Source of the DNA: a virus | Taxonomy: Duplodnaviria; Caudoviricetes | Length of the DNA stretch: 64,000 nt | Direction: 5' to 3' (one strand) | Virus record (IMG/VR): IMGVR_UViG_3300028833_000083 | Span: 62,114-126,113 of that record | Shown here: positions 1 to 64,000 of the stretch, in pieces | Layout of the letters: each line of letters opens with the position of its first letter | Numbering within the stretch: position 1 is the first letter of the stretch | Notes under the pieces: generated by a model | The model's input: only the letters and a program-made list of their open reading frames with translations | Databases searched by the model: none | Told to the model about the DNA's origin: nothing | Translations under genes and position numbers: made by a program

Positions 1-44
1 TGCTAGAGAAATAATTTTAAATTAAATAACGGAGGGAATTTATA

Positions 45-2573
45 GTGGGTGATTTTGGTTACAAGATCAACAACTATGAAGCAGGATCAGTGTATGAGGT
101 CATGACGGGGGTGCGCAAGAAGTACGACGCCAAGTGCGCCATGCTAACCAACTCACTGTTTCTCGACTTTTTGAAGGCTAACGGGTTGAGCACCCGAAAT
201 GAAAAGTATACGCGCGACGTGATATGCCTCAACTTCAATTATGGCAGCCGCACTTACGACGAGGAGCTAGCGCGTATCGACGTCTCATTGGAGGCAGACC
301 CTGACAATGAATACCTGAAGGCACTGCGTGAGGAATGCGTGGCAAACAAGGATAAGTTTGACTGCAAGAATGCAGACGAGATTCGTAAGATATTTTATGA
401 GAACGGGGTTACAATCCACTACAAGAACGGAGACGTGAAGTATAAATATCTGTACCGCACGGCTGGCAAGGCCAAGGTTGGTTCGTGTATGTTCATAAAA
501 CAAAGTTTATATAAAAAGGCTCATGACTTCCTCTACATGGGCCTCAAACTTCCAAAGCACGATGCACCAATTACGGAGTTTGGGGCGTATACATCATTAG
601 TAACTTCAACCATTGTGGGCAAAATAGAGATTAATCCCGAAGACATTGTAATACTTAATGATGTAAGGTCGGAGTTCAAGACCAATGTGGTAAGTGTAGA
701 GGTTGAGAATAATCAATGTAAGGCGGTATACCGCCAAGACTACACACTGGGCTGCGATATGTTTGATGGACAAGCATTGATAGATTTGTCTATATGTCCT
801 GAATGGACTAATGGATATGTGCTTCTTCGTCATCACTTTACAAAGGCGGCGGCATTTGCCACAGATATCCAAGGCTTTCTTAAAGACTATTTTGGTCAGA
901 AATATGATACAGCCTATCTGACGGATATGTGGGGCAATAAACATTTGGCCAAGAATGTAAAGGTGATTACCACTAATAATGCTTGTAAGTGGATTAAATA
1001 TGATTATCCTTATGAGAAGTGGTGCGAGAAGGTGCGCGAGAACGGATCAATGTTTGGCGTAGTCAAGACGGCACATCCCAGCAAGTTTGGTGATTACCAA
1101 AGAATGTCTTATCAAATGGTAAATGCACTTAACAATGATTTTGTGGAAGAGGTGGCCGCTCCAACCAGAGATTATGTGAAAGCATTAAAGACTGACACAA
1201 ATACATTCCTTGAGTTTCTAAAAAGAAATGCCAACTTCTCGAACGACTACGAAGCATTGCTGGCAATATGGACTCAAGATCATAGCTTTGAGCAGAGTGA
1301 GTATTTCAGAGAACGCAAGAAGAAGATTATATATGATTATACTACAAGCGTAAAAACTGGTAAGCTTCTTCAGAATGCTGATAATCTGGTAATATGTGGA
1401 AGTCCATATGCAATGCTCTTGCACTCTGTCGGAGAAGATGTGGGCAAAGATTGCACTTTTGATGTAGAGGAAGATGCAATTCAATGTTACTCGGAGAGAT
1501 TTGAGGACGGAGAATATTTGGCTGAGTTTAGAAATCCTTTTAATTCGCAAAACAATTTGGGATATCTACACAACAGATTACATCCGCTGATTAAAAAGTA
1601 TTTTAGATTAGGCAAGTTGTGTATAGCCGTCAACCTACAAGGAACAAGTTTCTGCGATAGAAACAACGGCTCAGATCAGGATAGCGATTCCATCTATACA
1701 ACTAACGCTCCCGCAATTGTGGAACATGCCAAGTATTGCTACAAGGTTTATCCGACAATAGTAAATAATATACCTAAGAGCAAAAAGAAATACGATTCAG
1801 ATCCTGCATCCTTTGCAGCCATGGACAATGCCTTAAGTGCAAGCCAAAGGAACATTGGGGAGTCAAGTAATCTTGCTCAGGTGTGCCTAACTTATACATA
1901 TAATTTTAAAGATCAAAAGTTCAAAGACTATGCTTGCATACTGGCGGTGCTTGCTCAAGCGGCTATAGACAGTAGTAAACGTACGTTTTCTATAGATATC
2001 ACAAATGAAATAAAGCGTATACGCGACGATATGAATATAAAGGAAACGAAGTATCCTCCGTTTTGGCAACAGATTAGAAAGGGCTTTCCAACAAACAGAA
2101 TAAATTTTAAGCTCGACTCTCCTATGTGTCGGCTATACAAAATGGAGTTTGAATCCTACAAGCCTACAACTGAGACTGTACCAACGGTAGACTTTTTTCA
2201 GAAGTATCCATTAGACATGACAAAGAAGATGTCGCGTAATGTTGAAAATCTTATACAGAAATATCAACTGGAATTGCTAGATAGCAGAATAGAAAAAGAA
2301 GATAGCGAGAATAACTCAGACAACTTCCTCTTGTTAAGAGAAGACTTTGATCAACTTGTTGAAGATATAAGGCGTATCGCATTGCCCAGTAAGTATGTTG
2401 GATTATTTAGCTGGCTACTCGATAGGGCATTTAGGATGACACCACAACTTGAACAGCAGACGGCTGGGTTGAAAAGTAAACTAAATAAGAATAGAGCGAT
2501 CTTATTAAGGGTTTTATATGAGGTAAATCCTGAAGCATTGCTCAAATGCTTTTCAAAAAATGTGTTAAATTGA
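45..2573 (+). CDS. YonO-like single-subunit DNA-dependent RNA polymerase (two-barrel, related to eukaryotic RdRP)
   Basis: 842 aa, GTG start after GGAGG; FDGQ motif, FRNP motif, catalytic DxDxD as GSDQDSD (D544), AIDSSK motif; lies upstream of the structural genes. Confidence 0.85.
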   Translation: MGDFGYKINNYEAGSVYEVMTGVRKKYDAKCAMLTNSLFLDFLKANGLSTRNEKYTRDVICLNFNYGSRTYDEELARIDVSLEADPDNEYLKALREECVANKDKFDCKNADEIRKIFYENGVTIHYKNGDVKYKYLYRTAGKAKVGSCMFIKQSLYKKAHDFLYMGLKLPKHDAPITEFGAYTSLVTSTIVGKIEINPEDIVILNDVRSEFKTNVVSVEVENNQCKAVYRQDYTLGCDMFDGQALIDLSICPEWTNGYVLLRHHFTKAAAFATDIQGFLKDYFGQKYDTAYLTDMWGNKHLAKNVKVITTNNACKWIKYDYPYEKWCEKVRENGSMFGVVKTAHPSKFGDYQRMSYQMVNALNNDFVEEVAAPTRDYVKALKTDTNTFLEFLKRNANFSNDYEALLAIWTQDHSFEQSEYFRERKKKIIYDYTTSVKTGKLLQNADNLVICGSPYAMLLHSVGEDVGKDCTFDVEEDAIQCYSERFEDGEYLAEFRNPFNSQNNLGYLHNRLHPLIKKYFRLGKLCIAVNLQGTSFCDRNNGSDQDSDSIYTTNAPAIVEHAKYCYKVYPTIVNNIPKSKKKYDSDPASFAAMDNALSASQRNIGESSNLAQVCLTYTYNFKDQKFKDYACILAVLAQAAIDSSKRTFSIDITNEIKRIRDDMNIKETKYPPFWQQIRKGFPTNRINFKLDSPMCRLYKMEFESYKPTTETVPTVDFFQKYPLDMTKKMSRNVENLIQKYQLELLDSRIEKEDSENNSDNFLLLREDFDQLVEDIRRIALPSKYVGLFSWLLDRAFRMTPQLEQQTAGLKSKLNKNRAILLRVLYEVNPEALLKCFSKNVLN

Positions 2574-2717
2574 CCCATTTTTGGGTACCCCTCAAGGCGT
2601 TGAATCGGCTGGAAGCCGCATAAATACTGGGGTTTTAATACAAAACTAAAGTTACCATATGAAGAGGGTGGCGCTATTGCCACCCACAACATATGGGAAT
2701 ATACGGAGGAAACTTGA

Positions 2718-3344
2718 ATGAACGGTAAAGTAATTGATATTGCGTCTATTTTTACAAATGACGATACTTCGACTTGGGACAAGCAGCAAGCTTGGTTTCT
2801 GTCGAACAGAATAATTATCTTTGATAACGAGGTGGATGTTCCACTGCTTAGGGATGTGTCAGCATGGATCCTCCAGTGGAACCTTGAAGATCTTCCACTA
2901 GCAAAGAGAGACAGACAGCCTATTACTATTATTATCCATAGTATGGGCGGTGACATGTATACAGCTGGAAACATTATAGATGTAATCGCTACATCTGAGA
3001 CCCCCGTGAGAACAATTGCTCTCGGTCTTGTGGCCTCAGCCGCATATTATATTTATTTGTCGGCACCTGAGAGATATGCGTTTAAGAATAGCATCTTTCT
3101 GCAGCATGATGGTGGGGTAGATTTATCTAACTCAAACAATAAAGCTAAAGATACTATGAAGTTCTTCGACTCAATGAATGAGCGTGTAAAGCAGCATGTC
3201 ATTAGTAACACAGAGATAAGCGAGGAACTTTACAAGGAAAATGATGATCGTGAGTGGTGGATGTATGCAGACACTGCTAAGGAACTTGGAATCGTACATA
3301 AGATCATAGGCGAAGATATAAGCCTTAAACAGATATTTAAATAA
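2718..3344 (+). CDS. clpP: ClpP-like serine protease (S14)
   Basis: IHSMGGD, GLVASAA (catalytic Ser), FLQH (His), REWWMYADTAKELGIV. Confidence 0.85.
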   Translation: MNGKVIDIASIFTNDDTSTWDKQQAWFLSNRIIIFDNEVDVPLLRDVSAWILQWNLEDLPLAKRDRQPITIIIHSMGGDMYTAGNIIDVIATSETPVRTIALGLVASAAYYIYLSAPERYAFKNSIFLQHDGGVDLSNSNNKAKDTMKFFDSMNERVKQHVISNTEISEELYKENDDREWWMYADTAKELGIVHKIIGEDISLKQIFK

Positions 3345-3354
3345 AGGAGATTAA

Positions 3355-4560
3355 ATGGATATAACGGCAGAACTTCAGAAGCTCGGCATGAGCGAAGAAG
3401 AATATGAACAGTGTTTAACAGATATACAAGACAAACTTGACGGATCATCCGATCTTGACTGGGAAGAGATTCGCAATAAGTACAATATACCTTATGCAAC
3501 TGACGTATTGAGAAAAGCGAATGGCACGATCTTCGGCGGTTATGCCGTCAGAAAATATATGGAAGATAGGTTGGTTGGAACTAAGCTTGGCGACCAGATT
3601 CTTGATCTTAGAAAAGAGAGATATAAGGTTCAGACTGAAAAGCTTGAGCTTAACAAGAACCTTAGGGAGGCGGCCAGAGACGAGCTTATTATGGAACACA
3701 TTAAGCAAGCCATTAAGGAACTTCCACCTATTGACATCCCCAAACGTATCGAGGTTACTGAGAATGACAAAGAATATCTTCTCTGTTTTGCCGATGCGCA
3801 CTATGGCATTGAATTTGAGATTAAGGATCTCTTTGGAAATGTAATTAATGCTTATAGCCCTGAGATTTTCGTAGAAAGAATGAACGCTCTTTTGTCTGAG
3901 GTCGTTATGACTATTAAGAAAGAGGGCATTAGAAAGATTTCTGTATGGGAGCTGGGCGATGCCATTCAGGGTATGCTTCGTCTTAATTCACAGCTTATGC
4001 AACTGCGTTATGGAGTAATTGAGTCATCGCTACTTTATGCTGAGTATGTAGCCAATTGGTTGAGCGAACTTAGCAAATATGTGGCAATTGATTTCCAGAT
4101 GGTAGTTGATAGTAATCATAATCAGCTTAGACTTTGTGGTGCACCTAAGAACGCATTTCCTGACGAGAATATGAGCAAGGTCATTAGCTCATTCCTTAAG
4201 GAGAGACTTAAGAATAATTCTAATATAACCATTACTGAGAATCCTACTGGTATGAACTACGGCGACTTTGCTGGTTCGAAGATCCTTGGTATTCATGGTG
4301 AAGTTAAGAATTTAGGTGTAGCAATTAATGATTTGTCTCGTGCCTATAATGCAAGCGTTGATTATATTATTGCTGGACATAAGCATCATGCAGACGCTGT
4401 TGAGGTTGGTATGGATGCAGAAGCAATTCACATTCGCAGCATCATAGGCGTAGATCCTTATGGTATGTCATTAAATAGAACTTCAAATGCTGGTGCTTCA
4501 TTGTTTGTATTTGAAAGAGGCAAAGGCAAAGTATGTGAGTACACATACAAACTGAATTAA
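3355..4560 (+). CDS. Calcineurin-like metallophosphoesterase with N-terminal helical/coiled-coil region
   Basis: DAHYG, LGD, SNH, IHGE and GHKHH motifs in canonical order. Confidence 0.8.
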   Translation: MDITAELQKLGMSEEEYEQCLTDIQDKLDGSSDLDWEEIRNKYNIPYATDVLRKANGTIFGGYAVRKYMEDRLVGTKLGDQILDLRKERYKVQTEKLELNKNLREAARDELIMEHIKQAIKELPPIDIPKRIEVTENDKEYLLCFADAHYGIEFEIKDLFGNVINAYSPEIFVERMNALLSEVVMTIKKEGIRKISVWELGDAIQGMLRLNSQLMQLRYGVIESSLLYAEYVANWLSELSKYVAIDFQMVVDSNHNQLRLCGAPKNAFPDENMSKVISSFLKERLKNNSNITITENPTGMNYGDFAGSKILGIHGEVKNLGVAINDLSRAYNASVDYIIAGHKHHADAVEVGMDAEAIHIRSIIGVDPYGMSLNRTSNAGASLFVFERGKGKVCEYTYKLN

Positions 4561-4574
4561 ATAAAGCTTGTTAC

Positions 4575-4612
4575 TAGGGGCGGGTGTAAATCCGCCCTTA
4601 TTTTATTTTCAT
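4575..4612 (+). terminator. Intrinsic terminator
   Basis: TAGGGGCGGG-tgtaaa-TCCGCCCTTA stem followed by a T-rich tract, just after the stop at 4560. Confidence 0.75.
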
Positions 4613-4670
4613 TTTTCTTTCCGTTGGCACCTTTCTCACTTATGTCCTATAGGTGGGAGGGGTGCATCAT

Positions 4671-4738
4671 GGTGCTGGTGGCAGATGCGCATACAAGGCG
4701 CGCCAGTTAATGCGGCGGTTCGATTCCCCGCGGCACCT
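4671..4738 (+). ncRNA. tRNA-like element lacking a D-arm
   Basis: GGTGCTG/CGGCACC acceptor-type stem; GGTTCGATTCC T-loop on a bulged stem; central hairpin TGCGC-ATACAAG-GCGCG. Confidence 0.5.
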
Positions 4739-4742
4739 TTTA

Positions 4743-4975
4743 TTACATTGGCGTGGAGTGAAAAGGCTAAACAATTATAACCTAAACGTTAGGGGAGACG
4801 TATATCCCTTGCCGAGTCAATGTAAAATTCCTTGTCGGAAACGACATGTGTCCTGCGCGGTGACGTTAAACGAGCGTATAGGCAATATATAGGTTCATAA
4901 CCTGATATTGCCGCTACAGTGCCTATAGGGCATAAATAGTTACAGCAGGCGGGGCGAATGCCCCGCCATTTTAAT
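4743..4975 (+). ncRNA. Unassigned structured RNA region ending in a terminator-like hairpin
   Basis: TTACATTGGC/GTCAATGTAA 10-bp closing stem; TGTCG-GAAA-CGACA tetraloop; GGCAATAT/ATATTGCC stem; GGCGGGGC-GAAT-GCCCCGCC then ATTTT. Confidence 0.45.
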
Positions 4976-4999
4976 TATATACAAAAGGAGGTATTCAAT

Positions 5000-5305
5000 A
5001 TGTATAGAGGAACTACACCGACTCTAACCTTAGAATTAGACACGGATGTATCTCTTGCTAACCTTACTGAAATGTGGGTTACTTTTAAGACGGCTAATGC
5101 AGAAGTCAACAAGACGTTGGCTGATGTTGTAATAGATGATACAAATAAAACTATTGAAGTGCCTCTTTCACAAGAAGACACTTTGGCAATTAATGGTAGA
5201 AGTTGTTCTGTGCAAGTCAGATTTAAGACAAACAATGATCTGGCTTATGCTACTACAATTTCTAGTATAGATGTGGAGAATGTATTAAAAGATGGGGTGA
5301 TCTAA
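5000..5305 (+). CDS. Small Ig-like virion protein (BppU N-terminal-like, RGTTPT family)
   Basis: AAGGAGG before ATG 5000; MYRGTTPTLTL...LSQEDTL; paralog at 36970. Confidence 0.6.
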   Translation: MYRGTTPTLTLELDTDVSLANLTEMWVTFKTANAEVNKTLADVVIDDTNKTIEVPLSQEDTLAINGRSCSVQVRFKTNNDLAYATTISSIDVENVLKDGVI

Positions 5306-5306
5306 T

Positions 5307-5678
5307 ATGGAACCATCAGAAATTAAAATCCCATTAAAAGTAGACAATGCTCAACTAATAAAATTAGAGATTGATGATTCTCCAATAAAATTAAAAGTTA
5401 AAGACAATGCTACTCCTATACGTTTAAAAGTAGCGACACAAAATGCGATTAGTTTAAAAGTTGGAAAAGAAGCTCCTATAAAATTAAAGGTAAGCGAAGA
5501 AAGAAACACTGGAGGACTTCCAGTGTATCGCGGAGACACTGTTATAACTCCAAAGCCTTATGAGAGTACACAACTTAATACTAGTCAGAAGATACTTATG
5601 GATAATATAGTTGTCGAAGAAATACCCCATTACGAAACAAGTAATCCCAAGGGTATGACTTTTATTATTGGAGGATGA
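5307..5678 (+). CDS. Hypothetical virion protein with periodic I(K/R)LKV repeats
   Basis: Several ~10-11-residue repeats, then YRGDTVITP...VEEIPHYETSN. Confidence 0.6.
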   Translation: MEPSEIKIPLKVDNAQLIKLEIDDSPIKLKVKDNATPIRLKVATQNAISLKVGKEAPIKLKVSEERNTGGLPVYRGDTVITPKPYESTQLNTSQKILMDNIVVEEIPHYETSNPKGMTFIIGG

Positions 5679-5682
5679 TAAC

Positions 5683-6270
5683 ATGGCTATTAATAAAGTC
5701 GTATTTGGAAACGACGTGCTTATAGATCTTACGGCAGATACAATTACGGCTGCCGATCTTGCGAGTGGTGTTACGGCACATGATGCCAGCGGCGCCACTA
5801 TTACTGGTACTAATACTAACGACTCAGACACTAGTGAAGACACTGCGCTTGTCGCTGAAGTTCTTAGTGGTAAAACTGCACACGCAAGGGGTGCTCAGCT
5901 CGTAGGTACAATGCCTAACCGTGGAGCTATTAATGAGAACATAAGCATGAAGGCTCAGGTGGTAACTGTCCCGCAAGGTTATCATGACGGCTCTGGAACC
6001 GTGCAAATTAATGCAACAGAGCAAGCAAAGATTATTGCGGAAAACATTAAAAATGGAGTAGAAATTCTCGGTGTAACTGGTACGTATTCTGGTGGTGGTT
6101 CTACCGCACAAGCGAAGACTGTTACACCTTATACAACTCAGCAGACTGTATTACCAGATCAGGGATATGATTATCTGTCTCAGGTAGTAGTTAATGCTAT
6201 TTCTTACACAGAGACGCTTAATGCTGCTGGTGGATACACTGCGACTATTGGCGATGTACAAACTGTTTAA
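5683..6270 (+). CDS. Fibre/decoration-like protein (MAINKV family)
   Basis: GGAGG before ATG 5683; VPQGYHDGSG and ENIKNGVEILGVTGT motifs; N-terminus shared with 6290. Confidence 0.65.
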   Translation: MAINKVVFGNDVLIDLTADTITAADLASGVTAHDASGATITGTNTNDSDTSEDTALVAEVLSGKTAHARGAQLVGTMPNRGAINENISMKAQVVTVPQGYHDGSGTVQINATEQAKIIAENIKNGVEILGVTGTYSGGGSTAQAKTVTPYTTQQTVLPDQGYDYLSQVVVNAISYTETLNAAGGYTATIGDVQTV

Positions 6271-6289
6271 TTGATTTAAAGGAGAGACT

Positions 6290-8215
6290 ATGGCTATTAA
6301 TAAAGTGGAGTTTGGCGGACAAACTCTAATAGATTTAACAGCAGACACTGTTACGCCAAGTACGCTTATGGCTGGAGAAACGGCTCATGATCGGAGTGGT
6401 GCAGCCATAGTTGGTACTGCAACTGGTGGGTCAACAACGTTGGCGCAACTAACCGATGTTAATCTAACGAACCTATCAGGTGGACAAATAATTAAATATA
6501 ATTCTACCACTCAGAAATGGGAAAATGTAGATGAGGGTAGTAGTGATAGCGGTGCTGTAAGAATAGTGTCGGAAAGTATTTTTGAGGCTACTGCAGATAC
6601 TGAAGTAAATGTAGATTATACTTTAACACATTCTATAGATGATTATAGTTTTATAAGTATTTATAATGGTGTGTGGAGTGAGTATACTGGAGCTGGAGAA
6701 AAGTGGGTAGAAGATGCTTTTATTCCAGTGCAAACTTTAAATGCTATTTATGATGCTGGTAAGCAATATGCGGTTACAAGTTATGGTCAGAGATATTTGC
6801 ATTTGGTTATACACGACACAACTTTACGAGCTATTGCAAAAAATAGTCTTGCTGTTTGTAAAATAGTTGGACATAAAATAGTTGGTGGTAGCGACATAGT
6901 ACATTTGACTAAAGCACAATACGATGCTCTACCAGATACTAAATTATCAGATAATAAAATCTATATGATTGACGATGCACCATCTAGTGATACCGAGGAC
7001 AAGCATATTATTCTTGATTCGGAAGATACTGTGTACCCACAAAGAAGTTTTCTACAGTTTACTGGCAACGCAAGTATAACTGATGATGAGACAAATGACA
7101 AAACCATTATTGATATTGTTGGCGGTGGCGGTGGCGGAGCGACCATGCTCCTAAACACGATTTATTCAGATGTGGAGAAAAAAATAGGTTATTGGCGTGA
7201 CAATAAACCCTTATATCAGAAAACTATTGTTGATACTATTGCGGCGGATACTTGGAAAGTTATTGATGTTTCAAGCCTCAACATTGACTTTTTTTCGTTT
7301 TGCGACTGTACCACTCTCGTTGAGAGTTCGGGAAATATGGTAAGTTATGGTGCTTACTTTGGAAACAAGGACGAGTTAAATGCTTACTATGACCGAGCAC
7401 AAGATAGCATATATGTTAAAGAGGTTAATTCGGTAATTGCTGGCACTTTGTATATTACAATAAGGTATACCAAAACCACCGACACACCCGAGCCAAACCC
7501 CGAATTTGGGAATACTATTTATCTCCCGACTATTTACTCGGAAGAAGAAAAAGAAGTGGGCGTTTGGATAGACAATAAGCCTCTTTATCAAAAGACATTT
7601 GTCTATGATTGCACAAACACATCAAATCCACAAGAGGCATTGGATTGCGGCTCACTTGAAGAAATCAAAGTAACAAAAGATGCATATTTTATAAATTCTC
7701 TTGGTGATATTGTTCATACATGGTGGGTGGACGTTAATTTTTGGGAATATTTATGGGAGGCAACGTCTGGTCATTATAAATGTCTTGTCAAACGAAATAC
7801 GAGTTATAGCGAATGGCAAAGCGGTGTCAAATTTGTATGCACATATCAGTACACAAAGACTACCGACACGGCGGGTTCGGGAACATGGACACCCGAGGGA
7901 GTTCCAGCACATCATTACTCAACGAGTGAGCAAGTTATCGGGACATGGATAGATGGGAAACCTCTTTATGAAAAAGTATTTGACGGTTTATCAGTTTCTT
8001 TAAACGGTGTTAATTGGGTTTACTACAATGACATCAATTTTATTGATAATATTGCCGATTTGAAAGCGTACACGAATAATAGTGGGCGATATTTGAGGTG
8101 TGCTATATCTGAATATCAGAGGAGCGACACAAACGGAGTAATGCTTTCGGGATTTAACAATTTTAATAGAACTATAAACCGTATGGTCTTGCAATACACA
8201 AAAACAACGGATTAA
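6290..8215 (+). CDS. Modular fibre-like protein
   Basis: MAINKV N-terminus, KYNSTTQKWEN module, LTKAQYDAL motif, three YS.E..(I/V)G.W.D.KPLY.K...YTKTTD domains. Confidence 0.7.
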   Translation: MAINKVEFGGQTLIDLTADTVTPSTLMAGETAHDRSGAAIVGTATGGSTTLAQLTDVNLTNLSGGQIIKYNSTTQKWENVDEGSSDSGAVRIVSESIFEATADTEVNVDYTLTHSIDDYSFISIYNGVWSEYTGAGEKWVEDAFIPVQTLNAIYDAGKQYAVTSYGQRYLHLVIHDTTLRAIAKNSLAVCKIVGHKIVGGSDIVHLTKAQYDALPDTKLSDNKIYMIDDAPSSDTEDKHIILDSEDTVYPQRSFLQFTGNASITDDETNDKTIIDIVGGGGGGATMLLNTIYSDVEKKIGYWRDNKPLYQKTIVDTIAADTWKVIDVSSLNIDFFSFCDCTTLVESSGNMVSYGAYFGNKDELNAYYDRAQDSIYVKEVNSVIAGTLYITIRYTKTTDTPEPNPEFGNTIYLPTIYSEEEKEVGVWIDNKPLYQKTFVYDCTNTSNPQEALDCGSLEEIKVTKDAYFINSLGDIVHTWWVDVNFWEYLWEATSGHYKCLVKRNTSYSEWQSGVKFVCTYQYTKTTDTAGSGTWTPEGVPAHHYSTSEQVIGTWIDGKPLYEKVFDGLSVSLNGVNWVYYNDINFIDNIADLKAYTNNSGRYLRCAISEYQRSDTNGVMLSGFNNFNRTINRMVLQYTKTTD

Positions 8216-8226
8216 AGGAGAATATT

Positions 8227-8466
8227 ATGGGACAAATAGTGTCAAATGGGAAAAAGTACTCTGGTGGTGGATCGTCAACTCAGTGGAATCAAGTTCAAAA
8301 CACTGGTGTTAAGATTGCCGAAATAATTATAGATGGAGTACAAACAAACGTATTTGCTCCCAGTGGTAGTGGTGGCAATGGTAAACGTTTGTGTGGAGCT
8401 TTTATGCAAAAACCTTATAATATTGGAGTCATTGGTAAATCAGGTACTCCTACATTTTACACATAA
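8227..8466 (+). CDS. Small fibre-associated protein
   Basis: RBS AAGGAG; paralog of 19300..19473 (YSGGG...W.Q...TG.KIAEI.I.GV..NV). Confidence 0.6.
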   Translation: MGQIVSNGKKYSGGGSSTQWNQVQNTGVKIAEIIIDGVQTNVFAPSGSGGNGKRLCGAFMQKPYNIGVIGKSGTPTFYT

Positions 8467-8480
8467 AGAGGAGACATGAA

Positions 8481-9146
8481 ATGATTACATTTAATGAATA
8501 TCCAATTGATGAAAACTTCGATCCAGAAGAACTTGCATCAAGACTTGACATGAATTGGGATAGTGAGAATGGAGTGTTATATAAAGGTACAGATAAAGCA
8601 AATGGTTTTAAGATTACTATTGCTACTAATTATATCACTGTGAATTCATGGATTTCAAATGATTCTACTGGCGCAAACTATACAATTTATTCTCCAGTTA
8701 GATACATATTTAATTCGGATGAAACGGCTTGCGCATGGGGTGGAGCCCAGTATTCAAGTGGCTCAGCGATCCCTTTATTTTGGGCAGAAGCTAAAAGCCC
8801 AAGCGATAGCAATAAACATTATCTTTTTGGTAACACTTCAAATAATGGAACAAATGGAAGTAATGCACTTTGGACTTATGGAGCATGGTACTATGGATTC
8901 TTTTCGGCGAATTTATACAAATCGTCCTTAATCACTTCGTTTGCTCCATTAGCGGTAGACGATTTTCCAAGTAATGGTTATCCAAGTATTCCTTTATATT
9001 GTGAAAATGTTTATCTTCAGATTGTAGGAAATAGTGTTAATAACTATCAAGCAATAGAGTTAGATGGATATGACTATTTAATTTTAACCACTGGTGGTAA
9101 TGCGGAGCGAGTTCGTGTTGTATTACCAATTGGTGAATCGTCATAA
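8481..9146 (+). CDS. Hypothetical beta-rich virion protein
   Basis: RBS GAGGAG; 221-aa ORF in the fibre cluster. Confidence 0.55.
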   Translation: MITFNEYPIDENFDPEELASRLDMNWDSENGVLYKGTDKANGFKITIATNYITVNSWISNDSTGANYTIYSPVRYIFNSDETACAWGGAQYSSGSAIPLFWAEAKSPSDSNKHYLFGNTSNNGTNGSNALWTYGAWYYGFFSANLYKSSLITSFAPLAVDDFPSNGYPSIPLYCENVYLQIVGNSVNNYQAIELDGYDYLILTTGGNAERVRVVLPIGESS

Positions 9147-9257
9147 AAAATAATTGATTAAAAGGAGAAAAATGATATGAATTACAAGATAGATTCAAAT
9201 CATTTGATTCAGATTTATAATATTTATCAATACAAGAATGATTGAAAGGACAATAGG

Positions 9258-10337
9258 ATGGCAACGAATTTAGTACCCGCGCCAACTGGCGACGAACAAA
9301 AACTCGGTGTCGCAGAAATGCGTAAGCGGTATGATAAAATTGCCACTACGTATAATGAGATACTTGACTGCGACGTAATGCATTGTGCCAGATGTGATAA
9401 TTGGTATCGCAATACTGGAATGCATAAGGGATTTTATCAAGACTCCAGATTCAAGTCTGGGTTCTTTCCTCTCTGTAAAGAGTGCGTTCAGGCACTCGTC
9501 GAACAACGCAAGAGAGACGGAGACATCCCTAATGAGACAAAGGATAGTGTTAAGTTCATTCTTCAGCTAATGGATAAACCTTACTACGATGATTTATATA
9601 CAAAATGCGTAGACGGTGTGGACGCCAAGAAGAATGATCCAACTAATAGAAAAGTATACGTGTCACCTTTCAGCGTATATATCACACAGATACAAAGTTT
9701 GCCCCAGTATAAAGGGCGCAAATGGAAGGATAGTAAGTTCGGTAACTCAGAAGAACGCCCCGTAGAAGAACACTATGACGAGAGCGATGAGATATTTGTA
9801 AATGCAAAGAAACATTTCGGCAATGAGTATACACTGCCTGATCTGTATTATCTTGAAACAGAATATTCTGATTGGTGTGATAGGTATGAATGCAACACTA
9901 AAGCACAAGAGGAGTTGTTTAAGAATATTGCGTTTACTCAGCTTGAGCTACACAAGGCGCGTTTAAATAATGAGAACACTGATAAGTTGACTGCCACATT
10001 ACAAAAACTTATGGAGACTGGTGATATTACGCCTAAACAAAATAAGAATGATGTAACTGGTGGTGTTGAATCATTTGGTCAGCTTATACAGAAGTTAGAA
10101 GAAACACGTCCAGTGGCAGAGATAGATCCCGAACTTAAAGATGTAGATAAGATTGGCTTATATATTAGCGTGTATTTCTTTGGGCACTTATGTAAAATGC
10201 TTGGCATTAAGAATAAGTATTCCAAGATGTACGATGACTATATGCAGCAGTATGCTGCCACTCGTCCTGAATTTAGCGTAGATGAGGATTCGGAAGACAT
10301 ATTTAATAAAATCTATGGCGGTTCATTAGATGAGTGA
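9258..10337 (+). CDS. Putative terminase small subunit / packaging-associated Zn-finger protein
   Basis: CARC...CKEC Cys pairs; overlaps the start of the large terminase; function inferred from position. Confidence 0.55.
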   Translation: MATNLVPAPTGDEQKLGVAEMRKRYDKIATTYNEILDCDVMHCARCDNWYRNTGMHKGFYQDSRFKSGFFPLCKECVQALVEQRKRDGDIPNETKDSVKFILQLMDKPYYDDLYTKCVDGVDAKKNDPTNRKVYVSPFSVYITQIQSLPQYKGRKWKDSKFGNSEERPVEEHYDESDEIFVNAKKHFGNEYTLPDLYYLETEYSDWCDRYECNTKAQEELFKNIAFTQLELHKARLNNENTDKLTATLQKLMETGDITPKQNKNDVTGGVESFGQLIQKLEETRPVAEIDPELKDVDKIGLYISVYFFGHLCKMLGIKNKYSKMYDDYMQQYAATRPEFSVDEDSEDIFNKIYGGSLDE

Positions 10338-10537
10338 TAAGAAAAGTTTTTCACAGATACAACAAGAGAAATATGATAACCTGATGGAAGGCGTCAGCAT
10401 ATGGGCGGCGTTTTATCGTGCGAATCCTCAACGCTTTGCTGTTGACTTTTTAAATATACAATTAGGATTATTTCAAAAAATTTTGTTGTATGTAATGAAT
10501 ATGTGTACGGTCTTCAATTGGATCGCGAGCCGAGGCT
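10330..10537 (+). CDS. terL: Terminase large subunit, exon 1
   Basis: Ends ...WIASRG-T; splicing to 11827 restores Walker A ASRGLGKT. Confidence 0.85.
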
Positions 10538-11826
10538 TAACATGTTATTAGAGGATTTGGCGGATAGCCACCGCCCATCCTCTCTTTTATTTACAAGGAG
10601 AGGATATGGAAATATTAACTCTAGAAGACAAAGACTTTATTCGTAACCATTTAAAAGATTATACGAGTAAAGAATTTGCAGAACACTTTAACAATACACA
10701 TAATACAAACGTTTATAAAAGACAAATTATTAGCGAGTGGATATATAGTAATAATTTATTACCACGTCAAAAAAGAAGATCCTTGTTTTCTGATGAGGAT
10801 GTGCGTTTTATAAAAGATAATTATATGTCCATGTCATACAAAGAAATCTCTCAAGCGTTAGGTTATACTGAAAAACAAATAAGAAGTAAAGCAGAACATT
10901 TAGGATTGACTAAAACCAGAAGGTTTAACGATAGGTATTTTGAAAAGATAGATACCTCGTTAAAGGCATATTTTCTTGGCTTTATTTTTGCGGATGGATG
11001 GATAACACATACTCCATCTGGATCTTATGAGTTTGGAATGGAACTTAAAAGTGAAGACAGATATATACTTGATAGGATTAATGATGAACTTGGTGGATTG
11101 CACGAAGTAAAAAATCTTCCACCAGAAGATCGTATTATAAATAATCAAGTTATTCATAAAACAGAGAGTTGCGTTTTAAGAGTATATTCTAAACCGCTAG
11201 TAGAAGATTTAATTGCTAATAATATTGATTTCAATAAGACTCTTTCAGATAAATTTCCAATAGTGGATGATAATTATTTCTTTGATTATTTAAGAGGTTA
11301 TTTTGATGGAGATGGTTGTATTTATAATAATCGCGGTAGATTAAGAATACAAATAGTTTGTGCCATTAAAAGTACTCTTAATTATTTAAAAGATAAATTA
11401 AATCAATATGGAATACGAACAGAAATATATAAAGAAAGAGAACGTAAATATGTATTAGTGTGTGCAAATGTTGAAGATGTAAAAATGTTAATAAATAAGA
11501 TGTATTATTCATCTGATGTGTTTTGTTTGTCTCGCAAAAAAGATAAAGCAAAACCTCTAATAAATATCGGGTCTGTAACGTAGAAATACGTTATGAATAG
11601 TGGGCAAATACGGAGAACGCTGAGATGCCAACTCCGTGGTAACTTGTAGTGGTAAAAAACACAAGTACCGTAACGCATAGGTAGTGAACCTAATTATTAG
11701 AATATAATCTACCCAAGAGTGTCCGCCACCTTAACAGATAATGCTGAAGGTGAAAATGTATGCTGAACTTATGAGAATAACAATCATAAGATCCACAAGA
11801 TAAAAAGCTTGTGGGATAACAAATTG
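10538..11826 (+). mobile_element. Group I intron (IA-like) with the endonuclease ORF inserted in the P1 loop
   Basis: 5' splice after U of AGGCU, which pairs with GGUCU (~11569-11574); P2 with GAAA loop; P3 GUGGGCA/UGUCCGC; P4 ACGGAG/CUCCGU; P7 GCAUA/UAUGC; P8 CACCUU/AAGGUG; P9 stems; terminal G at 11826; splicing keeps the frame. Confidence 0.88.
10606..11583 (+). CDS. Intron-encoded double-motif LAGLIDADG homing endonuclease with N-terminal HTH-like repeats
   Basis: YFLGFIFADGW and YLRGYFDGDGC motifs; own RBS AAGGAGAGG. Confidence 0.9.
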   Translation: MEILTLEDKDFIRNHLKDYTSKEFAEHFNNTHNTNVYKRQIISEWIYSNNLLPRQKRRSLFSDEDVRFIKDNYMSMSYKEISQALGYTEKQIRSKAEHLGLTKTRRFNDRYFEKIDTSLKAYFLGFIFADGWITHTPSGSYEFGMELKSEDRYILDRINDELGGLHEVKNLPPEDRIINNQVIHKTESCVLRVYSKPLVEDLIANNIDFNKTLSDKFPIVDDNYFFDYLRGYFDGDGCIYNNRGRLRIQIVCAIKSTLNYLKDKLNQYGIRTEIYKERERKYVLVCANVEDVKMLINKMYYSSDVFCLSRKKDKAKPLINIGSVT

Positions 11827-13388
11827 TAGGTAAGACTTATCTGATTGCTCTCTACTGTGTAATTAGATGTATCCTTTACCCCGCTACTAAAGTATGTGTG
11901 GCGTCTGGAGTTAAGTCTCAAGCTGTCGAGATAATCGGCAAAATAGAGACCGACTTTATGAAGCTTCATGATTGGGGTAGTAGTAATCTCGCAAACGAAA
12001 TTGAAGACATAAGTACGTCAATAAATAATCCACACGTTGATTTTAAAAACGGATCTTGGATTAAGGTTGTTACCGCAAGTGATAATGCGCGAAGTAATCG
12101 TGCGACTATAGTTATTATAGACGAGTCAAGAATGGTAAAGAAAAAAATCGTAGATACAGTTCTTAGGAAATTCTTGACATCACTTAGGAAACCACCCTAT
12201 ATGAATCTTCCTGAGTATAAGAACAATCCTAAATATCAGGAAAGAAATATAGAAATGTATATGACATCTGCGTACTATAAGAGTTCGTGGATATTTGACA
12301 AATGCAAGTCTGATGCCGCTCTTATGTTGGACGACAACAAGAGATATTTTTGTTGTGGCTTACCATATGAAGTTGGTATCGAGGAAGGCATCTTCTCAAA
12401 GGAAGCCGTTGAGGATGAAATGTCCGAGGCAGACTTTGATCCTATATCATTTAGAATGGAGCGTGAAGCACTGTTCTATGGTGAAGCTGAAGATGCGTTT
12501 TATAAGTTTGATGAAGTATCAAGTTGTCGAGTAATCAAGAATGCATTTTTGCCTCTTGAGTTTTATGAAAAGCGTGGTATTAATGTGCCAGATCTTGCTG
12601 AAGGTGAACGCCGCATATTATCTGTGGACGTTGCACTTATGGCAAGTAAGGCAACCAACAACGATGCTACAGCGATGGAAATTAATATTGCTACGCCAAG
12701 TAATAATGGTATGGCATCGCATATTGTTTATGTGGAGACTTTTGAGGGTAAAACAACTGATGAAGTGGCTATTATAATTATGCGATATTTTAATCATTAT
12801 AAGTGTACCGATCTAGTACTAGATACGAATGGATTGGGTCTGGGCGTCTATGATTTCATTACTCGTCCGCAGTTTGATGCAGAAACTGGTGAGACATATG
12901 AGGCCATGTGTAGCTGTAATGATGCGGCCATGGCTGAACGTTGTCGTGAACCCAATGCAAATAAATGCGTGTGGACTATTAAGGCGTATGCACAAGAGAA
13001 CTCCGAAATGGCAACTGCGTTACGTGCGGGCATACAGACTGGTAATCTCTCATTATTGATTAGCGAATATGATGCTGAACAAGTTGTAAAGAAGGTATCT
13101 GGTTATGCGTCTATGACCGCAGAAGAAAAAGTTAAACTGCTTATGCCGTATGCACAGACTACCGCACTTGTTAATGAAATGGTTAACCTTGAAGGCAAGA
13201 TCATAGATAATAAGGTTAAGCTCAAGGAACATGCTGGAATGCGTAAGGATAGGTTCTCCAGTTTGGAGTACAACTATTATGTGGCGCAGCAGATCGGTCT
13301 TGAAATGAGACGTAGCGATTCGCAAACTAAAAATTCAATACTTGATATACTTTCTTCTTCCATGAGGAAGAGTTCTATTTTCAAATAA
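11827..13388 (+). CDS. terL: Terminase large subunit, exon 2 (spliced product 589 aa)
   Basis: Begins TA-GGT-AAG-ACT (L-G-K-T); Walker B IVIIDES; nuclease motifs SVDVA and KDRFSSL. Confidence 0.88.
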
Positions 13389-13398
13389 CCTCCGTTTA

Positions 13399-13428
13399 GC
13401 CACCATAGGTGTCAAAGCCTATGGTGGT
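13399..13428 (+). repeat. Conserved-loop hairpin, copy 1 (loop TGTCAAAG)
   Basis: GCCACCATAGG-TGTCAAAG-CCTATGGTGGT, 10 nt after the terL stop. Confidence 0.8.
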
Positions 13429-13516
13429 ATTTAAGGTGGTATAAAACCATAATACAATACGGTTTTGTAGTTTACTACTTTTAGTATTGTAAATAAAAAT
13501 AAAAGGACTAAATGTT

Positions 13517-13684
13517 ATGACTAAGGTTGAATTAAAAGATATTGTTGATGTGTTAGCACAAATGTATGACGACGTAATTGAATTGTACGATGGTGAAACA
13601 ATATATTCATTATCATTAGACGTTGCAATAAAAACACTTAGAGGTGCTGAGATTCGACCATATTATCTAGGCAATATACTGTGA
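13517..13684 (+). CDS. Small hypothetical protein (55 aa)
   Basis: AAGGA RBS; MTKVELKDIV...YYLGNIL; shorter than anything in the ORF track. Confidence 0.45.
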   Translation: MTKVELKDIVDVLAQMYDDVIELYDGETIYSLSLDVAIKTLRGAEIRPYYLGNIL

Positions 13685-13717
13685 TACATTTATTCTTTTT
13701 TAGATATGGAGTAAGTA

Positions 13718-14095
13718 ATGGCATATATATACAAGAATCCCAATCCGCATAAAAGATTAGTTGGAGACTGTGTTATACGTGGCATTTCAATACTTACTGA
13801 TAAATCGTGGCGTAATGTGTATATACAATTATTAGGCCAAGGTTATGAGATGTATGATATGCCATCGTCAAATGAAGTTTGGGGTGCATACTTAAAATCC
13901 ATTGGATATGTTAAGCGTATCATTTCTAACACATGTCCAGACTGTTATACAATAAAAGATTTTTGTCATGATAATCCTCGCGGCAAATATTTGCTGGCCA
14001 CTGGCTCTCACGTGGTGGCGGTAATAGACGGAGATTATTACGACACTTGGGACTCAGGTAATGAGATTCCCATCTACTACTTTTCAAAAGAGTAG
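13718..14095 (+). CDS. Papain-fold (C39-like) cysteine peptidase candidate
   Basis: NPNP...GDCVIR (C18), GSHVVAV (H98), YYDTWD (D109). Confidence 0.6.
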   Translation: MAYIYKNPNPHKRLVGDCVIRGISILTDKSWRNVYIQLLGQGYEMYDMPSSNEVWGAYLKSIGYVKRIISNTCPDCYTIKDFCHDNPRGKYLLATGSHVVAVIDGDYYDTWDSGNEIPIYYFSKE

Positions 14096-14163
14096 TACTG
14101 ATCATGATTTGTTATTGCGCTTAAGCGCTGTAATAAAAATATGATTTAAAGGAGGGTTCGCCT

Positions 14164-14586
14164 ATGAATCCATACGAACAAGCGCCGTATCCTAGATATG
14201 GCAATCCGTATCAATATGTACCACAGCAGGGCTATGTTGTGTCACAACAGCCTATACCGCAACCAGATTCAAATATAATTTGGGTACAAGGTACAAGTGG
14301 TGGTAATGCCTATCCATTACAAAGCGGAAAGAGTGCAGTATTATTTGATACAGAAGCAAAAAGATTTTTTATTAAAACTGTAGATGCAAGTGGAATGCCA
14401 CAAGCACTACGCGTGTTTTACTACACAGAAGAGACAGAAACGAATGAAAAAGAAACTCCAGCCATTGATACCTCTATGTTTATTACAAGAGAGGAATTTA
14501 CCGAAGCAATTAATTCTTTGAAAGATAGACAATATAACAACAATCAGAGAAAGGACGGTAATAAGAATGGCAAATCCACTGTTTAA
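14164..14586 (+). CDS. Hypothetical protein (Cys-rich operon gene 2)
   Basis: Q/P/Y-rich N-terminus; WVQG...FFIKTVDASGMP core; RBS AAGGAGG. Confidence 0.7.
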   Translation: MNPYEQAPYPRYGNPYQYVPQQGYVVSQQPIPQPDSNIIWVQGTSGGNAYPLQSGKSAVLFDTEAKRFFIKTVDASGMPQALRVFYYTEETETNEKETPAIDTSMFITREEFTEAINSLKDRQYNNNQRKDGNKNGKSTV

Positions 14587-14797
14587 TGAGCAAATGCAGA
14601 ACAGTCTTAACGCACAGTTTAATTCTTTTAGGACAAATCCTATAGGGTTTCTCGCACAGAGAAATATTAATATCCCTCAGGAATATGCCAATGATCCGCA
14701 TGGTGCAATTCAATACATGCTGAACAATAATAAGTTGTCGCAAGACAGATTAAACTGGGCTATACAAATTGCTCAACGAATGGGAATCCGACTTTGA
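14567..14797 (+). CDS. Small helical protein (operon gene 3)
   Basis: MANPLFN...; overlaps the previous gene. Confidence 0.65.
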   Translation: MANPLFNEQMQNSLNAQFNSFRTNPIGFLAQRNINIPQEYANDPHGAIQYMLNNNKLSQDRLNWAIQIAQRMGIRL

Positions 14798-14903
14798 TAT
14801 CTAATCACGCGCGCGCAAAGATGTGATTTGATATAGATAACCGACACTTCAAATGGAAGTGCCGCTCACCTAACAAAAGTTATTGGATGAAAGGAGTTTA
14901 ATT

Positions 14904-15626
14904 ATGGCAATTACTGATTCAGATGGAATGGTTATGCCCGTAGCACCCACTGGAGGTTCTGGCTTCGGAGGCTTTGGTGGTGGAGATGGTTGGCTGTTTA
15001 TTCTTTTCCTTATTGCTTTTATGGGCAATGGATGGGGTAACGGCGGATTCGGAGGAAATTCAGATTTTCCTTGGATCATGAATGGTCAGAATAGCGGCTT
15101 CAGAGACGTTATGAACAACGACAACATCAACTCTATCAGAGGAGACGTTGCCGCACTTTCCAGCCAGCTTTATTCCAGTCAGATGGCTGATATGGAGAGA
15201 AGTTTTGCAGCTCAGACCGCAAACACTCAGGGACTGAATGCGATCCAGTCACAGCTTGCTCAGTGCTGCTGCGATAATAGAGCAGCTACTGCCGATGTGA
15301 AATATACCATCGCAAATGAAGCTTGTGCTACTAGAGCTGCTAATGCTGCAAACACTCAGTCTATCCTCGACAAACTTTGCCAGCTCGAACTGGACGGCTA
15401 CAAGAGAGAGAATGACAACTTAAGAAGTCAGCTCAATATGGCTGCTCTTCGCGAATCTCAGACCGCACAAAATGCGTTCATTCAGCAAGGACTCGCTGAC
15501 GAAGTTGATCAGCTCTATAATAGACTTTCCAATTGCCCTGTGCCCAGCACTCCAGTATATGGCAGAACCCCCATATTCACATGCGGTAACGGATGTGGAT
15601 GTAATGGTGGCACCTCTTTAATTTAA
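14904..15626 (+). CDS. Gly-flanked hydrophobic segment + coiled-coil + CCC/Cys-rich protein (operon gene 4)
   Basis: RBS AAGGAG before ATG 14904; GGGDGWLFILFLIAFMGNGWG; QLAQCCCDNR; C-terminal CGNGCGC. Confidence 0.75.
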   Translation: MAITDSDGMVMPVAPTGGSGFGGFGGGDGWLFILFLIAFMGNGWGNGGFGGNSDFPWIMNGQNSGFRDVMNNDNINSIRGDVAALSSQLYSSQMADMERSFAAQTANTQGLNAIQSQLAQCCCDNRAATADVKYTIANEACATRAANAANTQSILDKLCQLELDGYKRENDNLRSQLNMAALRESQTAQNAFIQQGLADEVDQLYNRLSNCPVPSTPVYGRTPIFTCGNGCGCNGGTSLI

Positions 15627-15638
15627 GGAGGTGTAACT

Positions 15639-16115
15639 ATGGCTGAGTTTACGAAGAACGAATATCAGGTCGTTCAGCCCAATCAGCCCGTTACTCTTAA
15701 TACGAGTATCGGCTGCAATAAGGGGTATGTATATCACAGGAATGGTAGTGGTATTGTAACTCTCCGTGGCATTTCTAACAGTCCTTGTGGATTTGCTAGA
15801 TATCAGGTTACCTTTAACGGCAACATAGCAGTTCCCACTGGAGCTACCGTTGGGCCAATAAGTGTAAGCCTTGCACTGGACGGAGAGCCCATTCTCACTA
15901 GTAGGGCAATTGTTACACCCGCAGCAGTAGCTGCAGATCCTCCTACTCAGAATAATTTCTTTAATGTTACGTCAACTGCAATAATTGATGTTCCTAAATG
16001 TTGCTGCATGAATGTTAGCGTTGAGAATACTTCTGAGAGTGCAACACCCGCAACGGTGCCCGCACCCGCAATACTTGTTCAGAATGCCAATCTTACTGTT
16101 ACACGAATTGCTTAA
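15639..16115 (+). CDS. BclA-CTD/C1q-TNF-like beta-sandwich protein candidate (operon gene 5)
   Basis: Alternating beta pattern, ARYQVTFNGNI, CCC motif, C-terminal NANLTVTRIA. Confidence 0.55.
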   Translation: MAEFTKNEYQVVQPNQPVTLNTSIGCNKGYVYHRNGSGIVTLRGISNSPCGFARYQVTFNGNIAVPTGATVGPISVSLALDGEPILTSRAIVTPAAVAADPPTQNNFFNVTSTAIIDVPKCCCMNVSVENTSESATPATVPAPAILVQNANLTVTRIA

Positions 16116-16133
16116 GAGAGGAGGAAAGTTATT

Positions 16134-16448
16134 ATGATGGATGAATTATATGAACTTTGTAAAAATCTCAAGAAAGAGATCAGAAATTTAAACACAAAGA
16201 ATGACATCTCTCCTACTGAGCTTGAACGTGCATACAAAGCCGTAGATATTATCAAGGACATTAAGACCATCGAGGCTATGGAAGGTTATGGCGAAGATGA
16301 TGGTTACAGTGGTCGTAGATATTATTACGATGATGATATGAGGTATTCTCGTAGAAGCATGAATCGTAACGGCTATAGCGGCAACGAAGACAAGGAAGAG
16401 ATGATGCGTGAGCTTGAAGAGCTTAAACGCAAAATTGAAAGCATGTAA
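16134..16448 (+). CDS. Helical protein with a YS(R/G)-rich linker (operon gene 6)
   Basis: RBS GGAGG; charged helices flanking GYSGRRYYYDDDMRYSRR. Confidence 0.7.
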   Translation: MMDELYELCKNLKKEIRNLNTKNDISPTELERAYKAVDIIKDIKTIEAMEGYGEDDGYSGRRYYYDDDMRYSRRSMNRNGYSGNEDKEEMMRELEELKRKIESM

Positions 16449-16472
16449 TAATTAGGTGGGGATCCCGCCTTG

Positions 16473-16502
16473 GTCGTCGTGGGTGTCAAAGCTCACGACG
16501 GC
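16473..16502 (+). repeat. Conserved-loop hairpin, copy 2 (loop TGTCAAAG)
   Basis: GTCGTCGTGGG-TGTCAAAG-CTCACGACGGC with G-U pairs. Confidence 0.8.
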
Positions 16503-16544
16503 GTTTCTTGTAAATAATTTTCTAACTAAGGAGGACTAAATAAT

Positions 16545-17345
16545 ATGGATATAAGTTCATATTTGCTTTCGAGAAAATTTACGAAAGACAGTATTATTGG
16601 ACTCGGAGCGGTTAAAGGTGCTCCTTGTACTATAAAGAGTACTGAACATCGTGATGGAGTAACGTATGTAACGTTTGAGTGGACGACTGAAGATGGTAGC
16701 ACAAAGAGACAAGCAACCATTAATATTATCGACGGTGCTTCTGTACGTGTATGGGAATCTGGTACTCATTATAAATTTGGCGATATTGTTTTGTATGAGT
16801 CTGCATTTTATAAATGTACTTCTGCAAACAGTGATGCTGAGTTCGATGAAAACAATTGGGAAGATGTCGCATCTTTTAGTGGCGACTATGGTGTTGTGGA
16901 TAGATCCAATCTTCTCCCTGAGTTTACTGCTAATGATAGAAAGGTATATTATTCAATTGAGGATAAGACATTCTATCTTTGGAATGGCGAGCGCTGGGTA
17001 GCTCAGATTGTTGGCATTGATAATGCTGAAGATTATAGTACGGATGAAAAAGTAATTGGCTCATGGACAGACGGAAAGACCTTGTTCCAAAAGACAATTA
17101 ACTTTGGTAAGCTTCCCGCCAATGGTGATAAGTCTATTAGTTACGGAGTAAATAACGCATCCATTAAAAAGATATTTGGGTATGCAACCAACGGAACTGA
17201 TACTATAAATATACCTCACCCCGCAACATCATTATCAGAAGTTGTATCTGTTACTACAAATGCATCAGCAAAACTTTTAACGGCAACTACTGGTATGGAT
17301 AGAAGCAATTATTCTGCTTATATAACCATACAATATACAAAGTAA
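16545..17345 (+). CDS. Modular virion protein with a CBM5/12-like module
   Basis: N-terminus paralogous to 17458; WESGTHYKFGDIVLYESAFYKC; C-terminal YSTDEKVIGSWTDGK domain as in 6290. Confidence 0.65.
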   Translation: MDISSYLLSRKFTKDSIIGLGAVKGAPCTIKSTEHRDGVTYVTFEWTTEDGSTKRQATINIIDGASVRVWESGTHYKFGDIVLYESAFYKCTSANSDAEFDENNWEDVASFSGDYGVVDRSNLLPEFTANDRKVYYSIEDKTFYLWNGERWVAQIVGIDNAEDYSTDEKVIGSWTDGKTLFQKTINFGKLPANGDKSISYGVNNASIKKIFGYATNGTDTINIPHPATSLSEVVSVTTNASAKLLTATTGMDRSNYSAYITIQYTK

Positions 17346-17348
17346 ATC

Positions 17349-17380
17349 TTCGCGACTCGGTGTTAAAGCTGAGTCGCGGG
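17349..17380 (+). repeat. Conserved-loop hairpin, copy 3 (loop TGTTAAAG)
   Basis: TTCGCGACTCGG-TGTTAAAG-CTGAGTCGCGGG, 3 nt after a stop. Confidence 0.8.
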
Positions 17381-17457
17381 AAATGTTATCCTTGTTATCT
17401 TTTGATAGTAGGGATAATATTTTCTATGCATAAAAAAAATAGAAAGGAGATCAACAC

Positions 17458-18486
17458 ATGGATATCGTCTCGTATATACTTTCGAGGAAATATACTCAAA
17501 AGACCGTAGAAGGTCTTGGTGCTATTAAGGGTTCGCCGTGTACCGTTGAGTCTATTGTAGATATAACTGGTGGAAAAAGGATAACCCTTGGATGGGAAGG
17601 AACTTCGGGAACAAAGCAGACTCAGAGTTTTGATATCATGGATGGTGTAGATGGTGTATCTATAACATCGGCAGTGATTAATGAGCAAGGGCATCTTATC
17701 ATTCATTATTCAGACGGCACCAGTAGTGATGCGGGCGTAATTGTGCTTGATGCTCCAGTTAAATCTGTAAACGGTAAAACTGGCGATGTAGTTCTTACCA
17801 CATCTGATCTTGCTAATGATAGTGGTTTTACAACACAGACATATGTAGATACTGCGTTGGCGAGCAAGGCTGACACTTCTGATCTTAATGATTATGTCAA
17901 GAAGGAAAACGACAAGTCTCTTATGTCTACCGCCGAACATAATAAATTAGACGGAATAGAAAGTGGTGCGCAAAAAAATGTGCAAAGCGACTGGGATCAG
18001 AATGATAGTAGTAAGGATGATTTCATAAAAAATAAGCCAACTATACCCCCAACAATAATAGTAGATAGTGAATTATCAAGAACCTCTACTAATCCAGTGG
18101 AGAATAAAGTTGTTAAGGCTGCTATTGATACAAAGGCTAACAGTTCCGATTTAGACAATTATGTGCAGAAAGAAACTGGTAAGGGATTATCTACAGAAGA
18201 TTACACAACTGCCGAAAAAACTAAACTCGGCGGAGTTGAGACTGGCGCAGAAGTTAATACAATTGTTAGTGTTACAGTTGATGGTGTTCCAGCTGTACCA
18301 GATGCCAATAGAAATATTAATATAGCAACTGGCGGAGGAAGTGGCGGAACAAGTAACTACAATGCCTTGACTCATAAGCCTCAGGTAAATGGCGTAGAAT
18401 TGATGGGCAATAAGTCGCTTGAAGACTTGGGAATAGAAGGATTAACTACTGAACAATTAAATAGTCTTTTGGCTGCTTTTGATTAA
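17458..18486 (+). CDS. Fibre-like protein
   Basis: VKSVNGKTGDVVL, NVQSDW..D...FIKNKP, GKGLSTEDYT, NYNALTHKPQVNGVEL fibre motifs. Confidence 0.7.
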   Translation: MDIVSYILSRKYTQKTVEGLGAIKGSPCTVESIVDITGGKRITLGWEGTSGTKQTQSFDIMDGVDGVSITSAVINEQGHLIIHYSDGTSSDAGVIVLDAPVKSVNGKTGDVVLTTSDLANDSGFTTQTYVDTALASKADTSDLNDYVKKENDKSLMSTAEHNKLDGIESGAQKNVQSDWDQNDSSKDDFIKNKPTIPPTIIVDSELSRTSTNPVENKVVKAAIDTKANSSDLDNYVQKETGKGLSTEDYTTAEKTKLGGVETGAEVNTIVSVTVDGVPAVPDANRNINIATGGGSGGTSNYNALTHKPQVNGVELMGNKSLEDLGIEGLTTEQLNSLLAAFD

Positions 18487-18497
18487 GGAGATAGATT

Positions 18498-19184
18498 ATG
18501 GGCGTAAAAAATTTTGTCGATTATGATAACGCGCAAGCGATAACTAATAAAATTGCACAGAAAATTAATGCACTTGGCGGTGCTTATATTTTTAAGGGAT
18601 CAATACCTTTTGCAAGTTTACCAGCTACTATCACATCTGATATGGCTGGATATACTTATAATATTACTAACGACTTCACAACTGACGCTCGTTTCGTAGA
18701 GGGTGCTGGTTTTGATTATAAGGCTGGAACTAATGTATCTGTTGCTGACTTATCTACCTATGTCGAGGTTACTCCCGTAGGATCAGAAAGCCCCGCAACT
18801 GAGGGTTGGTATGAGCTGGTTAATAATAAGTATATCCCCAGTACCGATGCTGAAGTAGTATCTGGTAAAACTTATTACGCAAGGACTTCCAGTGTTAAGT
18901 TTGATATTGTCGGAAGTTTCTTTGATATGGATGCAATAAACGATAGGATAGACGGTGCCGAAGGAATGGTTGCTCCTGAGTTTGATCAAACTCAAGCATA
19001 TGCAATTGGCGCAATTGTAACTCATGAAGATGGATTATACAAATTCAAAGCTGCTCACGTTGCAAACACAGCTTGGAATTCTTCTGAAGTTGATGAGACT
19101 GCTATTACCGATCTTATTTCATCCGCTGAACCTGATTCACTTACCAACGAACAAGTTGCGGCACTCATTGCAATTCTCAACTAA
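18498..19184 (+). CDS. Fibre/decoration protein with a CBM5/12-like module
   Basis: YIFKGS..., FDQTQAYAIGAIVTHEDGLYKF; C-terminal LTNEQVAAL. Confidence 0.65.
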   Translation: MGVKNFVDYDNAQAITNKIAQKINALGGAYIFKGSIPFASLPATITSDMAGYTYNITNDFTTDARFVEGAGFDYKAGTNVSVADLSTYVEVTPVGSESPATEGWYELVNNKYIPSTDAEVVSGKTYYARTSSVKFDIVGSFFDMDAINDRIDGAEGMVAPEFDQTQAYAIGAIVTHEDGLYKFKAAHVANTAWNSSEVDETAITDLISSAEPDSLTNEQVAALIAILN

Positions 19185-19194
19185 TGAATAATTG

Positions 19195-19223
19195 TAAGGG
19201 GCTAGGTTAATCTTAGCCCCTTA
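19195..19223 (+). terminator. Terminator-like hairpin
   Basis: TAAGGGGCTAGG-ttaat-CTTAGCCCCTTA after the stop at 19184. Confidence 0.65.
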
Positions 19224-19299
19224 TTAAGAATGGGAATTATTATTAGAGTTATCCGCAGATAGTTGTAATAATAATTTTTATTCTAGAAAGGAGGAAATT

Positions 19300-19473
19300 A
19301 TGGGAGTTATAAAATATGGCGACGTCGAATATAGTGGCGGCGGCGAAGGAGATACTGTAACTTGGACACAGACCCAAGCAACTGGCACTAAGATCGCGGA
19401 GATCACTATTAACGGAGTAACGCAAAATGTATATATTCCTGAATTACCTCAGGCAGAAGGTGAGAGTGTATAA
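19300..19473 (+). CDS. Small fibre-associated protein (57 aa)
   Basis: AAGGAGG RBS; MGVIKYGDVEYSGGG...; TAATG coupling to the next gene; paralog of 8227. Confidence 0.7.
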   Translation: MGVIKYGDVEYSGGGEGDTVTWTQTQATGTKIAEITINGVTQNVYIPELPQAEGESV

Positions 19474-21347
19474 TGGCAAAATGGCAAATAAATAGCGAAA
19501 CACTTGTAGACATAGCTGATGCTGTTCGTGCAAAACGAGGAACTTCTGCTCCTATACAAGTTAGCGATCTAGCAGATGAAATTGCACTTATCAATGGTGA
19601 TGGTTTACTTAGAGATAGACTTATCATTCCCGATAAATATAATACTGGATGTCATGGTCAGTTAAAAAAATTTGATCCAAGTACCGATACAAGTGGTATA
19701 GGTTGGAGAACTGATTTAAACGATGTTATTGGCATTGATTTTAATAAGCCTGCATCGACCCAAAATCTTACCGACAATCAAATTATTATATTTCAGGATT
19801 ATGATTTTACCACTTATAAAAGTTTTTCTTTTATGAATATGAACGCTTACACCACAGATAAAAGTTATTATAAAGATAATCTTACTTTTGTATTTATTAA
19901 TTGTCTATTTATAACGGCATATCAAAATGGTGCAATTCCTCAAGATACAAAAATTAATTTTATATTTTGTAATTGTACCGCCAACAAAATAGGCATTAGT
20001 GGTTTTGTGGATAGGTGTTTACTTGGTAATGTAACATTTTTCCAGTCAATACGTGAGGATTATGTGCCCGATGGAGATCCGCTTAATCCGTCCAGTCCTT
20101 TCGTAATTAAAAATAGTTATATAATGGACGTAGAAGCTCATACGGCTGAAACTGGAGCAGGACATATAGATGGTCTTCAAATTAGTACTGGAGGAGGACA
20201 TGACCAATTAGTATATAATTGTCGTTTTGAATGTTTTGATATGCCTTATGATCATTCCCAAGGAGGCTGGTCATATAGTATGTTTTGGGAAGGCACTGTA
20301 ACAGATAGCACAATTATGTATTGTATTTTTCATGGTGGTGGTTACTATGGTACATCTTTGAAAAAAGCCGACAATCAAATCCTACGTGATAATTTAATTT
20401 CTGGAGAATATCATATGGATGCAAATGGTTCTGAATCTCAATGGAATAGAGCCTGCTATCCCAATGAGAACAACTGGCAAATGAGTGACGGATGGGCGGA
20501 TTATATCAGCACACTTCTCGTATCCTCGGTTTGGGTCGAAGATAACATGATTAAAATCTGTTATTCCAATGATATGCACTCAACAAGAACTATGAGAATA
20601 GTTGATAATAATGGACAAGTAACTACCGTATCAGTTCCTGCTTGCCCTATAAGGGTTACCGCAGAAACAGAAGGTATCACGCAGTGGTCTGATTTACCAT
20701 TTGATCGTGTTGTGGAGATAAGTGCAACTGGTGTCGATAGTATTAATATATATGATGGCAATACTCTTGTAAGAACATTTACAGTAAATACTGCAGGCAG
20801 TATTAGTAACACGGCAGAAAAAAATATTACACAAAATGGAACCTATATAGCAAGTGCTGAAGGTCTTGATGGTTATTCAAAAGTCAATGTTTCAATTGAT
20901 GCACCTACGGGCACTCTTGAAATTGGTCAAAATGGCACATTTGATGTTGCACAATATGCCAGTGCATTAGTTAATGTTACTAGTGGTGGATATTCATATT
21001 TGACCATTCAAGATATCACACCCGCAGAAGATTTAACAGTACTTGAAATAAATATTGATACTACTAAAACTCTTAATGCGTTGCTTGTGTATGATACAAA
21101 TCGTACAACACTTCAAGCATATACATTCAATGATTTTGTAATAATGAGTGCGCCAACTAATAGTAGTAGTCCTTGGCAAGCATGCTGCGGTTCAAGTAGT
21201 TACAATGGAACATATGGGTTTACTATTAATAATATACCAACATGGAGCGTTGATACTACACTTGGAGTAATTAGCCTCGGCCCCAAGAATAAATACTATT
21301 GGAGGGCTGGTAGAACTTACAGAGTGATGCTTATATATTCAGAATAA
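19473..21347 (+). CDS. Fibre/spike with a right-handed beta-helix (polysaccharide lyase-like) domain
   Basis: N-terminal LVDIADAVRAK fibre-anchor motif; stacked F.NC/IKNS/YNC repeats; GHIDGLQ; ITQNGTY repeats. Confidence 0.6.
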   Translation: MAKWQINSETLVDIADAVRAKRGTSAPIQVSDLADEIALINGDGLLRDRLIIPDKYNTGCHGQLKKFDPSTDTSGIGWRTDLNDVIGIDFNKPASTQNLTDNQIIIFQDYDFTTYKSFSFMNMNAYTTDKSYYKDNLTFVFINCLFITAYQNGAIPQDTKINFIFCNCTANKIGISGFVDRCLLGNVTFFQSIREDYVPDGDPLNPSSPFVIKNSYIMDVEAHTAETGAGHIDGLQISTGGGHDQLVYNCRFECFDMPYDHSQGGWSYSMFWEGTVTDSTIMYCIFHGGGYYGTSLKKADNQILRDNLISGEYHMDANGSESQWNRACYPNENNWQMSDGWADYISTLLVSSVWVEDNMIKICYSNDMHSTRTMRIVDNNGQVTTVSVPACPIRVTAETEGITQWSDLPFDRVVEISATGVDSINIYDGNTLVRTFTVNTAGSISNTAEKNITQNGTYIASAEGLDGYSKVNVSIDAPTGTLEIGQNGTFDVAQYASALVNVTSGGYSYLTIQDITPAEDLTVLEINIDTTKTLNALLVYDTNRTTLQAYTFNDFVIMSAPTNSSSPWQACCGSSSYNGTYGFTINNIPTWSVDTTLGVISLGPKNKYYWRAGRTYRVMLIYSE

Positions 21348-21396
21348 TTTTATGCAAGGGGAGAGAGTAAAATTTCTCCTCTTGTTTACGTATAAT

Positions 21397-21441
21397 GAAA
21401 GGAGGGTTGCCCAACATGGCGACAAAAAAGCAGCGGGCAAC
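21397..21441 (+). repeat. Degenerate copy of the portal RBS/start region (26565-26610), opening a 28-codon ORF 21416..21502
   Basis: GAAAGGAGG(G)TTGCC..ATGGCGAC.AAAA..AAGCAGCGGGCAAC is present at both sites. Confidence 0.75.
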
Positions 21442-21582
21442 ACCAGCAGAAACTGTTAACGCGTTAATTCAGAACCTTAGATTCCAACTTACAAATAATT
21501 AAAATTGTGGAGAGAGGCATAGTCCTCTCTCCAGATATTGTCTCCCTCGTCTGGCAGGGAAAAATAATTAAGGAGGGAGAAA

Positions 21583-22893
21583 ATGAATTTTTCAAATTAT
21601 CAAAATCTTCGTGATTTATTTACGGCGATTAAGGTCAAGTTTACGAACAGACCTGAAACGATAGAAATTTCTCAAGCGGATTATAATGCATTAACTCCTG
21701 CACAGAAAACTGACAAGACAAAAGTTTACTATATATATGATGCAGAGAGCGGCGGTAATACGCTTGCTGGATTATCTGATACAAGTATCACTAATCCGTC
21801 AAATAAACAAGTGCTTAGTTATAATAGCACTACATCAAAATGGGAAAATACAGCACCTCCAGCAAGTGGTGGGGTTACAGATGTTGAAGTAAACGGAACA
21901 TCTGTAGTTGATGCACAAGGCGTTGCGAATCTTACAATAACAATGCCAAGTGTTGAAAATCTAAACAATGTAGATGTTACAGATATTACAAATGGTCAGG
22001 TGCTTAAATATAATTCTACCACTCAAAAATGGGAAAACGCCAATGAGAGTGGCGGAGGCGGTGGAAGCTCTACACTTGGAGGACTTGATGATGTTACTAT
22101 TTCGTCTCCTGCAGCTGGTAATATATTGGCTTATGACGGAGAAAAATGGATTAACTATAATGCGTCAAGCAATGGTATGTTTATAGCAGCATATGGTAAA
22201 TCAACCTATGCTGAAATACTTGCAGCCTATAACTCTCATATGATTGTGTACTGTAGAGCAAGTTCTGGTAGCAACCCTGCAAGTGGTGCACAAACAAGAA
22301 TGGCGTTTATGGCATACGTTAATAACGAGACAACGCCAACCGAATTTGAGTTTCAGTATTACAGATCTGTTTCTACGCATAGCGATTCACAGCAGGGCGA
22401 TCAAGTATTCGTATATAAGATAAATAGTACTGGCAACTGGTCAGTCACAACTCGTAACACATTTACCAAAATTAAAGCTGGTACTAATATGACCAGTAGT
22501 TATAGTGATGGTACATTAACATTGAATAGCACTGCAAGTGGAGGAACAACCGTCGTTGCTAATCCCTCAGGAACTGCTAGTGCCGATTTGAATAAATTAC
22601 AAGTTGGTAGCTCTATATATGGAATACCGCAGCCAACAGCTAATCCTTCTGGCACGGCTTCGGCTGATTTAACCAAACTGCAAATAGGAAGCACCATATA
22701 TTCCATATCAGGAGCAACGGCAAATCCTTCTGGTACAGCAACTGATAATTTAACAAAAATTCAAATAGGCAATACTATATATGCAATTCCAAGTGCGAAT
22801 CTTGGAGATGTAGATAATTTTGTTTTAGTAAATGACCTTCCGTCTGATGCGGCAAGCCATCCTAGAACAATGTATTTAATTACAGAGGAATGA
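21583..22893 (+). CDS. Modular fibre-like protein
   Basis: ISQADYNAL motif; three L..L.DV/S..T...L.Y...KW.N modules; three ANPSGTA..L.K.Q.G..IY repeats. Confidence 0.7.
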   Translation: MNFSNYQNLRDLFTAIKVKFTNRPETIEISQADYNALTPAQKTDKTKVYYIYDAESGGNTLAGLSDTSITNPSNKQVLSYNSTTSKWENTAPPASGGVTDVEVNGTSVVDAQGVANLTITMPSVENLNNVDVTDITNGQVLKYNSTTQKWENANESGGGGGSSTLGGLDDVTISSPAAGNILAYDGEKWINYNASSNGMFIAAYGKSTYAEILAAYNSHMIVYCRASSGSNPASGAQTRMAFMAYVNNETTPTEFEFQYYRSVSTHSDSQQGDQVFVYKINSTGNWSVTTRNTFTKIKAGTNMTSSYSDGTLTLNSTASGGTTVVANPSGTASADLNKLQVGSSIYGIPQPTANPSGTASADLTKLQIGSTIYSISGATANPSGTATDNLTKIQIGNTIYAIPSANLGDVDNFVLVNDLPSDAASHPRTMYLITEE

Positions 22894-22903
22894 GAGGTAT
22901 AAT

Positions 22904-25900
22904 ATGTCTATGTATGCTGGGACAAATTATGTCCCTAAAATATTTATTGGAAATAAAAAAGTCAATGAAATGTACGTAGGCAATGATAAAAAATTTCATT
23001 TCGTTGACACTTTAAAAAGATGCACATCAAATCAAAAACCACAAATAAGAACTGCTTTTGTTACTAAGTTTCAGCAGGGTTACGAATTTGAATTTTGGAC
23101 AAACGGCACCTACATATATTATTCTGAAAAATCTAGTAATAAAAATTATGTGTACAATCCGAATAAAAACATGTGGGAAACCGTGTCAACTAGTGGACTT
23201 TCTAATTATTGTGGAAGTTATGTTTGGACGGATGGAACTAATACATATTATTCATATAACGGAAATAATAAAGTACTGTCTTCCGCCAATCTTACCAATG
23301 TATCATGGAGCACTAAAACTTGGAGTGGACTTAGCAATATTAGCGGTTCTCACGTTTGGACTGACGGAGCCAATATATATTACTCGTCTGCAACTAATCA
23401 ATATGTATTAAACAAATCTACTAACACATGGAGTACAAAAACTTGGAAGGGCTTAACCAATTTTTATGGCGCTGGCGTTTGGCAAGATTTTGATGGCAAT
23501 ATTTATTATTCTAACGATAATGATCAATATGTTCTAAATAAAGAAACTGGCACTTGGTCTGCTAAGACATGGACGGGACTTACATCATTTAAGGCTAGAT
23601 TTATTTGGGACGATGGTGAAGATATTTATTGTTCTGGAAGTTTGTGGAATGTTGGCCAGTATAAATTAAATAAAACTACTGGCAACTGGGATTCTATAAC
23701 ATGGAACGGATATAATAATATTGACGCTGACGATATTTGGAAGAGTGGAAATAATATATATTTTACTTCAAATATTGCAACATACTTATACGATAAGCAA
23801 AATGCGTCTTGGAATCAAGTTCCTATGTTTGTAACAGCGAACTTGCCTTTTGATTTGCAGTCTAGCTATGTGTGGAAAGATGCCGATGATAACACGTATA
23901 TAACCCATGATCGTGTAAGTTATAAATTAGACAAAACCACTAATACATGGGAACAGATAACGTGGAATGGCATGACTCCAAGTGACGGACAGTATGCATG
24001 GACTGATGGAATAGATACATATTATTCCGAAGATGGCGGACAATATATATTAAATAAAGCCACTAATACATGGACTAGAAAAAATTGGATTTTTCCTAGT
24101 GAATATTCTGAAAATTATTCTTATATAGATGGTAACGAAATATGGATTGACGGAACGGATATTTATTATTCTAGGGGACAAGGAAGTTACTCCTCTCCTT
24201 GCTATACGTTTAAACTTAATAAGGCCACTGATACATGGAATAGAGTGGATATGGACTGGGCTGGAGTTGGTATTTTTGGTTTTGGCGCTTGGACAGATGG
24301 AACCAATACGTATTTTTCTGGTTCTGATGGTTATAATAATGATTGTCAATATGTTTTCAACAAAACGACGCGCAAGTGGGATAAAAAAACATGGAATGGT
24401 TATAGTTATATTGTGGGTGGTGATGTATGGACTGACGGTGACAATATTTATTATTCTCATGGATCAGCACAATATGTATTAAATAAAAATACCAGTACAT
24501 GGACAACAAAAACATGGAAGGGTTATACTTCTTTTTATGGTAATGAGGTGTGGAAAAGTCCTAATGGTAATATTTATCTTAAGAGTGATTATGTTTTAAG
24601 TAAATCCACAAGCACATGGCAGCCAATTACTTGGAAAGTGCTTTCTCTTATGGACGATCTAACTGTTTCTTGTATTTGGACAGATGGAGCCAATACGTAT
24701 TATTCATATCCAGTTTCTGGAAATGGGCAATACGTATTAGATAGCGTCACGCGTAAATGGAACGAAATAACATGGGGTGGACATAACGATCTTTATGGTG
24801 AATATATTTGGACAGATACTAGAGGAAATATTTATTATTCCGCTAATTCGACACATTATGTGTTAGATCAGTCTACTAATACGTGGAATAATAAAACTTG
24901 GAATGGACTTACTAATTTTGATGGTTCTTGGGCATGGAATGATGGAGTTAATGTTTATTTGGAAAGTGTAGACGGAGATAAACAGTATATATTGGATCAA
25001 ACTACGGATACATGGAATTTAAACATTTCTTATCCTAGATTGTATTATATATGGTATTCCAATATCTGGACAGACGGCGTAAATCATTATTATTCTTCAG
25101 GTAGTAATCAGTATATTTTTAATAGTCAAAATAATAGATGGGATTCAAAAACGTGGAATGGACTTACTAATTTTGACGGTATGTATGTGTGGACTGATGG
25201 TACGAATATTTATTATTCTTATAATAATAATCAATATGTATTAAATAAAAATACTAGTACATGGACAAAGGTTACATGGAATATTAATATTACATATGGA
25301 AATAGTGTATGGACTGACGGAAATAATGTCTACTACAATTTCTATAATGGAACCGCCAGTGCATTTATGTTGGACAAAACAAATAATCTATGGGTTTCAA
25401 TAGATTTTTATGGATCTCCAACAACAATGTCTAGTTTTGACACAGTACAAGTCTGGAACGATAGTGAGCGTTCTTATATAAAAAATACCCATGAATTATT
25501 TGATGAACAAAATCATATATGGAGAGCAGTAAATATAAAAGTTCCAGTATATATAAACAATCCAGTTGGTGGTCTTAGTAATTATTTTAATAATCATGGA
25601 ATATGGCATGACGGTAACGATACATATTGGTCTGGACTTTTAGATCAGGATTTCTATCATAGTTATGATATGCTACGTACCTATAAATGGAATAAGAATC
25701 TTTACGCTTGGGAATTGGTAGATATAGGAGCTCCGATTTTAGGAGACAATATATTTTACATAGACGACGATATGTATTGTGGTTCTAAATACAAATATGA
25801 TAAGACATTAAAGAAGTGGATATATTTTCCTATGTATGGAGTTAATGGATATAATTATATAAGTGCCCCTGCAATATGGAAAAATGAAGGTAATACATAT

Positions 25901-26206
25901 CTTTATGATCTCGTATTGGACAAAACCACAAAACAATGGACGACAAAAACATGGTACGGGCTTGATGAAGGTACTTATTTTGTCGGTGGAGGATACATAT
26001 GGACAGATCTTAACGGTATTACTTATTATAGTGCTGGAGAAGTCGACAAGCAATATGTGCTAGACCCCACAACAAGTAGATGGAATAAGAAAAAATGGAT
26101 TAATCAAAGTCCCTCTTATGATTTGATCTATGGAGGAAATTATATGGCCGTTACCGAAGACGGGCCGTATTCATGTTATGGTAATAAGTATAAATTTACT
26201 ACGTAA
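22904..26206 (+). CDS. Trp-rich repeat protein (beta-propeller/solenoid-like adhesin)
   Basis: About two dozen ~38-42-aa repeats WTDG.N.YYS....QYVL.K.T.TW..KTW.G. Confidence 0.75.
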   Translation: MSMYAGTNYVPKIFIGNKKVNEMYVGNDKKFHFVDTLKRCTSNQKPQIRTAFVTKFQQGYEFEFWTNGTYIYYSEKSSNKNYVYNPNKNMWETVSTSGLSNYCGSYVWTDGTNTYYSYNGNNKVLSSANLTNVSWSTKTWSGLSNISGSHVWTDGANIYYSSATNQYVLNKSTNTWSTKTWKGLTNFYGAGVWQDFDGNIYYSNDNDQYVLNKETGTWSAKTWTGLTSFKARFIWDDGEDIYCSGSLWNVGQYKLNKTTGNWDSITWNGYNNIDADDIWKSGNNIYFTSNIATYLYDKQNASWNQVPMFVTANLPFDLQSSYVWKDADDNTYITHDRVSYKLDKTTNTWEQITWNGMTPSDGQYAWTDGIDTYYSEDGGQYILNKATNTWTRKNWIFPSEYSENYSYIDGNEIWIDGTDIYYSRGQGSYSSPCYTFKLNKATDTWNRVDMDWAGVGIFGFGAWTDGTNTYFSGSDGYNNDCQYVFNKTTRKWDKKTWNGYSYIVGGDVWTDGDNIYYSHGSAQYVLNKNTSTWTTKTWKGYTSFYGNEVWKSPNGNIYLKSDYVLSKSTSTWQPITWKVLSLMDDLTVSCIWTDGANTYYSYPVSGNGQYVLDSVTRKWNEITWGGHNDLYGEYIWTDTRGNIYYSANSTHYVLDQSTNTWNNKTWNGLTNFDGSWAWNDGVNVYLESVDGDKQYILDQTTDTWNLNISYPRLYYIWYSNIWTDGVNHYYSSGSNQYIFNSQNNRWDSKTWNGLTNFDGMYVWTDGTNIYYSYNNNQYVLNKNTSTWTKVTWNINITYGNSVWTDGNNVYYNFYNGTASAFMLDKTNNLWVSIDFYGSPTTMSSFDTVQVWNDSERSYIKNTHELFDEQNHIWRAVNIKVPVYINNPVGGLSNYFNNHGIWHDGNDTYWSGLLDQDFYHSYDMLRTYKWNKNLYAWELVDIGAPILGDNIFYIDDDMYCGSKYKYDKTLKKWIYFPMYGVNGYNYISAPAIWKNEGNTYLYDLVLDKTTKQWTTKTWYGLDEGTYFVGGGYIWTDLNGITYYSAGEVDKQYVLDPTTSRWNKKKWINQSPSYDLIYGGNYMAVTEDGPYSCYGNKYKFTT

Positions 26207-26226
26207 AATTTTAGGTAGTGTGGTAC

Positions 26227-26328
26227 TGCATGGTGGCGGAATAGGTAGACGCTAGAGATCGATTTCTAGAATCGAGAGGTAGGCACAACGCCAGTGTCTA
26301 TGCAAGGTGCGAATCCTTGCCCATGCAT
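26227..26328 (+). tRNA. Atypical tRNA-like gene, apparent anticodon CUA (amber)
   Basis: TGCATGG/CCATGCA acceptor; Leu-type D-arm; TCGAT-TT[CTA]GA-ATCGA; long variable arm; GCAAGG-TGCGAAT-CCTTGC T-arm; spacing is non-canonical. Confidence 0.55.
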
Positions 26329-26361
26329 TTATAATTTTTAAAAATTAAAGGAGGCACGATT

Positions 26362-26559
26362 ATGATTGTCAATAGAAAGTGTAATGCGGACTACGTATCT
26401 ACTTGGGAAATATATGGCGAGAGTTCTGAAATCAAGCCTACTGTTGCAAATGGTGCGGAAGAGATCGCGCCCGACAAGAGTATATTCGTAGAGTTAGATA
26501 CTGGCGATGCTTATTATTACAATACCGCTAATGATACTTGGAAACCCATGGGCGGCTGA
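26362..26559 (+). CDS. Small virion-associated protein
   Basis: AAGGAGG RBS; KPT...ELDTGDAYYY...W pattern. Confidence 0.6.
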   Translation: MIVNRKCNADYVSTWEIYGESSEIKPTVANGAEEIAPDKSIFVELDTGDAYYYNTANDTWKPMGG

Positions 26560-26580
26560 TGAAAGAAAGGAGGTTGCCTA

Positions 26581-28104
26581 ATGGCGACTAAAACCAAAGC
26601 AGCGGGCAACGTCCGCACGGCGGCAGAGATTAAGAATAAAATAAACGACGACTCTAATATCAACGAGTTGTTGTTTAAGAAAGCACAAGAAACTCTGCTC
26701 AAAATTAAAGACCCAAATAAGAACGACATTCAAAATATCATTGGCAAAGATAGGCGACTGATTAGACAATATCTTCAGAACCCTGCTAACAATGAGACTA
26801 ACCTTATAACTTCGGCAAGGTACTTGTATTATAGGACTCAGATATTCTTTAGACTTGTTAATTTCTATGCCGATATGTTTGATTTTAGATGCAGACAAGT
26901 CATTCCTAATTTTACACTTACCAAGCAAAATAAGGAAAGTAAAATACTTAAGCAATATAATGACACATTAAACTGGCTGGATATTTATGATATTCAGAGC
27001 ATTATGTTGCCCGCACTTATTCGAGTGTTCAGAGAAGATGTATACTACGGCATATTCTATCGTGATGATACTGGCAGTATACTATACCCTCTTGATCCTT
27101 CGTGGTGTAAAATCGATGGGATATATTCGTCTCACGATTTTTCATACGCAGTAGATATGAGTAAGTTTAAGAACCAGACACAGCAAGAGTTATTGCAGTG
27201 GTTAGGGGATCCTTTACTTTCTATGTACCGCGAATATGAAAGAACTGGTGAGAAGTGGATTCATATGGATGATCAGTATGCGGCTTGTTTCAAATTTCGT
27301 ACTGATGACATCGCACATATACTTCCTCCGCTTATGCCTATATTCCAGCAGCTTGCAGCGCTTAATGATCTTGCAGATTTGCAAGCCATTGCTGATGAAT
27401 TAAATGTGTATAAATTATTACTTATACCAATGGAGACAATTAGTGGTAGTAAACGTAGTGATGACTTTGAAGTATCACCCGATTTGATGCTCGGCTATTA
27501 CGAGAAGATGCTTGAAAATCTTCCAGACTATATATCCGCAGCACTTATACCCGCAGACGTAGATAAAGATAACGTGCTTGATTTTTCTACTACTTCATCT
27601 GATAAAGATGTAGATAGGCTGGAACAAAGCGAAAAGACATTACTTGGTACTGCTGGTGGTGGTGCCGTGCTTAATGCAAATATGATTACTTCTACTGCGG
27701 CGTTTAAGGCGTGGCTTAAAGCAGAAACCGAATTTGCCATTTCGCCACTTATACCACAGATAGAAGGATTTACTAATCGTATGCTTAAGTATAATGCGTC
27801 TAATCCTTGCACTGTTAAATACTTTGAGGTGTCTGTTTATACAAAAGAAGATGTTCAGGCCACACTGCTTGAATCATGTCAATATGGATTTAGCAACAGA
27901 CTTGCTTATAATACTTTTAATGGTATTAGTGAAAAGGCAACTATGGCGATGAATCTATTAGAGAATACTATCCTTGGACTGCCAGAGAAAATGATTCCCC
28001 TTTCGTCATCATATACTCAAAGTGGTACTAATGATGAAGGCGGCAGACCAAAAACTCCCGATGATGAATTAAGTGATTCGGGTGAGAGAACAAGGAACGA
28101 GTGA
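26581..28104 (+). CDS. Portal protein
   Basis: 507 aa, first gene of the head module; C-terminal IPLSSSYTQSG...GGRP motif of SPbeta-like portals. Confidence 0.8.
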   Translation: MATKTKAAGNVRTAAEIKNKINDDSNINELLFKKAQETLLKIKDPNKNDIQNIIGKDRRLIRQYLQNPANNETNLITSARYLYYRTQIFFRLVNFYADMFDFRCRQVIPNFTLTKQNKESKILKQYNDTLNWLDIYDIQSIMLPALIRVFREDVYYGIFYRDDTGSILYPLDPSWCKIDGIYSSHDFSYAVDMSKFKNQTQQELLQWLGDPLLSMYREYERTGEKWIHMDDQYAACFKFRTDDIAHILPPLMPIFQQLAALNDLADLQAIADELNVYKLLLIPMETISGSKRSDDFEVSPDLMLGYYEKMLENLPDYISAALIPADVDKDNVLDFSTTSSDKDVDRLEQSEKTLLGTAGGGAVLNANMITSTAAFKAWLKAETEFAISPLIPQIEGFTNRMLKYNASNPCTVKYFEVSVYTKEDVQATLLESCQYGFSNRLAYNTFNGISEKATMAMNLLENTILGLPEKMIPLSSSYTQSGTNDEGGRPKTPDDELSDSGERTRNE

Positions 28105-28112
28105 GGTGAAAT

Positions 28113-28283
28113 ATGAAAACGAATTTCATCAAAACAAAAAAGAAGGAGACCGCAGATAAACTTATCAAACTCGGTTTTACATTATTGTTTGAAAGCAATG
28201 GTGAATATATATTTGCCAATGACGGTATAACTACTTTTGATAAGAATGACGAAGTTGAATTCACAAATATGTTATATGGCTAA
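28113..28283 (+). CDS. Small hypothetical protein (56 aa)
   Basis: GAGGTG RBS; MKTNFIKTKKKETADKLIKLGF...; fills the gap between portal and protease. Confidence 0.6.
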   Translation: MKTNFIKTKKKETADKLIKLGFTLLFESNGEYIFANDGITTFDKNDEVEFTNMLYG

Positions 28284-28288
28284 AGGAG

Positions 28289-29938
28289 ATGGCAATGAAG
28301 ACATTACTTACATTTGCCGATCTCTACAAATTCTTTGAGGAACAAAACAAGGACTGTGTATTCAGTGCCAAAGATACCGACAAACAGTTTGTAATCGGTG
28401 AGTATGGACTTATGAAATTTGAAGAAGATAAGATTGGAGAAAATCTTCCAGTCCATCTTCAGGCATGTCATACTGGTACAAATGATAATAGGTGTAGGGT
28501 AAGCAACGAAGCTATGACAAATGCTTTGTCGTCGTTGATCAATAAGCCCATACTTGGATACATATATCAGGACGACGATGGCGAATTACAATTCCATGCT
28601 CACGATAATGGTGAACAAATTGTTGGTTTCTTACCTGAGTCATGCAATCCTAAAATTGTTTATGATGAAGAAAAGAAAAAGGAATATGTAGAGGTTGATG
28701 GAATAATTGTTGAGAATTACACTGCTGCGGCTGACATTCTGCGTAGAGAGCAAGAGTGTAAAGTAAGTGTGGAGATGGCAGTTCTTGAAATGAAGTATGA
28801 TGCCAAAGAAAAGATTCTCGACATTCTTGATTTTATCTTCACGGGAGTTACCATTCTCGGAAGAAATGAGGACGGAACTGAAGTTAGAGAGGGCATGGCT
28901 GGATCAAATATTACGATCAAGAATGCCGAGGTTTCGTTCAGTGAACAGCAAGCAAAACTCGAAGAGCTTAGTAAACAAGTTGAAGAGCTTAAGCAGAGTT
29001 TGGCTATAAATAATTCAGAGAAAGGAGGAAAAGAAGGTCTTATGAAGTTTGAGGAATTACTCGCAAAATATAATAAGACTGCCGAAGACATTACTTTTGA
29101 AACCGAAGGTCTTTCAGACGAAGAGCTTGAGGAAGCATTTGCAAAAGCATTTGCTGAGGAAGAGCCTACTGCTGAGGATGAGAACAAAGAGGAAGCACCC
29201 GCTGCTGAACCTGAGGCTGATCCTGAACCCGTAGAGCCCGAAGCTCCCGCTGAGCCCGAAACAGAAAAAGAAGAACCCGTCGGAAAGAAAGAGCCCGAAG
29301 AAGGCGAAGGCACTGAACCTTCCGCATCTGAAGATGCTGTAGTTACGGCATCCTTGAAGGTTGGTGAGAAGGAGTTCTCTCTTAATCTTGAGGAAAAGTA
29401 TGCAGCAATTTCCAATCTTGTAAATCTTACTTATGGCGAAGATGATTGGTATAGCGTAGATTTCTACGACGAGGAAGGATATGTAATCATGCAGTCTTGG
29501 TGTACTGGTGATGCTTACAAGCAGAGCGTAGAGCGCACTGGCGATTCATATGCTCTTGTTGGAGAAAGAGTTGCTGTCATGTCTGTTTGGGTAACCGCAG
29601 ATGAAAAGGCAGAGCTCGAGTCTATGCGCAGTTCTTATAATGACATTCAGACTAGACTTCAGAGATATGAAGACGAGCCTGAGAAGATGAACGTTCTCAA
29701 TGACGACGCTTATACAGATGTTCGTAATACTGAGGAGTTCGCTAAACTTATGGAGACAGAAGCACACTTTGAGCTTACTGTTGACGAAGTTAAAGCACAA
29801 GCTGATTCCATTCTGCTTAACGCAGCTAAGAACCATTCTCTTAAGTTTGCAGAACAGAATGTACAGACTACACGCAAGCCTCTTCCTACTAATGTGAAGA
29901 AGAATGCTGGTAGATATGGCAATATGTTTTCTAAATAA
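28289..29938 (+). CDS. Prohead protease-scaffold fusion
   Basis: ACHTGTN, KPILG, VSVEM, FTGVTILG protease region; acidic E/P-rich C-terminal scaffold; internal RBS-ATG near 29042. Confidence 0.75.
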   Translation: MAMKTLLTFADLYKFFEEQNKDCVFSAKDTDKQFVIGEYGLMKFEEDKIGENLPVHLQACHTGTNDNRCRVSNEAMTNALSSLINKPILGYIYQDDDGELQFHAHDNGEQIVGFLPESCNPKIVYDEEKKKEYVEVDGIIVENYTAAADILRREQECKVSVEMAVLEMKYDAKEKILDILDFIFTGVTILGRNEDGTEVREGMAGSNITIKNAEVSFSEQQAKLEELSKQVEELKQSLAINNSEKGGKEGLMKFEELLAKYNKTAEDITFETEGLSDEELEEAFAKAFAEEEPTAEDENKEEAPAAEPEADPEPVEPEAPAEPETEKEEPVGKKEPEEGEGTEPSASEDAVVTASLKVGEKEFSLNLEEKYAAISNLVNLTYGEDDWYSVDFYDEEGYVIMQSWCTGDAYKQSVERTGDSYALVGERVAVMSVWVTADEKAELESMRSSYNDIQTRLQRYEDEPEKMNVLNDDAYTDVRNTEEFAKLMETEAHFELTVDEVKAQADSILLNAAKNHSLKFAEQNVQTTRKPLPTNVKKNAGRYGNMFSK

Positions 29939-29965
29939 ATAATTTTTTGAAAGGAGCAACAAATC

Positions 29966-30454
29966 ATGGCTTATAATGTTACAGTTTCTAAGCATAACGT
30001 TGCATTTCCGTCCAAAGTTAGAAGTGGCGGAGATGGACACACTCTCAATATTTTTGTCGCAGCAGACACTGATAACGGTGTTATCGGATCTGTAGGTGCA
30101 TGGAAGGATTTTGATCGTTACAATTTCACCGCTGGTAACAGCTCTTTCGTAGGCAAGCTTCACGCTGCTGCTAACGGAAATTGGTATGTAGAAGTTACCG
30201 CTATCGACGTTGAGAATCCTCCCGTATTCCTTTACAATTCTCCCATCGTTGAGGACGAGAGATATAAGGATCAGCCCGATGTATTCTTCAATGCAAACGG
30301 CGATACCGTAAAGGGTTATGTTCTCGAGCTCTTCGATGTTGTCGAGGAGTCTGAGGCAATTTTCACATTCAACACCAGCAAAGCCGTTGACCTTGTTGAA
30401 GGTGCAACTGTTGAAGTTGCTACTGGTAACAAGCTCAAGGTAACTGCACCCTAA
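29966..30454 (+). CDS. Capsid decoration/stabilising protein
   Basis: Between scaffold and capsid; codon bias of a highly expressed gene; DNG motif. Confidence 0.6.
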   Translation: MAYNVTVSKHNVAFPSKVRSGGDGHTLNIFVAADTDNGVIGSVGAWKDFDRYNFTAGNSSFVGKLHAAANGNWYVEVTAIDVENPPVFLYNSPIVEDERYKDQPDVFFNANGDTVKGYVLELFDVVEESEAIFTFNTSKAVDLVEGATVEVATGNKLKVTAP

Positions 30455-30480
30455 TTAGAGAGAAAGGAGGACAATATATT

Positions 30481-31599
30481 ATGAGACTTACATTTTCCGA
30501 TCAGGAACTTAGCATCTTCGCTAAGCACAATACCAATGAAGACGCTATCAAGAACCTTATGTTCGACCTTTCTCGTGGTAATGAGATTATCGACGATGAG
30601 GGTAAGGTAGTTTCTAAGGCAGAAGCTAATGACAAGCTTCGTGCATTTGTACTTGACTTCTGTGGACTTGAGAAGGGATTCACCCAGAGAGAGTTCAAGA
30701 GAGCATATAGAGAGGGAAAGATCCGTAGATTCTTCGACCTTATTGAAGAGATTGTTGACACCGAGCTCAATGTTGGATATAGAGAGTCTGAGTGGTTCAA
30801 CAAGCTCGTTGACTACAGAAACATCGCTGACGGTGATGCAATTGAGTTCAAGGTAGAGGACGAGAATATCATCCTTTCCATCGCTGTTGTAGGAAAGTCA
30901 CATCACGACTATATCCTTCAGAGACCTACCCTTGGATCAACCTACACCCTTCCTATGGTTCGCTATGGCGCAGCTGTAGGTCTTGACATCAACAGATATC
31001 TTGTTGGTCAGGAGGATTTTGCAAAGCTTATTGCTATGCTTGTTAAGTCCATCATGGTTAAGAATCAGGGTATCATCTATGGCGCAATTGCTAACGCTGT
31101 TGCAAACATTCGTGTTACCGCTGGATTCGTAAACACTGGTGCTCTTAGCGCAGCTACCAAGGACGATTTCGATGAGATCGTTGATAACGTAAGAAGCCTC
31201 TATGGTTCCGCTGTAATTCTTGGTACCAAGAACGCTCTTAGAAAGATCACCGCTCTTGCTAACGTTCAGTGGGCAAGCGATGCTCAGAAGGACTCTGTTG
31301 CTGCCATTGGCAGACTTGCTTCTTATGAGGGAACTGATATGGTAGAGGTTGAGCAGAGATTCGCTGACAAGACTCTTACCACCAAGCTTATGGATGACAC
31401 CAAGCTTTACATTCTTCCTAGCGATGACTACAAGCTTATCGAGTTCGTTACCCGCGGAGAGACCGAGCTTGACGAGATTACCGAGAAGGGTGAGGAGCAT
31501 GGCCGTATCGACGACATCGGCAAGTACGAAGTTCAGTACGAGCAGGGTATCGCTGTTAAGGCTAACAGACAGTTCGGTGTTTGGACTATTACTCCCTAA
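30481..31599 (+). CDS. Major capsid protein
   Basis: 372 aa, position, strong codon bias, FDLIEEIVD and VILGTKNALRKI segments. Confidence 0.8.
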   Translation: MRLTFSDQELSIFAKHNTNEDAIKNLMFDLSRGNEIIDDEGKVVSKAEANDKLRAFVLDFCGLEKGFTQREFKRAYREGKIRRFFDLIEEIVDTELNVGYRESEWFNKLVDYRNIADGDAIEFKVEDENIILSIAVVGKSHHDYILQRPTLGSTYTLPMVRYGAAVGLDINRYLVGQEDFAKLIAMLVKSIMVKNQGIIYGAIANAVANIRVTAGFVNTGALSAATKDDFDEIVDNVRSLYGSAVILGTKNALRKITALANVQWASDAQKDSVAAIGRLASYEGTDMVEVEQRFADKTLTTKLMDDTKLYILPSDDYKLIEFVTRGETELDEITEKGEEHGRIDDIGKYEVQYEQGIAVKANRQFGVWTITP

Positions 31600-31649
31600 T
31601 TAATAAACGATAAAGAGAGTTCCTACTTTAGTGGAAAAGTTTAATAACG

Positions 31650-31674
31650 GTGGGGGAGCATATCGCTCCTCCAC
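31650..31674 (+). terminator. Hairpin downstream of the capsid gene
   Basis: GTGGGGGAGC-atatc-GCTCCTCCAC. Confidence 0.55.
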
Positions 31675-31702
31675 ATATTGAATAAAAGGAGATTATATAA
31701 TT

Positions 31703-32281
31703 ATGGCTTACGCAAAGAAAACGACTACTAAGAAAAATGCTACTAAGAAATCTACAACTAAAACAATTGAAGTAGATTCTATTAATATCAAAGATGAACC
31801 CGTTGAAATAGTTAAGGAGCGTGTGAAACACGATGCTTCTGACGGCATACTTTGTAGATCAGTAACTGTTGGAAAGCTTTGTATGGAAGGGTCTAATACT
31901 AAAATGGTATACAGATTTATGACTTATGGAGATGAACTTGAGGTAGAGTATAGAGACTTAGTAAGTGCTGTACGCTCTCATTCTGCATATCTGTTTACGC
32001 CCTATATAATAGTAGAGGATGAATTATTTATAAAAGAATTTCCAGAGCTTGATAAATTTTATAAAGAAAAATTTACAGTCAAAGAACTTTCCGATATCAT
32101 TTTAATGAATGAAGCTGAAATGGAAGATGCAATTGCAATACTTCCTAAAGGTGCTAAAGAACAGTTTATTAATATTGTGTCTACTAGTGTTGCCAATGGA
32201 ACGCTTGATAGCGTAAGAAAAATTAAAGCACTTGAAAGAATCCTTAATATTGATCTTTCATTAGTAGCAGAAATTCAGTAA
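31703..32281 (+). CDS. Head-associated hypothetical protein
   Basis: K/T-rich N-terminus; follows the capsid gene. Confidence 0.6.
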   Translation: MAYAKKTTTKKNATKKSTTKTIEVDSINIKDEPVEIVKERVKHDASDGILCRSVTVGKLCMEGSNTKMVYRFMTYGDELEVEYRDLVSAVRSHSAYLFTPYIIVEDELFIKEFPELDKFYKEKFTVKELSDIILMNEAEMEDAIAILPKGAKEQFINIVSTSVANGTLDSVRKIKALERILNIDLSLVAEIQ

Positions 32282-32300
32282 TCGTAAAAGGAGGAAGGTT

Positions 32301-32765
32301 ATGTCTTCTATAGTTTACGATGATATTTTCAGTAGCTTTCTGTCCAACATAGCGGACTATAAGATTGCAACTCAGGATGAAGATATAACCATTGAGCAGT
32401 TAAATGAATATCTGCACAAGGCTATCGGAACTCCTTACATCAGAGCTTTATTTATAACTGTCAATCTTAATGATGACGAGTCGGTGCTTACATATGAAAT
32501 GAAAAACCCCGATGTTAATGGGGATGATGATTTTATGATTAATATGTTGGGCAAAGCTATGGTGTATGAGTGGGTACATCCTCAGGTTCGCAAGACATCA
32601 TTATTGGCTCAGATGTTTTCAGGCAAGGAAGTAAAGTGGTACGCACAGAGTAATCACATGTCTGAATTGCGTGGAATTGAAGAAGATACTGAGCTTGAGG
32701 TTCGCAGGATGATAAGGGATCGTGGCTTTATCTCCAACAAGTATTTGGAAGGAGGTAACACATGA
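32301..32765 (+). CDS. Putative head-tail adaptor
   Basis: 154 aa, helical; position; YDDIFSSFL...YAQSNH. Confidence 0.55.
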   Translation: MSSIVYDDIFSSFLSNIADYKIATQDEDITIEQLNEYLHKAIGTPYIRALFITVNLNDDESVLTYEMKNPDVNGDDDFMINMLGKAMVYEWVHPQVRKTSLLAQMFSGKEVKWYAQSNHMSELRGIEEDTELEVRRMIRDRGFISNKYLEGGNT

Positions 32766-33088
32766 CGATCAAATTCACTGCTGAGCAAATAGAAAATGAA
32801 AAGAAGCTGTTGCAGAAAAAGATATTTTATCTGTTGCTTATAGTTGATCCTGAGACTGCGGCTAACTATCCAGATGTAGATATTGTTGCCGCATTTGAAG
32901 ATTTGTTTTCAGATCTTGACGGTCTTAATGAGGTATTTGAATACCCCACTGAAATGGTCAACATAGCAAAGAAACTTGCAAAAGCTTTAAAGGAGTTTCA
33001 ATCAGAGAGCTTCGAGTTTAAGAAGTACAGAAAACTTGTACTTGACGCTGGAAGTGAAGTAATGAAGATTGGGATCGGAGGTGCGTGA
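32762..33088 (+). CDS. Hypothetical neck-region protein
   Basis: ATGA coupling, RBS GGAGG. Confidence 0.6.
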   Translation: MTIKFTAEQIENEKKLLQKKIFYLLLIVDPETAANYPDVDIVAAFEDLFSDLDGLNEVFEYPTEMVNIAKKLAKALKEFQSESFEFKKYRKLVLDAGSEVMKIGIGGA

Positions 33089-34296
33089 TGCCCTCACTAT
33101 CAACTTACAAGAAAATAGTAGGTGCGCATACCAACGGTGAAGCCCATAAGGTAGAATCCGATATGGTAATGGAAGAAACATGGTACGACGATTTGCAAAC
33201 TCGTACTGCATATTTCTATGATTATGCGCATGATACACACCCTAGACAGTTCACGGGCTTAAGTCCCGAGGACGATAAATATAAAGTACCTATATCCATT
33301 AAGTATATGGAAAATAGTTCTCAAACTCTTAATAAGGATGCTGTAAGTTACCACATTATGTTCAAGCCTTCTCAGGATCTTGAGGTGGTAAGTTATTACA
33401 AGAAAGATTATGAAGAGAGATGGGGTGCCACATTTCCTTGTGGATTATATGTGGACATTCCAGATTATCGTGGAGAATATAATAGGTGGCTTGTGGTAGG
33501 ATTAGCCCAGAGCAACAATGCTCAGTTCCCTACCTATGAAATACTTAGGGTAAACTATCTCTTTACGTGGATTTTCAATCGTACTAAATATCAAATGGCG
33601 GGAGTCCAGAGAAACCAAAACAGCTATTCGAGTGGTGTGTGGATGGACTGGGTATTTGAAACGCCTAACGACGTTATTAAATTTTATCTGCCAATGAACG
33701 AGATTACTTCTCAGCTTACTTATAATCAAAGACTTATTGTTGACACAAAGATAGATACGACCAAAGGTGCGATACCGCGTGTATGGCAGATATCTAAAGT
33801 ATCTCGTACTACGCCTCATGGTATTGGTGTTTATACTGCTGCTCAAGATGTATGGGATCCTAATCGTGACTACATTGAATATGAAGTCGATGGCGATCCG
33901 TCCAGTATTCTTGGTATGTATGCGGACTATTATGGAGACTCTACTCCAGTAGACCCCAGTGATGAACCCGCACCAGTAGTTGGTGCTACCGTAGAAATAA
34001 CGGCGTCTGGTGTGTCCAAGTCTATTAAGATTGGTGGAAGCTCAAAGAAACTTACTGTTAAATTTTATAGAGATGGCGAAGAGATTGGATTTGAAAATGG
34101 AACATGGAGTTACACTGTTGATGGCGTAGACGTATCTGCGTTAATTACTGAAGATACTGCCAGCCTAGATCCAAATCAGATTCGTATTAAGTTTGCCGAC
34201 GACACAGCATATGTAGGAAAGGTACTAACCATATCTTATACTTCTACTATTACTGGAGCTGTTGGTACACTGCAACTAGCCATTGCAGGATTATAA
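33088..34296 (+). CDS. Putative head closure/neck protein with C-terminal Ig-like extension
   Basis: Position; GLYVDIPD...WLVV; beta-rich C-terminus; alternative GTG start at 33085. Confidence 0.55.
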   Translation: MPSLSTYKKIVGAHTNGEAHKVESDMVMEETWYDDLQTRTAYFYDYAHDTHPRQFTGLSPEDDKYKVPISIKYMENSSQTLNKDAVSYHIMFKPSQDLEVVSYYKKDYEERWGATFPCGLYVDIPDYRGEYNRWLVVGLAQSNNAQFPTYEILRVNYLFTWIFNRTKYQMAGVQRNQNSYSSGVWMDWVFETPNDVIKFYLPMNEITSQLTYNQRLIVDTKIDTTKGAIPRVWQISKVSRTTPHGIGVYTAAQDVWDPNRDYIEYEVDGDPSSILGMYADYYGDSTPVDPSDEPAPVVGATVEITASGVSKSIKIGGSSKKLTVKFYRDGEEIGFENGTWSYTVDGVDVSALITEDTASLDPNQIRIKFADDTAYVGKVLTISYTSTITGAVGTLQLAIAGL

Positions 34297-34309
34297 AGGA
34301 GGGATACGT

Positions 34310-34921
34310 ATGGAATGGACTGATGAAGATACCGCCTACTTTGCGTCCCTCGCAAATGATGTAGAAGATGACAACTCAAAGCTCAAAAAGGAAATAAAGG
34401 AAAAACTTATAAGTAACAAATATATTCTTAAGGCGTTAGACAACAAACAACTTGAAGAGGTTGAAGCTGATCCAGATGAATATTTTGGTCGCTCAATCAT
34501 GCCTTATTATATTGTTCACCCTACTCAGGTAGAGGCTAACAATTTCATTTGTTTTGAAACGCGCTTTGAAAGAATAGGAACCAGAGATATGAGAAATGCC
34601 ATGGAACAGAAACGTCAACAGATTATTTTCTATATTCTATGCGAACAAAAGAATCAGGCGGTAACTATCGACACTGAATTATCTGGTGGTATAACAGACC
34701 TTGGTATCGCGCGCCATGATTTGTTAGCATCGTTGCTTATACATGAATTTAACTTTTATCCGTTCAAGGGTGGAAAGGCTCGTTTAATCGCAGACGTACC
34801 CAGTACGACTGACGACAACTATGCATGTCGAACATTAACCTTTGAATTTTACACTGATGCAAATCTCGTTAAAACTGTTAATGGTGAGCCACAGCTTGTT
34901 AATAAGTTGTATGCTAAATGA
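34310..34921 (+). CDS. Putative tail completion/terminator protein
   Basis: AAGGAGG before ATG 34310; RHDLL...F and RTLTF pattern; position. Confidence 0.5.
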   Translation: MEWTDEDTAYFASLANDVEDDNSKLKKEIKEKLISNKYILKALDNKQLEEVEADPDEYFGRSIMPYYIVHPTQVEANNFICFETRFERIGTRDMRNAMEQKRQQIIFYILCEQKNQAVTIDTELSGGITDLGIARHDLLASLLIHEFNFYPFKGGKARLIADVPSTTDDNYACRTLTFEFYTDANLVKTVNGEPQLVNKLYAK

Positions 34922-35688
34922 GATATCCTAAACTAGAATTTGATCGTTTAAAGATATTCTTTGGTGATCCGCTAACTATTGACGTAGAGGGTGTCAGAGG
35001 AACAGTCACTGTTAAGTCGCCCACTATTGGCGACATCATACAAATTGGTGAAGGTAGATTCTATGGAACTTTGAGTATATTAGTTGGGAACACTACACAA
35101 TATAGGCTAATGCTTTGGAACTCTGGAATAGACTGGTGTGCAATCAGCGACTTCCAGATGTTTACAATGATGTATAAAGAGTTAGATGCAGAAGTGGTTA
35201 ATCTGTTGTTTGACAATGTAGACTTTTCTAAATTTGAAGTCTATAGTCGTCCACAAGAGGACGGCACTGAGGAAATATTTTTATATGACGAAGAATCCGA
35301 CACGGAGATAACGGAGGTCGTCTATCAGTATTTCCATCAATATCTCCAAACAGTTTTTAATATGAAGCCTGAAGAAGAGATCACTAAGGATCGACACCTA
35401 AAGGAGTGGTGGATAAGGAAGGATAATGTGGAGCTGTCACAAAAAGCTAAGAAGAAAGATACTTCTTCGTTTTCATTTGTGCCGCTCATTAGTACATATA
35501 TTAATCATCCCGCCACCAAGCATTCACTGCAAGAATTGCGTGATGTTGGCGTGGCAGAGTTCTTTGATTCGCTCAAGCGTATTCAACTGTATGAACATGC
35601 CACCGCTGTTCTTAAAGGTATGTATTCAGGTTTTGTAGATGCAAAGAAAATAGATCCCGCAAGTTATGACTTTGCGAAGGATATTTAA
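34918..35688 (+). CDS. Hypothetical tail-region protein
   Basis: 256 aa; PTIGDI...GMYSGFVD. Confidence 0.6.
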   Translation: MRYPKLEFDRLKIFFGDPLTIDVEGVRGTVTVKSPTIGDIIQIGEGRFYGTLSILVGNTTQYRLMLWNSGIDWCAISDFQMFTMMYKELDAEVVNLLFDNVDFSKFEVYSRPQEDGTEEIFLYDEESDTEITEVVYQYFHQYLQTVFNMKPEEEITKDRHLKEWWIRKDNVELSQKAKKKDTSSFSFVPLISTYINHPATKHSLQELRDVGVAEFFDSLKRIQLYEHATAVLKGMYSGFVDAKKIDPASYDFAKDI

Positions 35689-35708
35689 ATTTTAAGGAGG
35701 AAAACACT

Positions 35709-36527
35709 ATGGCTTTTAATCTTGGTAACTTTGCCGTTAAAGAGATTATCTATGGCGTAGCTCAGGACTTCGACAATGAGCTTCTTTACACCCTTGATCA
35801 GCTTACCTCTGCTTCCATTGAGATAAGCTCTGATCCTATTGAAATTCAGGATAAGAACGGAAACGTTATCCGTACTATCTATCAGAGCAAGTCTGGTACT
35901 TTTACCGCTACTTCTGCTCTGCTTTCTCCTGCTCTGCTTAACGCTCAGTCAGGATCTGACATGGAAGTTGCTGCTTCAGGCGCAGCCGTTGAAATGCCTT
36001 TCATTACCATCGTAGCTGCTGGTACTACCATTGAGGCTGCTGATGCTAAGACTGGTACCATTCATGTAATGGGACTTTACAACAACGGTGCTAACGGAAA
36101 GGTTCTCTCTCAGGGAACTTCTGCAGTTGTAGATCAGACTTTCGCATATGATGCTTCTGCAAAGACCATCACCGTTCCTTCAACTGCTACTGATGCTCCT
36201 ACCAAGTATCTTGTTAAGTACGACAGAGATGTAACTTCTGGATACAAGCTTGTGAACACCGCTTCTAAGTTCCCTGACACCATCCACCTTACTCTCTATG
36301 TTGCTATCGTAGATCCTTGTGAGGATGCTTACAGAGCTGCTTATGTTTACATTCCCAGCTTCCAGCCCGATCCTTCCGTTACCATCAACCTTGATGCTGA
36401 GAACACCGAGACTGATTACAATGGTAACCTCCAGATCGATTATTGCGATTCCGTAGATAAGGTTCTTTACTACATCTACTTCCCTGATGAGGACGCAGTT
36501 ACCACTGTTGTTACTAATCAGTCATAA
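35709..36527 (+). CDS. Major tail tube protein
   Basis: Strong codon bias, beta-rich, position upstream of the tape measure. Confidence 0.7.
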   Translation: MAFNLGNFAVKEIIYGVAQDFDNELLYTLDQLTSASIEISSDPIEIQDKNGNVIRTIYQSKSGTFTATSALLSPALLNAQSGSDMEVAASGAAVEMPFITIVAAGTTIEAADAKTGTIHVMGLYNNGANGKVLSQGTSAVVDQTFAYDASAKTITVPSTATDAPTKYLVKYDRDVTSGYKLVNTASKFPDTIHLTLYVAIVDPCEDAYRAAYVYIPSFQPDPSVTINLDAENTETDYNGNLQIDYCDSVDKVLYYIYFPDEDAVTTVVTNQS

Positions 36528-36545
36528 TCTATTCTGAGATTGTTG

Positions 36546-36580
36546 TAGGGGGCGGTGTAATATCCGCCTCCTATATTTTA
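36546..36580 (+). terminator. Terminator-like hairpin (loop TGTAATAT)
   Basis: TAGGGGGCGG-TGTAATAT-CCGCCTCCTA then TATTTT. Confidence 0.65.
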
Positions 36581-36594
36581 TGGAGGAATAACTA

Positions 36595-36906
36595 ATGTCA
36601 AAAAGAGGCATGAGAAGCTGCATTATTTGTGGCAAAGAGTATAGGTATTGCCCTAATTGTGGCGCTGATAATAAAGATGAAACTTGGAGATATCTCTATG
36701 ACTCAGAAGAGTGCATGAATGTATTTAATATCTTATCTAATTATAAAAATAATCATATAGATAAGGAAGACGCCAGAGATCAGTTTGAGGCTCTTAAAGT
36801 TTCTAAGGATAAAAAATTTACTGCTGAAATTCAGAAGCAGTTAGACGAAATTGTTAAAGTTAAAAAGGCTCCCAAAGAGGAAGCAAAGATTGTGAAAGAA
36901 GATTAA
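36595..36906 (+). CDS. Zn-finger protein
   Basis: CIICGKEYRYCPNC. Confidence 0.7.
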   Translation: MSKRGMRSCIICGKEYRYCPNCGADNKDETWRYLYDSEECMNVFNILSNYKNNHIDKEDARDQFEALKVSKDKKFTAEIQKQLDEIVKVKKAPKEEAKIVKED

Positions 36907-36909
36907 TTA

Positions 36910-36956
36910 TATGGGATAACATTTCACAATCTTGGTGATGGTTATCCCATTTTTTG
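36910..36956 (+). terminator. Terminator-like hairpin
   Basis: ATGGGATAAC...GTTATCCCAT followed by a T tract. Confidence 0.55.
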
Positions 36957-36969
36957 TGAGGTAAATAAT

Positions 36970-37293
36970 ATGGTGGAAATAATAAAAGGCACCACTCCAA
37001 TTTTTACTATACAGTTATCAAATGGTGTAAAATATGCAGATCTTGGCAGCACCCTCTTCTTTCGTTTTAAACAAGGTAGTATCATAGTAGACGTTGAGCC
37101 ATTAATAAATGCTTCTAATGTTGCAGTAGTAAAGCTTACACAAGAAGATACGTTAAAGTTTAAAGCGGGAACTGTGCAAGTGCAATTGATTGGAGTTGAT
37201 GGCCCCAAGGCTGCAGAAGTTGTAGTTAAGTCTGAGATTGCAGAAATGATTGTAAAAGATTCAATTATTAATACTGCATATCATAATTCTTGA
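36970..37293 (+). CDS. Small Ig-like protein (paralog of 5000..5305)
   Basis: IIKGTTPIFTI...LTQEDTLKF...VQVQ. Confidence 0.6.
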   Translation: MVEIIKGTTPIFTIQLSNGVKYADLGSTLFFRFKQGSIIVDVEPLINASNVAVVKLTQEDTLKFKAGTVQVQLIGVDGPKAAEVVVKSEIAEMIVKDSIINTAYHNS

Positions 37294-37306
37294 TTGGGGT
37301 GTTGTT

Positions 37307-37471
37307 ATGGATATAGTATCTACTAGTTCGTCTATCGCACCAGCACTTATAATTGCCGAGGGGGATAAGCGATTTGAATTAATATTTGCTAATGATGTTA
37401 AGGAAACAGAATTAATTATAGCAAAGCAAACGCCTACATTTAAAATAATTATAAATGCGTTTACTGAATAA
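37307..37471 (+). CDS. Small hypothetical protein (54 aa)
   Basis: GGGGTG RBS; MDIVSTSSS...NAFTE; fills the gap. Confidence 0.45.
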   Translation: MDIVSTSSSIAPALIIAEGDKRFELIFANDVKETELIIAKQTPTFKIIINAFTE

Positions 37472-37488
37472 GGAGGAAAACGAATAAA

Positions 37489-37752
37489 ATGAATGAGAAG
37501 GTTTATGAGACAAGTAAGATAACTGGAAGGACATATGAGCTATTCTCCCAGATAAGGATCCTTAATATACAGCAGTGTATTTTTTATCTGGAGAATGGCG
37601 TTGTCCTTAATGACATAGAAATTAGTGAAGACCGTAAGACGCATCAGCCAATTATGGTCTTTTTATTTAATAGAGAGGAAACTCGCGATGCTTACGATAA
37701 ATGGTGTAAGCGTCGCGATCAGATATTTGATTATGAAAGTAGCAGGAATTGA
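37489..37752 (+). CDS. Hypothetical protein
   Basis: AAGGAGG RBS; 87 aa. Confidence 0.65.
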   Translation: MNEKVYETSKITGRTYELFSQIRILNIQQCIFYLENGVVLNDIEISEDRKTHQPIMVFLFNREETRDAYDKWCKRRDQIFDYESSRN

Positions 37753-38224
37753 TGCAAGCACTACATGTTCGGGCTTAGCAATTATTGAAGATGGTAAGTT
37801 AGTATATCATGACATAATCGATATGAAACGAAACAGAGATTCTGAAAAGCGTGTAATGGATATGATGGATGAGATAGGCGCTTTTATAATTGATAATTCG
37901 CCCGATGTGGTTTATATTGAGGACTCATGGAATAAACAGAATATCGAAACTACCAAGATGTTGTCTAATATTCTTGGAGCGGTAATGTATGTATGCAGAA
38001 AAAATAATATACCATTTTTTAAATTACTTCCATCTGCTTGGCGTAGTACCGTTGGAATAAAATTAAATAAGGGTGGGGCTAAGCTTAAACGAGAAGAACT
38101 TAAAAAAGAAGCCGTTAATAAAGTTATGAGGTCACACAAGATAGAGTGTGGCGATGACGAAGCTGAGGCGATATGTATAGCTGAAGCTGGATGGCTTATG
38201 CAAGCAACTGATTTATTTGAATGA
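37733..38224 (+). CDS. ruvC: RuvC-like Holliday junction resolvase
   Basis: VAGIDASTTCSG, VYIED, W(R)S, DDEAEAICIA: RNase H-fold acidic residues. Confidence 0.8.
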   Translation: MKVAGIDASTTCSGLAIIEDGKLVYHDIIDMKRNRDSEKRVMDMMDEIGAFIIDNSPDVVYIEDSWNKQNIETTKMLSNILGAVMYVCRKNNIPFFKLLPSAWRSTVGIKLNKGGAKLKREELKKEAVNKVMRSHKIECGDDEAEAICIAEAGWLMQATDLFE

Positions 38225-38754
38225 AAGGAATTAAGATTATGAATATAGAAACATTTATTGCACAGATGAACGGTGATCATAAAGAAGGTGTTGTTGAAAA
38301 GCATATCATCAAACAATATGTGCCTCTTGAAAATAAAATTGCCGAGGCAAAAAAAATAATTAATACTGCATGCTATACAAGTGTTATAGATCCAATGGGT
38401 GTCGAAAAAAGAGTATTTAAAATTGATACAGTGCAAAAAGAATTTTTAACATTTTTAGCACTTATTAAATTATATACAGATCTTGATTTTTCTGAAAACG
38501 TTCTTAAGGATTATAATATGTTGGCAGAAAAAAAGTATACTAAAAAGCTTATTGGTGCCATGCCTGAAGACGCTCGCGATTTTAACACTGTTTTAAATAT
38601 GGTTTTTAATGATGAAATTGAAAATGTTACTTCAATTGGCAACGTCATTAATAGAGTTCTTTCTTCTTCTGATTCCGCAATCACTGCTATTATTAATGAG
38701 ATTATTTCTGGAGGTGTAAATAGTGGAGAAGAAAAACAAGGTGGCGATAAATAA
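38221..38754 (+). CDS. Hypothetical protein (possible tail assembly chaperone)
   Basis: Helical; lies before the tape measure. Confidence 0.5.
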   Translation: MKGIKIMNIETFIAQMNGDHKEGVVEKHIIKQYVPLENKIAEAKKIINTACYTSVIDPMGVEKRVFKIDTVQKEFLTFLALIKLYTDLDFSENVLKDYNMLAEKKYTKKLIGAMPEDARDFNTVLNMVFNDEIENVTSIGNVINRVLSSSDSAITAIINEIISGGVNSGEEKQGGDK

Positions 38755-39298
38755 AGATTTTTTTGGTCAATTAAATAGAGAGCTGAATAATTTAAAAAAT
38801 GATATAGGGAATCATGTTGCCGAAGAGGCTAAACATAGATTAAGTGCTGTAGCCAATAAAGCTATTAAAGATTTTTATGATGATTACATTCCTAGAAATT
38901 ATTCTCGACATTATCAATTTGAAACTAAAGCGTTTCGTCCGTATCGTAATACAAATATTAGTAGTGGTAAGTATTATGGAGGTATACGTCTTACTCCCGA
39001 ACTTTTTGATGATGTATATGAAATAGACACATATAAGGTATATGGAATGGTTATGGGGTGTGTAATAGATAATTCTGTTACAGACAATCCCGATATAGAT
39101 TTCGATTCCATTGAAGCACTTGGAGGTTATCATGGCCCATTTAGTATTTTTAACAATGATCCTCCCCCAACTAGACCAGATCCTATTTCGCAAATATTTG
39201 ATGAATTAGAAAATATATATCTTGAGCAAGATATATTAATAAAGGATGCCATTGCTCAATCGAAAATAAAACGAAAATATAAATTAATAGATTTTTAA
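38723..39298 (+). CDS. Hypothetical tail-region protein
   Basis: GTG start after GGAGGT; FYDDYIPRNYSR motif. Confidence 0.55.
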   Translation: MEKKNKVAINKDFFGQLNRELNNLKNDIGNHVAEEAKHRLSAVANKAIKDFYDDYIPRNYSRHYQFETKAFRPYRNTNISSGKYYGGIRLTPELFDDVYEIDTYKVYGMVMGCVIDNSVTDNPDIDFDSIEALGGYHGPFSIFNNDPPPTRPDPISQIFDELENIYLEQDILIKDAIAQSKIKRKYKLIDF

Positions 39299-39313
39299 AG
39301 TGAGGTATAAACT

Positions 39314-42300
39314 ATGGCAAATTCAAAAATAATTAGCGCCAGTATTGCCGTTGATATAAAAAATTTACAAGAGGTTACTGGCGCGGTTCAAGGTCTGGGT
39401 CAAGAGTTGTCAAATATGAAGGTTGATAAAAATCTTGAACCTAGACTTAAAAATGTAGAAAAAACTTTAGCTGGTGCTGTTCAGATGATTTCTGAGGTAA
39501 CAAACAAAATAGATGTTTTATCTCAAGCTAGTGGAGTTAATCCTAAGACGCTTACTGATTTGGCGGCACTTACTAATTCTCTTGCAGAAACTAAAATTGC
39601 AGTTGATGCACTTGAGGCTAAATTTAATAATCTATCTAATAGTATAAAGGTTGGAGATGTTGGCGTAAAGCAAATAACTAATAGTATCACTAGCGACATA
39701 ACCAATATGACTTCTTCTATTAATGATAGTCTAAGTGAAACTGCATCTGCGATTAAAAGAGGCGGGAAAGAAATAGTTGAAAGCTACAATAATCTTCTTG
39801 AATGGATAAAAACAGAGAAAATTGCAGCGGACGATTTAACAAATGGCGATGCCGAAAAAGCTATTGAAATATTTAAAATAGAAGATGTTGATGATGTTGA
39901 TGCAAAAATAAAAAAAGTAAAACAAAGACTTCAAAAAGATTTAAAAGATTTTGCTGAGGCAACTAAAAATTTTAATAATGCAAAATTAAATAATGTCGAT
40001 AACGATGATTTGGAAAAATATGCTGAAAAGCAAGCTGAAGCTTTGGACAAACTCAAAGAAAGTTTTACTGCTTTTTATAATTATGCAGATTTAGATCATT
40101 TGTCTGGTGTAAAAGTTCCCAAGGCAATGCAAAATCTTCTTGACACTATAACAGTTGAATTGGGTGGTCTCGAAGGGAAGACATTCAAAACCTTTGAGGA
40201 AATATATGATTTTATAGATGTTATATCTAAAAATATTGAGGGCTCTATTGTTGGTGCTATTAAGTCAGTTGAAGGTGCAATGGAAGAAGCCAACAAGGCT
40301 GAAGTGCTAACTGAAAGAAAGGCGCCGAAAAAAAAGGCTGACACCAAAAAGAAAGTCGTTAATGGAAAAGAGAACAATGATGAAATAAGAACTGGTGTAG
40401 TTATAAAGGAAGGAACGGATGCTGAACTTATTGCAGAATTAAAAACTGTAATAGATAATCTCCAAAAGTTCGTTAATACACATCCTATCGAATTAGACGC
40501 CGTTATTAATCCAACTTGGGGAACTACGCAAACTACAAAGTATCTTAAGTCTATTCGTGAACAACTTTCTAAAAAAAATGGCAATATAGATGAGAAGCTT
40601 GCAGAGCGTATATATGGATTGCAAGATGCATTTGGAAAAGATTTTTCTGACGCTCTCAATCGTTCAATAGAAAAACTTAAGACAAGTTTAAGCAAGGAAG
40701 GATTTACAGTTGGAAAACTTAAAATTGAAGATTCCACTGTATCAAATTTTAAACAACAGCTTACAGATGCTATCGGAGAAGTAGAGGTTAATGTGCTTGC
40801 CAATATCCAAGGAATTGGATATGAAAATAAAAATTCAGACCCTGAATTACTTAGCAAGGCAGATGCTCTTTTTGATGAATTGCGAAATGCTGATAAATAT
40901 GATAATGAATTAATAAAAGAATTAGTTAATTTAATAAAAGAAAATAATCTTAATATTGATTTTTCTGATGCATATAAAGATCAAATTAAAAATATAGTTA
41001 AGGGTCTTGTTGATGGCACATATATGTCAATCCCTGAAGCAATAATGAAAAATAAGGGTCATTGGGGAGAAACACCTCAAGGTGAATTTACCAAAAATAG
41101 ACATTATATAAATGAATTAATTGATAAAATCAACAATACAAGAAGCCCTCAGAAAATAGCTGAGTATCAACAAGAACTTACAAGATTATACGCAAGGAAT
41201 CAAGAAATTGTTGCTCAATTAATGAGTGAGGTAAAAGATGAAGAGGAAACTCAGCCCATTAGTGAAATTACACAACAAGCTGAAAAGGTTGTTGTTAATA
41301 CTTCTAACGCAACAATTAATATAAACAATGGGACGATCAATGGCTCAGGAAATATTATAGATAATGTTGATCATGAACATGAAACTCCGAATGATATTTT
41401 TGGATATACCAAATTCATTGGAAAAGATGATCTTAATCAACTTAAAATTGACGAAAAAGAACATATAGATGAATTAAAAAAAGACAAAGATATAGCAAAA
41501 GAGACACGAAGACTTGAAAAGGCAATAAATGATGTAAAGAATATAGACGATTTATTAACGTCGTTTATGGCTGAAATTCCTTATGAAATAAATTATAATC
41601 TCACTAGGGATAAAAATGGAAAACTAATATATTCTAAAAATTCAGTAATAACCCAATTAGATGCAGGTAGTACGCCCGTTAATTCTACGTCTGCGTATAC
41701 TGTAGGTCAAATTCATAATCATCCAGGTGAGATGTCTTTTGATATTCCTTCAATACAAGACGTAGTATATGATTTTATACATATAGAACAAAAGATTCAT
41801 GATATAGCTTCTGAACTACAAAAGGGCGTAAATTCAGATTTGTTTAATGAATACAAATCCTATATTTCAAGTAATGGTAGTTTACTTACAGTAGATTATT
41901 CCGATCTGTTAAAAATGACTCCCGAACAACGTGATGATGAATATTTAACAAGGTTATCCAAATTTTTAGTGTCATCATTGTTTAATGATCAAGTAGGTTA
42001 TACTGATAAATTATTAACCAAGGACGAAGAAACACAAAGCATGTTTTTCCCCCTTCAATTACAAAGTAGTTATATAAATGAAGCATTCGGCAGGAAAACA
42101 ACAGAGGGTTTTTTCGATGAAAATGGTAAATGGGTATCTAGTAACTTTGAATCTGAACTTTCTCAAGAAATCATTACGCAATTAAATCAATTAGCAGACA
42201 TAATTAAGAATGAACTTATTAATGAATCTATAACTGATTTTGATAAAATACGTGACATGTTTGGCATGTTATCGGTTGAAACCATTAAGGGAGATGCGCT

Positions 42301-45300
42301 TAAGTTTTTCCAAAAAGTAGCTGAGCAAGCAGTTCAGAGGGGGATGATCTTCTCTGCTTCAGGAAATACTAATCAAACCGTATCGAATACTGTTAAAGAA
42401 ACTGCTAACAACATAGAGAATACAGTTAAAGAAATTGCTGAAAAATCAGAAGCAACATTAGTTGCTACTCGTGACGAACTTGTTAAAGCAGCGAATCAAA
42501 AATTTGCAGAGATATTAGCAGGAGAAAGGGCTGGCAATTTAGATTTCGATGCCATTGATACCTTAGTTAAAGACTTAAGACTAGCAGGGATAGATAAGCT
42601 TAGTTCTACTAAACTTGCTACTACTACCACTACTGGACGTATAGTCGATGCGATGCTTAAAGGTGACTATGCTTCTGCTCTTGAGGCATTTCGATCTACC
42701 ACTAGTCATTCTGACGAAGCTAAAGCAAGAGCATTAGAAGTTCAACAAATGTCTAAATTCTTTGAACGCTTCCAGAAACTCTATGCTATGCAAACCATAC
42801 AAAAAAAAGGTACTGGTAGTGAAAAGAGTATTCAGATGTTTGTGGATGCAGTTCGTAAGAGCGGTGTTGACTTCAAGGTTGATCCTAAATATCAGGATAA
42901 TGAAATTGGCAAGCTTATTAATTCGATGCTTACCAGAGGATATAAAACTGTAGCTGACGCTATTAATGCTAATAAGCAATCAAATGAGAATGTTGATAAT
43001 ACGCAGACAAATATAAACGGCCAATCGGTATCTATTGATACAACTAAAGTTACAATTAGCAGTCCTTCAGAGGTAAAAATAACTGGAACTCAACGTATTG
43101 CTGAGGCTACGCAAAAAATAAGTAATGCGACCATTGAAATTACAAATGGCAAATCCACGACTAATACTGTTGAAAAGGATAAGACAAATAAATCTGAAAA
43201 TAAACCAGTTGAATCTAATAATAATTCTAATAAAAATATAGATAATAAATCAAAGAAATTATTAGACGAATATAATAATAATGTTTTAGAAAGAGGAAAT
43301 CTTTCATTTGGTGATTATTTATATAAACAAGGACAAATATTATCAAAGTTACAAAACAACAATGTTGATGTAAAAAAAAGTCAAACTAACTCAATAAAAC
43401 ATTATCAGCAATATGTTGATGAAATAAATAAGATAATAAACACTACAACAGATAATATTTTAAAAGAACAATTAATACAGATACGAACAGATTTAATTGA
43501 CAATGTTAATATTCTTAATGCGCCAGTTACTTCTGACAATATAAAAGGTGCACAAGATGCTATACAAAATGTTTTAAAAAATATTAATGCCTTTGATAAA
43601 ATTTCAACAGGATTAGAATTAAAGGCAAAAGAAATAAATACGTTTCTTACAGCAATATCAAAAATAGATGAGATTATTTATAAAGGAAAAGATAAAAATC
43701 TTTCTAAGAGTGCACAAGAAACTATATTAAATGCAAATAAAAGAGCAGCAGAACTTAAAGATACATTAATGACTGCTCAAAAAAATAACGATTATTCTGA
43801 AATAGATATAGAATCTATACGTCAAGAATTATTTGATCTCCGATATAATGTTGGCGAAGCGATAAATCAAACTGTAGTAGACAAGCTCGATATAAAAAAA
43901 CTTGTAAGGAAACTTGATAATCTTCAGATAGATGAAGTTAAAGCAGATCCAACAGTTATTTCTAGGGTTAAACAATTAAGAAAACAACTTCAAAATATAG
44001 TTGATGATGATGCTAGGGAAATGTTAACCGAAGAATACAACAATTACTTTAAGGAGGTTTCCCAGCTTTCTGGTACAGTAAGTAAATCTGATAGAACATT
44101 CTTTGGTAATTTTATGAAAGAATGGCGACATAAAAATTATCAAATGATGGCACAGTTCTTCTCATTCTATGACATTATTCGTTATATGCGTGAGGCTGTT
44201 AATGTTGTTAAGCAATATGATACTGCACTCATTGAAATGATGAAAGTGTCTGATGAGACAAGATTCTCTCTTGAAAGATATCAGCAAACATTGTTCGATA
44301 CAGCTGATGCCATAGGCTCTTCTGCTCTTACGCTTGAACAGTCTACTGCCGACTGGATGCGTATAGGTGAATCTCTTACTGAAGCTGCCGAGTCTGCAAA
44401 AGCCGCCCAGATACTTATGAACGTATCCGAGTTCCAAGATATTAATAGTGCGACTCAGGCGCTTGTATCTGCGTCTCAAGCATATGCTGAACTTGACAAA
44501 ATGGAAATTGTTGACAAGATTAATAAACTTGGTAACGAATTTCCTATTGCCACCGATCAGCTTGCAACTGCACTTCAGAACTCTGCGGCAGCACTAACTA
44601 CTCAGGGTAATAGTCTTGAAGAAGCTCTTGCACTTGTTGTTGGCGGTAATATAATCACTCAGGATGCGCTTAAGACTGGTACTGGTATCAGGACAATTGC
44701 GCTTAGAATTGCGGGTACTAAAGAAGCAAAGGACGAACTTGCAGAGCTTGGAGAAGGCGTTGATGATTTTGTCGTAAGAACAGAATCAAAAACTCGTAAG
44801 CTTATTATGGATTATACCGCCGTTGCATCTAATGGATTCAAAGGCGTAGATATCTATAATGATAATGGTAATCTTCGTAGTACTTATGAGATCATGCAAG
44901 ACATTGCTGATATTTATAAGGAGATCCAGCTTGAAGATAGACAGGCGGGCACCAACAGAGCTAATGCCCTTGTAGAATTACTTGCAGGTAAAAACCGTTC
45001 AAATATCGCGGCAAGTATATTAACTAATCCCGACACTATTCGTGAAGCATATGAGGCGGCTCAAAATGCCGAAGGTAGTGCTATGCGCGAGAATGAGAAA
45101 TATCTCACTAGCGTAGAAGCACATATAACCATGTTTAAGAATGCGGTCGACGAGCTTATTACTAGTCTTATAGATTCGGGATTTATTAATGAGATAATTG
45201 ATTTCGGTACAACACTTGTAAATCTATTAAAAGAAATAACTGATGCAATAGGCGGTGTTGGCACTGCCTTGGCTGGTATTGGTATTGGCGTTGCGGCCAA

Positions 45301-48300
45301 AATGAATGTAATTACGGATAAAGATTATGGATTAATAAAATCTATAAAAACAATTGCCAATCAACCATTAGGCCAAGATGCATTAATGAAGCTTTACGCC
45401 AATACATCTAGTCCTGAAGAGTTAATGTCACAAATTGCTGGTAAAGGTTTAACAAGAGAAGGAGCTAAATTTCTTGAGGTAAACAATGTTACCAAGGATA
45501 TTGAGGGACTTGAAGAAGCAATTGTTGACGCTAAGGGTGCTACTAATGCTTTAAGTAGCGCTTGGCAAACAGTTGGGTTTTCCATAGCAGCCATTGTGAG
45601 TACAGTAATAATAGCTGCGATAGCTAATCATGTAAAAAAGATTAAAGAGGCTCAGAAGGCTACTCGTGAATATGCTAGAAGTGTAAAGGAACAATCTGAT
45701 TCTATAAAAGAATATGCAAAACGAATAGCGGATGCAAAGCAAATTATTGATGACGAAAGATCTTCTACCGATGAGGTCAGAGAAGCTAAAAATCAATTAC
45801 TTGATATTCAGAATGAACTCAATGATTCATATGATATTTATACAAATAAAATTAAAGACAGCAATACAGAATTAAAAAAGTCTATAGAATTATTAAAACA
45901 AGAAGCGATAGAAAATGCAAGAAAAGCCTTAGGCGAATCATATGGAGACGGCGGAACCTTTACGCCTTCTAGTAATGAAAAGGCCGAGAATGCGTTTAAT
46001 AATAGAATACAACTTGAGGATAAAAATAAGGTTACTAATAGTGCTGTTGCAAATTTGATAAGATCGTTAGGAATTGATTTAACAATTACTCAGAGCAGCG
46101 CATTTCTTGCTAGTTCAGACTATGAGACACTCGGCAAGGATTTAAATCAGGCCATCCAAATATTAAGTAGTCAAAAATATGAAAATAGCGAAATTGCAAC
46201 TCAGGCAAGAAACGTTCTGTCTGACGCATTAACAGAATACAACAAAGATATAGAAGAAAACAAAGATCTTGAATACAATAGAGGAATGGTTAGTGTTTAT
46301 GATACTAATCGAGAAAAATATAATCTTGCTGTTGACGCATATTTGCAAGCAAATATAGAACCTTCTGAAGAGAACAAGGAATTAGCAAAAAAATTAATAC
46401 TTGAATTATGGAAAGATATTGAGGCTGCTGAAAATACGGCTGGTATGTATTGGGCAAAACAATTCTTTAAGGGATATGAAGATGCCATTGAAGAACAAAT
46501 AACTGATAAAAAATTTTCTAATGAAATATATGAAGCTGGAAGTAATGGCGATATTGGCGAAATATTATCAGCGTACGCTAATTATGCAAGTAATGGTTCT
46601 CATAATTTATCCGCAGAACAAATTAAACAATATCTTGAAGGTAATTATGAAGGCGTTGATGAACAAGAGAAACAATATCTTGATGATATTGCGCGAATAA
46701 TTAATGAAAATAATATTTTTATAGATGAATTAATTGATTATTTAATTAATAATGGTTCGATAAAAACCGAAGATCGTCTTAAGTTTGAAGACTCTTATAA
46801 TGAACAAAAAGAAAATGCCAGAAAAGTACTGGGTATGTCTGAAGAAGATTTTGACGCACTCAACATAAGTAATGATGAAGAACTTACTAAGTGGAAAGAT
46901 ATTATAGCGGCTACCAATGACGCTAAAGAAGCCGTTCGTATGTATTATCTTGCAACTGCTGGATTTGGTGCCACATTAGATTCCAGTACTATTCTTAAAA
47001 ATATGCAAGAGCAATACAAGCCAGCATTTGATGCACTTGCTGAGTCCTATAAAGAAATCTTTGATGATAAAAATAATTATAAAGGTATAAGTAAAATTAC
47101 GGCTGAAAAACTTCAAGGCGTAAATGCACAATTTGAAGAAATAAATAAGAAACTTAAAGAAGCTGGATTAGATATAATTCCTCAAGATGCTATTAATAGT
47201 TTCTTAGATACTCTTTCAACCGAAGATATTTTAGATGACTCATTTACAACTAAGGCTGAAGAGGTTCATGCAGCATATAATAATATTGCAACCACAATAG
47301 TTGACAGTCTTAATCCAGCTCTTGGACAAGCATCGTTTGAAACTGTTAATCTGATGACTAAACAACTTAAACAGCTTGGAGTTACCAACGCTGAGGAAGT
47401 TATATTTACCAGACTTGGTTATACAATTGATGAATGTTCTACCGCAATGGATACTTATGCAGCGGCCAAAGAGGCAGCTGATGCAATAGATTTAGATCTT
47501 GACAAAGATGTGTCTGAATTTACTGCTGAAGAATGGGCTGCAATATCTAGTGATGAAGCCATTATGGAATACTACAGACATAGGGCTCGCCTTATGGCTG
47601 AAAATATTAGCACGGTTGAAGATGTACAAAACTTAGTAAACCTTACCAAAGCTCTTGGTGATACTACAGTTGGAGCTATAGCATTAGCTGAAGCTATAAG
47701 TAGATTAGACACAATCAATGCTAATACAGAAAAGATTGATGCTCTAAATGAGAAAATACAGAATGCTGGTCGTACTGGTGACTGGAGAGGCATAGCCGAA
47801 TACCAGCAACAGATCGATGCGCTTAAAAAAGAAAATGCTGACGTAGCAAGTTCTTTACTTGAAGATGTTAAGTATGAAGCTGAATTTGCATCTTCTGAAT
47901 GGGATGGAAATGAAGTTACATCTTCAACTGATAAAGGTTCAGAATCTAAGCAGAAGTTTGACTGGATCGAACGTGCAATCAAGAAAATCCAGCGCGCAGT
48001 AACTAATCTCGGTAAAGTGGCTGATGCCACATACAAAACATGGGGCGAACGTCTCGATGCTATTATGGGCAAGACGGAAGAGTTCCATGATGAGATTGGC
48101 CAGTTTGGACGTGGCAATATTGATCTGTATAATAGACCAGTATATCGAAAAATAGATGAAAACGGTGATGAATGGACAGAAACCACATTTAGCCATGTAG
48201 AAGAAGATGAATATGGTAGATGGGTATTAGTACCTAGGATAGCCAGAGACGATTATGGTAATGCATATGAAATGTCAGAACGAGAAGCATGGGGCCATTA

Positions 48301-50650
48301 TGAAGACACTGGAGAATACCTTGGTATATTTGATACCATTGAAGAGGCTAATGAGTATGCTGAAAAACTTCATCTTCAGCAAGAAGCTATTTATGATGAT
48401 TATGATAATTTCACGTCTAGCAAATATCAGAAACTTAAAGAAGAAATAGCTCTGCAAGAACAAGCTTCTCAGGCTTATATGGCAGAGGCTAAAGCAATTG
48501 GACTTAGCGCTGAATATGTAAATAAGATTCAGAACGGTAAGATGGATATCGAAACCGTTACTGATGAAAAACTTAAAGAGGCTATTTCCGATTATCAGGA
48601 ATACTATGATAAGGCGACAGACGCTGCTGATGCTGTAGAAGATTTGCGTGGCGAAATTGCTCAGCTTGCACAGACCAAGTTCGATATGATTACTAAGCAG
48701 TTTGAAGAGATGGCTCTTGCTATTGATCACGCCGCTACTCGTATTGGACATATTCAGAGCAAGATGGAGGCAGAAGGTTATTTTGAATCTTCAGCACTTA
48801 TTAAGCAACTTAAGGCTGGCAACGAAGCAAAACTTGAACAGCTCAAAGAAGAGGCGCTTGAACTTGCTGCGTCCATTGATGAGGCCGTAACCAATGGCGA
48901 CATTGAATATGGTTCTGAACAATGGTGGGGTATGTACGATTCGCTTCAGAATGTTAATGATCAAATTGTCGAAATGTCATCTACTATTGCTGATCTTAAT
49001 GACCAGCTTAGACAGATGGAATGGGACAACTTTGATTATATTGCAGATGCTGTACATAGGCTTGTTGACGAGAATGAATTTCTTATTGACGTCCTTCAAG
49101 ATGAAAGCTTACTGTTTGAAAAGAACGCCTATATTGGTGAGGATTTATATGCAAATGGCAACATGAGCGATGCTGCTCTCGCTGTACAAGGTTTACATGT
49201 TAATAGCATGCAAGTACTTGAACAGCAGAACGAAAAGTATGCTAATGAAATCAAAAAGATTAATGCCGAGCTCGCAAATGATCCTAACAATAAGAAACTT
49301 CTTGAACGTAGAAATGATCTTATTGATCAGCAACAAGACATCATCAAAGGAATCACCAGCGAAAAGCAAGCAATTAAAGAGCTTATCAAAGAAGGATACG
49401 AAACATTTCTTGACTATTTACAGAAGTCTATTGACTATCGCAAGAAAGCTCTTGAGGCACAAAAGAATCTTTATGATTATCAGAACACTGTTGAAGATCA
49501 GACAAAGACTATTTCAAGTTATAGAAAGCAGCTGGCTGCACTTGGCGGTGATGATTCCGAAGAGAATCAGGCTCGCTTACAGACACTTGCTGATAATTTA
49601 AATAAGGCCGAGAAAGAACTTCAACAGACAGAATATGAGAGATGGCTGTCTGATCAAGAAGAAATGATGGACAACTTATATGATCAGTTTGATAAGCTGA
49701 TTAGTGATAAGTTAGACCAGACTGACGAGCTTATTAGGCGCGCAGTTGAACAGACTGAAAGTAGCTCAAAGAATATTTCTGATACTATCACTTCAGAATT
49801 TAGCGAGTTCCTCTATGAACTTGACAACACATCGTTTGGTGTGAATATGGATGACCGCATGAGCAACGCTATCAGTGCTGTTAATAGTGTAGAGAATGCT
49901 ATTGGCAACATGGTAGAGGCTGCAAATGTTAATGCTCAAAATGAACTGAGAGCACTTGAGGCACTTGCTCAAACCGTTGCTGATTCCGCAGTACAACGTC
50001 CTTCATATGAATCTCAAGTTCCCGCTTCTACTGGAGGTAATGGTGGCAACGGAGGAAATAATGGTACTAGTCCTAATGGTGGTAATCCCCCTAAAACAAT
50101 TAGCGATCCTAATTATGATAAGAAAAAGAATACTGAAAATTCTAGAAGAATTAGAGAACTTAATGAACAACTTGCAGCATTAAAAATCCAACGTGATAAA
50201 TATAAAAAATTGGCTAATGGCCCTATGGGACATACTTATATTCCCACATTAAATCAATATGAAAATCAAATTCATGAAATTGAAAACACAATTAAAGAAT
50301 TGTCGGGCTTTGCCAAGGGTGGAACCATAGGTAAGGCTATTAAGAAGACTGGAGAGGATGGCATTATACTTGCACGTAGCGGTGAGGAAGTACTTAGCCT
50401 TGAACGTGTAAAACAAATGCAGGAAATCTTTAAGATGATGCAACCTCTTACCAATATGGGAAGCAACTCTATGTTTAGTAGCGGCACTACTGTTAATGGT
50501 ATGAATGTATCATTTGATCTTCCTAATGTAGCAAATTACGAAGACTTCGTAAGACAAGCCAAGAGCGATCCGACCTTTGAAAAATTAGTACAAAGCATGA
50601 CGATAGGGGCATCCCTCGGTAAAAGTAAACTGAGTAAATACTCGATCTAA
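39314..50650 (+). CDS. Tape measure protein (3778 aa) with inserted domains
   Basis: TP901-type core (~44150-45200: DKINKLGNEF, LAGKNRSN), long coiled coils, C-terminal GFAKGG...GEEVL. Confidence 0.9.
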   Translation: MANSKIISASIAVDIKNLQEVTGAVQGLGQELSNMKVDKNLEPRLKNVEKTLAGAVQMISEVTNKIDVLSQASGVNPKTLTDLAALTNSLAETKIAVDALEAKFNNLSNSIKVGDVGVKQITNSITSDITNMTSSINDSLSETASAIKRGGKEIVESYNNLLEWIKTEKIAADDLTNGDAEKAIEIFKIEDVDDVDAKIKKVKQRLQKDLKDFAEATKNFNNAKLNNVDNDDLEKYAEKQAEALDKLKESFTAFYNYADLDHLSGVKVPKAMQNLLDTITVELGGLEGKTFKTFEEIYDFIDVISKNIEGSIVGAIKSVEGAMEEANKAEVLTERKAPKKKADTKKKVVNGKENNDEIRTGVVIKEGTDAELIAELKTVIDNLQKFVNTHPIELDAVINPTWGTTQTTKYLKSIREQLSKKNGNIDEKLAERIYGLQDAFGKDFSDALNRSIEKLKTSLSKEGFTVGKLKIEDSTVSNFKQQLTDAIGEVEVNVLANIQGIGYENKNSDPELLSKADALFDELRNADKYDNELIKELVNLIKENNLNIDFSDAYKDQIKNIVKGLVDGTYMSIPEAIMKNKGHWGETPQGEFTKNRHYINELIDKINNTRSPQKIAEYQQELTRLYARNQEIVAQLMSEVKDEEETQPISEITQQAEKVVVNTSNATININNGTINGSGNIIDNVDHEHETPNDIFGYTKFIGKDDLNQLKIDEKEHIDELKKDKDIAKETRRLEKAINDVKNIDDLLTSFMAEIPYEINYNLTRDKNGKLIYSKNSVITQLDAGSTPVNSTSAYTVGQIHNHPGEMSFDIPSIQDVVYDFIHIEQKIHDIASELQKGVNSDLFNEYKSYISSNGSLLTVDYSDLLKMTPEQRDDEYLTRLSKFLVSSLFNDQVGYTDKLLTKDEETQSMFFPLQLQSSYINEAFGRKTTEGFFDENGKWVSSNFESELSQEIITQLNQLADIIKNELINESITDFDKIRDMFGMLSVETIKGDALKFFQKVAEQAVQRGMIFSASGNTNQTVSNTVKETANNIENTVKEIAEKSEATLVATRDELVKAANQKFAEILAGERAGNLDFDAIDTLVKDLRLAGIDKLSSTKLATTTTTGRIVDAMLKGDYASALEAFRSTTSHSDEAKARALEVQQMSKFFERFQKLYAMQTIQKKGTGSEKSIQMFVDAVRKSGVDFKVDPKYQDNEIGKLINSMLTRGYKTVADAINANKQSNENVDNTQTNINGQSVSIDTTKVTISSPSEVKITGTQRIAEATQKISNATIEITNGKSTTNTVEKDKTNKSENKPVESNNNSNKNIDNKSKKLLDEYNNNVLERGNLSFGDYLYKQGQILSKLQNNNVDVKKSQTNSIKHYQQYVDEINKIINTTTDNILKEQLIQIRTDLIDNVNILNAPVTSDNIKGAQDAIQNVLKNINAFDKISTGLELKAKEINTFLTAISKIDEIIYKGKDKNLSKSAQETILNANKRAAELKDTLMTAQKNNDYSEIDIESIRQELFDLRYNVGEAINQTVVDKLDIKKLVRKLDNLQIDEVKADPTVISRVKQLRKQLQNIVDDDAREMLTEEYNNYFKEVSQLSGTVSKSDRTFFGNFMKEWRHKNYQMMAQFFSFYDIIRYMREAVNVVKQYDTALIEMMKVSDETRFSLERYQQTLFDTADAIGSSALTLEQSTADWMRIGESLTEAAESAKAAQILMNVSEFQDINSATQALVSASQAYAELDKMEIVDKINKLGNEFPIATDQLATALQNSAAALTTQGNSLEEALALVVGGNIITQDALKTGTGIRTIALRIAGTKEAKDELAELGEGVDDFVVRTESKTRKLIMDYTAVASNGFKGVDIYNDNGNLRSTYEIMQDIADIYKEIQLEDRQAGTNRANALVELLAGKNRSNIAASILTNPDTIREAYEAAQNAEGSAMRENEKYLTSVEAHITMFKNAVDELITSLIDSGFINEIIDFGTTLVNLLKEITDAIGGVGTALAGIGIGVAAKMNVITDKDYGLIKSIKTIANQPLGQDALMKLYANTSSPEELMSQIAGKGLTREGAKFLEVNNVTKDIEGLEEAIVDAKGATNALSSAWQTVGFSIAAIVSTVIIAAIANHVKKIKEAQKATREYARSVKEQSDSIKEYAKRIADAKQIIDDERSSTDEVREAKNQLLDIQNELNDSYDIYTNKIKDSNTELKKSIELLKQEAIENARKALGESYGDGGTFTPSSNEKAENAFNNRIQLEDKNKVTNSAVANLIRSLGIDLTITQSSAFLASSDYETLGKDLNQAIQILSSQKYENSEIATQARNVLSDALTEYNKDIEENKDLEYNRGMVSVYDTNREKYNLAVDAYLQANIEPSEENKELAKKLILELWKDIEAAENTAGMYWAKQFFKGYEDAIEEQITDKKFSNEIYEAGSNGDIGEILSAYANYASNGSHNLSAEQIKQYLEGNYEGVDEQEKQYLDDIARIINENNIFIDELIDYLINNGSIKTEDRLKFEDSYNEQKENARKVLGMSEEDFDALNISNDEELTKWKDIIAATNDAKEAVRMYYLATAGFGATLDSSTILKNMQEQYKPAFDALAESYKEIFDDKNNYKGISKITAEKLQGVNAQFEEINKKLKEAGLDIIPQDAINSFLDTLSTEDILDDSFTTKAEEVHAAYNNIATTIVDSLNPALGQASFETVNLMTKQLKQLGVTNAEEVIFTRLGYTIDECSTAMDTYAAAKEAADAIDLDLDKDVSEFTAEEWAAISSDEAIMEYYRHRARLMAENISTVEDVQNLVNLTKALGDTTVGAIALAEAISRLDTINANTEKIDALNEKIQNAGRTGDWRGIAEYQQQIDALKKENADVASSLLEDVKYEAEFASSEWDGNEVTSSTDKGSESKQKFDWIERAIKKIQRAVTNLGKVADATYKTWGERLDAIMGKTEEFHDEIGQFGRGNIDLYNRPVYRKIDENGDEWTETTFSHVEEDEYGRWVLVPRIARDDYGNAYEMSEREAWGHYEDTGEYLGIFDTIEEANEYAEKLHLQQEAIYDDYDNFTSSKYQKLKEEIALQEQASQAYMAEAKAIGLSAEYVNKIQNGKMDIETVTDEKLKEAISDYQEYYDKATDAADAVEDLRGEIAQLAQTKFDMITKQFEEMALAIDHAATRIGHIQSKMEAEGYFESSALIKQLKAGNEAKLEQLKEEALELAASIDEAVTNGDIEYGSEQWWGMYDSLQNVNDQIVEMSSTIADLNDQLRQMEWDNFDYIADAVHRLVDENEFLIDVLQDESLLFEKNAYIGEDLYANGNMSDAALAVQGLHVNSMQVLEQQNEKYANEIKKINAELANDPNNKKLLERRNDLIDQQQDIIKGITSEKQAIKELIKEGYETFLDYLQKSIDYRKKALEAQKNLYDYQNTVEDQTKTISSYRKQLAALGGDDSEENQARLQTLADNLNKAEKELQQTEYERWLSDQEEMMDNLYDQFDKLISDKLDQTDELIRRAVEQTESSSKNISDTITSEFSEFLYELDNTSFGVNMDDRMSNAISAVNSVENAIGNMVEAANVNAQNELRALEALAQTVADSAVQRPSYESQVPASTGGNGGNGGNNGTSPNGGNPPKTISDPNYDKKKNTENSRRIRELNEQLAALKIQRDKYKKLANGPMGHTYIPTLNQYENQIHEIENTIKELSGFAKGGTIGKAIKKTGEDGIILARSGEEVLSLERVKQMQEIFKMMQPLTNMGSNSMFSSGTTVNGMNVSFDLPNVANYEDFVRQAKSDPTFEKLVQSMTIGASLGKSKLSKYSI

Positions 50651-50656
50651 TATTAG

Positions 50657-50684
50657 GTAGGATAGGTGTCACAGCCTATCCTAC
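50657..50684 (+). repeat. Conserved-loop hairpin, copy 4 (loop TGTCACAG)
   Basis: GTAGGATAGG-TGTCACAG-CCTATCCTAC, 6 nt after the tape-measure stop. Confidence 0.8.
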
Positions 50685-50704
50685 TATTACTTATTGTTTA
50701 ATGA

Positions 50705-51031
50705 ATGAAAGGAGTTATGGGTATGTTTGATGATATAAGATTAAAGAGACGTGAGACACTTATCAAAGAACTTAAGGAAAAGATAAGTGAACTGGAGAAG
50801 CAGAAGGTAGACGAGAAGAAGTTAAAAGAAAAAGAGAATGAAATGAACTCTCTTATCTACCAGCTCACTGAATTACTCAACAAGATGTCTAAAGAGATGA
50901 AGGAACTTGAAGAAGCAAAAAAGAACTATGAAACTGAGCGTTTCAAATTTGTAAGACTTAATGCGTCATACAAAAAGAAGATGGAACGTTTTATGGATGA
51001 AATTAAGATTAAGGAAGGGAACGATACATGA
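50705..51031 (+). CDS. Coiled-coil hypothetical protein
   Basis: K/E-rich; real start probably the ATG at 50717 or 50723 after AAGGAG. Confidence 0.55.
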   Translation: MKGVMGMFDDIRLKRRETLIKELKEKISELEKQKVDEKKLKEKENEMNSLIYQLTELLNKMSKEMKELEEAKKNYETERFKFVRLNASYKKKMERFMDEIKIKEGNDT

Positions 51032-51864
51032 GTACTATTGCTAATGATTTAATAGACTTTTATTATTGTGGACATTCACTATCGGAATATAATGGAATAA
51101 TAGGAGATATAGGCGGCGGCGATGCTGTTGGCGCGGTAGAGATAGGCAATGTATTGAATCTCAACCCAGTCGAATTAAAGTCTCTAAAGAAAAGAAAAAG
51201 CACTGCAGCCACTTATGATGGATATGTAGAAAAGCAATTCTCATTCTTTAAGAATTTGTGCAAGGGCAGCGATGGATTTTACACCAGAGAAGAAGTGTCT
51301 GAAATTATTAGATGGCTTAATCAACCTAACTATGAAAAGTTTACCCCAGTATATTCAGATACTACATGGCCCAGAGTACACTATTATGCAACATTTAATA
51401 TACAGCCAATTACATATATGGGCAATGTTATTGGCTTTCAGTTAAGCATGACTACAAGTGCTCCATTCGGATATTATGATGAAGTATCCTTGTCTGGTCA
51501 TGGTATACTTGTTGTGGATGACACATCAGAGGAACAAGGTTTTATATATCCAGTATGTAGTATTACTGCTAGTATGAATGGGCACATCGTTTTTAAGAAT
51601 AGTCAAAAAGAAGAAGATGTTACCATTATAGCAAACTGCAAGGAGGGAGAAACCATTACGTTGAATGGCGAATTTGGAACCATTCAAACCTCAATGCCTC
51701 ATGCTAATTTGTATAATGATTTTAATTATGTTTTTCCTAAGATATGGAATCATATGGATACGAGCATGGGTACAAATTCTTTTAGAAACATATTTGATGT
51801 TAATCTGGACGGTTCATTAATAGAGATTACATATAGCCCTATAAGTAAATTTGGATTAATTTAA
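51028..51864 (+). CDS. Distal tail protein (Dit-like)
   Basis: DFYYCGHSLSEY, IRWLN, APFGY, YP, FN..FP pattern; position after the tape measure. Confidence 0.7.
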   Translation: MSTIANDLIDFYYCGHSLSEYNGIIGDIGGGDAVGAVEIGNVLNLNPVELKSLKKRKSTAATYDGYVEKQFSFFKNLCKGSDGFYTREEVSEIIRWLNQPNYEKFTPVYSDTTWPRVHYYATFNIQPITYMGNVIGFQLSMTTSAPFGYYDEVSLSGHGILVVDDTSEEQGFIYPVCSITASMNGHIVFKNSQKEEDVTIIANCKEGETITLNGEFGTIQTSMPHANLYNDFNYVFPKIWNHMDTSMGTNSFRNIFDVNLDGSLIEITYSPISKFGLI

Positions 51865-51876
51865 GGAGGAGTTTTT

Positions 51877-54800
51877 ATGGCAAATACAAATACATTCTTT
51901 AAGCCCATAAAAACCCAGTTTGACACCTTTACAATTGTTTTGTGCAATAGAGATCACACAAGACTTGGAGCAATAACTAACGTAGACTTATCCTCAGTAC
52001 ATTTAAAAGGAGAGTTAGCCAATGGCAACGAAGTATCCTTTGATGTATATTATGAATTGAACGGAGAGGTCGAGAAGTTATGGGAAGACTTGGTAGATTT
52101 AAAACTTATTTATATTCCTGAAATAGATGATTATCTAGAGATTGCCATAACTGACTATGATTCTACAGAAAGGAAAAAGAGTATAGTAGGTGTTAATGCT
52201 GGAATTGCAGAGTTGTCTCAAACTCAATTATATGGATTAGAAATTAATACCGAAGAAGATATTAATCGCGATAAGTACGATCAGCTTAAGCCTACAATCT
52301 TTTATAGAAGAGACGATCCTAAAACATCTTTACTCAACAGAGTATTGGAGAAGGTGCCGCAATATAGTATAGGACATGTCCCAGTTAGTGTGGCAGCATT
52401 ACAGAGAACTTTCTCTGTGAATGATAAAAGTGTGTGGGAATTTTTAAGTAAAGATGTCGCAGAAGCATTTGATGTATTATTTGTAATTGATAACGTAAAC
52501 AAAAAGATTAATGTTTACGATTTATTAGTAGTATGTAATGAATGCCACGAAAGACAGCAACCATACTACGAATACGGATACTATGAAGACGTTAACTATG
52601 CAACAGACTCTGATAGTGAAGTTGTAACCAATGGAATGGATGAGTGGTTGTATGGTAATGATAGAATTGTAGCTTATAAGAAGCTTGTTTGTAAGAATTG
52701 TGGCAGTGAGGATCTGGATTACTTTGGAGAAGATACAAATATTATAATCAACAAGGATAATCTGACTGACGAAATTACACTCACAATAGATGCAGACTCT
52801 ATTAAGAATACGTTTAAGCTTGAATGTGGCGACGATGATATGACGGCTGCCGTAGTGGCAAGTAATCCTAACGGATCGGCGTATCTAAATAGATTTAATG
52901 ATCTTGATTATGCTGATATGCCCAGAGTATTAATAGATAAGCTTGACAGTTATAGTGTTTTATATGATTCATATAAAGATGAATATGCCGAGCTGATGGA
53001 AGATTATTACGATGCTATCGATAATATTCTTAAGTACCAGTCATCACTTATGCCCAAACAAAAAGAACAGACTATAACGGCTAGAACCGAGGCGGCTAAA
53101 CTTACTGTTAGTAATTTGTCTCCCGTGGCACTTACTAGAGTTGGTGAAAACACGTCGGTTAACTCTGTGAGCAATGCTCTTGTTCAACTGGCAAAGTGTT
53201 ATGTTAAGACTGGCTATGTAAAGGTAGAGGTTGACACCAGTGAGGGCAACGCTCCTTCATTCAGCTATGTTGGCCCGTATACGGACGACAGTGGTAATGA
53301 ATATCACTACGGATACTGGCAAGGCAGATTCTTGGTTACAAGTTATTCTGATAATGAAGATACTGCGTACAGTGCAAGAATTAATATTGTCGTAAACGAT
53401 GAATATGAGGAATATCTTGAGCAAAAGATTTCCAAGCAAATTGTTAAATATGACGACAAAGAGGGCAGCATATACTCGGTATTAAATATTAAGAACTTGT
53501 TAGACTTTACAAGAGCGATCAAATATTATTCTGTTAATAGATTAATATCTTTTAGAGATGCTTTGTCTAACTGTTTAAATATAATGGTACAAGAAGGACA
53601 TGCTAGCCCTACAAAGTTTAATTCTAAAACTGGTAGCTATGTTGTTGATGAATTTTATGACGACGTTTACATACCATATAGAAATAGACTTGATGCGGTG
53701 GAAGCGGAAATACCCAGACGACAATCTGGCAAAGAAATAGATGGTACGCCTTGTACTGGCAACGACGGTTATGGTGAACCCTATGCAACCGCCAACGTTG
53801 ATTATTGGACTAATATACTTGGTATTGTTACATCTGAAGATGGTACTGCATATGTGCTTCCTGATTCATTAGAGGATAGGAAGAATAAAATTCAAGACGC
53901 ACTAAATCTCAAAAAGTATCTGGGTGACAATGTTTACAAAACATATTGTGCTTATAGAAGAGAGCAGACATATTCCAATAGTAATTATATATCTACTGGC
54001 TTAGACAATGCTCAAATATTTGAGAAGGCTCAAGAGTTTATAAAAGCAGCTAACGAAGAACTGCTTAAGGCAAGTACGCCACAGTATACAGTTAAATGTA
54101 ATTTGTATAATCTATTGCCCACAAAGGGATATGAATATTACAAAGACAAAATGGTGCTGGGTAACTGGATTAGAGTACTGGCTGATGATCAGCTATTTAG
54201 ATTAAGACTGCTCTCATTTAATCTTGACCTTAATGATCCGTCAAAGGTAGACATTGAGTTTTCAAATGTTACCAAGATAGGAAACATAGTAACTGATCTT
54301 GAGTCAATATTAAACTCGGCAAAGTCAATGAGTACGTCTTATGGTTATACTGCAAAACAAGCAGAGGCTGGTAAAAATGCCAACGATGAGATAGGTGATT
54401 TTGTAAAGACTGGTTTAATGTCGGCGGTTAATAATCTTAAGAATAATGTGGACGAAGAGATCACGTTTGGTAAGTATGGTATTTACGCCAAGAGTCTTGA
54501 TCCAGACACTGGCTCATATAGTCCAGAGCAGTTAAGAATTACACATAATATCTTAGCATTCACCGATGACAATTGGCAGACTGCAAAGACAGCACTTGGC
54601 AAACATGAGTTTACACATTATTATCCCGACGAAGATACATTTAAAGTCGATTCCAGATATGGTTTAACCGCTGAGTTTGTTCAGGCTGGATATATCAATG
54701 GCGCCTCAATTGTTGGTGGTGATATCTATTCCGAAAATTATTCAGACGTTGGTAATACTGGTAGCCATATTGATTTAAATAATGGTACGTTTGAATTTGG

Positions 54801-55773
54801 TGGTAAGAAGCTAGTGTTCGACGGCAATGATTTAGTGATGAAGGATGGTAGAATTGAAGCTGGAAGTATTGAAGGTTCTACTATTAGCATTGGCAATGGA
54901 AACTTTGTTGTTAATGAAGATGGCGACTTTACTGCATATAGTGCCAATATAGTTAACGGTGTTTATACTGCGGGTACTATAACGGGTGGAGTTATAAATG
55001 GTGGAACTATAAATATTGGTAGTGGATTCAGTGTTGATTCCAATGGACATATGACTTGTAGCGGAGCCACCATAAGTGGAGATATTAATAATGGTAGCGG
55101 AACTTTTTCTGTGACCAGTGCTGGCGTTCTTACAGCCAAAAGTGGTACGATAGGTGGATGGACAATTGGCACTAGTAGTTTATCAGTTGGAAATGTAACA
55201 TTGAATAGTAGTGGTAATATTTATTGTAAAATAGGCAACGATTATAAATGGGAAATTTTAAATAATGGTAATGCAATATTCTCTAATATTACGGCTACTG
55301 GTGGCACATTTAGTAATGTTACTATTAATGGTTATGCTACCACCCAAGAATTAAATGCTATGAATGTGGTTATTCAGGGTCAGCTTACCGCAGCCGTTGC
55401 TAATATTGGAACGTTAAGTGCCGACAAAGCTAATATCGAAGATTTAACTGCGGGAACACTTGTTGTTGAAAATTCTGTTAATGCTCAAAGTGCTACAATT
55501 GCTGGAAATCTTGATGTTAACGGCACTATTACTTGCGGTCAGATTAAAGATAGTGCTGGAAATGTTGGAGCTAGTAATGTGCTTTGGCAAAAGATTACTG
55601 TTGTTAAAAGTGGTAGCTGGGGGTATTTATGGCAAAACAACAACACAAAAGTAGTGGTTAAAACTAACGATGATAATCCTCCTGAGCCAGTAGGCTACAC
55701 CAGATTAGGAGGCTTTATTAATGGTTTGCAAACCAAGAAGATATACACATTAGCAGTTGATAATGTATCATAA
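51877..55773 (+). CDS. Baseplate hub / central tail spike
   Basis: 1298 aa after Dit; LGNWIRV, FTDDNWQTAKTALG, Gly/Thr-rich beta-helix C-terminus. Confidence 0.75.
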   Translation: MANTNTFFKPIKTQFDTFTIVLCNRDHTRLGAITNVDLSSVHLKGELANGNEVSFDVYYELNGEVEKLWEDLVDLKLIYIPEIDDYLEIAITDYDSTERKKSIVGVNAGIAELSQTQLYGLEINTEEDINRDKYDQLKPTIFYRRDDPKTSLLNRVLEKVPQYSIGHVPVSVAALQRTFSVNDKSVWEFLSKDVAEAFDVLFVIDNVNKKINVYDLLVVCNECHERQQPYYEYGYYEDVNYATDSDSEVVTNGMDEWLYGNDRIVAYKKLVCKNCGSEDLDYFGEDTNIIINKDNLTDEITLTIDADSIKNTFKLECGDDDMTAAVVASNPNGSAYLNRFNDLDYADMPRVLIDKLDSYSVLYDSYKDEYAELMEDYYDAIDNILKYQSSLMPKQKEQTITARTEAAKLTVSNLSPVALTRVGENTSVNSVSNALVQLAKCYVKTGYVKVEVDTSEGNAPSFSYVGPYTDDSGNEYHYGYWQGRFLVTSYSDNEDTAYSARINIVVNDEYEEYLEQKISKQIVKYDDKEGSIYSVLNIKNLLDFTRAIKYYSVNRLISFRDALSNCLNIMVQEGHASPTKFNSKTGSYVVDEFYDDVYIPYRNRLDAVEAEIPRRQSGKEIDGTPCTGNDGYGEPYATANVDYWTNILGIVTSEDGTAYVLPDSLEDRKNKIQDALNLKKYLGDNVYKTYCAYRREQTYSNSNYISTGLDNAQIFEKAQEFIKAANEELLKASTPQYTVKCNLYNLLPTKGYEYYKDKMVLGNWIRVLADDQLFRLRLLSFNLDLNDPSKVDIEFSNVTKIGNIVTDLESILNSAKSMSTSYGYTAKQAEAGKNANDEIGDFVKTGLMSAVNNLKNNVDEEITFGKYGIYAKSLDPDTGSYSPEQLRITHNILAFTDDNWQTAKTALGKHEFTHYYPDEDTFKVDSRYGLTAEFVQAGYINGASIVGGDIYSENYSDVGNTGSHIDLNNGTFEFGGKKLVFDGNDLVMKDGRIEAGSIEGSTISIGNGNFVVNEDGDFTAYSANIVNGVYTAGTITGGVINGGTINIGSGFSVDSNGHMTCSGATISGDINNGSGTFSVTSAGVLTAKSGTIGGWTIGTSSLSVGNVTLNSSGNIYCKIGNDYKWEILNNGNAIFSNITATGGTFSNVTINGYATTQELNAMNVVIQGQLTAAVANIGTLSADKANIEDLTAGTLVVENSVNAQSATIAGNLDVNGTITCGQIKDSAGNVGASNVLWQKITVVKSGSWGYLWQNNNTKVVVKTNDDNPPEPVGYTRLGGFINGLQTKKIYTLAVDNVS

Positions 55774-55795
55774 TATAAAGGAGTAAAAAGAATAT

Positions 55796-56014
55796 ATGGA
55801 AAACAATATTAATATAGCAACTGAAATACTTAGACAAAAATTAGTTTCAGATATTAATAATTCAGGGCTTCCTATTAGCATTCTTAATCTTGTAGTTAAT
55901 GAATTGCAATGGAAGACTGAAAAAGCGTATTATGCCGAACTTAACTCTGCGGCAATAAAAGAAGAAAGTTCGGAATCTGAAGAAGAAACAAAAACCGAGG
56001 GAGAGTCTGAATGA
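55796..56014 (+). CDS. Small tail-associated protein
   Basis: INNSGLP motif; RBS. Confidence 0.6.
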   Translation: MENNINIATEILRQKLVSDINNSGLPISILNLVVNELQWKTEKAYYAELNSAAIKEESSESEEETKTEGESE

Positions 56015-56048
56015 CTCTCCCACTTACAACAGAAAGGAGGAATTAAAT

Positions 56049-56609
56049 ATGGCTGTTGATATAGAAACAAGGCGACTTAAAGATCACACAAATATTGTGC
56101 AAGCCAATCAGGACGAAGAGATGATACTTGATTCTTCCTCATATGGAACAAGGAATATAAGTGTAGAAAATTTTACCAGACAAATACTTGGTAATAATAA
56201 TATATCAGAATATGGTGATGGCACTCCCACTGGAGCCATCGTTAATACTAATGAACGTTTGGATCAGACCAATGATAAAATTGGCGATGCAAATATTTCT
56301 GGTTATGCTGATGGTACAGTTACTGGCATACTTGCAAACTTTGCCACAATGAATGTGTTGATACCAGCAAATGGTTGGAGTGATGAAGCACCTTATTATA
56401 ACACAATTACAGTAAGTGGTATTACCGCACTTGACAAAATTATATGTCTTGGCTATGTGCCGTCAAATGATCCCACAGAAAATATACTTATTAGTCATGC
56501 GGCAAGTAGAATTGACTACGGCATAACGAATGAAGATACTATTACGTGGTACTGCTTGGAACTTAAGCCAGAGATAGATGTGACAATGACAATAATGAGG
56601 GGGTATTAA
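56049..56609 (+). CDS. Tail fibre adaptor-like protein
   Basis: IS.Y.DGT.TG repeats; W..EAPY..TITVSGITA...KP..D domain. Confidence 0.6.
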   Translation: MAVDIETRRLKDHTNIVQANQDEEMILDSSSYGTRNISVENFTRQILGNNNISEYGDGTPTGAIVNTNERLDQTNDKIGDANISGYADGTVTGILANFATMNVLIPANGWSDEAPYYNTITVSGITALDKIICLGYVPSNDPTENILISHAASRIDYGITNEDTITWYCLELKPEIDVTMTIMRGY

Positions 56610-56610
56610 T

Positions 56611-58815
56611 ATGGGAAATGTATCCATTCGCCCCGCAGTGCATCGTCAGAGTCTTATACCTAAGTATGGTCTTCAAATAGGAGAACGTGGTGATAAATGG
56701 GAAGAAGAGTTTATAAAAAATATAGACTTTTCAACTATGGATAACGGAGAAGATTGGAGTTCTTTGTTTAGGTATTCCAAGGCTAGTGATTTTGATCTTT
56801 CTGCAATGGATAGTTCCAATGTGACTAACATGGATTATTTATTTGAAGGAGTTACTGCTGGTGTACTTCGTCTTAATGGACTTACTATTGGCCCTGAAAC
56901 TACTGGTATAAATATGTTTCATGGAACATTTGATGGCATAGATTTTACTGGTGCTAAATTCTATTGTATTCCAAGAGATATGTTTAAAGGCATAACATTA
57001 AATAGTACACTCAGACTTGGCACATTAGATGGTTCACACTTAACGAGTCTTGCCAATATGTTTAAGCAAGCTGAAATACCCTCAGTAGATCTTACTGGCT
57101 TTAACACTAGCAACGTGCAAAATATGTCATACATGTTTTATCAAGCAAGTATATCTGAAATTATAGGGTTAAAAGATATTGATTATTCCAATGTAACCAC
57201 TACTGAATATATGTTTAGTTCATATAAAGGATTAATCATAGATTTATCTGGTATAAAATTTTTATCATTGGAAAATGCTGCGTCAATGTTTAGTTTTTCA
57301 AATAATTATGCTATACAGCAACATGAACATCTTGTTATAAACTTGTCTAATTGTTATTTCCCAGTGCTTGCAACATCAACTTATATGTTTGAAATGAGCA
57401 CATCGTCAGATGACTATGGTGCAATCGATTTAATTTTAGATGGTACAATAATTAAATCAAATGGATTATATGCATATGGCATGTTTATGTATATAAAATT
57501 AATAGATAATAAAGGATTAGATTTGTCTTGTTTGAGTGGGGCAAAAATATCATATGCTTCTGGCATGTTTCAGTATAGTGATTTGGGATTAACAGATTTT
57601 TCTGTTTTAGATCTTTCTAGAACAACGTCTACATATTATATGTTCTATGAAACTAGAACTCCATTGATTCATTTAAATACTACTGTAAGTTTTAATATGA
57701 ACAAGGTGGATTATCTTATTTATAATTCGTATGCAAACGAAATTATTCTAGAGTTAATCATTCCACCCAATATACAAAAAATATATGAATTAGTTTGGCC
57801 AAATCAAGACAATCAAATAGTTACAATAAAAAACAGTGATATTTATGCAGTCGATGTTAATAATTTTTTATATAGTTCTCAGTATCCTTTAAAAGTCACA
57901 TTTGAAAACACTACGTTACACGTTGGACATGGGGCAGATTTTGAATACTTTGCACCATGTTATCCTGACAGTGGATTTAGGGAATCATATGTAGACATGA
58001 GTGATTTGGTTGTAGACGGTGAAGTTGGAAGTGTAAGATACATGTTTGGAGACCCTGCTAAATATAAAGAAATTAAATTTCCCAGAACTGGAATGAAAAT
58101 TACTGGAAATACATGTTATTTTTTAACTGGATCTTGGTATACTGATTCTAGTGGTCATGATATGTATAGTAGTCCTATTTTTTATAATCTTGATAAGTTA
58201 GACTTTTCTGAAAACACAAATATTGAATGGACAATTTGTAAATGTAAACAGCAACTATTTGATTTGCGAGGTTGGAACCCTAAAAACGCTAAAAGAATTT
58301 ATTATGTATTTAACCAGTGTGAAGGAGATTTTAATCTTAGTGGTTGGGATGTTAGCAAAGTAGAAACTCTTACAATTGGAAGCGCCTTGAAAGGCAACCT
58401 TGATGTAAGAAACTGGGACTTAACTAACGCCACATCTATTACTGGTTTATATGATATTAGAGATGGACATTATGTAGATTTTGACGGATGGCGCATTAAT
58501 AAAGGCCAAACAGTTAGCACTTGTTATCTTTTAAATGCCAATTGGGATGTCCACGCAACCATATATCTCCCTAACACACTATATAAACCTGATAATTATT
58601 TTGGAACAATGTTTGGTGGTGCTGAGCCATATACTAACCCTACGTCGGGAATAACACATGAAGGGTCGATTATAGATGTATATACTAACGCGACCAGCAT
58701 TGAAGAACAAGGATGGATATTTTATCATATATATACGGAAGAGGAACCTTATGGTTATAGGATTCATTGGGGGACAACTCATGATGATTTTCTTAATGCA
58801 GTAGGAGGTGATTAA
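56611..58815 (+). CDS. DUF285/BspA-type leucine-rich repeat surface protein
   Basis: Repeated (D/N)TSNVTNM..MF and W(D/N) motifs. Confidence 0.8.
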   Translation: MGNVSIRPAVHRQSLIPKYGLQIGERGDKWEEEFIKNIDFSTMDNGEDWSSLFRYSKASDFDLSAMDSSNVTNMDYLFEGVTAGVLRLNGLTIGPETTGINMFHGTFDGIDFTGAKFYCIPRDMFKGITLNSTLRLGTLDGSHLTSLANMFKQAEIPSVDLTGFNTSNVQNMSYMFYQASISEIIGLKDIDYSNVTTTEYMFSSYKGLIIDLSGIKFLSLENAASMFSFSNNYAIQQHEHLVINLSNCYFPVLATSTYMFEMSTSSDDYGAIDLILDGTIIKSNGLYAYGMFMYIKLIDNKGLDLSCLSGAKISYASGMFQYSDLGLTDFSVLDLSRTTSTYYMFYETRTPLIHLNTTVSFNMNKVDYLIYNSYANEIILELIIPPNIQKIYELVWPNQDNQIVTIKNSDIYAVDVNNFLYSSQYPLKVTFENTTLHVGHGADFEYFAPCYPDSGFRESYVDMSDLVVDGEVGSVRYMFGDPAKYKEIKFPRTGMKITGNTCYFLTGSWYTDSSGHDMYSSPIFYNLDKLDFSENTNIEWTICKCKQQLFDLRGWNPKNAKRIYYVFNQCEGDFNLSGWDVSKVETLTIGSALKGNLDVRNWDLTNATSITGLYDIRDGHYVDFDGWRINKGQTVSTCYLLNANWDVHATIYLPNTLYKPDNYFGTMFGGAEPYTNPTSGITHEGSIIDVYTNATSIEEQGWIFYHIYTEEEPYGYRIHWGTTHDDFLNAVGGD

Positions 58816-61800
58816 ATGGGGCAAGTGTTATTACCCCCTCGCGTAGGTACAAATAAAATTACCCTTGAGGGGTATGATCATTTAACATGGCGAAGTAAGA
58901 TAATACCTTATATTCGTACAGATAACTGTATCGATATGAGCAATATGTTTTCAGGAGAGAACTATCAATTGCCCGAAACCTTAGACTTAAGGAGATTTAA
59001 CACCTCTAAAGTTACAGATATGAGGGCGATGTTTGACCACTGTATGTCAACGTCTATATTAGGACTTGAAAATTTTGACACATCTAAAGTTACTGATATG
59101 AGCTTTATGTTTAATGAAGCTCATATCACAACTTTAGATACATCTAATTTAGATACATCTAAAGTTACAACTATGGAAAATATGTTTTGTAATTGTCCAG
59201 CAGAAGTGTTAGATGTAAGTGGGTTCAATACAGAACTTGTAACAAACATGTCTTGTTTGTTTGAAGGTGTTCCCGCAGAACTTGATGTAAGTGGTTTTGA
59301 TACTTCCTCAGTGACAACCATGCATAATATGTTCAAAGATACTGGTAGTCAAACATTGAATTTAACCAACTTTGATACATCACTCGTAACAGATATGAGT
59401 AGCATGTTTGACGGAGCTCAATGTGAAGAACTTGATGTGTCCAATTTTGATATGTCTTCGGTTGAAGATACAAATCGAATGTTTGCGAGAATATCTGTTG
59501 ACGAATTAGATATTTCTAATCTTGATTTGTGCAACGTAGAAGTAATGAGCGCTATGTTTTATAATTCTACTATAGGTAATTTGATTTTCCCTCAAGAAAT
59601 GAATTTAACAAATGTAAAAACAATTGGTAGTATGTTTAATGGCGCAACAATTCCTACGTTGGTTTTACATAGATGGGATATGCCAGCTCTAGAAAACCGA
59701 TACGGACTGTTTAGTGGTTTTCACGCAAATACATTGGATTTATCAGATTGGGATTTGGGAGAATATGCAAGTAGCAGTAGTACAGAATACTTATTTTACA
59801 ATGCAAATATTGACAATTTAATATTTTCAAATAGTAATAATTTCCCAGAAGGATACGATATATACTGTTGTTTTGGTGGTTTTAAAACAAGTGGAACGTT
59901 AGATCTTTCCAACTTTAATTTTAACAAAGCAACAAGTGCTAATGGATCTTATCCTATGTTTTATAATGCAAAAATCAATACTTTAATTTTGCCAGACATA
60001 ACAAATGAGACTTTTGCAGGAAACACAACTATTACATTGTTTCGAAATACTGGTGTTGAATTATTGGATATGAGCAATGCTATCTATAGTAAGAATGATA
60101 ATTATCTTTTTAAGGGACTGATTGCAACACGTATTAATACGCCTAATTTTATCCCTTTAGATACACCCATATATAATTCGGTTGCAAAAGGAAGAGCAAA
60201 ATATGTAGACTATTCGGCAGTTAATACTATTGATGCAAATTATAATAATGCACAGTGGGGTTGTTTATCAAATTTTGCTCCAGAATATGTTAAAATAATG
60301 TGGATTCCATCTACTTTTGTTTTAGATGGCAATCGTAATATGTTATTAGGAAAAGAGGTTTATACGGATGCTGCAAATTATAGTGAATTAGGATGGGCTC
60401 TTGAACCTACAGATGCAATTATACACTATAATTCAACGCACGAAGATTTTGAACAAGCAATTTTAGATGATGATATTGGTTGGGAATCTCCTCTTGGAAA
60501 CCCTATATTTTTCTGTCATACACATGTGCCGCTTGGAACAGTAATGACTCAATATCAATTTGAATCAGATTATTCCACAGTTAACATTGATGGTGAAGAT
60601 GTAAACACTAATGAGTATGTATTTGATGAAGTTGGAGAACATATTCTAACAATTACTGCAAATAACTATGACTATAAACAAATAGTTCAAGTCGATGATC
60701 ATGGTGATTATACTACAATTTCTAATCCTAATTTTTATAAATACCAAGGATCATACGATAGAACTACTTATACCTATAGTTATATTAGAACGCAGTCTGA
60801 TGCAATACAGTTTAGATTATATAACGATAAATATTTATTTGCGTACCCCACTCAAAGAATAACATCAACAGAAACTGTTTATTATCGTCTTGAATTTGCG
60901 CCTAATACAAGCATAACAAAGGTATCTGGTGTTCCACATGAGATAGGCATGTTTATGTTAAGAGGATGCACACAATTAACGGATATATCAGAATTAATTA
61001 TATGCACAACGGGAAAGGCAGGGTTCAATCCGAATCAAATGTTCTCTAATTGTACTAATTTAACAGATGTGTCTGCAGTTGATAAGTGGCGTTGGTCGAG
61101 GTATTATTATATACATGACACTGGACGAGTTGGAAGTGGCAATATGCAGTCTGGTTATTGGGATGCCAGTGCAATGTTTGCATATACTGGGATTGCATCT
61201 GCTCCTAAAATGCAAATACCATCAGGAAGTTCGGGTATTTTTATGGGGTGCACTAATTTAACAGATATTTCAAAAATAACTGGATTTCAAACTGTTCAGA
61301 CTTCTTATGGGTCAGAGTATAATGGACGATACGAAAATCTTTTTAGTGGTTGTAGTAGATTGTCTAATGTAGATCGTTTAAACGTCCTATTTAAAGCAAT
61401 TGTTGATGCTGGACAAACTGGTGGATTTGATCTATATAATTTTTTGTACGGAACTGCAATTACAAGCTTGGATTTTTTCCCAGAAAATTTTCCTATTAAA
61501 AGCATGGATGGTGCATTTGGTCAATGTTCTTCTCTTACAGATATAAGTGGTATTGGTAGAATTAAGTGGTGTAGGCTAAATGATGCTCAAACTGGTAATA
61601 GTTTTTATCAAGTTTTTACAAACATACCAGCAACTGATTATTCTGCGTTGTCAAATTGGGATTGCTGTTTTAGTCAAATATATATGGGTTCATGTAAAAT
61701 GTCAAATCTTTCATTCATGCAAAATTGGGATTTGAGCAAATGCACTTACTATAATTTTAATGCTTGTCCAAATCTCACATCTCTAAGTACCTTAAAAAAT

Positions 61801-62670
61801 AAAATGGCTACGGATAAAGCTATAACTATGTATGTAAGTCATACACCTATTACATCGTGCGATGGATTACAAGGTGTGACATATAGCAAGTTGACGTTTG
61901 TTGGCTGTGCATCTTTACAATCCACTAATGGATTACAAGGCGCAACAATTAACAGTCTTGATCAACTATTTGATAGCTGTACATCTTTAACAGACATAAC
62001 AGCTCTTGCTGATGTTACATTTGGTAATACAAACAATCCAACAAATATGTTTCGTGGATGTACTTCTTTGACATCATTAAATGGATTACAAAACATGGAC
62101 GTATCTAATTTTACTAGTCTTGATTATATATTTTATCAATGTACGTCACTCTCTGATATTAGTGCAATAGCTGGATGGAATCCTTACCAAGTAAAAAATA
62201 TAAGATATATGTTTTGTTATTGTAGTAGTATTACTTCATTTTCCGCATTATCAGATTGGGTTACTGGACAGCTAACAGATGCTTACCGAGCATTTTCAGA
62301 TTGCACATCGCTTCAAAATTTAAATGGATTAAATGGGATTAATATAGGTCAATGTACAAACCTTAGTTATTTATTTAGCAACTGTACATCACTTACAGAT
62401 ATCAGCGGAATTATGCTTTGGTTTGTGGGAAATTGCCAAAACATGACTCAGATGTTTCGCGGTTGTACTAGCCTAACATCTATTGCGCCTATTAGATATT
62501 GGATGGTGTCTAAATTAACTAATATGCAGCAAATGTTTGATGGTGACACATCTATAGCTGATGCAGAATTATTAAACGACTGGACTAACTATAGAACAAT
62601 GACGAGTGTAAGTAGAAATTATGCATTTAGGAATGTTCCTAAACCTTGGCCCACTTGGGCAGTATCTTAA
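58816..62670 (+). CDS. DUF285/BspA-type LRR protein with two repeat arrays
   Basis: FDTSKVTDMS.MF repeats, then F..CTSLTDIS.L..W repeats. Confidence 0.85.
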   Translation: MGQVLLPPRVGTNKITLEGYDHLTWRSKIIPYIRTDNCIDMSNMFSGENYQLPETLDLRRFNTSKVTDMRAMFDHCMSTSILGLENFDTSKVTDMSFMFNEAHITTLDTSNLDTSKVTTMENMFCNCPAEVLDVSGFNTELVTNMSCLFEGVPAELDVSGFDTSSVTTMHNMFKDTGSQTLNLTNFDTSLVTDMSSMFDGAQCEELDVSNFDMSSVEDTNRMFARISVDELDISNLDLCNVEVMSAMFYNSTIGNLIFPQEMNLTNVKTIGSMFNGATIPTLVLHRWDMPALENRYGLFSGFHANTLDLSDWDLGEYASSSSTEYLFYNANIDNLIFSNSNNFPEGYDIYCCFGGFKTSGTLDLSNFNFNKATSANGSYPMFYNAKINTLILPDITNETFAGNTTITLFRNTGVELLDMSNAIYSKNDNYLFKGLIATRINTPNFIPLDTPIYNSVAKGRAKYVDYSAVNTIDANYNNAQWGCLSNFAPEYVKIMWIPSTFVLDGNRNMLLGKEVYTDAANYSELGWALEPTDAIIHYNSTHEDFEQAILDDDIGWESPLGNPIFFCHTHVPLGTVMTQYQFESDYSTVNIDGEDVNTNEYVFDEVGEHILTITANNYDYKQIVQVDDHGDYTTISNPNFYKYQGSYDRTTYTYSYIRTQSDAIQFRLYNDKYLFAYPTQRITSTETVYYRLEFAPNTSITKVSGVPHEIGMFMLRGCTQLTDISELIICTTGKAGFNPNQMFSNCTNLTDVSAVDKWRWSRYYYIHDTGRVGSGNMQSGYWDASAMFAYTGIASAPKMQIPSGSSGIFMGCTNLTDISKITGFQTVQTSYGSEYNGRYENLFSGCSRLSNVDRLNVLFKAIVDAGQTGGFDLYNFLYGTAITSLDFFPENFPIKSMDGAFGQCSSLTDISGIGRIKWCRLNDAQTGNSFYQVFTNIPATDYSALSNWDCCFSQIYMGSCKMSNLSFMQNWDLSKCTYYNFNACPNLTSLSTLKNKMATDKAITMYVSHTPITSCDGLQGVTYSKLTFVGCASLQSTNGLQGATINSLDQLFDSCTSLTDITALADVTFGNTNNPTNMFRGCTSLTSLNGLQNMDVSNFTSLDYIFYQCTSLSDISAIAGWNPYQVKNIRYMFCYCSSITSFSALSDWVTGQLTDAYRAFSDCTSLQNLNGLNGINIGQCTNLSYLFSNCTSLTDISGIMLWFVGNCQNMTQMFRGCTSLTSIAPIRYWMVSKLTNMQQMFDGDTSIADAELLNDWTNYRTMTSVSRNYAFRNVPKPWPTWAVS

Positions 62671-62682
62671 GGAGGTGGTACT

Positions 62683-63012
62683 ATGGACAAGAAATTTAAA
62701 CAGTACACCAAACGTTATGTAACCCTTATTACTATCTTTGCAATTATATGGATTAGTTTTAGTTACGTACTTGCGGCACTTCAATTCTTCTCTACTGGTA
62801 CAACAGATCTTCTTGAGAACTTATCGTCTAATGTTTGCACGGTCATACTTGGTACAACAGTGGCCTATATGATTAAGAGCTTTATTGAAACATATTCAGA
62901 GAAGAAGAACGATTATAATTTACAAAGGCATGAAGATGCCATGGATTTGCTTCGTGATGTTAACACGGACATAACACCCGACGAGATAGTCGGAATGTAT
63001 AAGAAAATATAA
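62683..63012 (+). CDS. Two-TM membrane protein (holin-like)
   Basis: Two hydrophobic segments, basic N-terminus. Confidence 0.55.
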   Translation: MDKKFKQYTKRYVTLITIFAIIWISFSYVLAALQFFSTGTTDLLENLSSNVCTVILGTTVAYMIKSFIETYSEKKNDYNLQRHEDAMDLLRDVNTDITPDEIVGMYKKI

Positions 63013-63020
63013 TTACGAAT

Positions 63021-63048
63021 AAAAGCTGGGCGCCATCGTCCAGCTTTT
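63021..63048 (+). terminator. Terminator-like hairpin
   Basis: AAAAGCTGGGCG-ccat-CGTCCAGCTTTT. Confidence 0.65.
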
Positions 63049-63081
63049 ATATATTAATCTCAAAGAAAGGAGGGTGCGTCT

Positions 63082-63393
63082 ATGTTAGAAACATCAGTAG
63101 CAAACATTATCACCGCTTGTATTGCGGCGGCATCCGCTATTGTTGTCAGCATCATCAACAACATTCAGCAGATGAACAAGATCAGAGATGAACAAAGGGA
63201 AACGTTTAACAGATTTAGTGCTGAGACTGGCAAGGCTATGGCTCTCACTGACGAGCGCATACGCAACTTGACCGACGAAGTTAAAAAGCACAACTCAATT
63301 GTTGAGCGTATGTATAAGGTAGAACAAAATCAGGCAATTTTTGAAAAAGAATTAGAGGAGTTAAAACATGACATTAGACAAGGTAATTCATAA
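63082..63393 (+). CDS. Single-TM coiled-coil lysis-cassette protein
   Basis: N-terminal TM segment; VKKHNSIVERMYKVE. Confidence 0.65.
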   Translation: MLETSVANIITACIAAASAIVVSIINNIQQMNKIRDEQRETFNRFSAETGKAMALTDERIRNLTDEVKKHNSIVERMYKVEQNQAIFEKELEELKHDIRQGNS

Positions 63394-63601
63394 AGTTAAT
63401 GTTATTGTTGCCGTTGGCAACATTATTAACCTTATTCTATTTCCAATTGCCGTATTCCAGTTCAGATGGACACAAGACGATCCGAGACTTGTTTTGCTCG
63501 GCCACTTGTCTATGTTCTTTGTAGGCTGGATGACATCAACTTATATAATGTTTTTATTTAAGGAGAAAAAAAAACATGAAAAAGATATTCGATTGGATTA
63601 A
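63368..63601 (+). CDS. Two-TM membrane protein
   Basis: GAGGAG RBS; two hydrophobic helices, basic tail. Confidence 0.5.
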   Translation: MTLDKVIHKVNVIVAVGNIINLILFPIAVFQFRWTQDDPRLVLLGHLSMFFVGWMTSTYIMFLFKEKKKHEKDIRLD

Positions 63602-63884
63602 AAATCACACTGCGGACATTCTTATTGTCCTTGGCGCAATTAGCGCATTACTTGTAAATCTGCAGTCGCAGGGAATAGTTACAGTTTGGATACCCATTAC
63701 TATCGCTATCATTGCGGTTGTAATTGAGGTATTAAAGTACGGCATAAGTGAAAAGGCTATTAAGCTTATTACAGAAGCCGTATTAATTATCCTTGAAGCA
63801 CTTCGCAACAAAGAGGAAAATGAGTCTGTCGGCGTTGCTAAGGTTGATGTCGAGGCAAGATTAAGAGAGGCGATCAAGAAATGA
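63576..63884 (+). CDS. Holin-like membrane protein
   Basis: AAGGAG RBS; two TM segments, charged C-terminus. Confidence 0.55.
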   Translation: MKKIFDWIKNHTADILIVLGAISALLVNLQSQGIVTVWIPITIAIIAVVIEVLKYGISEKAIKLITEAVLIILEALRNKEENESVGVAKVDVEARLREAIKK

Positions 63885-64000
63885 TAGATTATAGGGAGAA
63901 ATACGGGCGCACTAATAGTGCGCTCGCAGACCCTTATGACCATCGTGACTGGAAATTTAAGGACAGTGTATTTGCAGCATCCCCTCGTGGGATCCCCGAC
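63881..64000 (+). CDS. Partial ORF, possibly a papain-family (C1A) peptidase
   Basis: ATGA coupling; MIDYREKYG...DPYDHRDWKF...IPD resembles the DxRD N-terminus of bacterial C1A peptidases; cut off by the window edge. Confidence 0.35.
   Translation, partial: MIDYREKYGRTNSALADPYDHRDWKFKDSVFAASPRGIPD

What the first reader, a model, noticed from the sequence alone, without database searches (positions are those of the whole stretch)
13399..50684. Recurring RNA hairpin: conserved G-UGUYAMAG-C loop on four unrelated stems
Seen: hairpins at 13399, 16473, 17349 and 50657 have different 10-12-bp stems but loops TGTCAAAG, TGTCAAAG, TGTTAAAG and TGTCACAG, each closed by G-C. All are on the sense strand 3-25 nt after a stop codon, several have G-U pairs, and U tails are weak. 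Two terminator-like hairpins (4575, 36546) have related TGTAA loops. Copies 1-3 mark accessory-cassette boundaries. Inference: a protein-recognised element of the late transcript, such as a boxB-like antitermination site, a signal for the YonO-type RNAP, an RNase processing/stability site, or a cassette recombination mark.
Basis: partly seen in the sequence, partly recalled or inferred. Interest (0 to 1): 0.75.

Follow-up and report, generated by a model that had tools for sequence, protein, structure and literature searches.

The report
Phage gene-end hairpins sharing one loop
A group of large rumen and gut phages ends certain genes with RNA hairpins of fixed size whose stems drift freely while the tip (GUCANA loop on a wobble pair) stays the same; they are most likely leaky transcription stops or RNA-end protectors with a selected cap, and they are not tied to the phage's own RNA polymerase or to the swappable gene cassette.

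Summary
Four sense-strand hairpins (13399-13428, 16473-16502, 17349-17380, 50656-50685) sit 3-24 nt after stop codons. Each folds as 12-13 bp plus a hexaloop (z -4.1 to -5.6). GTGTYAMAGC occurs 5 times against 0.41 expected.

They belong to a family of at least 39 distinct hairpins in related IMG/VR phages. The consensus is UAG, an 11-bp free stem topped by GG, a U.G or C.A closing pair, loop G-U-C-A-N-A, then U-A-UUU.

At two syntenic sites (after the 496-aa gene and after the tape measure), orthologues keep the loop and geometry while 7 of 12 stem pairs change on both sides. Control terminators do the opposite.

The loop is rare in host-family genomes: 1 of 163 terminator-like hairpins, about 0.09 model hits per Mb against 32 per Mb in the phage. 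Rfam has nothing.

The family also occurs in phages without a detectable YonO-like polymerase. It is nearly absent around the same cassette in 80 other phages, so those two readings fail.

Best reading: leaky terminator or 3'-end hairpins with a selected, probably pre-organised GUAAUA-type cap. A loop-reading factor remains possible. The scan has noted analogous loop-conserved phage hairpins with other loops on other DNA, but not this motif.

The parts
13399..13428 (+). Family hairpin 1: 12-bp stem (including basal G.U and apical U.G), hexaloop GUCAAA at 13411-13416. It lies 10 nt after the TAA of the 496-aa gene, has a 5' flank UAG and a tail AUUUAAGG.
   Evidence: dG -25.7, z -5.61; R1 47.8 bits; orthologous site conserved in 7 relatives
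16473..16502 (+). Family hairpin 2: 12-bp stem with G.U pairs, hexaloop GUCAAA, tail GUUUCUUG. It lies 24 nt after the stop of ORF 16134-16448, and a small hairpin (16455-16469) precedes it.
   Evidence: dG -30.5 with the small upstream hairpin, z -5.19; passes the terminator scan; 48.6 bits
17349..17380 (+). Family hairpin 3: 13-bp stem, hexaloop GUUAAA, no U tail (GAAAUG). It is followed directly by a long AT-rich hairpin (17378-17425). It starts 3 nt after the stop of ORF 16545-17345.
   Evidence: z -4.87; 32.1 bits
50656..50685 (+). Family hairpin 4: 12-bp stem, hexaloop GUCACA, 5 nt after the TAA of the 3778-aa tape-measure ORF.
   Evidence: z -4.09; 46.5 bits; orthologues in G001-G004
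36544..36575 (+). Canonical U-run terminator capped by U-GUAAUA-U, a borderline family member. Its orthologues carry GNRA tetraloops (GUAA, GAAA, GCAA).
   Evidence: 24.8 bits, E 0.003
4575..4600 (+). Canonical terminator with a GUAA tetraloop (GGGU-GUAA-AUCC) and a T run. It is not a family member.
21354..21385 (+). Hairpin with a GUAAAA hexaloop closed by A-U, 6 nt after the stop of ORF 19473-21347. The loop type is related, but the hairpin falls below the model threshold.
13459..16442 (+). Accessory six-gene cassette lying between hairpins 1 and 2. It is absent from the 97%-identical relative L003.
   Evidence: the cassette protein is widespread in other rumen phages without family hairpins
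11898..13388 (+). Conserved 496-aa gene (phrog_26582, function unknown). Its 3' end carries a family hairpin in all close relatives.
57098..57107 (-). Chance match to the 10-mer inside an ORF, antisense, with no stem. It is not part of the family.

Best explanation
The four hairpins belong to a lineage-specific family of intercistronic RNA hairpins. The family occurs in large rumen and gut phages, probably of Lachnospiraceae. Each hairpin is transcribed as part of the mRNA just after a stop codon and folds into a 12-bp helix. The helix has a G.U pair at its base and a U.G or C.A wobble at its top, capped by the hexaloop G-U-(C)-A-N-A and followed by A-UUU. I read them as leaky intrinsic terminators and/or 3'-end protecting hairpins. 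In that role they would punctuate long operons, set expression steps (for example after the tape-measure gene) and insulate neighbouring genes. The cap is under purifying selection, probably because it forms a pre-organised GUAAUA-type loop with a sheared G.A between the first and last loop bases. That would make it functionally interchangeable with the GNRA caps of the phage's other terminators. It could give fast folding and nuclease resistance, or offer a docking surface. Shown: existence, strand, gene-end position, covariation, loop and geometry conservation, rarity in host-type genomes, and independence from the phage RNAP and the cassette. Inferred: termination or stabilisation, and the 3D fold of the loop.
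For: Fold and significance.

Family: 39 distinct hairpins with one ungapped 42-nt architecture. All 19 hits in 1 Mb of related loci lie on the coding strand. 36 of 39 are downstream of a same-strand ORF of at least 60 codons, and 15 lie within 10 nt of the stop.

Synteny-defined orthologues: after the 496-aa gene, 91.7% of cells are paired and 7 of 12 pairs change on both sides. After the tape measure, 100% are paired and 7 of 12 change. UCA-A of the loop is invariant at both sites.

Controls: the orthologous ordinary terminators hp63020 and hp36912 keep their stems but vary the loop and its length. hp36545 alternates GNRA tetraloops with GUAAUA.

Tail: U is at 92, 95 and 77% in the three positions after a purine. 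Some members have full U runs, such as G001 with A followed by nine U, and L006 with UUUUUUC. hp2 passes a terminator scan.

The same loop type caps ordinary T-run terminators of housekeeping genes (SDR, pheT, hsp20) in Lachnospiraceae, but rarely.

The family is present with and without a YonO-like RNAP.

The rRNA GUAAUA hexaloop has a sugar-Hoogsteen G.A between its first and last residues and melts as a comparatively stable loop (bioRxiv 10.1101/354332).
Against: Only three U residues are conserved, and an A usually separates them from the stem. hp1, hp3 and hp4 fail a simple terminator scan, and hp3 has no U tail at all.

Stability alone does not explain several features. These are the near-fixed C at loop position 3 (77%), the U.G or C.A closing pair (34 of 39, Watson-Crick in only 2), the invariant basal G.U in all 12 orthologues, the conserved 5' UAG, and the exact 12-bp length. 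These point to something that measures the helix.

A loop of 6-8 nt is not the most stable possible cap.

No transcript ends could be seen, because the only RNA runs are contigs.

Part of the loop invariance in the 39-member set comes from how members were collected: a regex and a model trained on G-U-N-A-N-A.
Confidence: 0.5

Rival explanations
1. The apical module (GG / Y.R wobble / GUCANA) and the conserved base (UA|G.U|A-UUU) are read by a trans-acting factor that measures one helical turn. Candidates are a loop-guided endoribonuclease, an RNA-binding regulator, or a termination or antitermination factor. Given the distribution, the factor would be host-encoded or broadly shared among these phages. 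The hairpin would then be a processing or regulatory site rather than a plain terminator.
For: The geometry is exact in 39 members and in all 12 synteny-defined orthologues. Wobble pairs are conserved at both ends. U.G and C.A alternate as isosteric pairs (24 and 10 of 39), with Watson-Crick in only 2. Loop positions U2, A4 and A6 are at 100%. UAG is conserved at the base, yet is in frame with the upstream ORF in only 9 of 23 cases, so it is not a stop codon. The U tracts are weak. The frequency is about 370-fold higher than in host-family genomes.
Against: No candidate protein was identified. The family occurs in phages of very different size and gene content (39 to 216 kb). Similar loops cap ordinary chromosomal terminators. 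At an orthologous terminator, GUAAUA and GNRA caps alternate, as expected for a structural cap.
Confidence: 0.25
2. tRNA-minihelix mimic. The 12-bp helix copies the acceptor/T-arm stack, G is position +1, the purine after the stem is the discriminator, and UUU is a CCA-less trailer. RNase P and/or RNase Z would then cut the polycistronic transcript here, giving tRNA-punctuation-like processing.
For: The stack is exactly 12 bp. Its top two pairs are G-C/G-Y, as in T stems. The loop contains UCAAA, as in common T loops. G is at +1 (85%). The base after the stem is A or G in 72% of members, followed by U-rich sequence. This rests on resemblance to textbook tRNA features, not on a test.
Against: The loop has 6 or 8 nt, not the 7-nt T loop. 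The position that would be A58 in a T-loop alignment is the variable one. The first pair is G.U rather than G-C. The Rfam scans found no tRNA or any other family here.
Confidence: 0.07
3. Recombination mark. Like PeSLs of T4-type phages, the hairpins provide short shared sequence at which unrelated accessory genes are swapped.
For: hp1 and hp2 bracket a 2984-bp cassette that is missing in L003. Tandem hairpins occur in L003, L004 and L030. The hairpins cluster in the variable fibre-gene region, and homology between relatives breaks at or near them.
Against: The indel junctions lie about 30 nt outside both hairpins, and both hairpins survive in L003. Only about 12 contiguous nucleotides are shared. 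The same cassette in 80 other phage loci is almost never flanked by family hairpins. The two best-conserved sites, after the 496-aa gene and after the tape measure, are in the conserved backbone. No promoter half like that of PeSLs was found.
Confidence: 0.06
4. Signal specific to the YonO-like phage RNA polymerase: its terminator, pause site or hairpin promoter.
For: In the window genome all four copies lie in the co-oriented arm downstream of the RNAP gene. The close relatives G001-G003, and G109 and G113, have the RNAP. The YonO promoter and terminator rules are unknown (PMC5467207). Phages with their own RNAPs can have motif-bearing terminators (PMC11512511).
Against: G108 (3 regex copies; 4 model hits), G114 (6 regex copies; 4 model hits) and G112 (1 copy) have family hairpins but no detectable homologue of the RNAP. 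In G109 copies lie on the strand opposite to the RNAP gene, after same-strand ORFs. There is no copy at the head of the late arm.
Confidence: 0.05
5. DNA-level element: an antisense promoter (the reverse complement of the loop is CTTTGACA, containing TTGACA), a primase site (GTGTC), or a single-strand initiation hairpin.
For: The loop complement contains a perfect -35 hexamer. GTGTC is a T7 primase site (from memory).
Against: There is no -10 at the right spacing, because the stems vary. The G of TTGACA is the variable position. Many members lack GTC, carrying CCUCAAAA or AAUCAAAU instead. Orientation always follows the coding strand, and the position is always just after a stop codon.
Confidence: 0.03

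Closest known systems
Rho-independent (intrinsic) terminators of Firmicutes, including NusA-stimulated weak ones
   Same: A sense-strand G+C-containing hairpin a few nucleotides after a stop codon, followed by U-rich sequence. Some family members have full U runs. The same loop type occasionally caps ordinary Lachnospiraceae terminators.
   Different: Ordinary terminators do not share a loop, a fixed 12-bp length, wobble pairs at both ends or a 5' UAG. In most copies only three U residues are conserved, after a purine.
Motif-bearing terminators of phages with their own RNAPs (phiKZ, 201phi2-1; PMC11512511)
   Same: Phage-wide terminators that share a sequence motif and form a stem-loop.
   Different: Those motifs were mapped by 3'-end sequencing and belong to jumbo Pseudomonas phages with multisubunit RNAPs. 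Here no ends are mapped, the conserved part is the loop rather than the stem, and the family is not tied to the phage RNAP.
PeSLs (promoter-early stem-loops) of T4-type phages (PMC2839356, PMC4122927)
   Same: Repeated intergenic stem-loops in hyperplastic regions, next to indels of accessory genes.
   Different: PeSLs are composite promoter-plus-terminator sequences long enough for homologous exchange. Here there is no promoter half, only about 12 nt are shared, and the junctions fall outside the hairpins.
RNase III intercistronic processing hairpins of T7 and SP82, and loop-guided Rnt1p sites (AGNN tetraloop) [from general knowledge]
   Same: Hairpins between cistrons of a long phage transcript. 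For Rnt1p, a conserved loop on variable stems acts as a ruler for cleavage.
   Different: T7 and SP82 sites are about 20 bp or longer with internal loops. Here the helix is a perfect 12 bp. No cleavage data exist.
lambda/P22 boxB (nut) hairpins [from general knowledge]
   Same: A conserved purine-rich loop beginning with G and closed by a U-containing pair, on the sense transcript. P22 GACAA resembles GUCAAA.
   Different: boxB is a 5-nt loop on a 5-bp stem, occurs once per operon near the promoter with a boxA, and lies upstream of terminators. Here the helix is 12 bp, there are several copies, each lies at a gene end, and each has its own U-rich tail.
GUAAUA hexaloop of ribosomal RNA (Fountain et al., as cited in bioRxiv 10.1101/354332)
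   Same: The pattern G-U-N-A-N-A. The first G and last A could form the sugar-Hoogsteen G.A pair. One window hairpin (36544) carries GUAAUA itself.
   Different: The resemblance is by sequence only. The family prefers C at position 3 and a wobble closing pair, and the fold was not tested.

Membership tests
Intrinsic (Rho-independent) terminator | Stable G+C-containing stem-loop on the transcribed strand | tested here: met
   12-13 bp, dG -19.7 to -30.5 kcal/mol, z -4.1 to -5.6
Intrinsic (Rho-independent) terminator | U tract (about 5 or more U in 8) directly after the stem | tested here: inconclusive
   Only hp2 passes the scan. Family consensus is U(paired)-A-UUU followed by about 40% U. Some relatives have long U runs.
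Intrinsic (Rho-independent) terminator | Position downstream of a stop codon, in sense | tested here: met
   The four window copies start 3-24 nt after stops. 36 of 39 family members follow a same-strand ORF.
Intrinsic (Rho-independent) terminator | RNA 3' ends or loss of read-through at the site | not testable with these tools
   Only Logan contigs of two metatranscriptome runs are available. Contigs bridge hp1 and hp2 but cannot show ends.
lambda-type nut site (boxA + boxB) | 5-nt GNRA-like loop on a short (about 5 bp) stem | tested here: not met
   Hexaloop (or 8-nt loop) on 12 bp
lambda-type nut site (boxA + boxB) | One promoter-proximal copy per operon, upstream of terminators | tested here: not met
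   Four copies at gene ends, 11-51 kb into the arm, and none at its head
PeSL (T4-type promoter-early stem-loop) | Composite of a promoter and a stem-loop terminator | tested here: not met
   No excess of sigma-70-like sites in 4000-22000 (61 found against 68 expected in shuffles) and none of the listed sites lies in the spacers beside the hairpins
PeSL (T4-type promoter-early stem-loop) | Indel or replacement junctions fall within the repeated element | tested here: not met
   The junctions of the 2984-bp indel lie about 30 nt outside hp1 and hp2, and both hairpins are retained
Any Rfam family | Match at the gathering score, or a suggestive sub-threshold match | tested here: not met
   No hit at gathering in the window, L008 or L009. 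Only noise at E up to 10, and none centred on a family hairpin.
tRNA acceptor/T-arm minihelix | 12-bp coaxial stack with G at +1 and a purine discriminator | tested here: met
   12 pairs including the closing wobble; G at +1 in 85%; A or G after the stem in 72%
tRNA acceptor/T-arm minihelix | 7-nt T loop (U54...A58 pair, G53-C61 closure) | tested here: not met
   The loop is 6 or 8 nt, and the position that aligns to A58 is variable
rRNA-type GUAAUA hexaloop | G at position 1 and A at position 6 (sheared pair), U at position 2 | tested here: met
   G 92%, U 100%, A6 100%, A4 100% in 39 distinct members. This is sequence only.
rRNA-type GUAAUA hexaloop | The three-dimensional fold itself | not testable with these tools
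   Needs NMR, crystallography or chemical probing
T7/SP82-type RNase III site | Helix of about 20 bp or more with an internal loop at the cleavage site | tested here: not met
   Perfect 12-13 bp helix with no internal loop

The most novel reading that the evidence does not exclude
The hairpin is a ruler-type processing signal. A nuclease or RNA-binding factor would read the GUCANA cap on its wobble pair and act exactly one helical turn away, at the conserved UA|G.U|A-UUU base. The late and other polycistronic transcripts of these phages would then be cut into defined units, as tRNAs punctuate mitochondrial transcripts or as Rnt1p uses AGNN loops. That would be an undescribed RNA-processing code in phages of gut Firmicutes.
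Probability: 0.12. Interest if true: 0.8.

Novelty: new variant of a known kind. Interest (0 to 1): 0.5.

Why it matters
Gene-end hairpins are usually treated as interchangeable. Here a whole phage lineage holds the cap, the length and both terminal wobble pairs constant while the stem sequence turns over. This means that something beyond 'a stable stem plus U's' is being selected.

If the cap only tunes folding or nuclease resistance, it gives a portable, compact terminator or stabiliser design for Clostridia-type hosts. It would also help in annotating transcription units in uncultured rumen and gut phages.

If a factor reads the cap, it would be a new regulatory or processing layer for long phage operons. 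The covariance model built here would then locate its sites.

The result also removes two attractive but wrong links: to the YonO-like RNA polymerase and to cassette exchange.

Tried and rejected
- **Metatranscriptome evidence.** Two sheep-gut RNA runs hold the region only as low-depth Logan contigs. Contigs bridge hp1 and hp2, but no starts, ends or strand information are available, and the material may be DNA carry-over. This gives no evidence either way.
- **Megablast against the phage collection.** A search with window 13000-18000 gave no match. A protein search for relatives of ORF 50705-51031 in IMG/VR found none.
- **Rfam.** Nothing at gathering, and only noise at E up to 10.
- **Antisense promoter.** The loop complement contains TTGACA, but there is no -10 and the G is the variable base.
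- **T7-type primase site GTGTC and TGT 'UGU' recognition.** Many members lack these letters.
- **In-frame back-up stop.** The conserved UAG is in frame in only 9 of 23 cases.
- **attC-like or MITE-like reading of the TA...TA flanks.** The stems are unrelated between copies, and no inverted R boxes are present.
- **Phylogenetic profiling for a co-occurring protein.** Abandoned after a regex scan showed that nearly every genome fetched carries at least one copy, including G107, which the model search had missed. Only G110 has none.
- **Control model with a scrambled loop.** Replaced by a direct census of terminator loops in 400 kb of two Lachnospiraceae genomes.
- **A first terminator census script.** It under-called family hairpins because of its strict T-run rule, so I rely on it only for the host-genome frequency.

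Full report
**1. The observation**

The four hairpins are at the stated places. RNAfold gives each one a single dominant structure. hp1 is 13399-13428, hp2 is 16473-16502, hp3 is 17349-17380 and hp4 is 50656-50685. Each has 12-13 pairs and a hexaloop (GUCAAA, GUCAAA, GUUAAA, GUCACA). Z-scores are -4.1 to -5.6, and no shuffle folds as well.

All four are on the + strand. That strand carries essentially every gene of the window. The hairpins begin 10, 24, 3 and 5 nt after stop codons.

GTGTYAMAGC occurs 5 times against 0.41 expected. The fifth copy is antisense, inside an ORF, and has no stem.

The window is the right half of a 126,113-bp phage record with terminal repeats. Its left arm is read on the - strand. 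The whole genome holds only these four copies.

**2. A family, not four coincidences**

The 496-aa gene upstream of hp1 has 106 relatives in IMG/VR, of which the best 80 loci were kept. Scanning those loci, and then five to ten whole related genomes, turned up many more hairpins of the same build on quite different stems.

I built a covariance model (R1).

- It finds the 4 copies in the window's own genome.
- It finds 2-4 copies in each close relative.
- It finds 19 copies in 1 Mb of related loci, all on the coding strand.

The 39 distinct members align without a gap. Their consensus runs as follows:

- U-A-G at 77, 77 and 85%.
- Eight freely varying pairs.
- G-G at the top of the stem.
- A closing pair that is U..G in 24 members and C..A in 10, and Watson-Crick in only 2.
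- The loop G (92%), U (100%), C (77%), A (100%), N, A (100%).
- After the stem, U (74%, paired with the basal G), A (59%), then UUU (92, 95, 77%).

36 of 39 follow a same-strand ORF of at least 60 codons, and 15 lie within 10 nt of its stop. The conserved UAG is in frame with that ORF in only 9 of 23 cases, so it is not a stop codon.

Part of the loop invariance is built into how I collected members. The tests below therefore use hairpins found by synteny alone.

**3. Orthologues and controls**

I fetched G001-G003, which are 76-83% identical to the window in DNA. I located the DNA behind homologous gene ends without reference to the motif.

- Behind the 496-aa gene, seven relatives carry a hairpin of identical geometry. 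Of the stem cells, 91.7% are paired, and 7 of 12 pairs change on both sides. The loops read UGUCAAAG, CGUCAAAA, CCUCAAAA, UGUCACAG, CCCCAAAA and CGUCACAA.
- Behind the tape-measure gene, five relatives do the same. All cells are paired, 7 of 12 pairs change on both sides, and the loops are GUCACA, GUCAAA and AUCAAA.
- The basal G.U pair is invariant in all twelve.

The ordinary terminators of the same genomes behave the other way round.

- hp63020 and hp36912 keep their stems while the loop and its length vary (ccat, ttatat, tagatt; aatcttg, atct).
- hp36545 has GNRA tetraloops (GUAA, GAAA, GCAA) in three genomes and U-GUAAUA-U in the window.

So in this family the cap and the ruler length are under selection, and the stem sequence is not.

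**4. Is it just a common host loop?**

A 55%-identical homologue of the 496-aa gene sits on a contig of a Lachnospiraceae MAG. This is weak host evidence. The sheep-gut origin of the only runs holding the DNA fits a rumen phage.

R1 finds 25 matches at E <= 0.01 in 19 of 101 Lachnospiraceae genomes. That is about 0.09 per Mb, against 32 per Mb in the phage. Those matches are ordinary T-run terminators behind housekeeping genes (an SDR, pheT, hsp20) and mobile genes. Their loops are mostly UGUAAAAG or UGUUAAAG.

In 400 kb from two such genomes, 1 of 163 terminator-like hairpins has an NGUNANAN loop.

The loop is therefore compatible with host-type terminators but rare among them.

**5. What it is not**

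*Not YonO-specific.* The 842-aa ORF at 45-2573 is distantly similar to a gene of Enterocloster phage PMBT24 that the record annotates as 'RNA-dependent RNA polymerase'. It is present in G001-G003, G109 and G113, and more distantly in G107. However, G108, G114 and G112 carry family hairpins without a detectable homologue. In G109, copies lie on the strand opposite to the RNAP gene, behind same-strand ORFs.

*Not a cassette mark.*
- The relative L003 (97% identical) lacks 13459-16442, so hp1 and hp2 are 91 nt apart there. The junctions lie about 30 nt outside the hairpins, and both hairpins survive.
- The cassette's 158-aa protein has 435 relatives in IMG/VR, mostly in 35-70-kb rumen phages. In 80 of those loci (709 kb) R1 finds only 4 weak hits.
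- The hairpins therefore belong to the backbone of this phage lineage.
- Some are also positionally conserved behind the same gene family in distant phages. Examples are phrog_200 in G114 and G109, and phrog_33389 in G108 and G113.

*Not boxB.* Size, copy number and position are all wrong.

*Not in Rfam*.

*Not an antisense promoter,* despite TTGACA in the loop complement.

**6. How it most likely works**

The position just after stops, the sense orientation and the U-rich tail all fit a gene-end RNA hairpin. So do the members with full U runs, and the occasional use of the same cap on host terminators. Such a hairpin would terminate a fraction of transcripts and protect the 3' end of the rest.

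The invariant G1, U2, A4 and A6, with free positions 3 and 5, match the rRNA GUAAUA hexaloop. [quoted passage not shown] GUAAUA and GNRA also alternate at one orthologous terminator. Together these suggest a pre-organised structural cap.

I give this reading 0.5.

What it does not explain:
- the exact 12-bp length;
- wobble pairs at both ends, with U.G and C.A interchanging as isosteric pairs;
- the near-fixed C3;
- the 5' UAG;
- the weak tails of hp1, hp3 and hp4.

These features keep alive a reading in which a factor binds the cap and acts one helical turn away (0.25). Its sharper forms are a tRNA-minihelix mimic for RNase P or RNase Z, or a loop-guided RNase III. Nothing here tests them.

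**7. Comparison and novelty**

The closest known things are:
- intrinsic terminators;
- motif-bearing terminators of phiKZ-like phages (PMC11512511);
- PeSLs (PMC4122927);
- T7 and SP82 RNase III sites;
- boxB.

Each shares some features and fails others (see the membership table). I class the finding as a new variant of a known kind: a loop- and length-constrained gene-end hairpin family, not catalogued.

Earlier notes of this scan describe analogous phage hairpins with other conserved loops (CAGCA, CCGUAA) on other DNA. This may be a general, under-described habit of phages. I did not test those notes.

**8. Limits**

- No transcript ends are available.
- The host is not identified.
- The loop fold is inferred from sequence.
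- Family counts partly depend on a model trained on the motif.
- E-values of the short model are rough.

Noticed in passing
window 10544-11561 (ORF 10606-11583): A 1-kb insertion encoding an HNH/endonuclease-like protein (phrog_4645), preceded by its own terminator-like hairpin at 10550-10585. It is absent from L003-L009, so it is a free-standing homing-endonuclease-type indel just upstream of the 496-aa gene.
   Followed up: partly
L008:7492-7580 and L009:7492-7585 (between the stop of the 496-aa gene homologue and the family hairpin): An extra conserved element of about 95 nt that looks structured (GGCGTGGAGYGAAAAGGCTA ... CCCTTGCCGAGTC). It is present in two relatives and absent from the window. 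No Rfam family matches at gathering.
   Followed up: partly
G002:C1:83363-86224: The RNAP homologue of relative G002 matches in two pieces (residues 1-543 and 541-840) separated by about 330 nt, within one long open frame of 959 aa. This suggests an in-frame insertion (an intein-like or extra domain).
   Followed up: no
window 13459-16442: The six-gene Cys-rich cassette is a widespread module. Its 158-aa protein (phrog_20016) has 435 relatives in IMG/VR, mostly in 35-70-kb rumen phage contigs at 69-98% identity, so it moves between unrelated phage backbones.
   Followed up: partly
window 16455-16469: A small 6-bp hairpin (GGUGGG-GAU-CCCGCC) lies 3 nt upstream of family hairpin 2. It is retained in L003.
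   Followed up: no
window 17378-17425: A long A+U-rich hairpin (about 22 pairs, 6 G.U, UUUU loop) directly abuts family hairpin 3 and overlaps its last bases, so the two structures may compete.
   Followed up: no
G110 (IMGVR provirus, 143 kb): 100860 and 130658: The one related genome without family hairpins has two hairpins capped G-GUAAAA-C. This is the same hexaloop type but closed by a Watson-Crick pair.
   Followed up: no
window 3000-22000 in runs X1 and X2: Contigs of a sheep-gut metatranscriptome include a form that skips 10538-11826 (the endonuclease insertion). A co-occurring strain without the insertion therefore exists in the same sample.
   Followed up: no

What the first reader, a model, noticed from the sequence alone, without database searches (positions are those of the whole stretch)
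13718..16448. Six-gene Cys-rich operon: protease, membrane coiled-coil CCC protein and beta-sandwich; candidate undescribed system
Seen: a compact cassette bracketed by hairpin copies 1 and 2. It encodes a Cys18/His98/Asp109 papain-like enzyme, a Q/P/Y-rich protein, a small helical protein, a 240-aa protein (Gly-flanked hydrophobic segment, heptad repeats, CCC, Cys-rich tail), a CCC-containing beta-sandwich and a Tyr/Arg-linker helical protein. None resembles a standard head or tail gene. From memory, similar clusters recur in Clostridia phages as hypothetical proteins (not verified here). Hypothesis A: a disulfide-cross-linked spore-surface or occlusion-type structure, by analogy with Cys-rich exosporium proteins and the BclA C-terminal domain. 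Hypothesis B: a protease-activated trimeric membrane-inserting machine with fusion-peptide-like, coiled-coil and receptor-head parts.
Basis: partly seen in the sequence, partly recalled or inferred. Interest (0 to 1): 0.8.

Follow-up and report, generated by a model that had tools for sequence, protein, structure and literature searches.

The report
Mobile six-gene cysteine-rich phage cassette
A 3-kb block of six to seven genes of unknown function, absent from a 99%-identical sister phage, recurs in the same order in hundreds of gut and rumen phages. It probably builds a stalk-and-head protein assembly, and no described system matches it.

Summary
Window 13718-16448 carries six co-oriented genes with good ribosome sites.

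- **P1:** a small enzyme candidate with invariant Asp-Cys, His and Asp.
- **P2:** a Tyr/Pro/Gln-rich protein.
- **P3:** a small Gln/Asn-rich helical protein.
- **P4:** 240 aa, real start 14904. It has a Gly-rich hydrophobic helix, a 143-residue helix, nine Cys and a Pro/Cys tail.
- **P5:** a standalone TNF/C1q jelly-roll, closest to F-BclA and BclA C-terminal domains.
- **P6:** a helical protein with an Arg/Tyr/Ser/Gly/Asp low-complexity loop.

P4 and P5 are adjacent in all 82 loci first examined, and a P6-type gene follows P5 in 142 of 146 loci. The order also holds in the cultured Butyrivibrio phage Ceridwen. A relative with 99% identical terminase lacks exactly window 13462-16442, so the block is mobile and dispensable. 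It is not a core virion or lysis part.

Function is not established. My best reading (0.35) is an accessory self-assembling complex of a membrane-held coiled-coil stalk (P4) and a C1q-like head (P5), with low-complexity partners and a maturation enzyme. This resembles spore-surface assembly kits in principle. A strict spore link is weakened by the host data. No Pfam, NCBIfam or PADLOC family fits, PHROGs give only unknown-function families, and no paper was found.

This scan's first readers noted the same cassette in at least 14 other genomes; those notes are unchecked.

The parts
13399..13428 (+). Hairpin copy 1, just after the terminase stop. 12-bp stem; loop/top shared with copies at 16473, 17349 and 50656. 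It flanks the cassette but is not part of the mobile unit.
   Evidence: Present unchanged in cassette-less relative L155.
13462..16442 (+). The mobile unit: a 2981-bp block absent from a relative whose terminase is 99% identical.
   Evidence: Alignment A6 of the window flanks with the L155 junction. Locus survey.
13517..13684 (+). P0: a 55-aa ORF inside the mobile unit. No relatives were found in other cassettes, so coding status is uncertain.
   Evidence: no tblastn match in 82 loci.
13718..14095 (+). P1: 125-aa candidate Cys-His-Asp hydrolase. Invariant NPNP, Asp17-Cys18, His98 and Asp109, plus a CPxC pair (Cys73, Cys76) specific to the cassette type.
   Evidence: phrog_3754 E 2.9e-27. Alignments A3 and A5. 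No Pfam or PDB sequence match. ESM Atlas leads to DUF261 and Peptidase_C39 only.
14164..14586 (+). P2: 140 aa. Tyr/Pro/Gln-rich N-terminus, a conserved ~55-residue segment, then a C-terminal helical/basic tail.
   Evidence: phrog_21718 E 1e-13. Alignment A4. No Pfam or PDB match.
14567..14797 (+). P3: 76-aa Asn/Gln-rich small helical protein. Its start overlaps the end of P2 by 20 nt.
   Evidence: phrog_22984 E 0.0013. Detected by tblastn in 30 of 82 loci. Composition.
14904..15626 (+). P4: 240 aa. Conserved N-terminal peptide; Gly-rich region with a Trp-flanked hydrophobic helix (aa 30-40, nt 14991-15023); one long helix (aa 68-210, nt 15105-15533) carrying Cys121-123, Cys141 and Cys159; Pro/Cys-rich tail (aa 211-240, nt 15534-15623).
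   Evidence: Alignment A1. AlphaFold2 model: helices 38-47 and 75-217 in the 247-aa numbering, rod pLDDT up to 96. phrog_16490. 838 clusters. Coordinates.
15639..16115 (+). P5: 158-aa standalone TNF/C1q-type jelly-roll with conserved Cys26, Cys50/51 and Cys122-123. No signal peptide.
   Evidence: AlphaFold2 pLDDT 91.4. VIA-align 9h38 Z 16.0, 1wck Z 14.5, 7r1m Z 13.4. Foldseek. phrog_20016 E 2e-40. Only 3 longer forms found.
16134..16448 (+). P6: 104 aa. N-terminal helical hairpin, Tyr/Arg/Ser/Gly/Asp low-complexity loop, C-terminal helix. This is a short version of a family with an RRDSMGRYS-type motif.
   Evidence: A gene of this type sits directly after P5 in 142 of 146 loci. Alignment A7. 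No Pfam or PDB match.
16473..16502 (+). Hairpin copy 2, upstream of the 266-aa fibre-like gene. It flanks the cassette.
   Evidence: Also present in L155.

Best explanation
The block is a self-contained, horizontally mobile accessory operon of phages of gut and rumen Clostridia. I propose it builds a cysteine-rich stalk-and-head protein assembly.

**Proposed mechanism**
- P4 forms a parallel, probably trimeric, roughly 20-nm coiled-coil stalk.
- A short Trp-flanked hydrophobic helix in a Gly-rich segment holds P4 in a membrane. The acidic N-tail is most likely outside and the rod in the cytoplasm, because no partner has a signal peptide.
- The Pro/Cys-rich end of P4 docks on trimers of P5, the C1q/TNF-fold protein.
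- The low-complexity proteins P2, P3 and P6 coat or link these units.
- P1, a Cys-His-Asp hydrolase with an extra CPxC pair, trims or cross-links a partner.
- The principle is that of the small Bacillus spore-surface kits: ExsFA/BxpB with BclA, and ExsL with L-BclA and Ena3A.

**Shown:** the gene set and its order; mobility and dispensability; the P5 fold; the long P4 helix and its Cys pattern; the P1 invariant residues.

**Inferred:** complex formation, oligomer state, membrane anchoring, timing of expression, and the biological purpose.
For: - **Conserved synteny despite divergence.** Order holds down to 35-50% identity across more than 200 loci, and in very different phages: a 126-kb SPbeta-like phage, 33-40-kb temperate siphoviruses and Butyrivibrio phage Ceridwen.
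- **Clean indel.** The 2981-bp block is missing from a relative with 99% identical terminase. A 92% relative carries a cassette at another site.
- **Own transcription signals.** Many loci have a terminator hairpin plus T-run and a -10-like box 30-60 nt upstream of P1. A small sigma-region-4/GerE-like HTH gene sits directly upstream in 76 of 124 loci.
- **P5 fold.** TNF/C1q jelly-roll, with standalone ExsFA/BxpB among the top matches.
- **P4 structure.** One 143-residue helix at high confidence, a hydrophobic helix, and nine Cys. Cys123, 141 and 159 are spaced by 18 residues, which places them on one helical face (my inference from the positions).
- **Low-complexity partners.** P2, P3 and P6 have compositions typical of matrix or linker proteins.
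- **Literature.** Disulfide-lashed jelly-roll and BclA-C kits of three genes are described in PMC11362473 and PMC12357932.
Against: - No direct evidence exists for any protein-protein contact.
- P4 tail type does not co-vary with any P5 column.
- The hydrophobic helix is short (11-16 residues) and has no flanking positive charges, so membrane anchoring and topology are uncertain.
- Hosts are strict anaerobes and the partners look cytoplasmic. Disulfide cross-linking is therefore doubtful, and the Cys may bind metal instead.
- P1 homologues also occur alone in early regions of Bacillus, Geobacillus and Lak phages. P1 may therefore act on a host target rather than on cassette proteins.
- The P1 fold was not modelled.
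Confidence: 0.35

Rival explanations
1. A membrane-fusion or membrane-insertion device. P1 would cleave the conserved N-terminal peptide of P4 and expose a Gly-rich hydrophobic peptide on a trimeric coiled coil, with P5 as the targeting head. It would work like a class I viral fusion protein or, at lysis, like a spanin.
For: - The P4 profile aligns marginally with influenza HA2 residues 3-91 (fusion peptide plus long helix, E 0.11-0.7) and with a SARS-CoV-2 HR1 mimic (E 0.0023; best stretch 0.026).
- In temperate siphoviruses the cassette follows endolysin and holin genes.
- The N-terminal peptide of P4 is conserved.
- P1 has a protease-like triad.
Against: - The E-values are marginal and typical of Gln/Asn-rich coiled coils.
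- No second heptad region or hairpin appears in the model, and there is no C-terminal anchor.
- No lipoprotein partner exists, because no lipobox occurs in any cassette protein (sequences).
- The cultured host is monoderm (own knowledge).
- This phage has an Amidase_2 gene about 70 kb away.
- The cassette is dispensable.
Confidence: 0.2
2. Host take-over, superinfection exclusion, or a defence or counter-defence module. A membrane-anchored complex made from a moron-like unit would block incoming phages or a host system.
For: - The unit has moron-like anatomy: its own terminator, promoter-like box and small HTH gene, often next to the integrase.
- It is dispensable.
- P1 homologues in Tsamsa-like Bacillus phages lie beside an Ocr-like anti-restriction gene and a protein kinase.
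Against: - No PADLOC family matches any of the seven proteins.
- Six or seven genes rich in low-complexity, Cys, Gly and Tyr sequence look structural rather than like sensors or effectors.
- The cassette is rare in bacterial genomes (2 of 401), so it is mostly not carried by resident prophages.
Confidence: 0.15
3. A virion-attached accessory fibre. P4 would be the shaft and P5 the receptor-binding or glycan-binding knob added to the particle.
For: - TNF-like knobs are common at the tips of phage fibres and tail needles: 1358 RBP, TM4 gp23, A-1(L) short fibre, Sf6 knob, PRD1 P5 and fibritin-like proteins.
- In this window the cassette lies next to fibre-like genes.
Against: - The 99% relative keeps the same fibre gene (98% identical) without the cassette.
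- The cassette occurs in unrelated phage types and at different places, often after the lysis genes behind a terminator.
- In the loci sampled, P5 is better conserved than its neighbours (mean 78% against 50% and 57%, a set biased by selection on P5). Receptor binders are usually the most variable parts.
- P5 is almost never fused to a shaft.
- A hydrophobic Gly-rich N-terminus is not a known virion adaptor.
Confidence: 0.1
4. One reading: lysogenic conversion of spore-forming hosts, with the proteins built into the spore coat, exosporium or an appendage.
For: - The parts list is reminiscent of spore-surface proteins: a BclA-C/ExsFA-like fold, Cys-, Tyr- and Gly-rich proteins, and a GerE-sized HTH gene upstream in many loci.
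- An unchecked note of this scan reports a CotH kinase next to the cassette in another phage.
Against: - The cultured host, Butyrivibrio fibrisolvens, does not sporulate (own knowledge; host).
- Four of five cassette-bearing MAGs gave no Spo0A_C match, with the caveat of incomplete genomes and uncertain binning.
- Only 2 of 401 family genomes carry P5.
- No CotH is present in this phage.
- This window is a 126-kb phage with its own RNA polymerase, and all genes in the window are co-oriented.
Confidence: 0.1
5. Not a system: unrelated small accessory genes that merely travel together.
For: - P1 also occurs alone in other phages.
- Alleles are mosaic. P5 identity ranges from 48% to 98% while P1 stays near 45-78%.
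Against: The same order of five to seven genes is kept in more than 200 loci at 35-50% identity and across phage types.
Confidence: 0.03

Closest known systems
Bacillus spore-surface assembly kits: ExsFA/BxpB with BclA or F-Anchor, and ExsL with L-BclA and Ena3A (PMC11362473, PMC12357932)
   Same: - Small gene clusters.
- A TNF/C1q jelly-roll (BclA-C, ExsFA) as head or anchor.
- Extended Cys- or Pro-rich peptides of a partner that dock on jelly-roll subunits.
- CC motifs used for covalent lashing.
- The P5 fold matches 9h38, 1wck and 7r1m with Z 13-16.
   Different: - No sequence relationship: no Pfam BclA_C or C1q hit.
- No collagen-like repeats, no DUF3992/Ena core, and no ExsY/CotY domain.
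- The stalk is an alpha-helical coiled coil with a hydrophobic helix.
- The genes are carried by phages, including one of a non-sporulating host.
- The hosts are strict anaerobes.
TNF-family ligands and C1q-type proteins (membrane-anchored or collagen stalk plus trimeric jelly-roll head)
   Same: A trimeric jelly-roll head and a stalk with an N-terminal membrane anchor (EDA-A1 Z 13.8, C1q Z about 13).
   Different: - Here the stalk (P4) and head (P5) are separate polypeptides. Only 3 longer forms were found among thousands.
- Neither has a signal or a positive-inside anchor.
- Sequence identity is 6-18%.
Class I viral fusion subunits (influenza HA2, coronavirus S2 HR1)
   Same: A Gly/aromatic-rich hydrophobic peptide followed by a long Gln/Asn/Ser-rich helix, with a protease gene in the same unit. 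There are marginal profile hits.
   Different: - No HR2 and no C-terminal transmembrane anchor.
- The E-values are not significant as evidence of homology.
- No enveloped particle is involved.
Spanins (Rz/Rz1) of phages of Gram-negative hosts
   Same: An N-terminal membrane helix, a coiled coil carrying Cys residues, a Pro-rich partner region, and a position beside holin and endolysin genes in many loci.
   Different: - No outer-membrane lipoprotein partner.
- The cultured host has no outer membrane (own knowledge).
- Four to five extra genes are present.
- In this phage the cassette lies far from the amidase gene.
Receptor-binding knobs of phage fibres (lactococcal phage 1358 RBP, TM4 gp23, Sf6 needle knob, PRD1 P5)
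   Same: TNF-like jelly-roll fold (Z 8.5-9.1).
   Different: - P5 is standalone and lacks a virion adaptor.
- In the loci sampled it is better conserved than its neighbours rather than hypervariable.
- The cassette is dispensable.

Membership tests
TNF/C1q-like jelly-roll superfamily (BclA_C PF18573, C1q PF00386) | Ten-strand jelly-roll fold superposable on solved members | tested here: met
   Model pLDDT 91.4. 9h38 Z 16.0, rmsd 1.9 over 124 residues. 1wck Z 14.5. C1q and TNF ligands Z 10-13. Foldseek probability 1.00.
TNF/C1q-like jelly-roll superfamily (BclA_C PF18573, C1q PF00386) | Sequence match to the Pfam models | tested here: not met
   No Pfam family for P5 at E up to 0.1. None for 31 homologues at E up to 1. 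The profile against PDB sequences gave nothing significant.
TNF/C1q-like jelly-roll superfamily (BclA_C PF18573, C1q PF00386) | Trimer formation | not testable with these tools
   Only single chains can be modelled here.
BclA-type collagen-like spore glycoproteins | Collagen-like GXX repeats N-terminal to the jelly-roll in one polypeptide | tested here: not met
   P5 is 158 aa and starts directly with the jelly-roll. Only 3 longer forms were found. The Gly-rich part of P4 is not a GXX repeat.
ExsFA/BxpB-type standalone jelly-roll anchors | Standalone ~150-170-aa TNF-like protein that binds an N-terminal peptide of a partner | tested here: inconclusive
   Size and fold fit (7r1m Z 13.4; 9h3d and 8d02 among the Foldseek top hits). 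Peptide binding cannot be tested. No covariation with the P4 tail type was seen.
Papain-like cysteine peptidases (clan CA, e.g. Peptidase_C39) | Invariant Cys, then His, then Asp/Asn in that order | tested here: met
   Asp17-Cys18, His98 and Asp109 are invariant in 47 cassette homologues. They are also invariant in Bacillus and Geobacillus phage homologues.
Papain-like cysteine peptidases (clan CA, e.g. Peptidase_C39) | Match to a curated peptidase model or a solved relative | tested here: not met
   No Pfam or NCBIfam hit. The profile against PDB gave nothing. ESM Atlas gave only leads: Peptidase_C39 in 15% of one cluster at 0.90, DUF261 at 0.92.
Papain-like cysteine peptidases (clan CA, e.g. 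Peptidase_C39) | Papain-like fold | not tested
Class I viral fusion proteins | Fusion peptide followed by HR1 | tested here: inconclusive
   Marginal profile hits to HA2 residues 3-91 and to HR1 (E 0.0023 to 0.7).
Class I viral fusion proteins | HR2 that packs back on HR1, and a C-terminal membrane anchor | tested here: not met
   The model is one continuous helix, 75-217. The C-terminus is a Pro/Cys-rich tail without a hydrophobic segment.
Spanins (Rz/Rz1) | Outer-membrane lipoprotein partner with a lipobox | tested here: not met
   None of the cassette proteins has a signal peptide followed by Cys (sequences).
Moron (autonomous accessory transcription unit in a phage) | Dispensable block with its own terminator and promoter signals, present or absent between close relatives | tested here: met
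   Clean indel against L155. Terminator plus -10-like box upstream of P1 in many loci. Flanking hairpins here. Promoter activity itself is not shown.
Known anti-phage defence systems (PADLOC) | Match of any component to a PADLOC model | tested here: not met
   No family for any of seven proteins at E up to 0.1.

The most novel reading that the evidence does not exclude
A tailed phage of a Gram-positive anaerobe carries a protease-primed, trimeric membrane-insertion machine built like a class I viral fusion protein. It would have a cleavable N-terminal peptide, a Gly-rich hydrophobic peptide, a long HR1-like coiled coil and a separate C1q/TNF-like targeting head. It would act on host or neighbouring cell membranes at release or entry.
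Probability: 0.12. Interest if true: 0.9.

Novelty: categorically new. Interest (0 to 1): 0.72.

Why it matters
**Scale.** The cassette is among the more abundant unexplained gene sets of gut and rumen phages.
- At least 7983 P5 clusters were found.
- 838 P4 clusters at 50% identity were found.
- 435 viral contigs carry it.
- Records come from cattle, sheep, yak, goat, buffalo and roe deer, and from human, lemur and rodent samples.

**What is missing.** No component has a named family, and no paper in the searched library mentions it.

**What it could reveal.** Its composition is unlike any described phage accessory module: a C1q-like head, a Cys-studded coiled coil, three low-complexity proteins and a small Cys-His-Asp enzyme. 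It moves as a unit between unrelated phages. Finding its function would likely reveal a new kind of phage-host or phage-environment interaction, such as a protein assembly, a membrane device or an exclusion system.

**A test system exists.** Phage Ceridwen on Butyrivibrio fibrisolvens DSM 3071 is cultured. A natural cassette-less twin of the window's phage is also on record. The question is therefore directly testable.

Tried and rejected
1. **DNA similarity.** A search of 13400-16600 against 50,697 phage records found no match.
2. **Family scans.** Pfam, NCBIfam and PADLOC scans of all proteins gave nothing above threshold. Pfam scans of the P1, P2, P5 and P6 homologue alignments also gave nothing.
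3. **Profiles against PDB sequences.** The P1, P2, P5 and P6 profiles gave nothing significant. The P4 profile gave only marginal coiled-coil-type hits.
4. **Fused forms.** Searches for longer forms of P5 and P1 found 3 and 6 proteins, none informative.
5. **Covariation.** No P5 column tracks the P4 C-terminal tail type.
6. **Cassette as this phage's lysis module.** Rejected. An Amidase_2 ORF lies about 70 kb away. The cassette coexists with endolysin and holin genes in siphoviruses. It is dispensable.
7. **CotH kinase link.** No CotH is present in this genome.
8. **Composition as a sign of recent import.** The insert has 40.4% GC against 36.8% for the rest of the window. Eight of 117 windows are as high, so this is not a clear outlier.
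9. **Hyper-conservation of P5.** This holds within the rumen clade, but that set was chosen by P5 similarity. In distant loci P5 falls to about 50% while P1 stays near 50%. I read this as mosaicism, not a special constraint.
10. **Fold search with the P4 model.** Not run, because a single long helix gives meaningless matches.
11. **Literature.** Searches on PHROG ids, BclA plus phage plus rumen, and TNF-like plus prophage terms found no paper. The Ceridwen paper lists these genes only as hypothetical.

Full report
**Setting.** The window is the second half (62114-126113) of a complete 126,113-bp virus record with direct terminal repeats. All long ORFs in the window are on the + strand. The finding lies between the second exon of the large terminase (11898-13388) and a run of fibre-like genes that precede the portal gene (26581-28104; phrog_2739, E 2.6e-71). 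Relatives carry YonB-, YonD- and YomU-type structural genes, so this is an SPbeta-like phage.

**The observation.** Six co-oriented ORFs with Shine-Dalgarno-like sites lie at the stated coordinates.
- **P1** (13718-14095, 125 aa) has invariant NPNP, Asp17-Cys18, His98 and Asp109 in 47 homologues. It also has a CPxC pair (Cys73, Cys76). That pair is missing from distant homologues in Bacillus and Geobacillus phages, which keep the triad.
- **P2** (14164-14586) has a Tyr/Pro/Gln-rich N-terminus, a conserved ~55-residue segment and a helical tail.
- **P3** (14567-14797) is a small Asn/Gln-rich protein.
- **P4** starts at ATG 14904, not at the upstream TTG, because 50 homologues align from that Met.
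  - It has a conserved N-terminal peptide.
  - It has a Gly-rich region with an 11-residue Trp-flanked hydrophobic helix.
  - It has a long helix and a Pro/Cys-rich tail, with nine Cys in all.
  - The AlphaFold2 model shows one helix of 143 residues, with pLDDT up to 96 in its second half. The ends are disordered.
- **P5** (15639-16115) folds with pLDDT 91.4. Only Cys122-123 of its 'CCC' are invariant.
- **P6** (16134-16448) is a helical protein with a Tyr/Arg/Ser/Gly/Asp loop.

The bracketing hairpins are real. They belong to a four-copy family with different 12-13-bp stems and a shared top, each just after a stop codon.

**Is it a unit?** Yes.
- P5 relatives were found on 435 viral contigs and 62 contigs of the genome collection.
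- The genome-collection contigs are nearly all MAGs from ruminant and other gut samples.
- In the first 82 loci, P4 and P5 are adjacent in all. P1 is found in 71, and is missing mostly where the contig is cut. P2 and P3 are detected in about half by BLAST.
- A P6-type gene follows P5 in 142 of 146 loci. BLAST misses it because it is low-complexity, but it carries a well-kept Arg-Arg-Asp-Ser-Met-Gly-Arg-Tyr-Ser type motif.
- The order is kept where P5 identity has dropped to 35-55%. It is also kept in the cultured Butyrivibrio phage Ceridwen (P1 43%, P2 36%, P3 32%, P4 49%, P5 65%).
- In fuller versions a seventh gene of about 110 aa follows P6 (58 of 124 loci).
- A ~68-aa sigma-region-4/GerE-like HTH gene of two different families sits directly upstream in 76 of 124 loci. 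The Pfam scores for it are below threshold.

**Mobility.**
- In 33-kb temperate siphoviruses the cassette follows the tail genes, endolysin and holin, and precedes the integrase.
- In other loci it is preceded by NlpC/P60-type endolysins and Dp-1-type holins.
- Many loci show a terminator hairpin with a T-run and a -10-like box 30-60 nt upstream of P1.
- The decisive result comes from relatives found through the terminase.
  - Locus L155 has terminase exons 99% identical and the next fibre gene 98% identical, but no cassette.
  - The three-way alignment shows that window 13462-16442 (2981 bp, including a 55-aa ORF) is a clean indel. Both hairpins stand side by side in L155.
  - L156 (92% terminase) has a cassette about 7 kb further downstream, with P1 78% and P6 69% identical but P5 only 48%.
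  - More distant relatives have the portal gene right after the terminase.
- The block is therefore dispensable, mobile and mosaic. This rules out a core virion or lysis role.
- This phage also has an Amidase_2 ORF about 70 kb away.

**What the parts are.**
- **P5** is a TNF/C1q jelly-roll.

| Structure | Z | Note |
|---|---|---|
| F-BclA C-terminal domain (9h38) | 16.0 | rmsd 1.9 over 124 residues |
| BclA C-terminal domain (1wck) | 14.5 | |
| EDA-A1 | 13.8 | |
| ExsFA (7r1m) | 13.4 | |
| C1q heads | about 13 | |
| Phage fibre knobs | 8.5-12 | |

  Foldseek agrees. BFVD holds similar standalone 130-143-aa proteins from gut phages. There is no sequence-level link: no Pfam hit for P5 or 31 homologues. 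P5 is almost never fused, with 3 longer forms found, and it has no signal peptide.
- **P1** has no family in Pfam or NCBIfam, and no PDB sequence relative. The ESM Atlas gave only leads to DUF261 and Peptidase_C39.
  - Its family also occurs alone in Tsamsa-like Bacillus phages, beside an Ocr-like gene and a kinase.
  - It also occurs alone in Geobacillus phage GBK2 and in Lak megaphages.
- **P2, P3, P6** and the seventh gene match nothing known.
- **PADLOC** finds nothing.
- **The P4 profile** gives marginal hits to influenza HA2 residues 3-91 and to coronavirus HR1. I read this as a likeness of architecture and composition, not descent.

**Most likely mechanism (0.35).** The cassette makes a stalk-and-head assembly.
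- P4 forms a coiled-coil stalk of about 20 nm, held in a membrane by its short hydrophobic helix.
- The spacing of Cys123, 141 and 159 by 18 residues puts them on one helical face. In a bundle they would form rings of thiols, for disulfides or metal.
- The Pro/Cys-rich tail, or the conserved N-terminal peptide, would dock on the P5 trimer. BclA and F-Anchor peptides dock on ExsFA in this way, and CC-bearing connectors lash Ena subunits and L-BclA (PMC12357932, PMC11362473).
- P2, P3 and P6 have the make-up of linker or matrix proteins.
- P1 would trim or cross-link a partner.
- None of these contacts is shown. Tail type does not co-vary with P5.
- Only P4 has a hydrophobic segment, its N-tail is acidic, and no partner has a signal peptide. 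I therefore expect the rod and its partners to sit on the cytoplasmic side, or to act only after lysis. In strictly anaerobic hosts the Cys may bind metal rather than form disulfides.

**Rivals.**
- **Membrane-insertion or fusion-like device (0.2).** It fits the HA2/HR1-like layout, the protease gene and the frequent place beside lysis genes. It lacks HR2, a second anchor and a lipoprotein partner.
- **Exclusion or defence-type role (0.15).** It fits the moron anatomy and the company P1 keeps in Bacillus phages. It does not fit the structural composition or the rarity in bacterial genomes (2 of 401 genomes of one host family).
- **Virion fibre (0.1).** It is contradicted by the cassette-less twin, the spread across phage types and the standalone P5, which in the sampled loci is better conserved than its neighbours.
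- **Strict spore-surface reading (0.1).** It is weakened by the Butyrivibrio host, the lack of Spo0A matches in four of five cassette-bearing MAGs (incomplete genomes) and the absence of CotH here.

**Novelty.** No paper in the searched library mentions these families or this gene set. The Ceridwen paper lists the genes as hypothetical. First readers of this scan flagged the same cassette in at least 14 other genomes, all unchecked. I rate it as an undescribed kind of phage accessory system. The caveat is that 'system' rests on conserved synteny and mobility, not on any demonstrated interaction or phenotype.

Noticed in passing
window 13399-13428, 16473-16502, 17349-17380, 50656-50685: A family of four intergenic hairpins, all on the + strand and just after stop codons. 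Stems of 12-13 bp differ in sequence, but the top is shared (ggtGTYAMAgc). They may be terminators or processing and stability signals for the phage's own transcription.
   Followed up: partly
window 10338-11897, compared with L155 to L161: The LAGLIDADG gene between the two terminase exons is missing from close relatives with 73-99% identical terminase. L155 still has about 540 nt between the two exon matches, against 1560 nt here. The endonuclease gene, and perhaps the intron, is therefore polymorphic.
   Followed up: partly
window 13389-26580: The stretch between terminase and portal is an insertion hot spot. Distant relatives (39-57% terminase identity) have the portal gene directly after the terminase. 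Here it holds the cassette and six fibre-like genes.
   Followed up: partly
L156:18428-21300: A relative with 92% identical terminase carries the cassette about 7 kb further downstream. P1 is 78% and P6 69% identical, but P5 only 48%. This points to independent acquisition or allele swapping within the cassette.
   Followed up: partly
L001:8518-9312 (Butyrivibrio phage Ceridwen, QHJ73770): A 265-aa ORF sits between P5 and the P6-type gene in Ceridwen only. Its Cys-rich, basic sequence looks like a homing-endonuclease-type insertion inside the cassette.
   Followed up: no
for example L012:7926-8261 and L021:3147-3470: A seventh conserved gene (~110 aa, helical, no Pfam or PHROG family) follows the P6-type gene in 58 of 124 cassettes. 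It is absent from this window.
   Followed up: partly
for example the ~100 nt upstream of P1 in L008, L006, L022, L036 and L079: A conserved mini-ORF of about 28 codons (starting Met-Gln/Lys-Asp-Ile-Ser, with an internal Cys-Ser) lies directly upstream of P1 in a subset of cassettes. It is not present here.
   Followed up: no
G000:C1:6665-6988 (- strand, outside the window): An Amidase_2 domain lies in a 535-aa open frame. It is the likely endolysin of this phage and is far from the cassette.
   Followed up: no
window 14842-14864 and 14108-14137: Short hairpins or palindromes lie inside the cassette, between P3 and P4 and between P1 and P2. They might tune relative expression.
   Followed up: no

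Follow-up and report, generated by a model that had tools for sequence, protein, structure and literature searches.

The tape measure protein of an SPbeta-like siphophage, a protein of 3778 aa that we designate P0001, appears to carry a divergent RadC-clade JAB metalloenzyme as a swappable passenger that would be released on ejection. We give this reading, which is drawn from sequence comparison, slightly better than even credence. The genome of the phage is a complete record of 126,113 bp with direct terminal repeats, and the window, by which we mean the whole stretch of 64,000 nucleotides analysed here, is its right half (62114-126113). The putative enzyme module occupies aa about 733-983 and would sit in the N-terminal extension, before the length-determining core. 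In a presumed MPN fold, H801, H803, and D816 would hold a zinc ion, E758 would activate water as the general base, and S813 would serve to stabilise the intermediate, following the scheme of other JAMM enzymes.

The gene encoding P0001 is a single uninterrupted frame (39314..50650, on the + strand like all features described below). The protein matches PhageMin_Tail (PF10145) over aa 1663-1878 with a score of 47.9 bits against a cut-off of 33.2, and phrog_4211, annotated as 'tail length tape measure protein', with an E value of 3.6e-43. This tape measure core (44300..44947) is 90-97% identical to that of two relatives, P0002 and P0003, with an omega of 0.04. On the 5' side, the gene is preceded by a virion structural gene of the YomU tube type, a RuvC-like gene, and two chaperone-like ORFs, and on the 3' side it is followed by DUF6558-type, Prophage_tail-type, and DUF285 repeat genes; the DUF6558/Prophage_tail-like order is also found in relatives. 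P0001 combines the attributes of a tape measure, namely a core above the cut-off, a gene position leading from chaperone to distal tail genes, and great length, and the gene neighbourhood is an SPbeta-like siphophage tail module. This type of tail, together with the DUF285/BspA-type fibre genes, suggests a Gram-positive host from the gut or rumen. The module-bearing part of the gene is AT-rich and lies ahead of the core, as the sequence-only reading of this DNA had described: the GC content is 0.31 at 38-44 kb, compared with about 0.37-0.40 in the rest of the window, and the core begins at aa 1663. Elsewhere, the phage has a gene for a genuine solo RadC-like protein (58.8 bits), of which one weak homologue is present in the phage collection.

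The translation of 39314-50650 contains EIPYE...VGQIHNHPGEMSFDIPSIQD...YISSNGSLLTV, and aa 801-816 read HNHPGEMSFDIPSIQD with Glu758 upstream. The E...HxH...S..D motif that the sequence-only reading had claimed is therefore present in P0001, at H801 (41714-41716), H803 (41720-41722), S813 (41750-41752), and D816 (41759-41761). Of the two glutamates in EIPYE, E754 and E758, the latter alone is invariant across the distant copies of the module described below, making Glu758 (41585..41587) the candidate general base. Eight residues further on, Asp766 (41609..41611) is the counterpart of 'LD' in the Glu strand of RadC. The candidate zinc ligands lie in His801-Asn-His803-Pro804 (41714..41725), which is followed by the loop GEMSFDI (41726..41746) and by Pro812-Ser813-Ile-Gln-Asp816 (PS..D; 41747..41761), with the candidate serine and the third zinc ligand. 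The same reading had put the His-to-Ser spacing at two residues over the consensus, and nine residues indeed separate H803 and S813, compared with seven in the strict JAMM pattern; by comparison of the copies, the excess resides in the loop, which exceeds that of canonical JAMM/RadC proteins by two residues. A JAB-like core consisting of the Glu strand hairpin, the HNHP strand, the PS..D helix, and the residues beyond it could be delimited to aa 735-880 (41516..41953) from an alignment of all module copies. Together with an extension of ~110 aa, it makes up the whole exchangeable module of aa 733-983 (41510..42262), as defined by BLASTP against two of the relatives.

How often such a pattern arises by chance depends on how much of it is counted. 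The loose pattern H.H.{7,9}S..D is expected 0.0015 times per shuffled P0001, and the window contains three instances over its six frames; taken alone, it is weak evidence. For the extended RadC-type form HNHP..PS..D, the chance expectation is about 5e-8 per protein, and one occurrence was observed.

To find relatives of P0001, 1.84 billion representatives were searched exhaustively with phmmer and 5.8 billion proteins through a word index, and the IMG/VR and JGI metagenomes were scanned. The giant tape measures retrieved were P0002 (3909 aa), P0003 (3911 aa), and P0004 (3926 aa), along with one encoded on an IMG/VR contig of 122 kb (L004/L010, also L007 and L008). The module family is small: the public data searched yielded only four related giant tape measure lineages with seven module copies among them. 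The phmmer search of 1.84 billion representatives yielded P0004 alone, apart from P0005, a spurious match to a repeat protein. Neither tblastn nor megablast matched any of 50,697 phage records, a profile of the module retrieved nothing from proteins of 301-2000 aa, and neither the module nor the solo RadC-like protein had a match, or a prophage copy, in a set of one genome per species covering 185,579 species.

The four lineages are 29-39% identical to each other over the module copies, and conservation among copies of about 30% identity is the informative kind for judging the motif. We aligned all seven copies (alignment A3) and, separately, six of them (alignment A2). A3 contains 21 invariant columns; those with a candidate role in function are E758, D766, A794, T796, H801-N-H-P804, P812-S813, and D816. 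An HMM built from A3 detects a single copy in P0001 (aa 729-896). Conservation had been set beforehand as the test of the motif, and the motif passed it, since E758, H801, H803, S813, and D816 are invariant in the seven copies of these four lineages and the distant copies are strictly spaced. The distant copies read HNHPNGVLIPSFGD in P0004, which includes HNHPNG, and HNHPSGVVIPSYAD in L004, and the second modules of P0002 and P0003 read HNHPSGSYLPSMMD and HNHPSGTLAPSLSD, respectively. All four copies in this second position (position B) have the canonical HNHP(S/N)GxxxPSxxD with seven residues between His and Ser. HNHPSG-x3-PS-x2-D is exact in L004 and in the slot-B copies of P0002 and P0003, whereas the window has HNHPGE-x5-PS-x2-D instead; the two-residue insertion is confined to the copies in the first position (position A), which are those of the window, P0002, and P0003.

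Across these proteins, the module occurs as an exchangeable cassette, in two alternative slots and in 0, 1 or 2 copies. By BLASTP, P0001 733-983 corresponds to P0004 1108-1361, and P0001 743-976 to 1063-1293 of the L010 tape measure. In P0001, the module precedes a block at aa 1016-1346; in P0004 and the L010 tape measure, the order is reversed, with the module after the homologous block. P0002 and P0003 have the module in both slots. Slot B of P0001 is empty (43349..43411 in alignment A1), and at this place P0002 and P0003 hold a second canonical module of ~280 aa, in which the aligned parts (aa about 1335-1511 of P0002 and aa about 1329-1496 of P0003) each contain HNHPSGxxxPSxxD and face a gap in P0001. 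A more distant giant tape measure with a truncated N-terminus, L011, is without the module in the 920 aa upstream of its core, so that related giant tape measures apparently include a zero-copy state.

This arrangement bears on the idea, also raised in the sequence-only reading, that the module is an autoprocessing peptidase that cuts its own tape measure, either as the tail matures or once the protein has been ejected, and thereby frees stretches of the N-terminal extension. Processing of the tape measure is known in other siphophages, and the module is located between blocks that are reshuffled among the relatives. Peptidase domains have also been proposed to cut giant multidomain virion proteins into units (PMC5512222). 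However, the partial tape measure L011 lacks the module, which indicates that a tail can probably be built without it, and relatives with two copies would not require both. Moreover, the JAMM enzymes characterised to date cut after ubiquitin-like tails, and a non-systematic search recognised no ubiquitin-like or Gly-Gly-type cleavage site. We consider self-cleavage distinctly unlikely.

Comparison with the two closest relatives revealed an island of high identity and low dS at aa 700-1200 (41411..42913). P0001 is 77-94% identical to P0002 and P0003 within the island and 28-68% identical around it, and dS is 0.16-0.44 in the island, whereas the N-terminal part and the core have values of 1.1-1.8. 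The island has an omega of 0.22-0.31, compared with the low value given above for the core. The island points to recent exchange between phages and moderate purifying selection. The 94% identity of aa 801-900 among these close relatives could be taken as a sign of strong constraint; we rejected this interpretation because dS is also low there, so the identity of this segment reflects the recent exchange.

As judged from its conserved residues, the signature of the module is of the RadC type and not of the Cap3 or Bil type. RadC-like JAB proteins (PF04002; E. coli YicR, YeeS, YkfG, and YfjY; PDB 2qlc) resemble the module in the block A-x-x-[VI]-x-HNHP(S)G-x3-PS-x2-D, in the Glu strand upstream of it, E-x4-L-x2-D-x4-(L)I, and in the order of these elements. 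In the E. coli RadC-like proteins, the strand reads E-x4-L-x2-D/N-x4-LI in the same register as in the module. The two also differ in several respects: RadC-like JAB domains stand alone or follow an HhH domain, whereas the module forms part of a tape measure; the module has neither the 'DH' strand nor any likeness after PS..D; and the copy in the window has the two-residue insertion in its loop.

Family searches gave signals in the same direction that stayed below their cut-offs. Searched by itself, the window copy matched no JAB family in Pfam (to E 10), PHROGs, or PADLOC, and no JAB entry in the PDB by sequence. Among the six copies of A2, Pfam RadC (PF04002) matched three below the cut-off, with a best E value of 0.0041 for a cut-out domain; searched as a whole protein, the best paralogue scored 14.4 bits (E 0.038) and did not reach the gathering cut-off of 22.1 bits. 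Prok-JAB gave a sub-threshold match to one of the six, and phrog_10276 ('DNA repair protein') matched four of the seven copies, also below threshold. In the PDB, the A2 profile had two best hits, both non-significant: 2qlc (E 0.14), which is a RadC homologue, and 9ild (E 0.86), a 'peptidase' bearing a JAMM motif. The nearest named protein-language-model clusters were Prok-JAB, Toxin-JAB1, and DUF4329, with scores of 0.85-0.91 that we treat as leads only.

A direct profile comparison was made between the module and a RadC profile composed of four E. coli RadC-like genes (L013-L016) and the family of the phage's own solo RadC-like protein (alignment A4). Hhalign aligned the two with a probability of 92% and an E value of 6e-7; the alignment spans 65 columns that run from the Glu strand through PS..D (aa about 749-817). 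The score of 46.7 was far above that of fully shuffled RadC profiles (11.5, maximum 15.4). When the 17 columns of the motif block were kept and the flanks were shuffled, however, the score was 48.5 +/- 2.1. Because the motif-kept shuffles score as high as the real profile, the whole hhalign score is that of the 17-residue motif, and we rejected the 92% over 65 columns as a measure of homology beyond it. With the motif removed from both profiles, the upstream halves scored 15.8 versus 9.2 +/- 1.4 (maximum 12.3) in 30 shuffles, and this motif-free alignment places E758 on the conserved Glu of RadC. The alignment of the Glu strand is a small but independent signal of RadC affinity, though a weak one. 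The downstream halves scored 8.4 versus 7.7 +/- 1.4 for the shuffles, that is, without similarity to RadC after the PS..D helix. The 'DH' strand of RadC is absent, with no invariant DH in A3, and the distance from Glu to His is 43 residues in the module compared with 50 in RadC, which implies that a segment of RadC in between is missing or shortened. The apparent affinity to RadC is confined to the level of the motif and the weak signal in the Glu strand.

These controls invite the reading that the resemblance goes no further than the motif and that the module is a tape measure segment, helical or beta, with a metal-binding or structural role, another fold, and no JAB catalysis. The 17-residue block accounts for the full profile score, nothing RadC-like follows downstream, no family match reaches its cut-off, and the Glu-to-His distance is shorter than in RadC. 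In addition, AlphaFold2 models of the module were of low confidence, with a pLDDT of 44.8 when no alignment was supplied and 39.1 when the seven-row alignment was. Both of these models place a beta hairpin just past E758 and a helix from PS..D onward, an arrangement that fits a JAB domain without proving it. Points against a resemblance limited to the motif are the very low expectation of the extended signature, the invariance at about 30% identity of all residues needed for JAMM chemistry, with Glu at the right distance, the alignment of E758 with the Glu of RadC even after removal of the motif, and the JAB-type names or DUF4329 of the nearest named protein-language-model clusters. Taken together, we regard a purely motif-level resemblance as unlikely, and as the reading to be taken most seriously after that of a RadC-clade enzyme.

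The sequence-only reading had interpreted the motif as a JAMM signature and had proposed an injected deconjugase that counters ubiquitin-like anti-phage defence. The first part stood, in that the residues are real, conserved, and of RadC type; the second found no support. In its full form, this proposal is a virion-borne isopeptidase that strips conjugates of the Bil or CBASS Cap2 type, either from tail proteins at assembly or from host targets at entry. The module does have the complete set of JAMM catalytic residues, and the E...HxH...S..D pattern is common to it and the JAMM/MPN+ isopeptidases, such as Rpn11, AMSH, CBASS Cap3, the Bil deubiquitinase, and the N-terminal domain of lambda gpK. 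Bil is known to conjugate a ubiquitin-like protein to the tail-tip protein during tail assembly, at a step that also recruits the tape measure (bioRxiv 10.1101/2023.09.04.556158). On the other hand, no sequence relation to these isopeptidases is detectable past the pattern, HNHP...PS is that of the RadC clade, and no ubiquitin-like partner is in view. The sub-threshold matches are to RadC, the RadC-like PHROG, and Prok-JAB only, and the PADLOC defence models, which include Cap3 and, in the 2023 database used, may be without Bil models, gave zero families for all seven copies at E values up to 10. Iyer et al. have further argued that RadC-type JAB domains are without a groove for the ubiquitin tail (PMC5512222; PMC3239186). 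An activity against ubiquitin-like conjugates seems improbable to us, and the RadC affinity makes a target that is not ubiquitin-like the more likely one.

Enzyme-like modules inside the tail ruler have precedents in SPbeta YomI, the Rpf motif of mycobacteriophage TM4, and T5 pb2, which are peptidoglycan hydrolase modules and presumably are ejected along with the ruler; to our knowledge, none of them is a JAB domain. The enzymes described as embedded in tape measures are wall hydrolases, and the module might likewise act on the cell wall by cutting an isopeptide-type bond in the cross-bridges of peptidoglycan, and would then stand in for the lysozyme or M23 domains of other tape measures. Such a role would suit the lack of a Pfam wall hydrolase domain in P0001 and the resemblance of its tail genes to those of SPbeta-type phages of Gram-positive hosts. 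We know of no JAB enzyme with activity on peptidoglycan cross-bridges, however, and RadC-type JAB domains are tied by gene context to nucleic-acid functions (PMC3239186), which leaves a wall-degrading role very improbable.

For the RadC-clade passenger that we favour, the route of delivery would be the tape measure itself. The tape measure would be ejected ahead of the DNA, and the module would reach the host envelope or cytoplasm and act on a host target there. Since tape measures leave the tail before the DNA, the enzyme would arrive at the moment of entry, and in this way the host probably receives an extra enzyme from the tail.

A parallel in overall organisation is provided by the polyvalent proteins of Iyer et al. 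(2017, PMC5512222), which are likewise giant, associated with virions or transfer, and built of enzyme modules that are shuffled, duplicated, and lost; RadC is among the modules listed. The architecture of P0001 varies among relatives. P0001 differs from the polyvalent proteins in being a bona fide tape measure and in having a single recognisable type of effector-like module, plus one unassigned insert. In the 2017 census, RadC modules were found within polyvalent proteins from conjugative elements only, and in phages as solo genes only (PMC5512222). A full-text search of the literature returned no paper that pairs a tape measure with JAB, JAMM, or RadC.

If the proposed reading is true, it puts a RadC module outside the conjugative elements that were its sole carriers in that census, and it extends the idea of polyvalent proteins, in which injected effector modules are shuffled, to the tail ruler of a siphophage. 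Wall-degrading enzymes are known cargo of tape measures, and a RadC-clade JAB module would be a different type of passenger. Few bacterial domains are as widespread as the JAB domains of RadC type, and we know of no biochemistry established for them. A module that occurs in 0, 1 or 2 copies and that would be needed at the moment of infection may offer a natural genetic handle on the function of RadC-type domains.

The giant tape measure protein (TMP) of the window was found to be interrupted in its coiled-coil part by an insert of approximately 105 residues (aa 2929-3034; window 48098-48415, + strand), which contains GRGNIDLYNRPVY. The insert is present in the related TMP P0004 and absent from P0002, P0003 and the TMP of a 122-kb IMG/VR contig; it appears to be another variable cassette of the protein, the second after the JAB-like module. 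A Pfam search gave no matches for it in the window's TMP, and P0004 showed only a faint DUF7336 match near its own copy. In the more distant giant TMP of IMGVR_UViG_3300031760_000264 (locus L011), the JAB-like module was not found in the available part of the protein. A strong DUF5648 match lies close to its C-terminus (L011:8759-9133, + strand, E 5.3e-40) and a KorB-like stretch immediately ahead of the core, a further case of passenger domains in these rulers.

Separately from the TMP module, the same phage encodes a solo RadC-like JAB protein of 159 residues with the motif HNHPEDVTDQSDDD (PF04002, 58.8 bits; locus L009:1447-1926, - strand; G000:C1:39993-40292, - strand, not part of the window). 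The protein belongs to a small family of 14 clusters, most of them 64–87% identical. The gene lies directly upstream of a 348-aa ORF, which by its sequence reads like a tyrosine recombinase.

Upstream of the TMP gene, a RuvC-like Holliday junction resolvase gene (37625-38224, + strand; phrog_159, E 7.9e-21) forms part of the tail module, flanked by the tube gene on one side and two chaperone-like ORFs on the other, and it occupies the same place in the related loci L001, L002 and L003. The two ORFs, encoding 177 and 191 residues (38221-38754 and 38723-39298, + strand, overlapping by 32 nt), immediately precede the TMP gene, and both where they lie and how long they are would suit a tail assembly chaperone pair. 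Neither matched any family; among their counterparts in L003, a faint YomO match was seen.

At the fibre position, the window encodes two very large DUF285/BspA-type repeat proteins of 734 and 1284 residues (56611-62670, + strand), and proteins of this type are likewise found there in L001 and L003. These repeat proteins suggest that the host is a Gram-positive gut or rumen bacterium.
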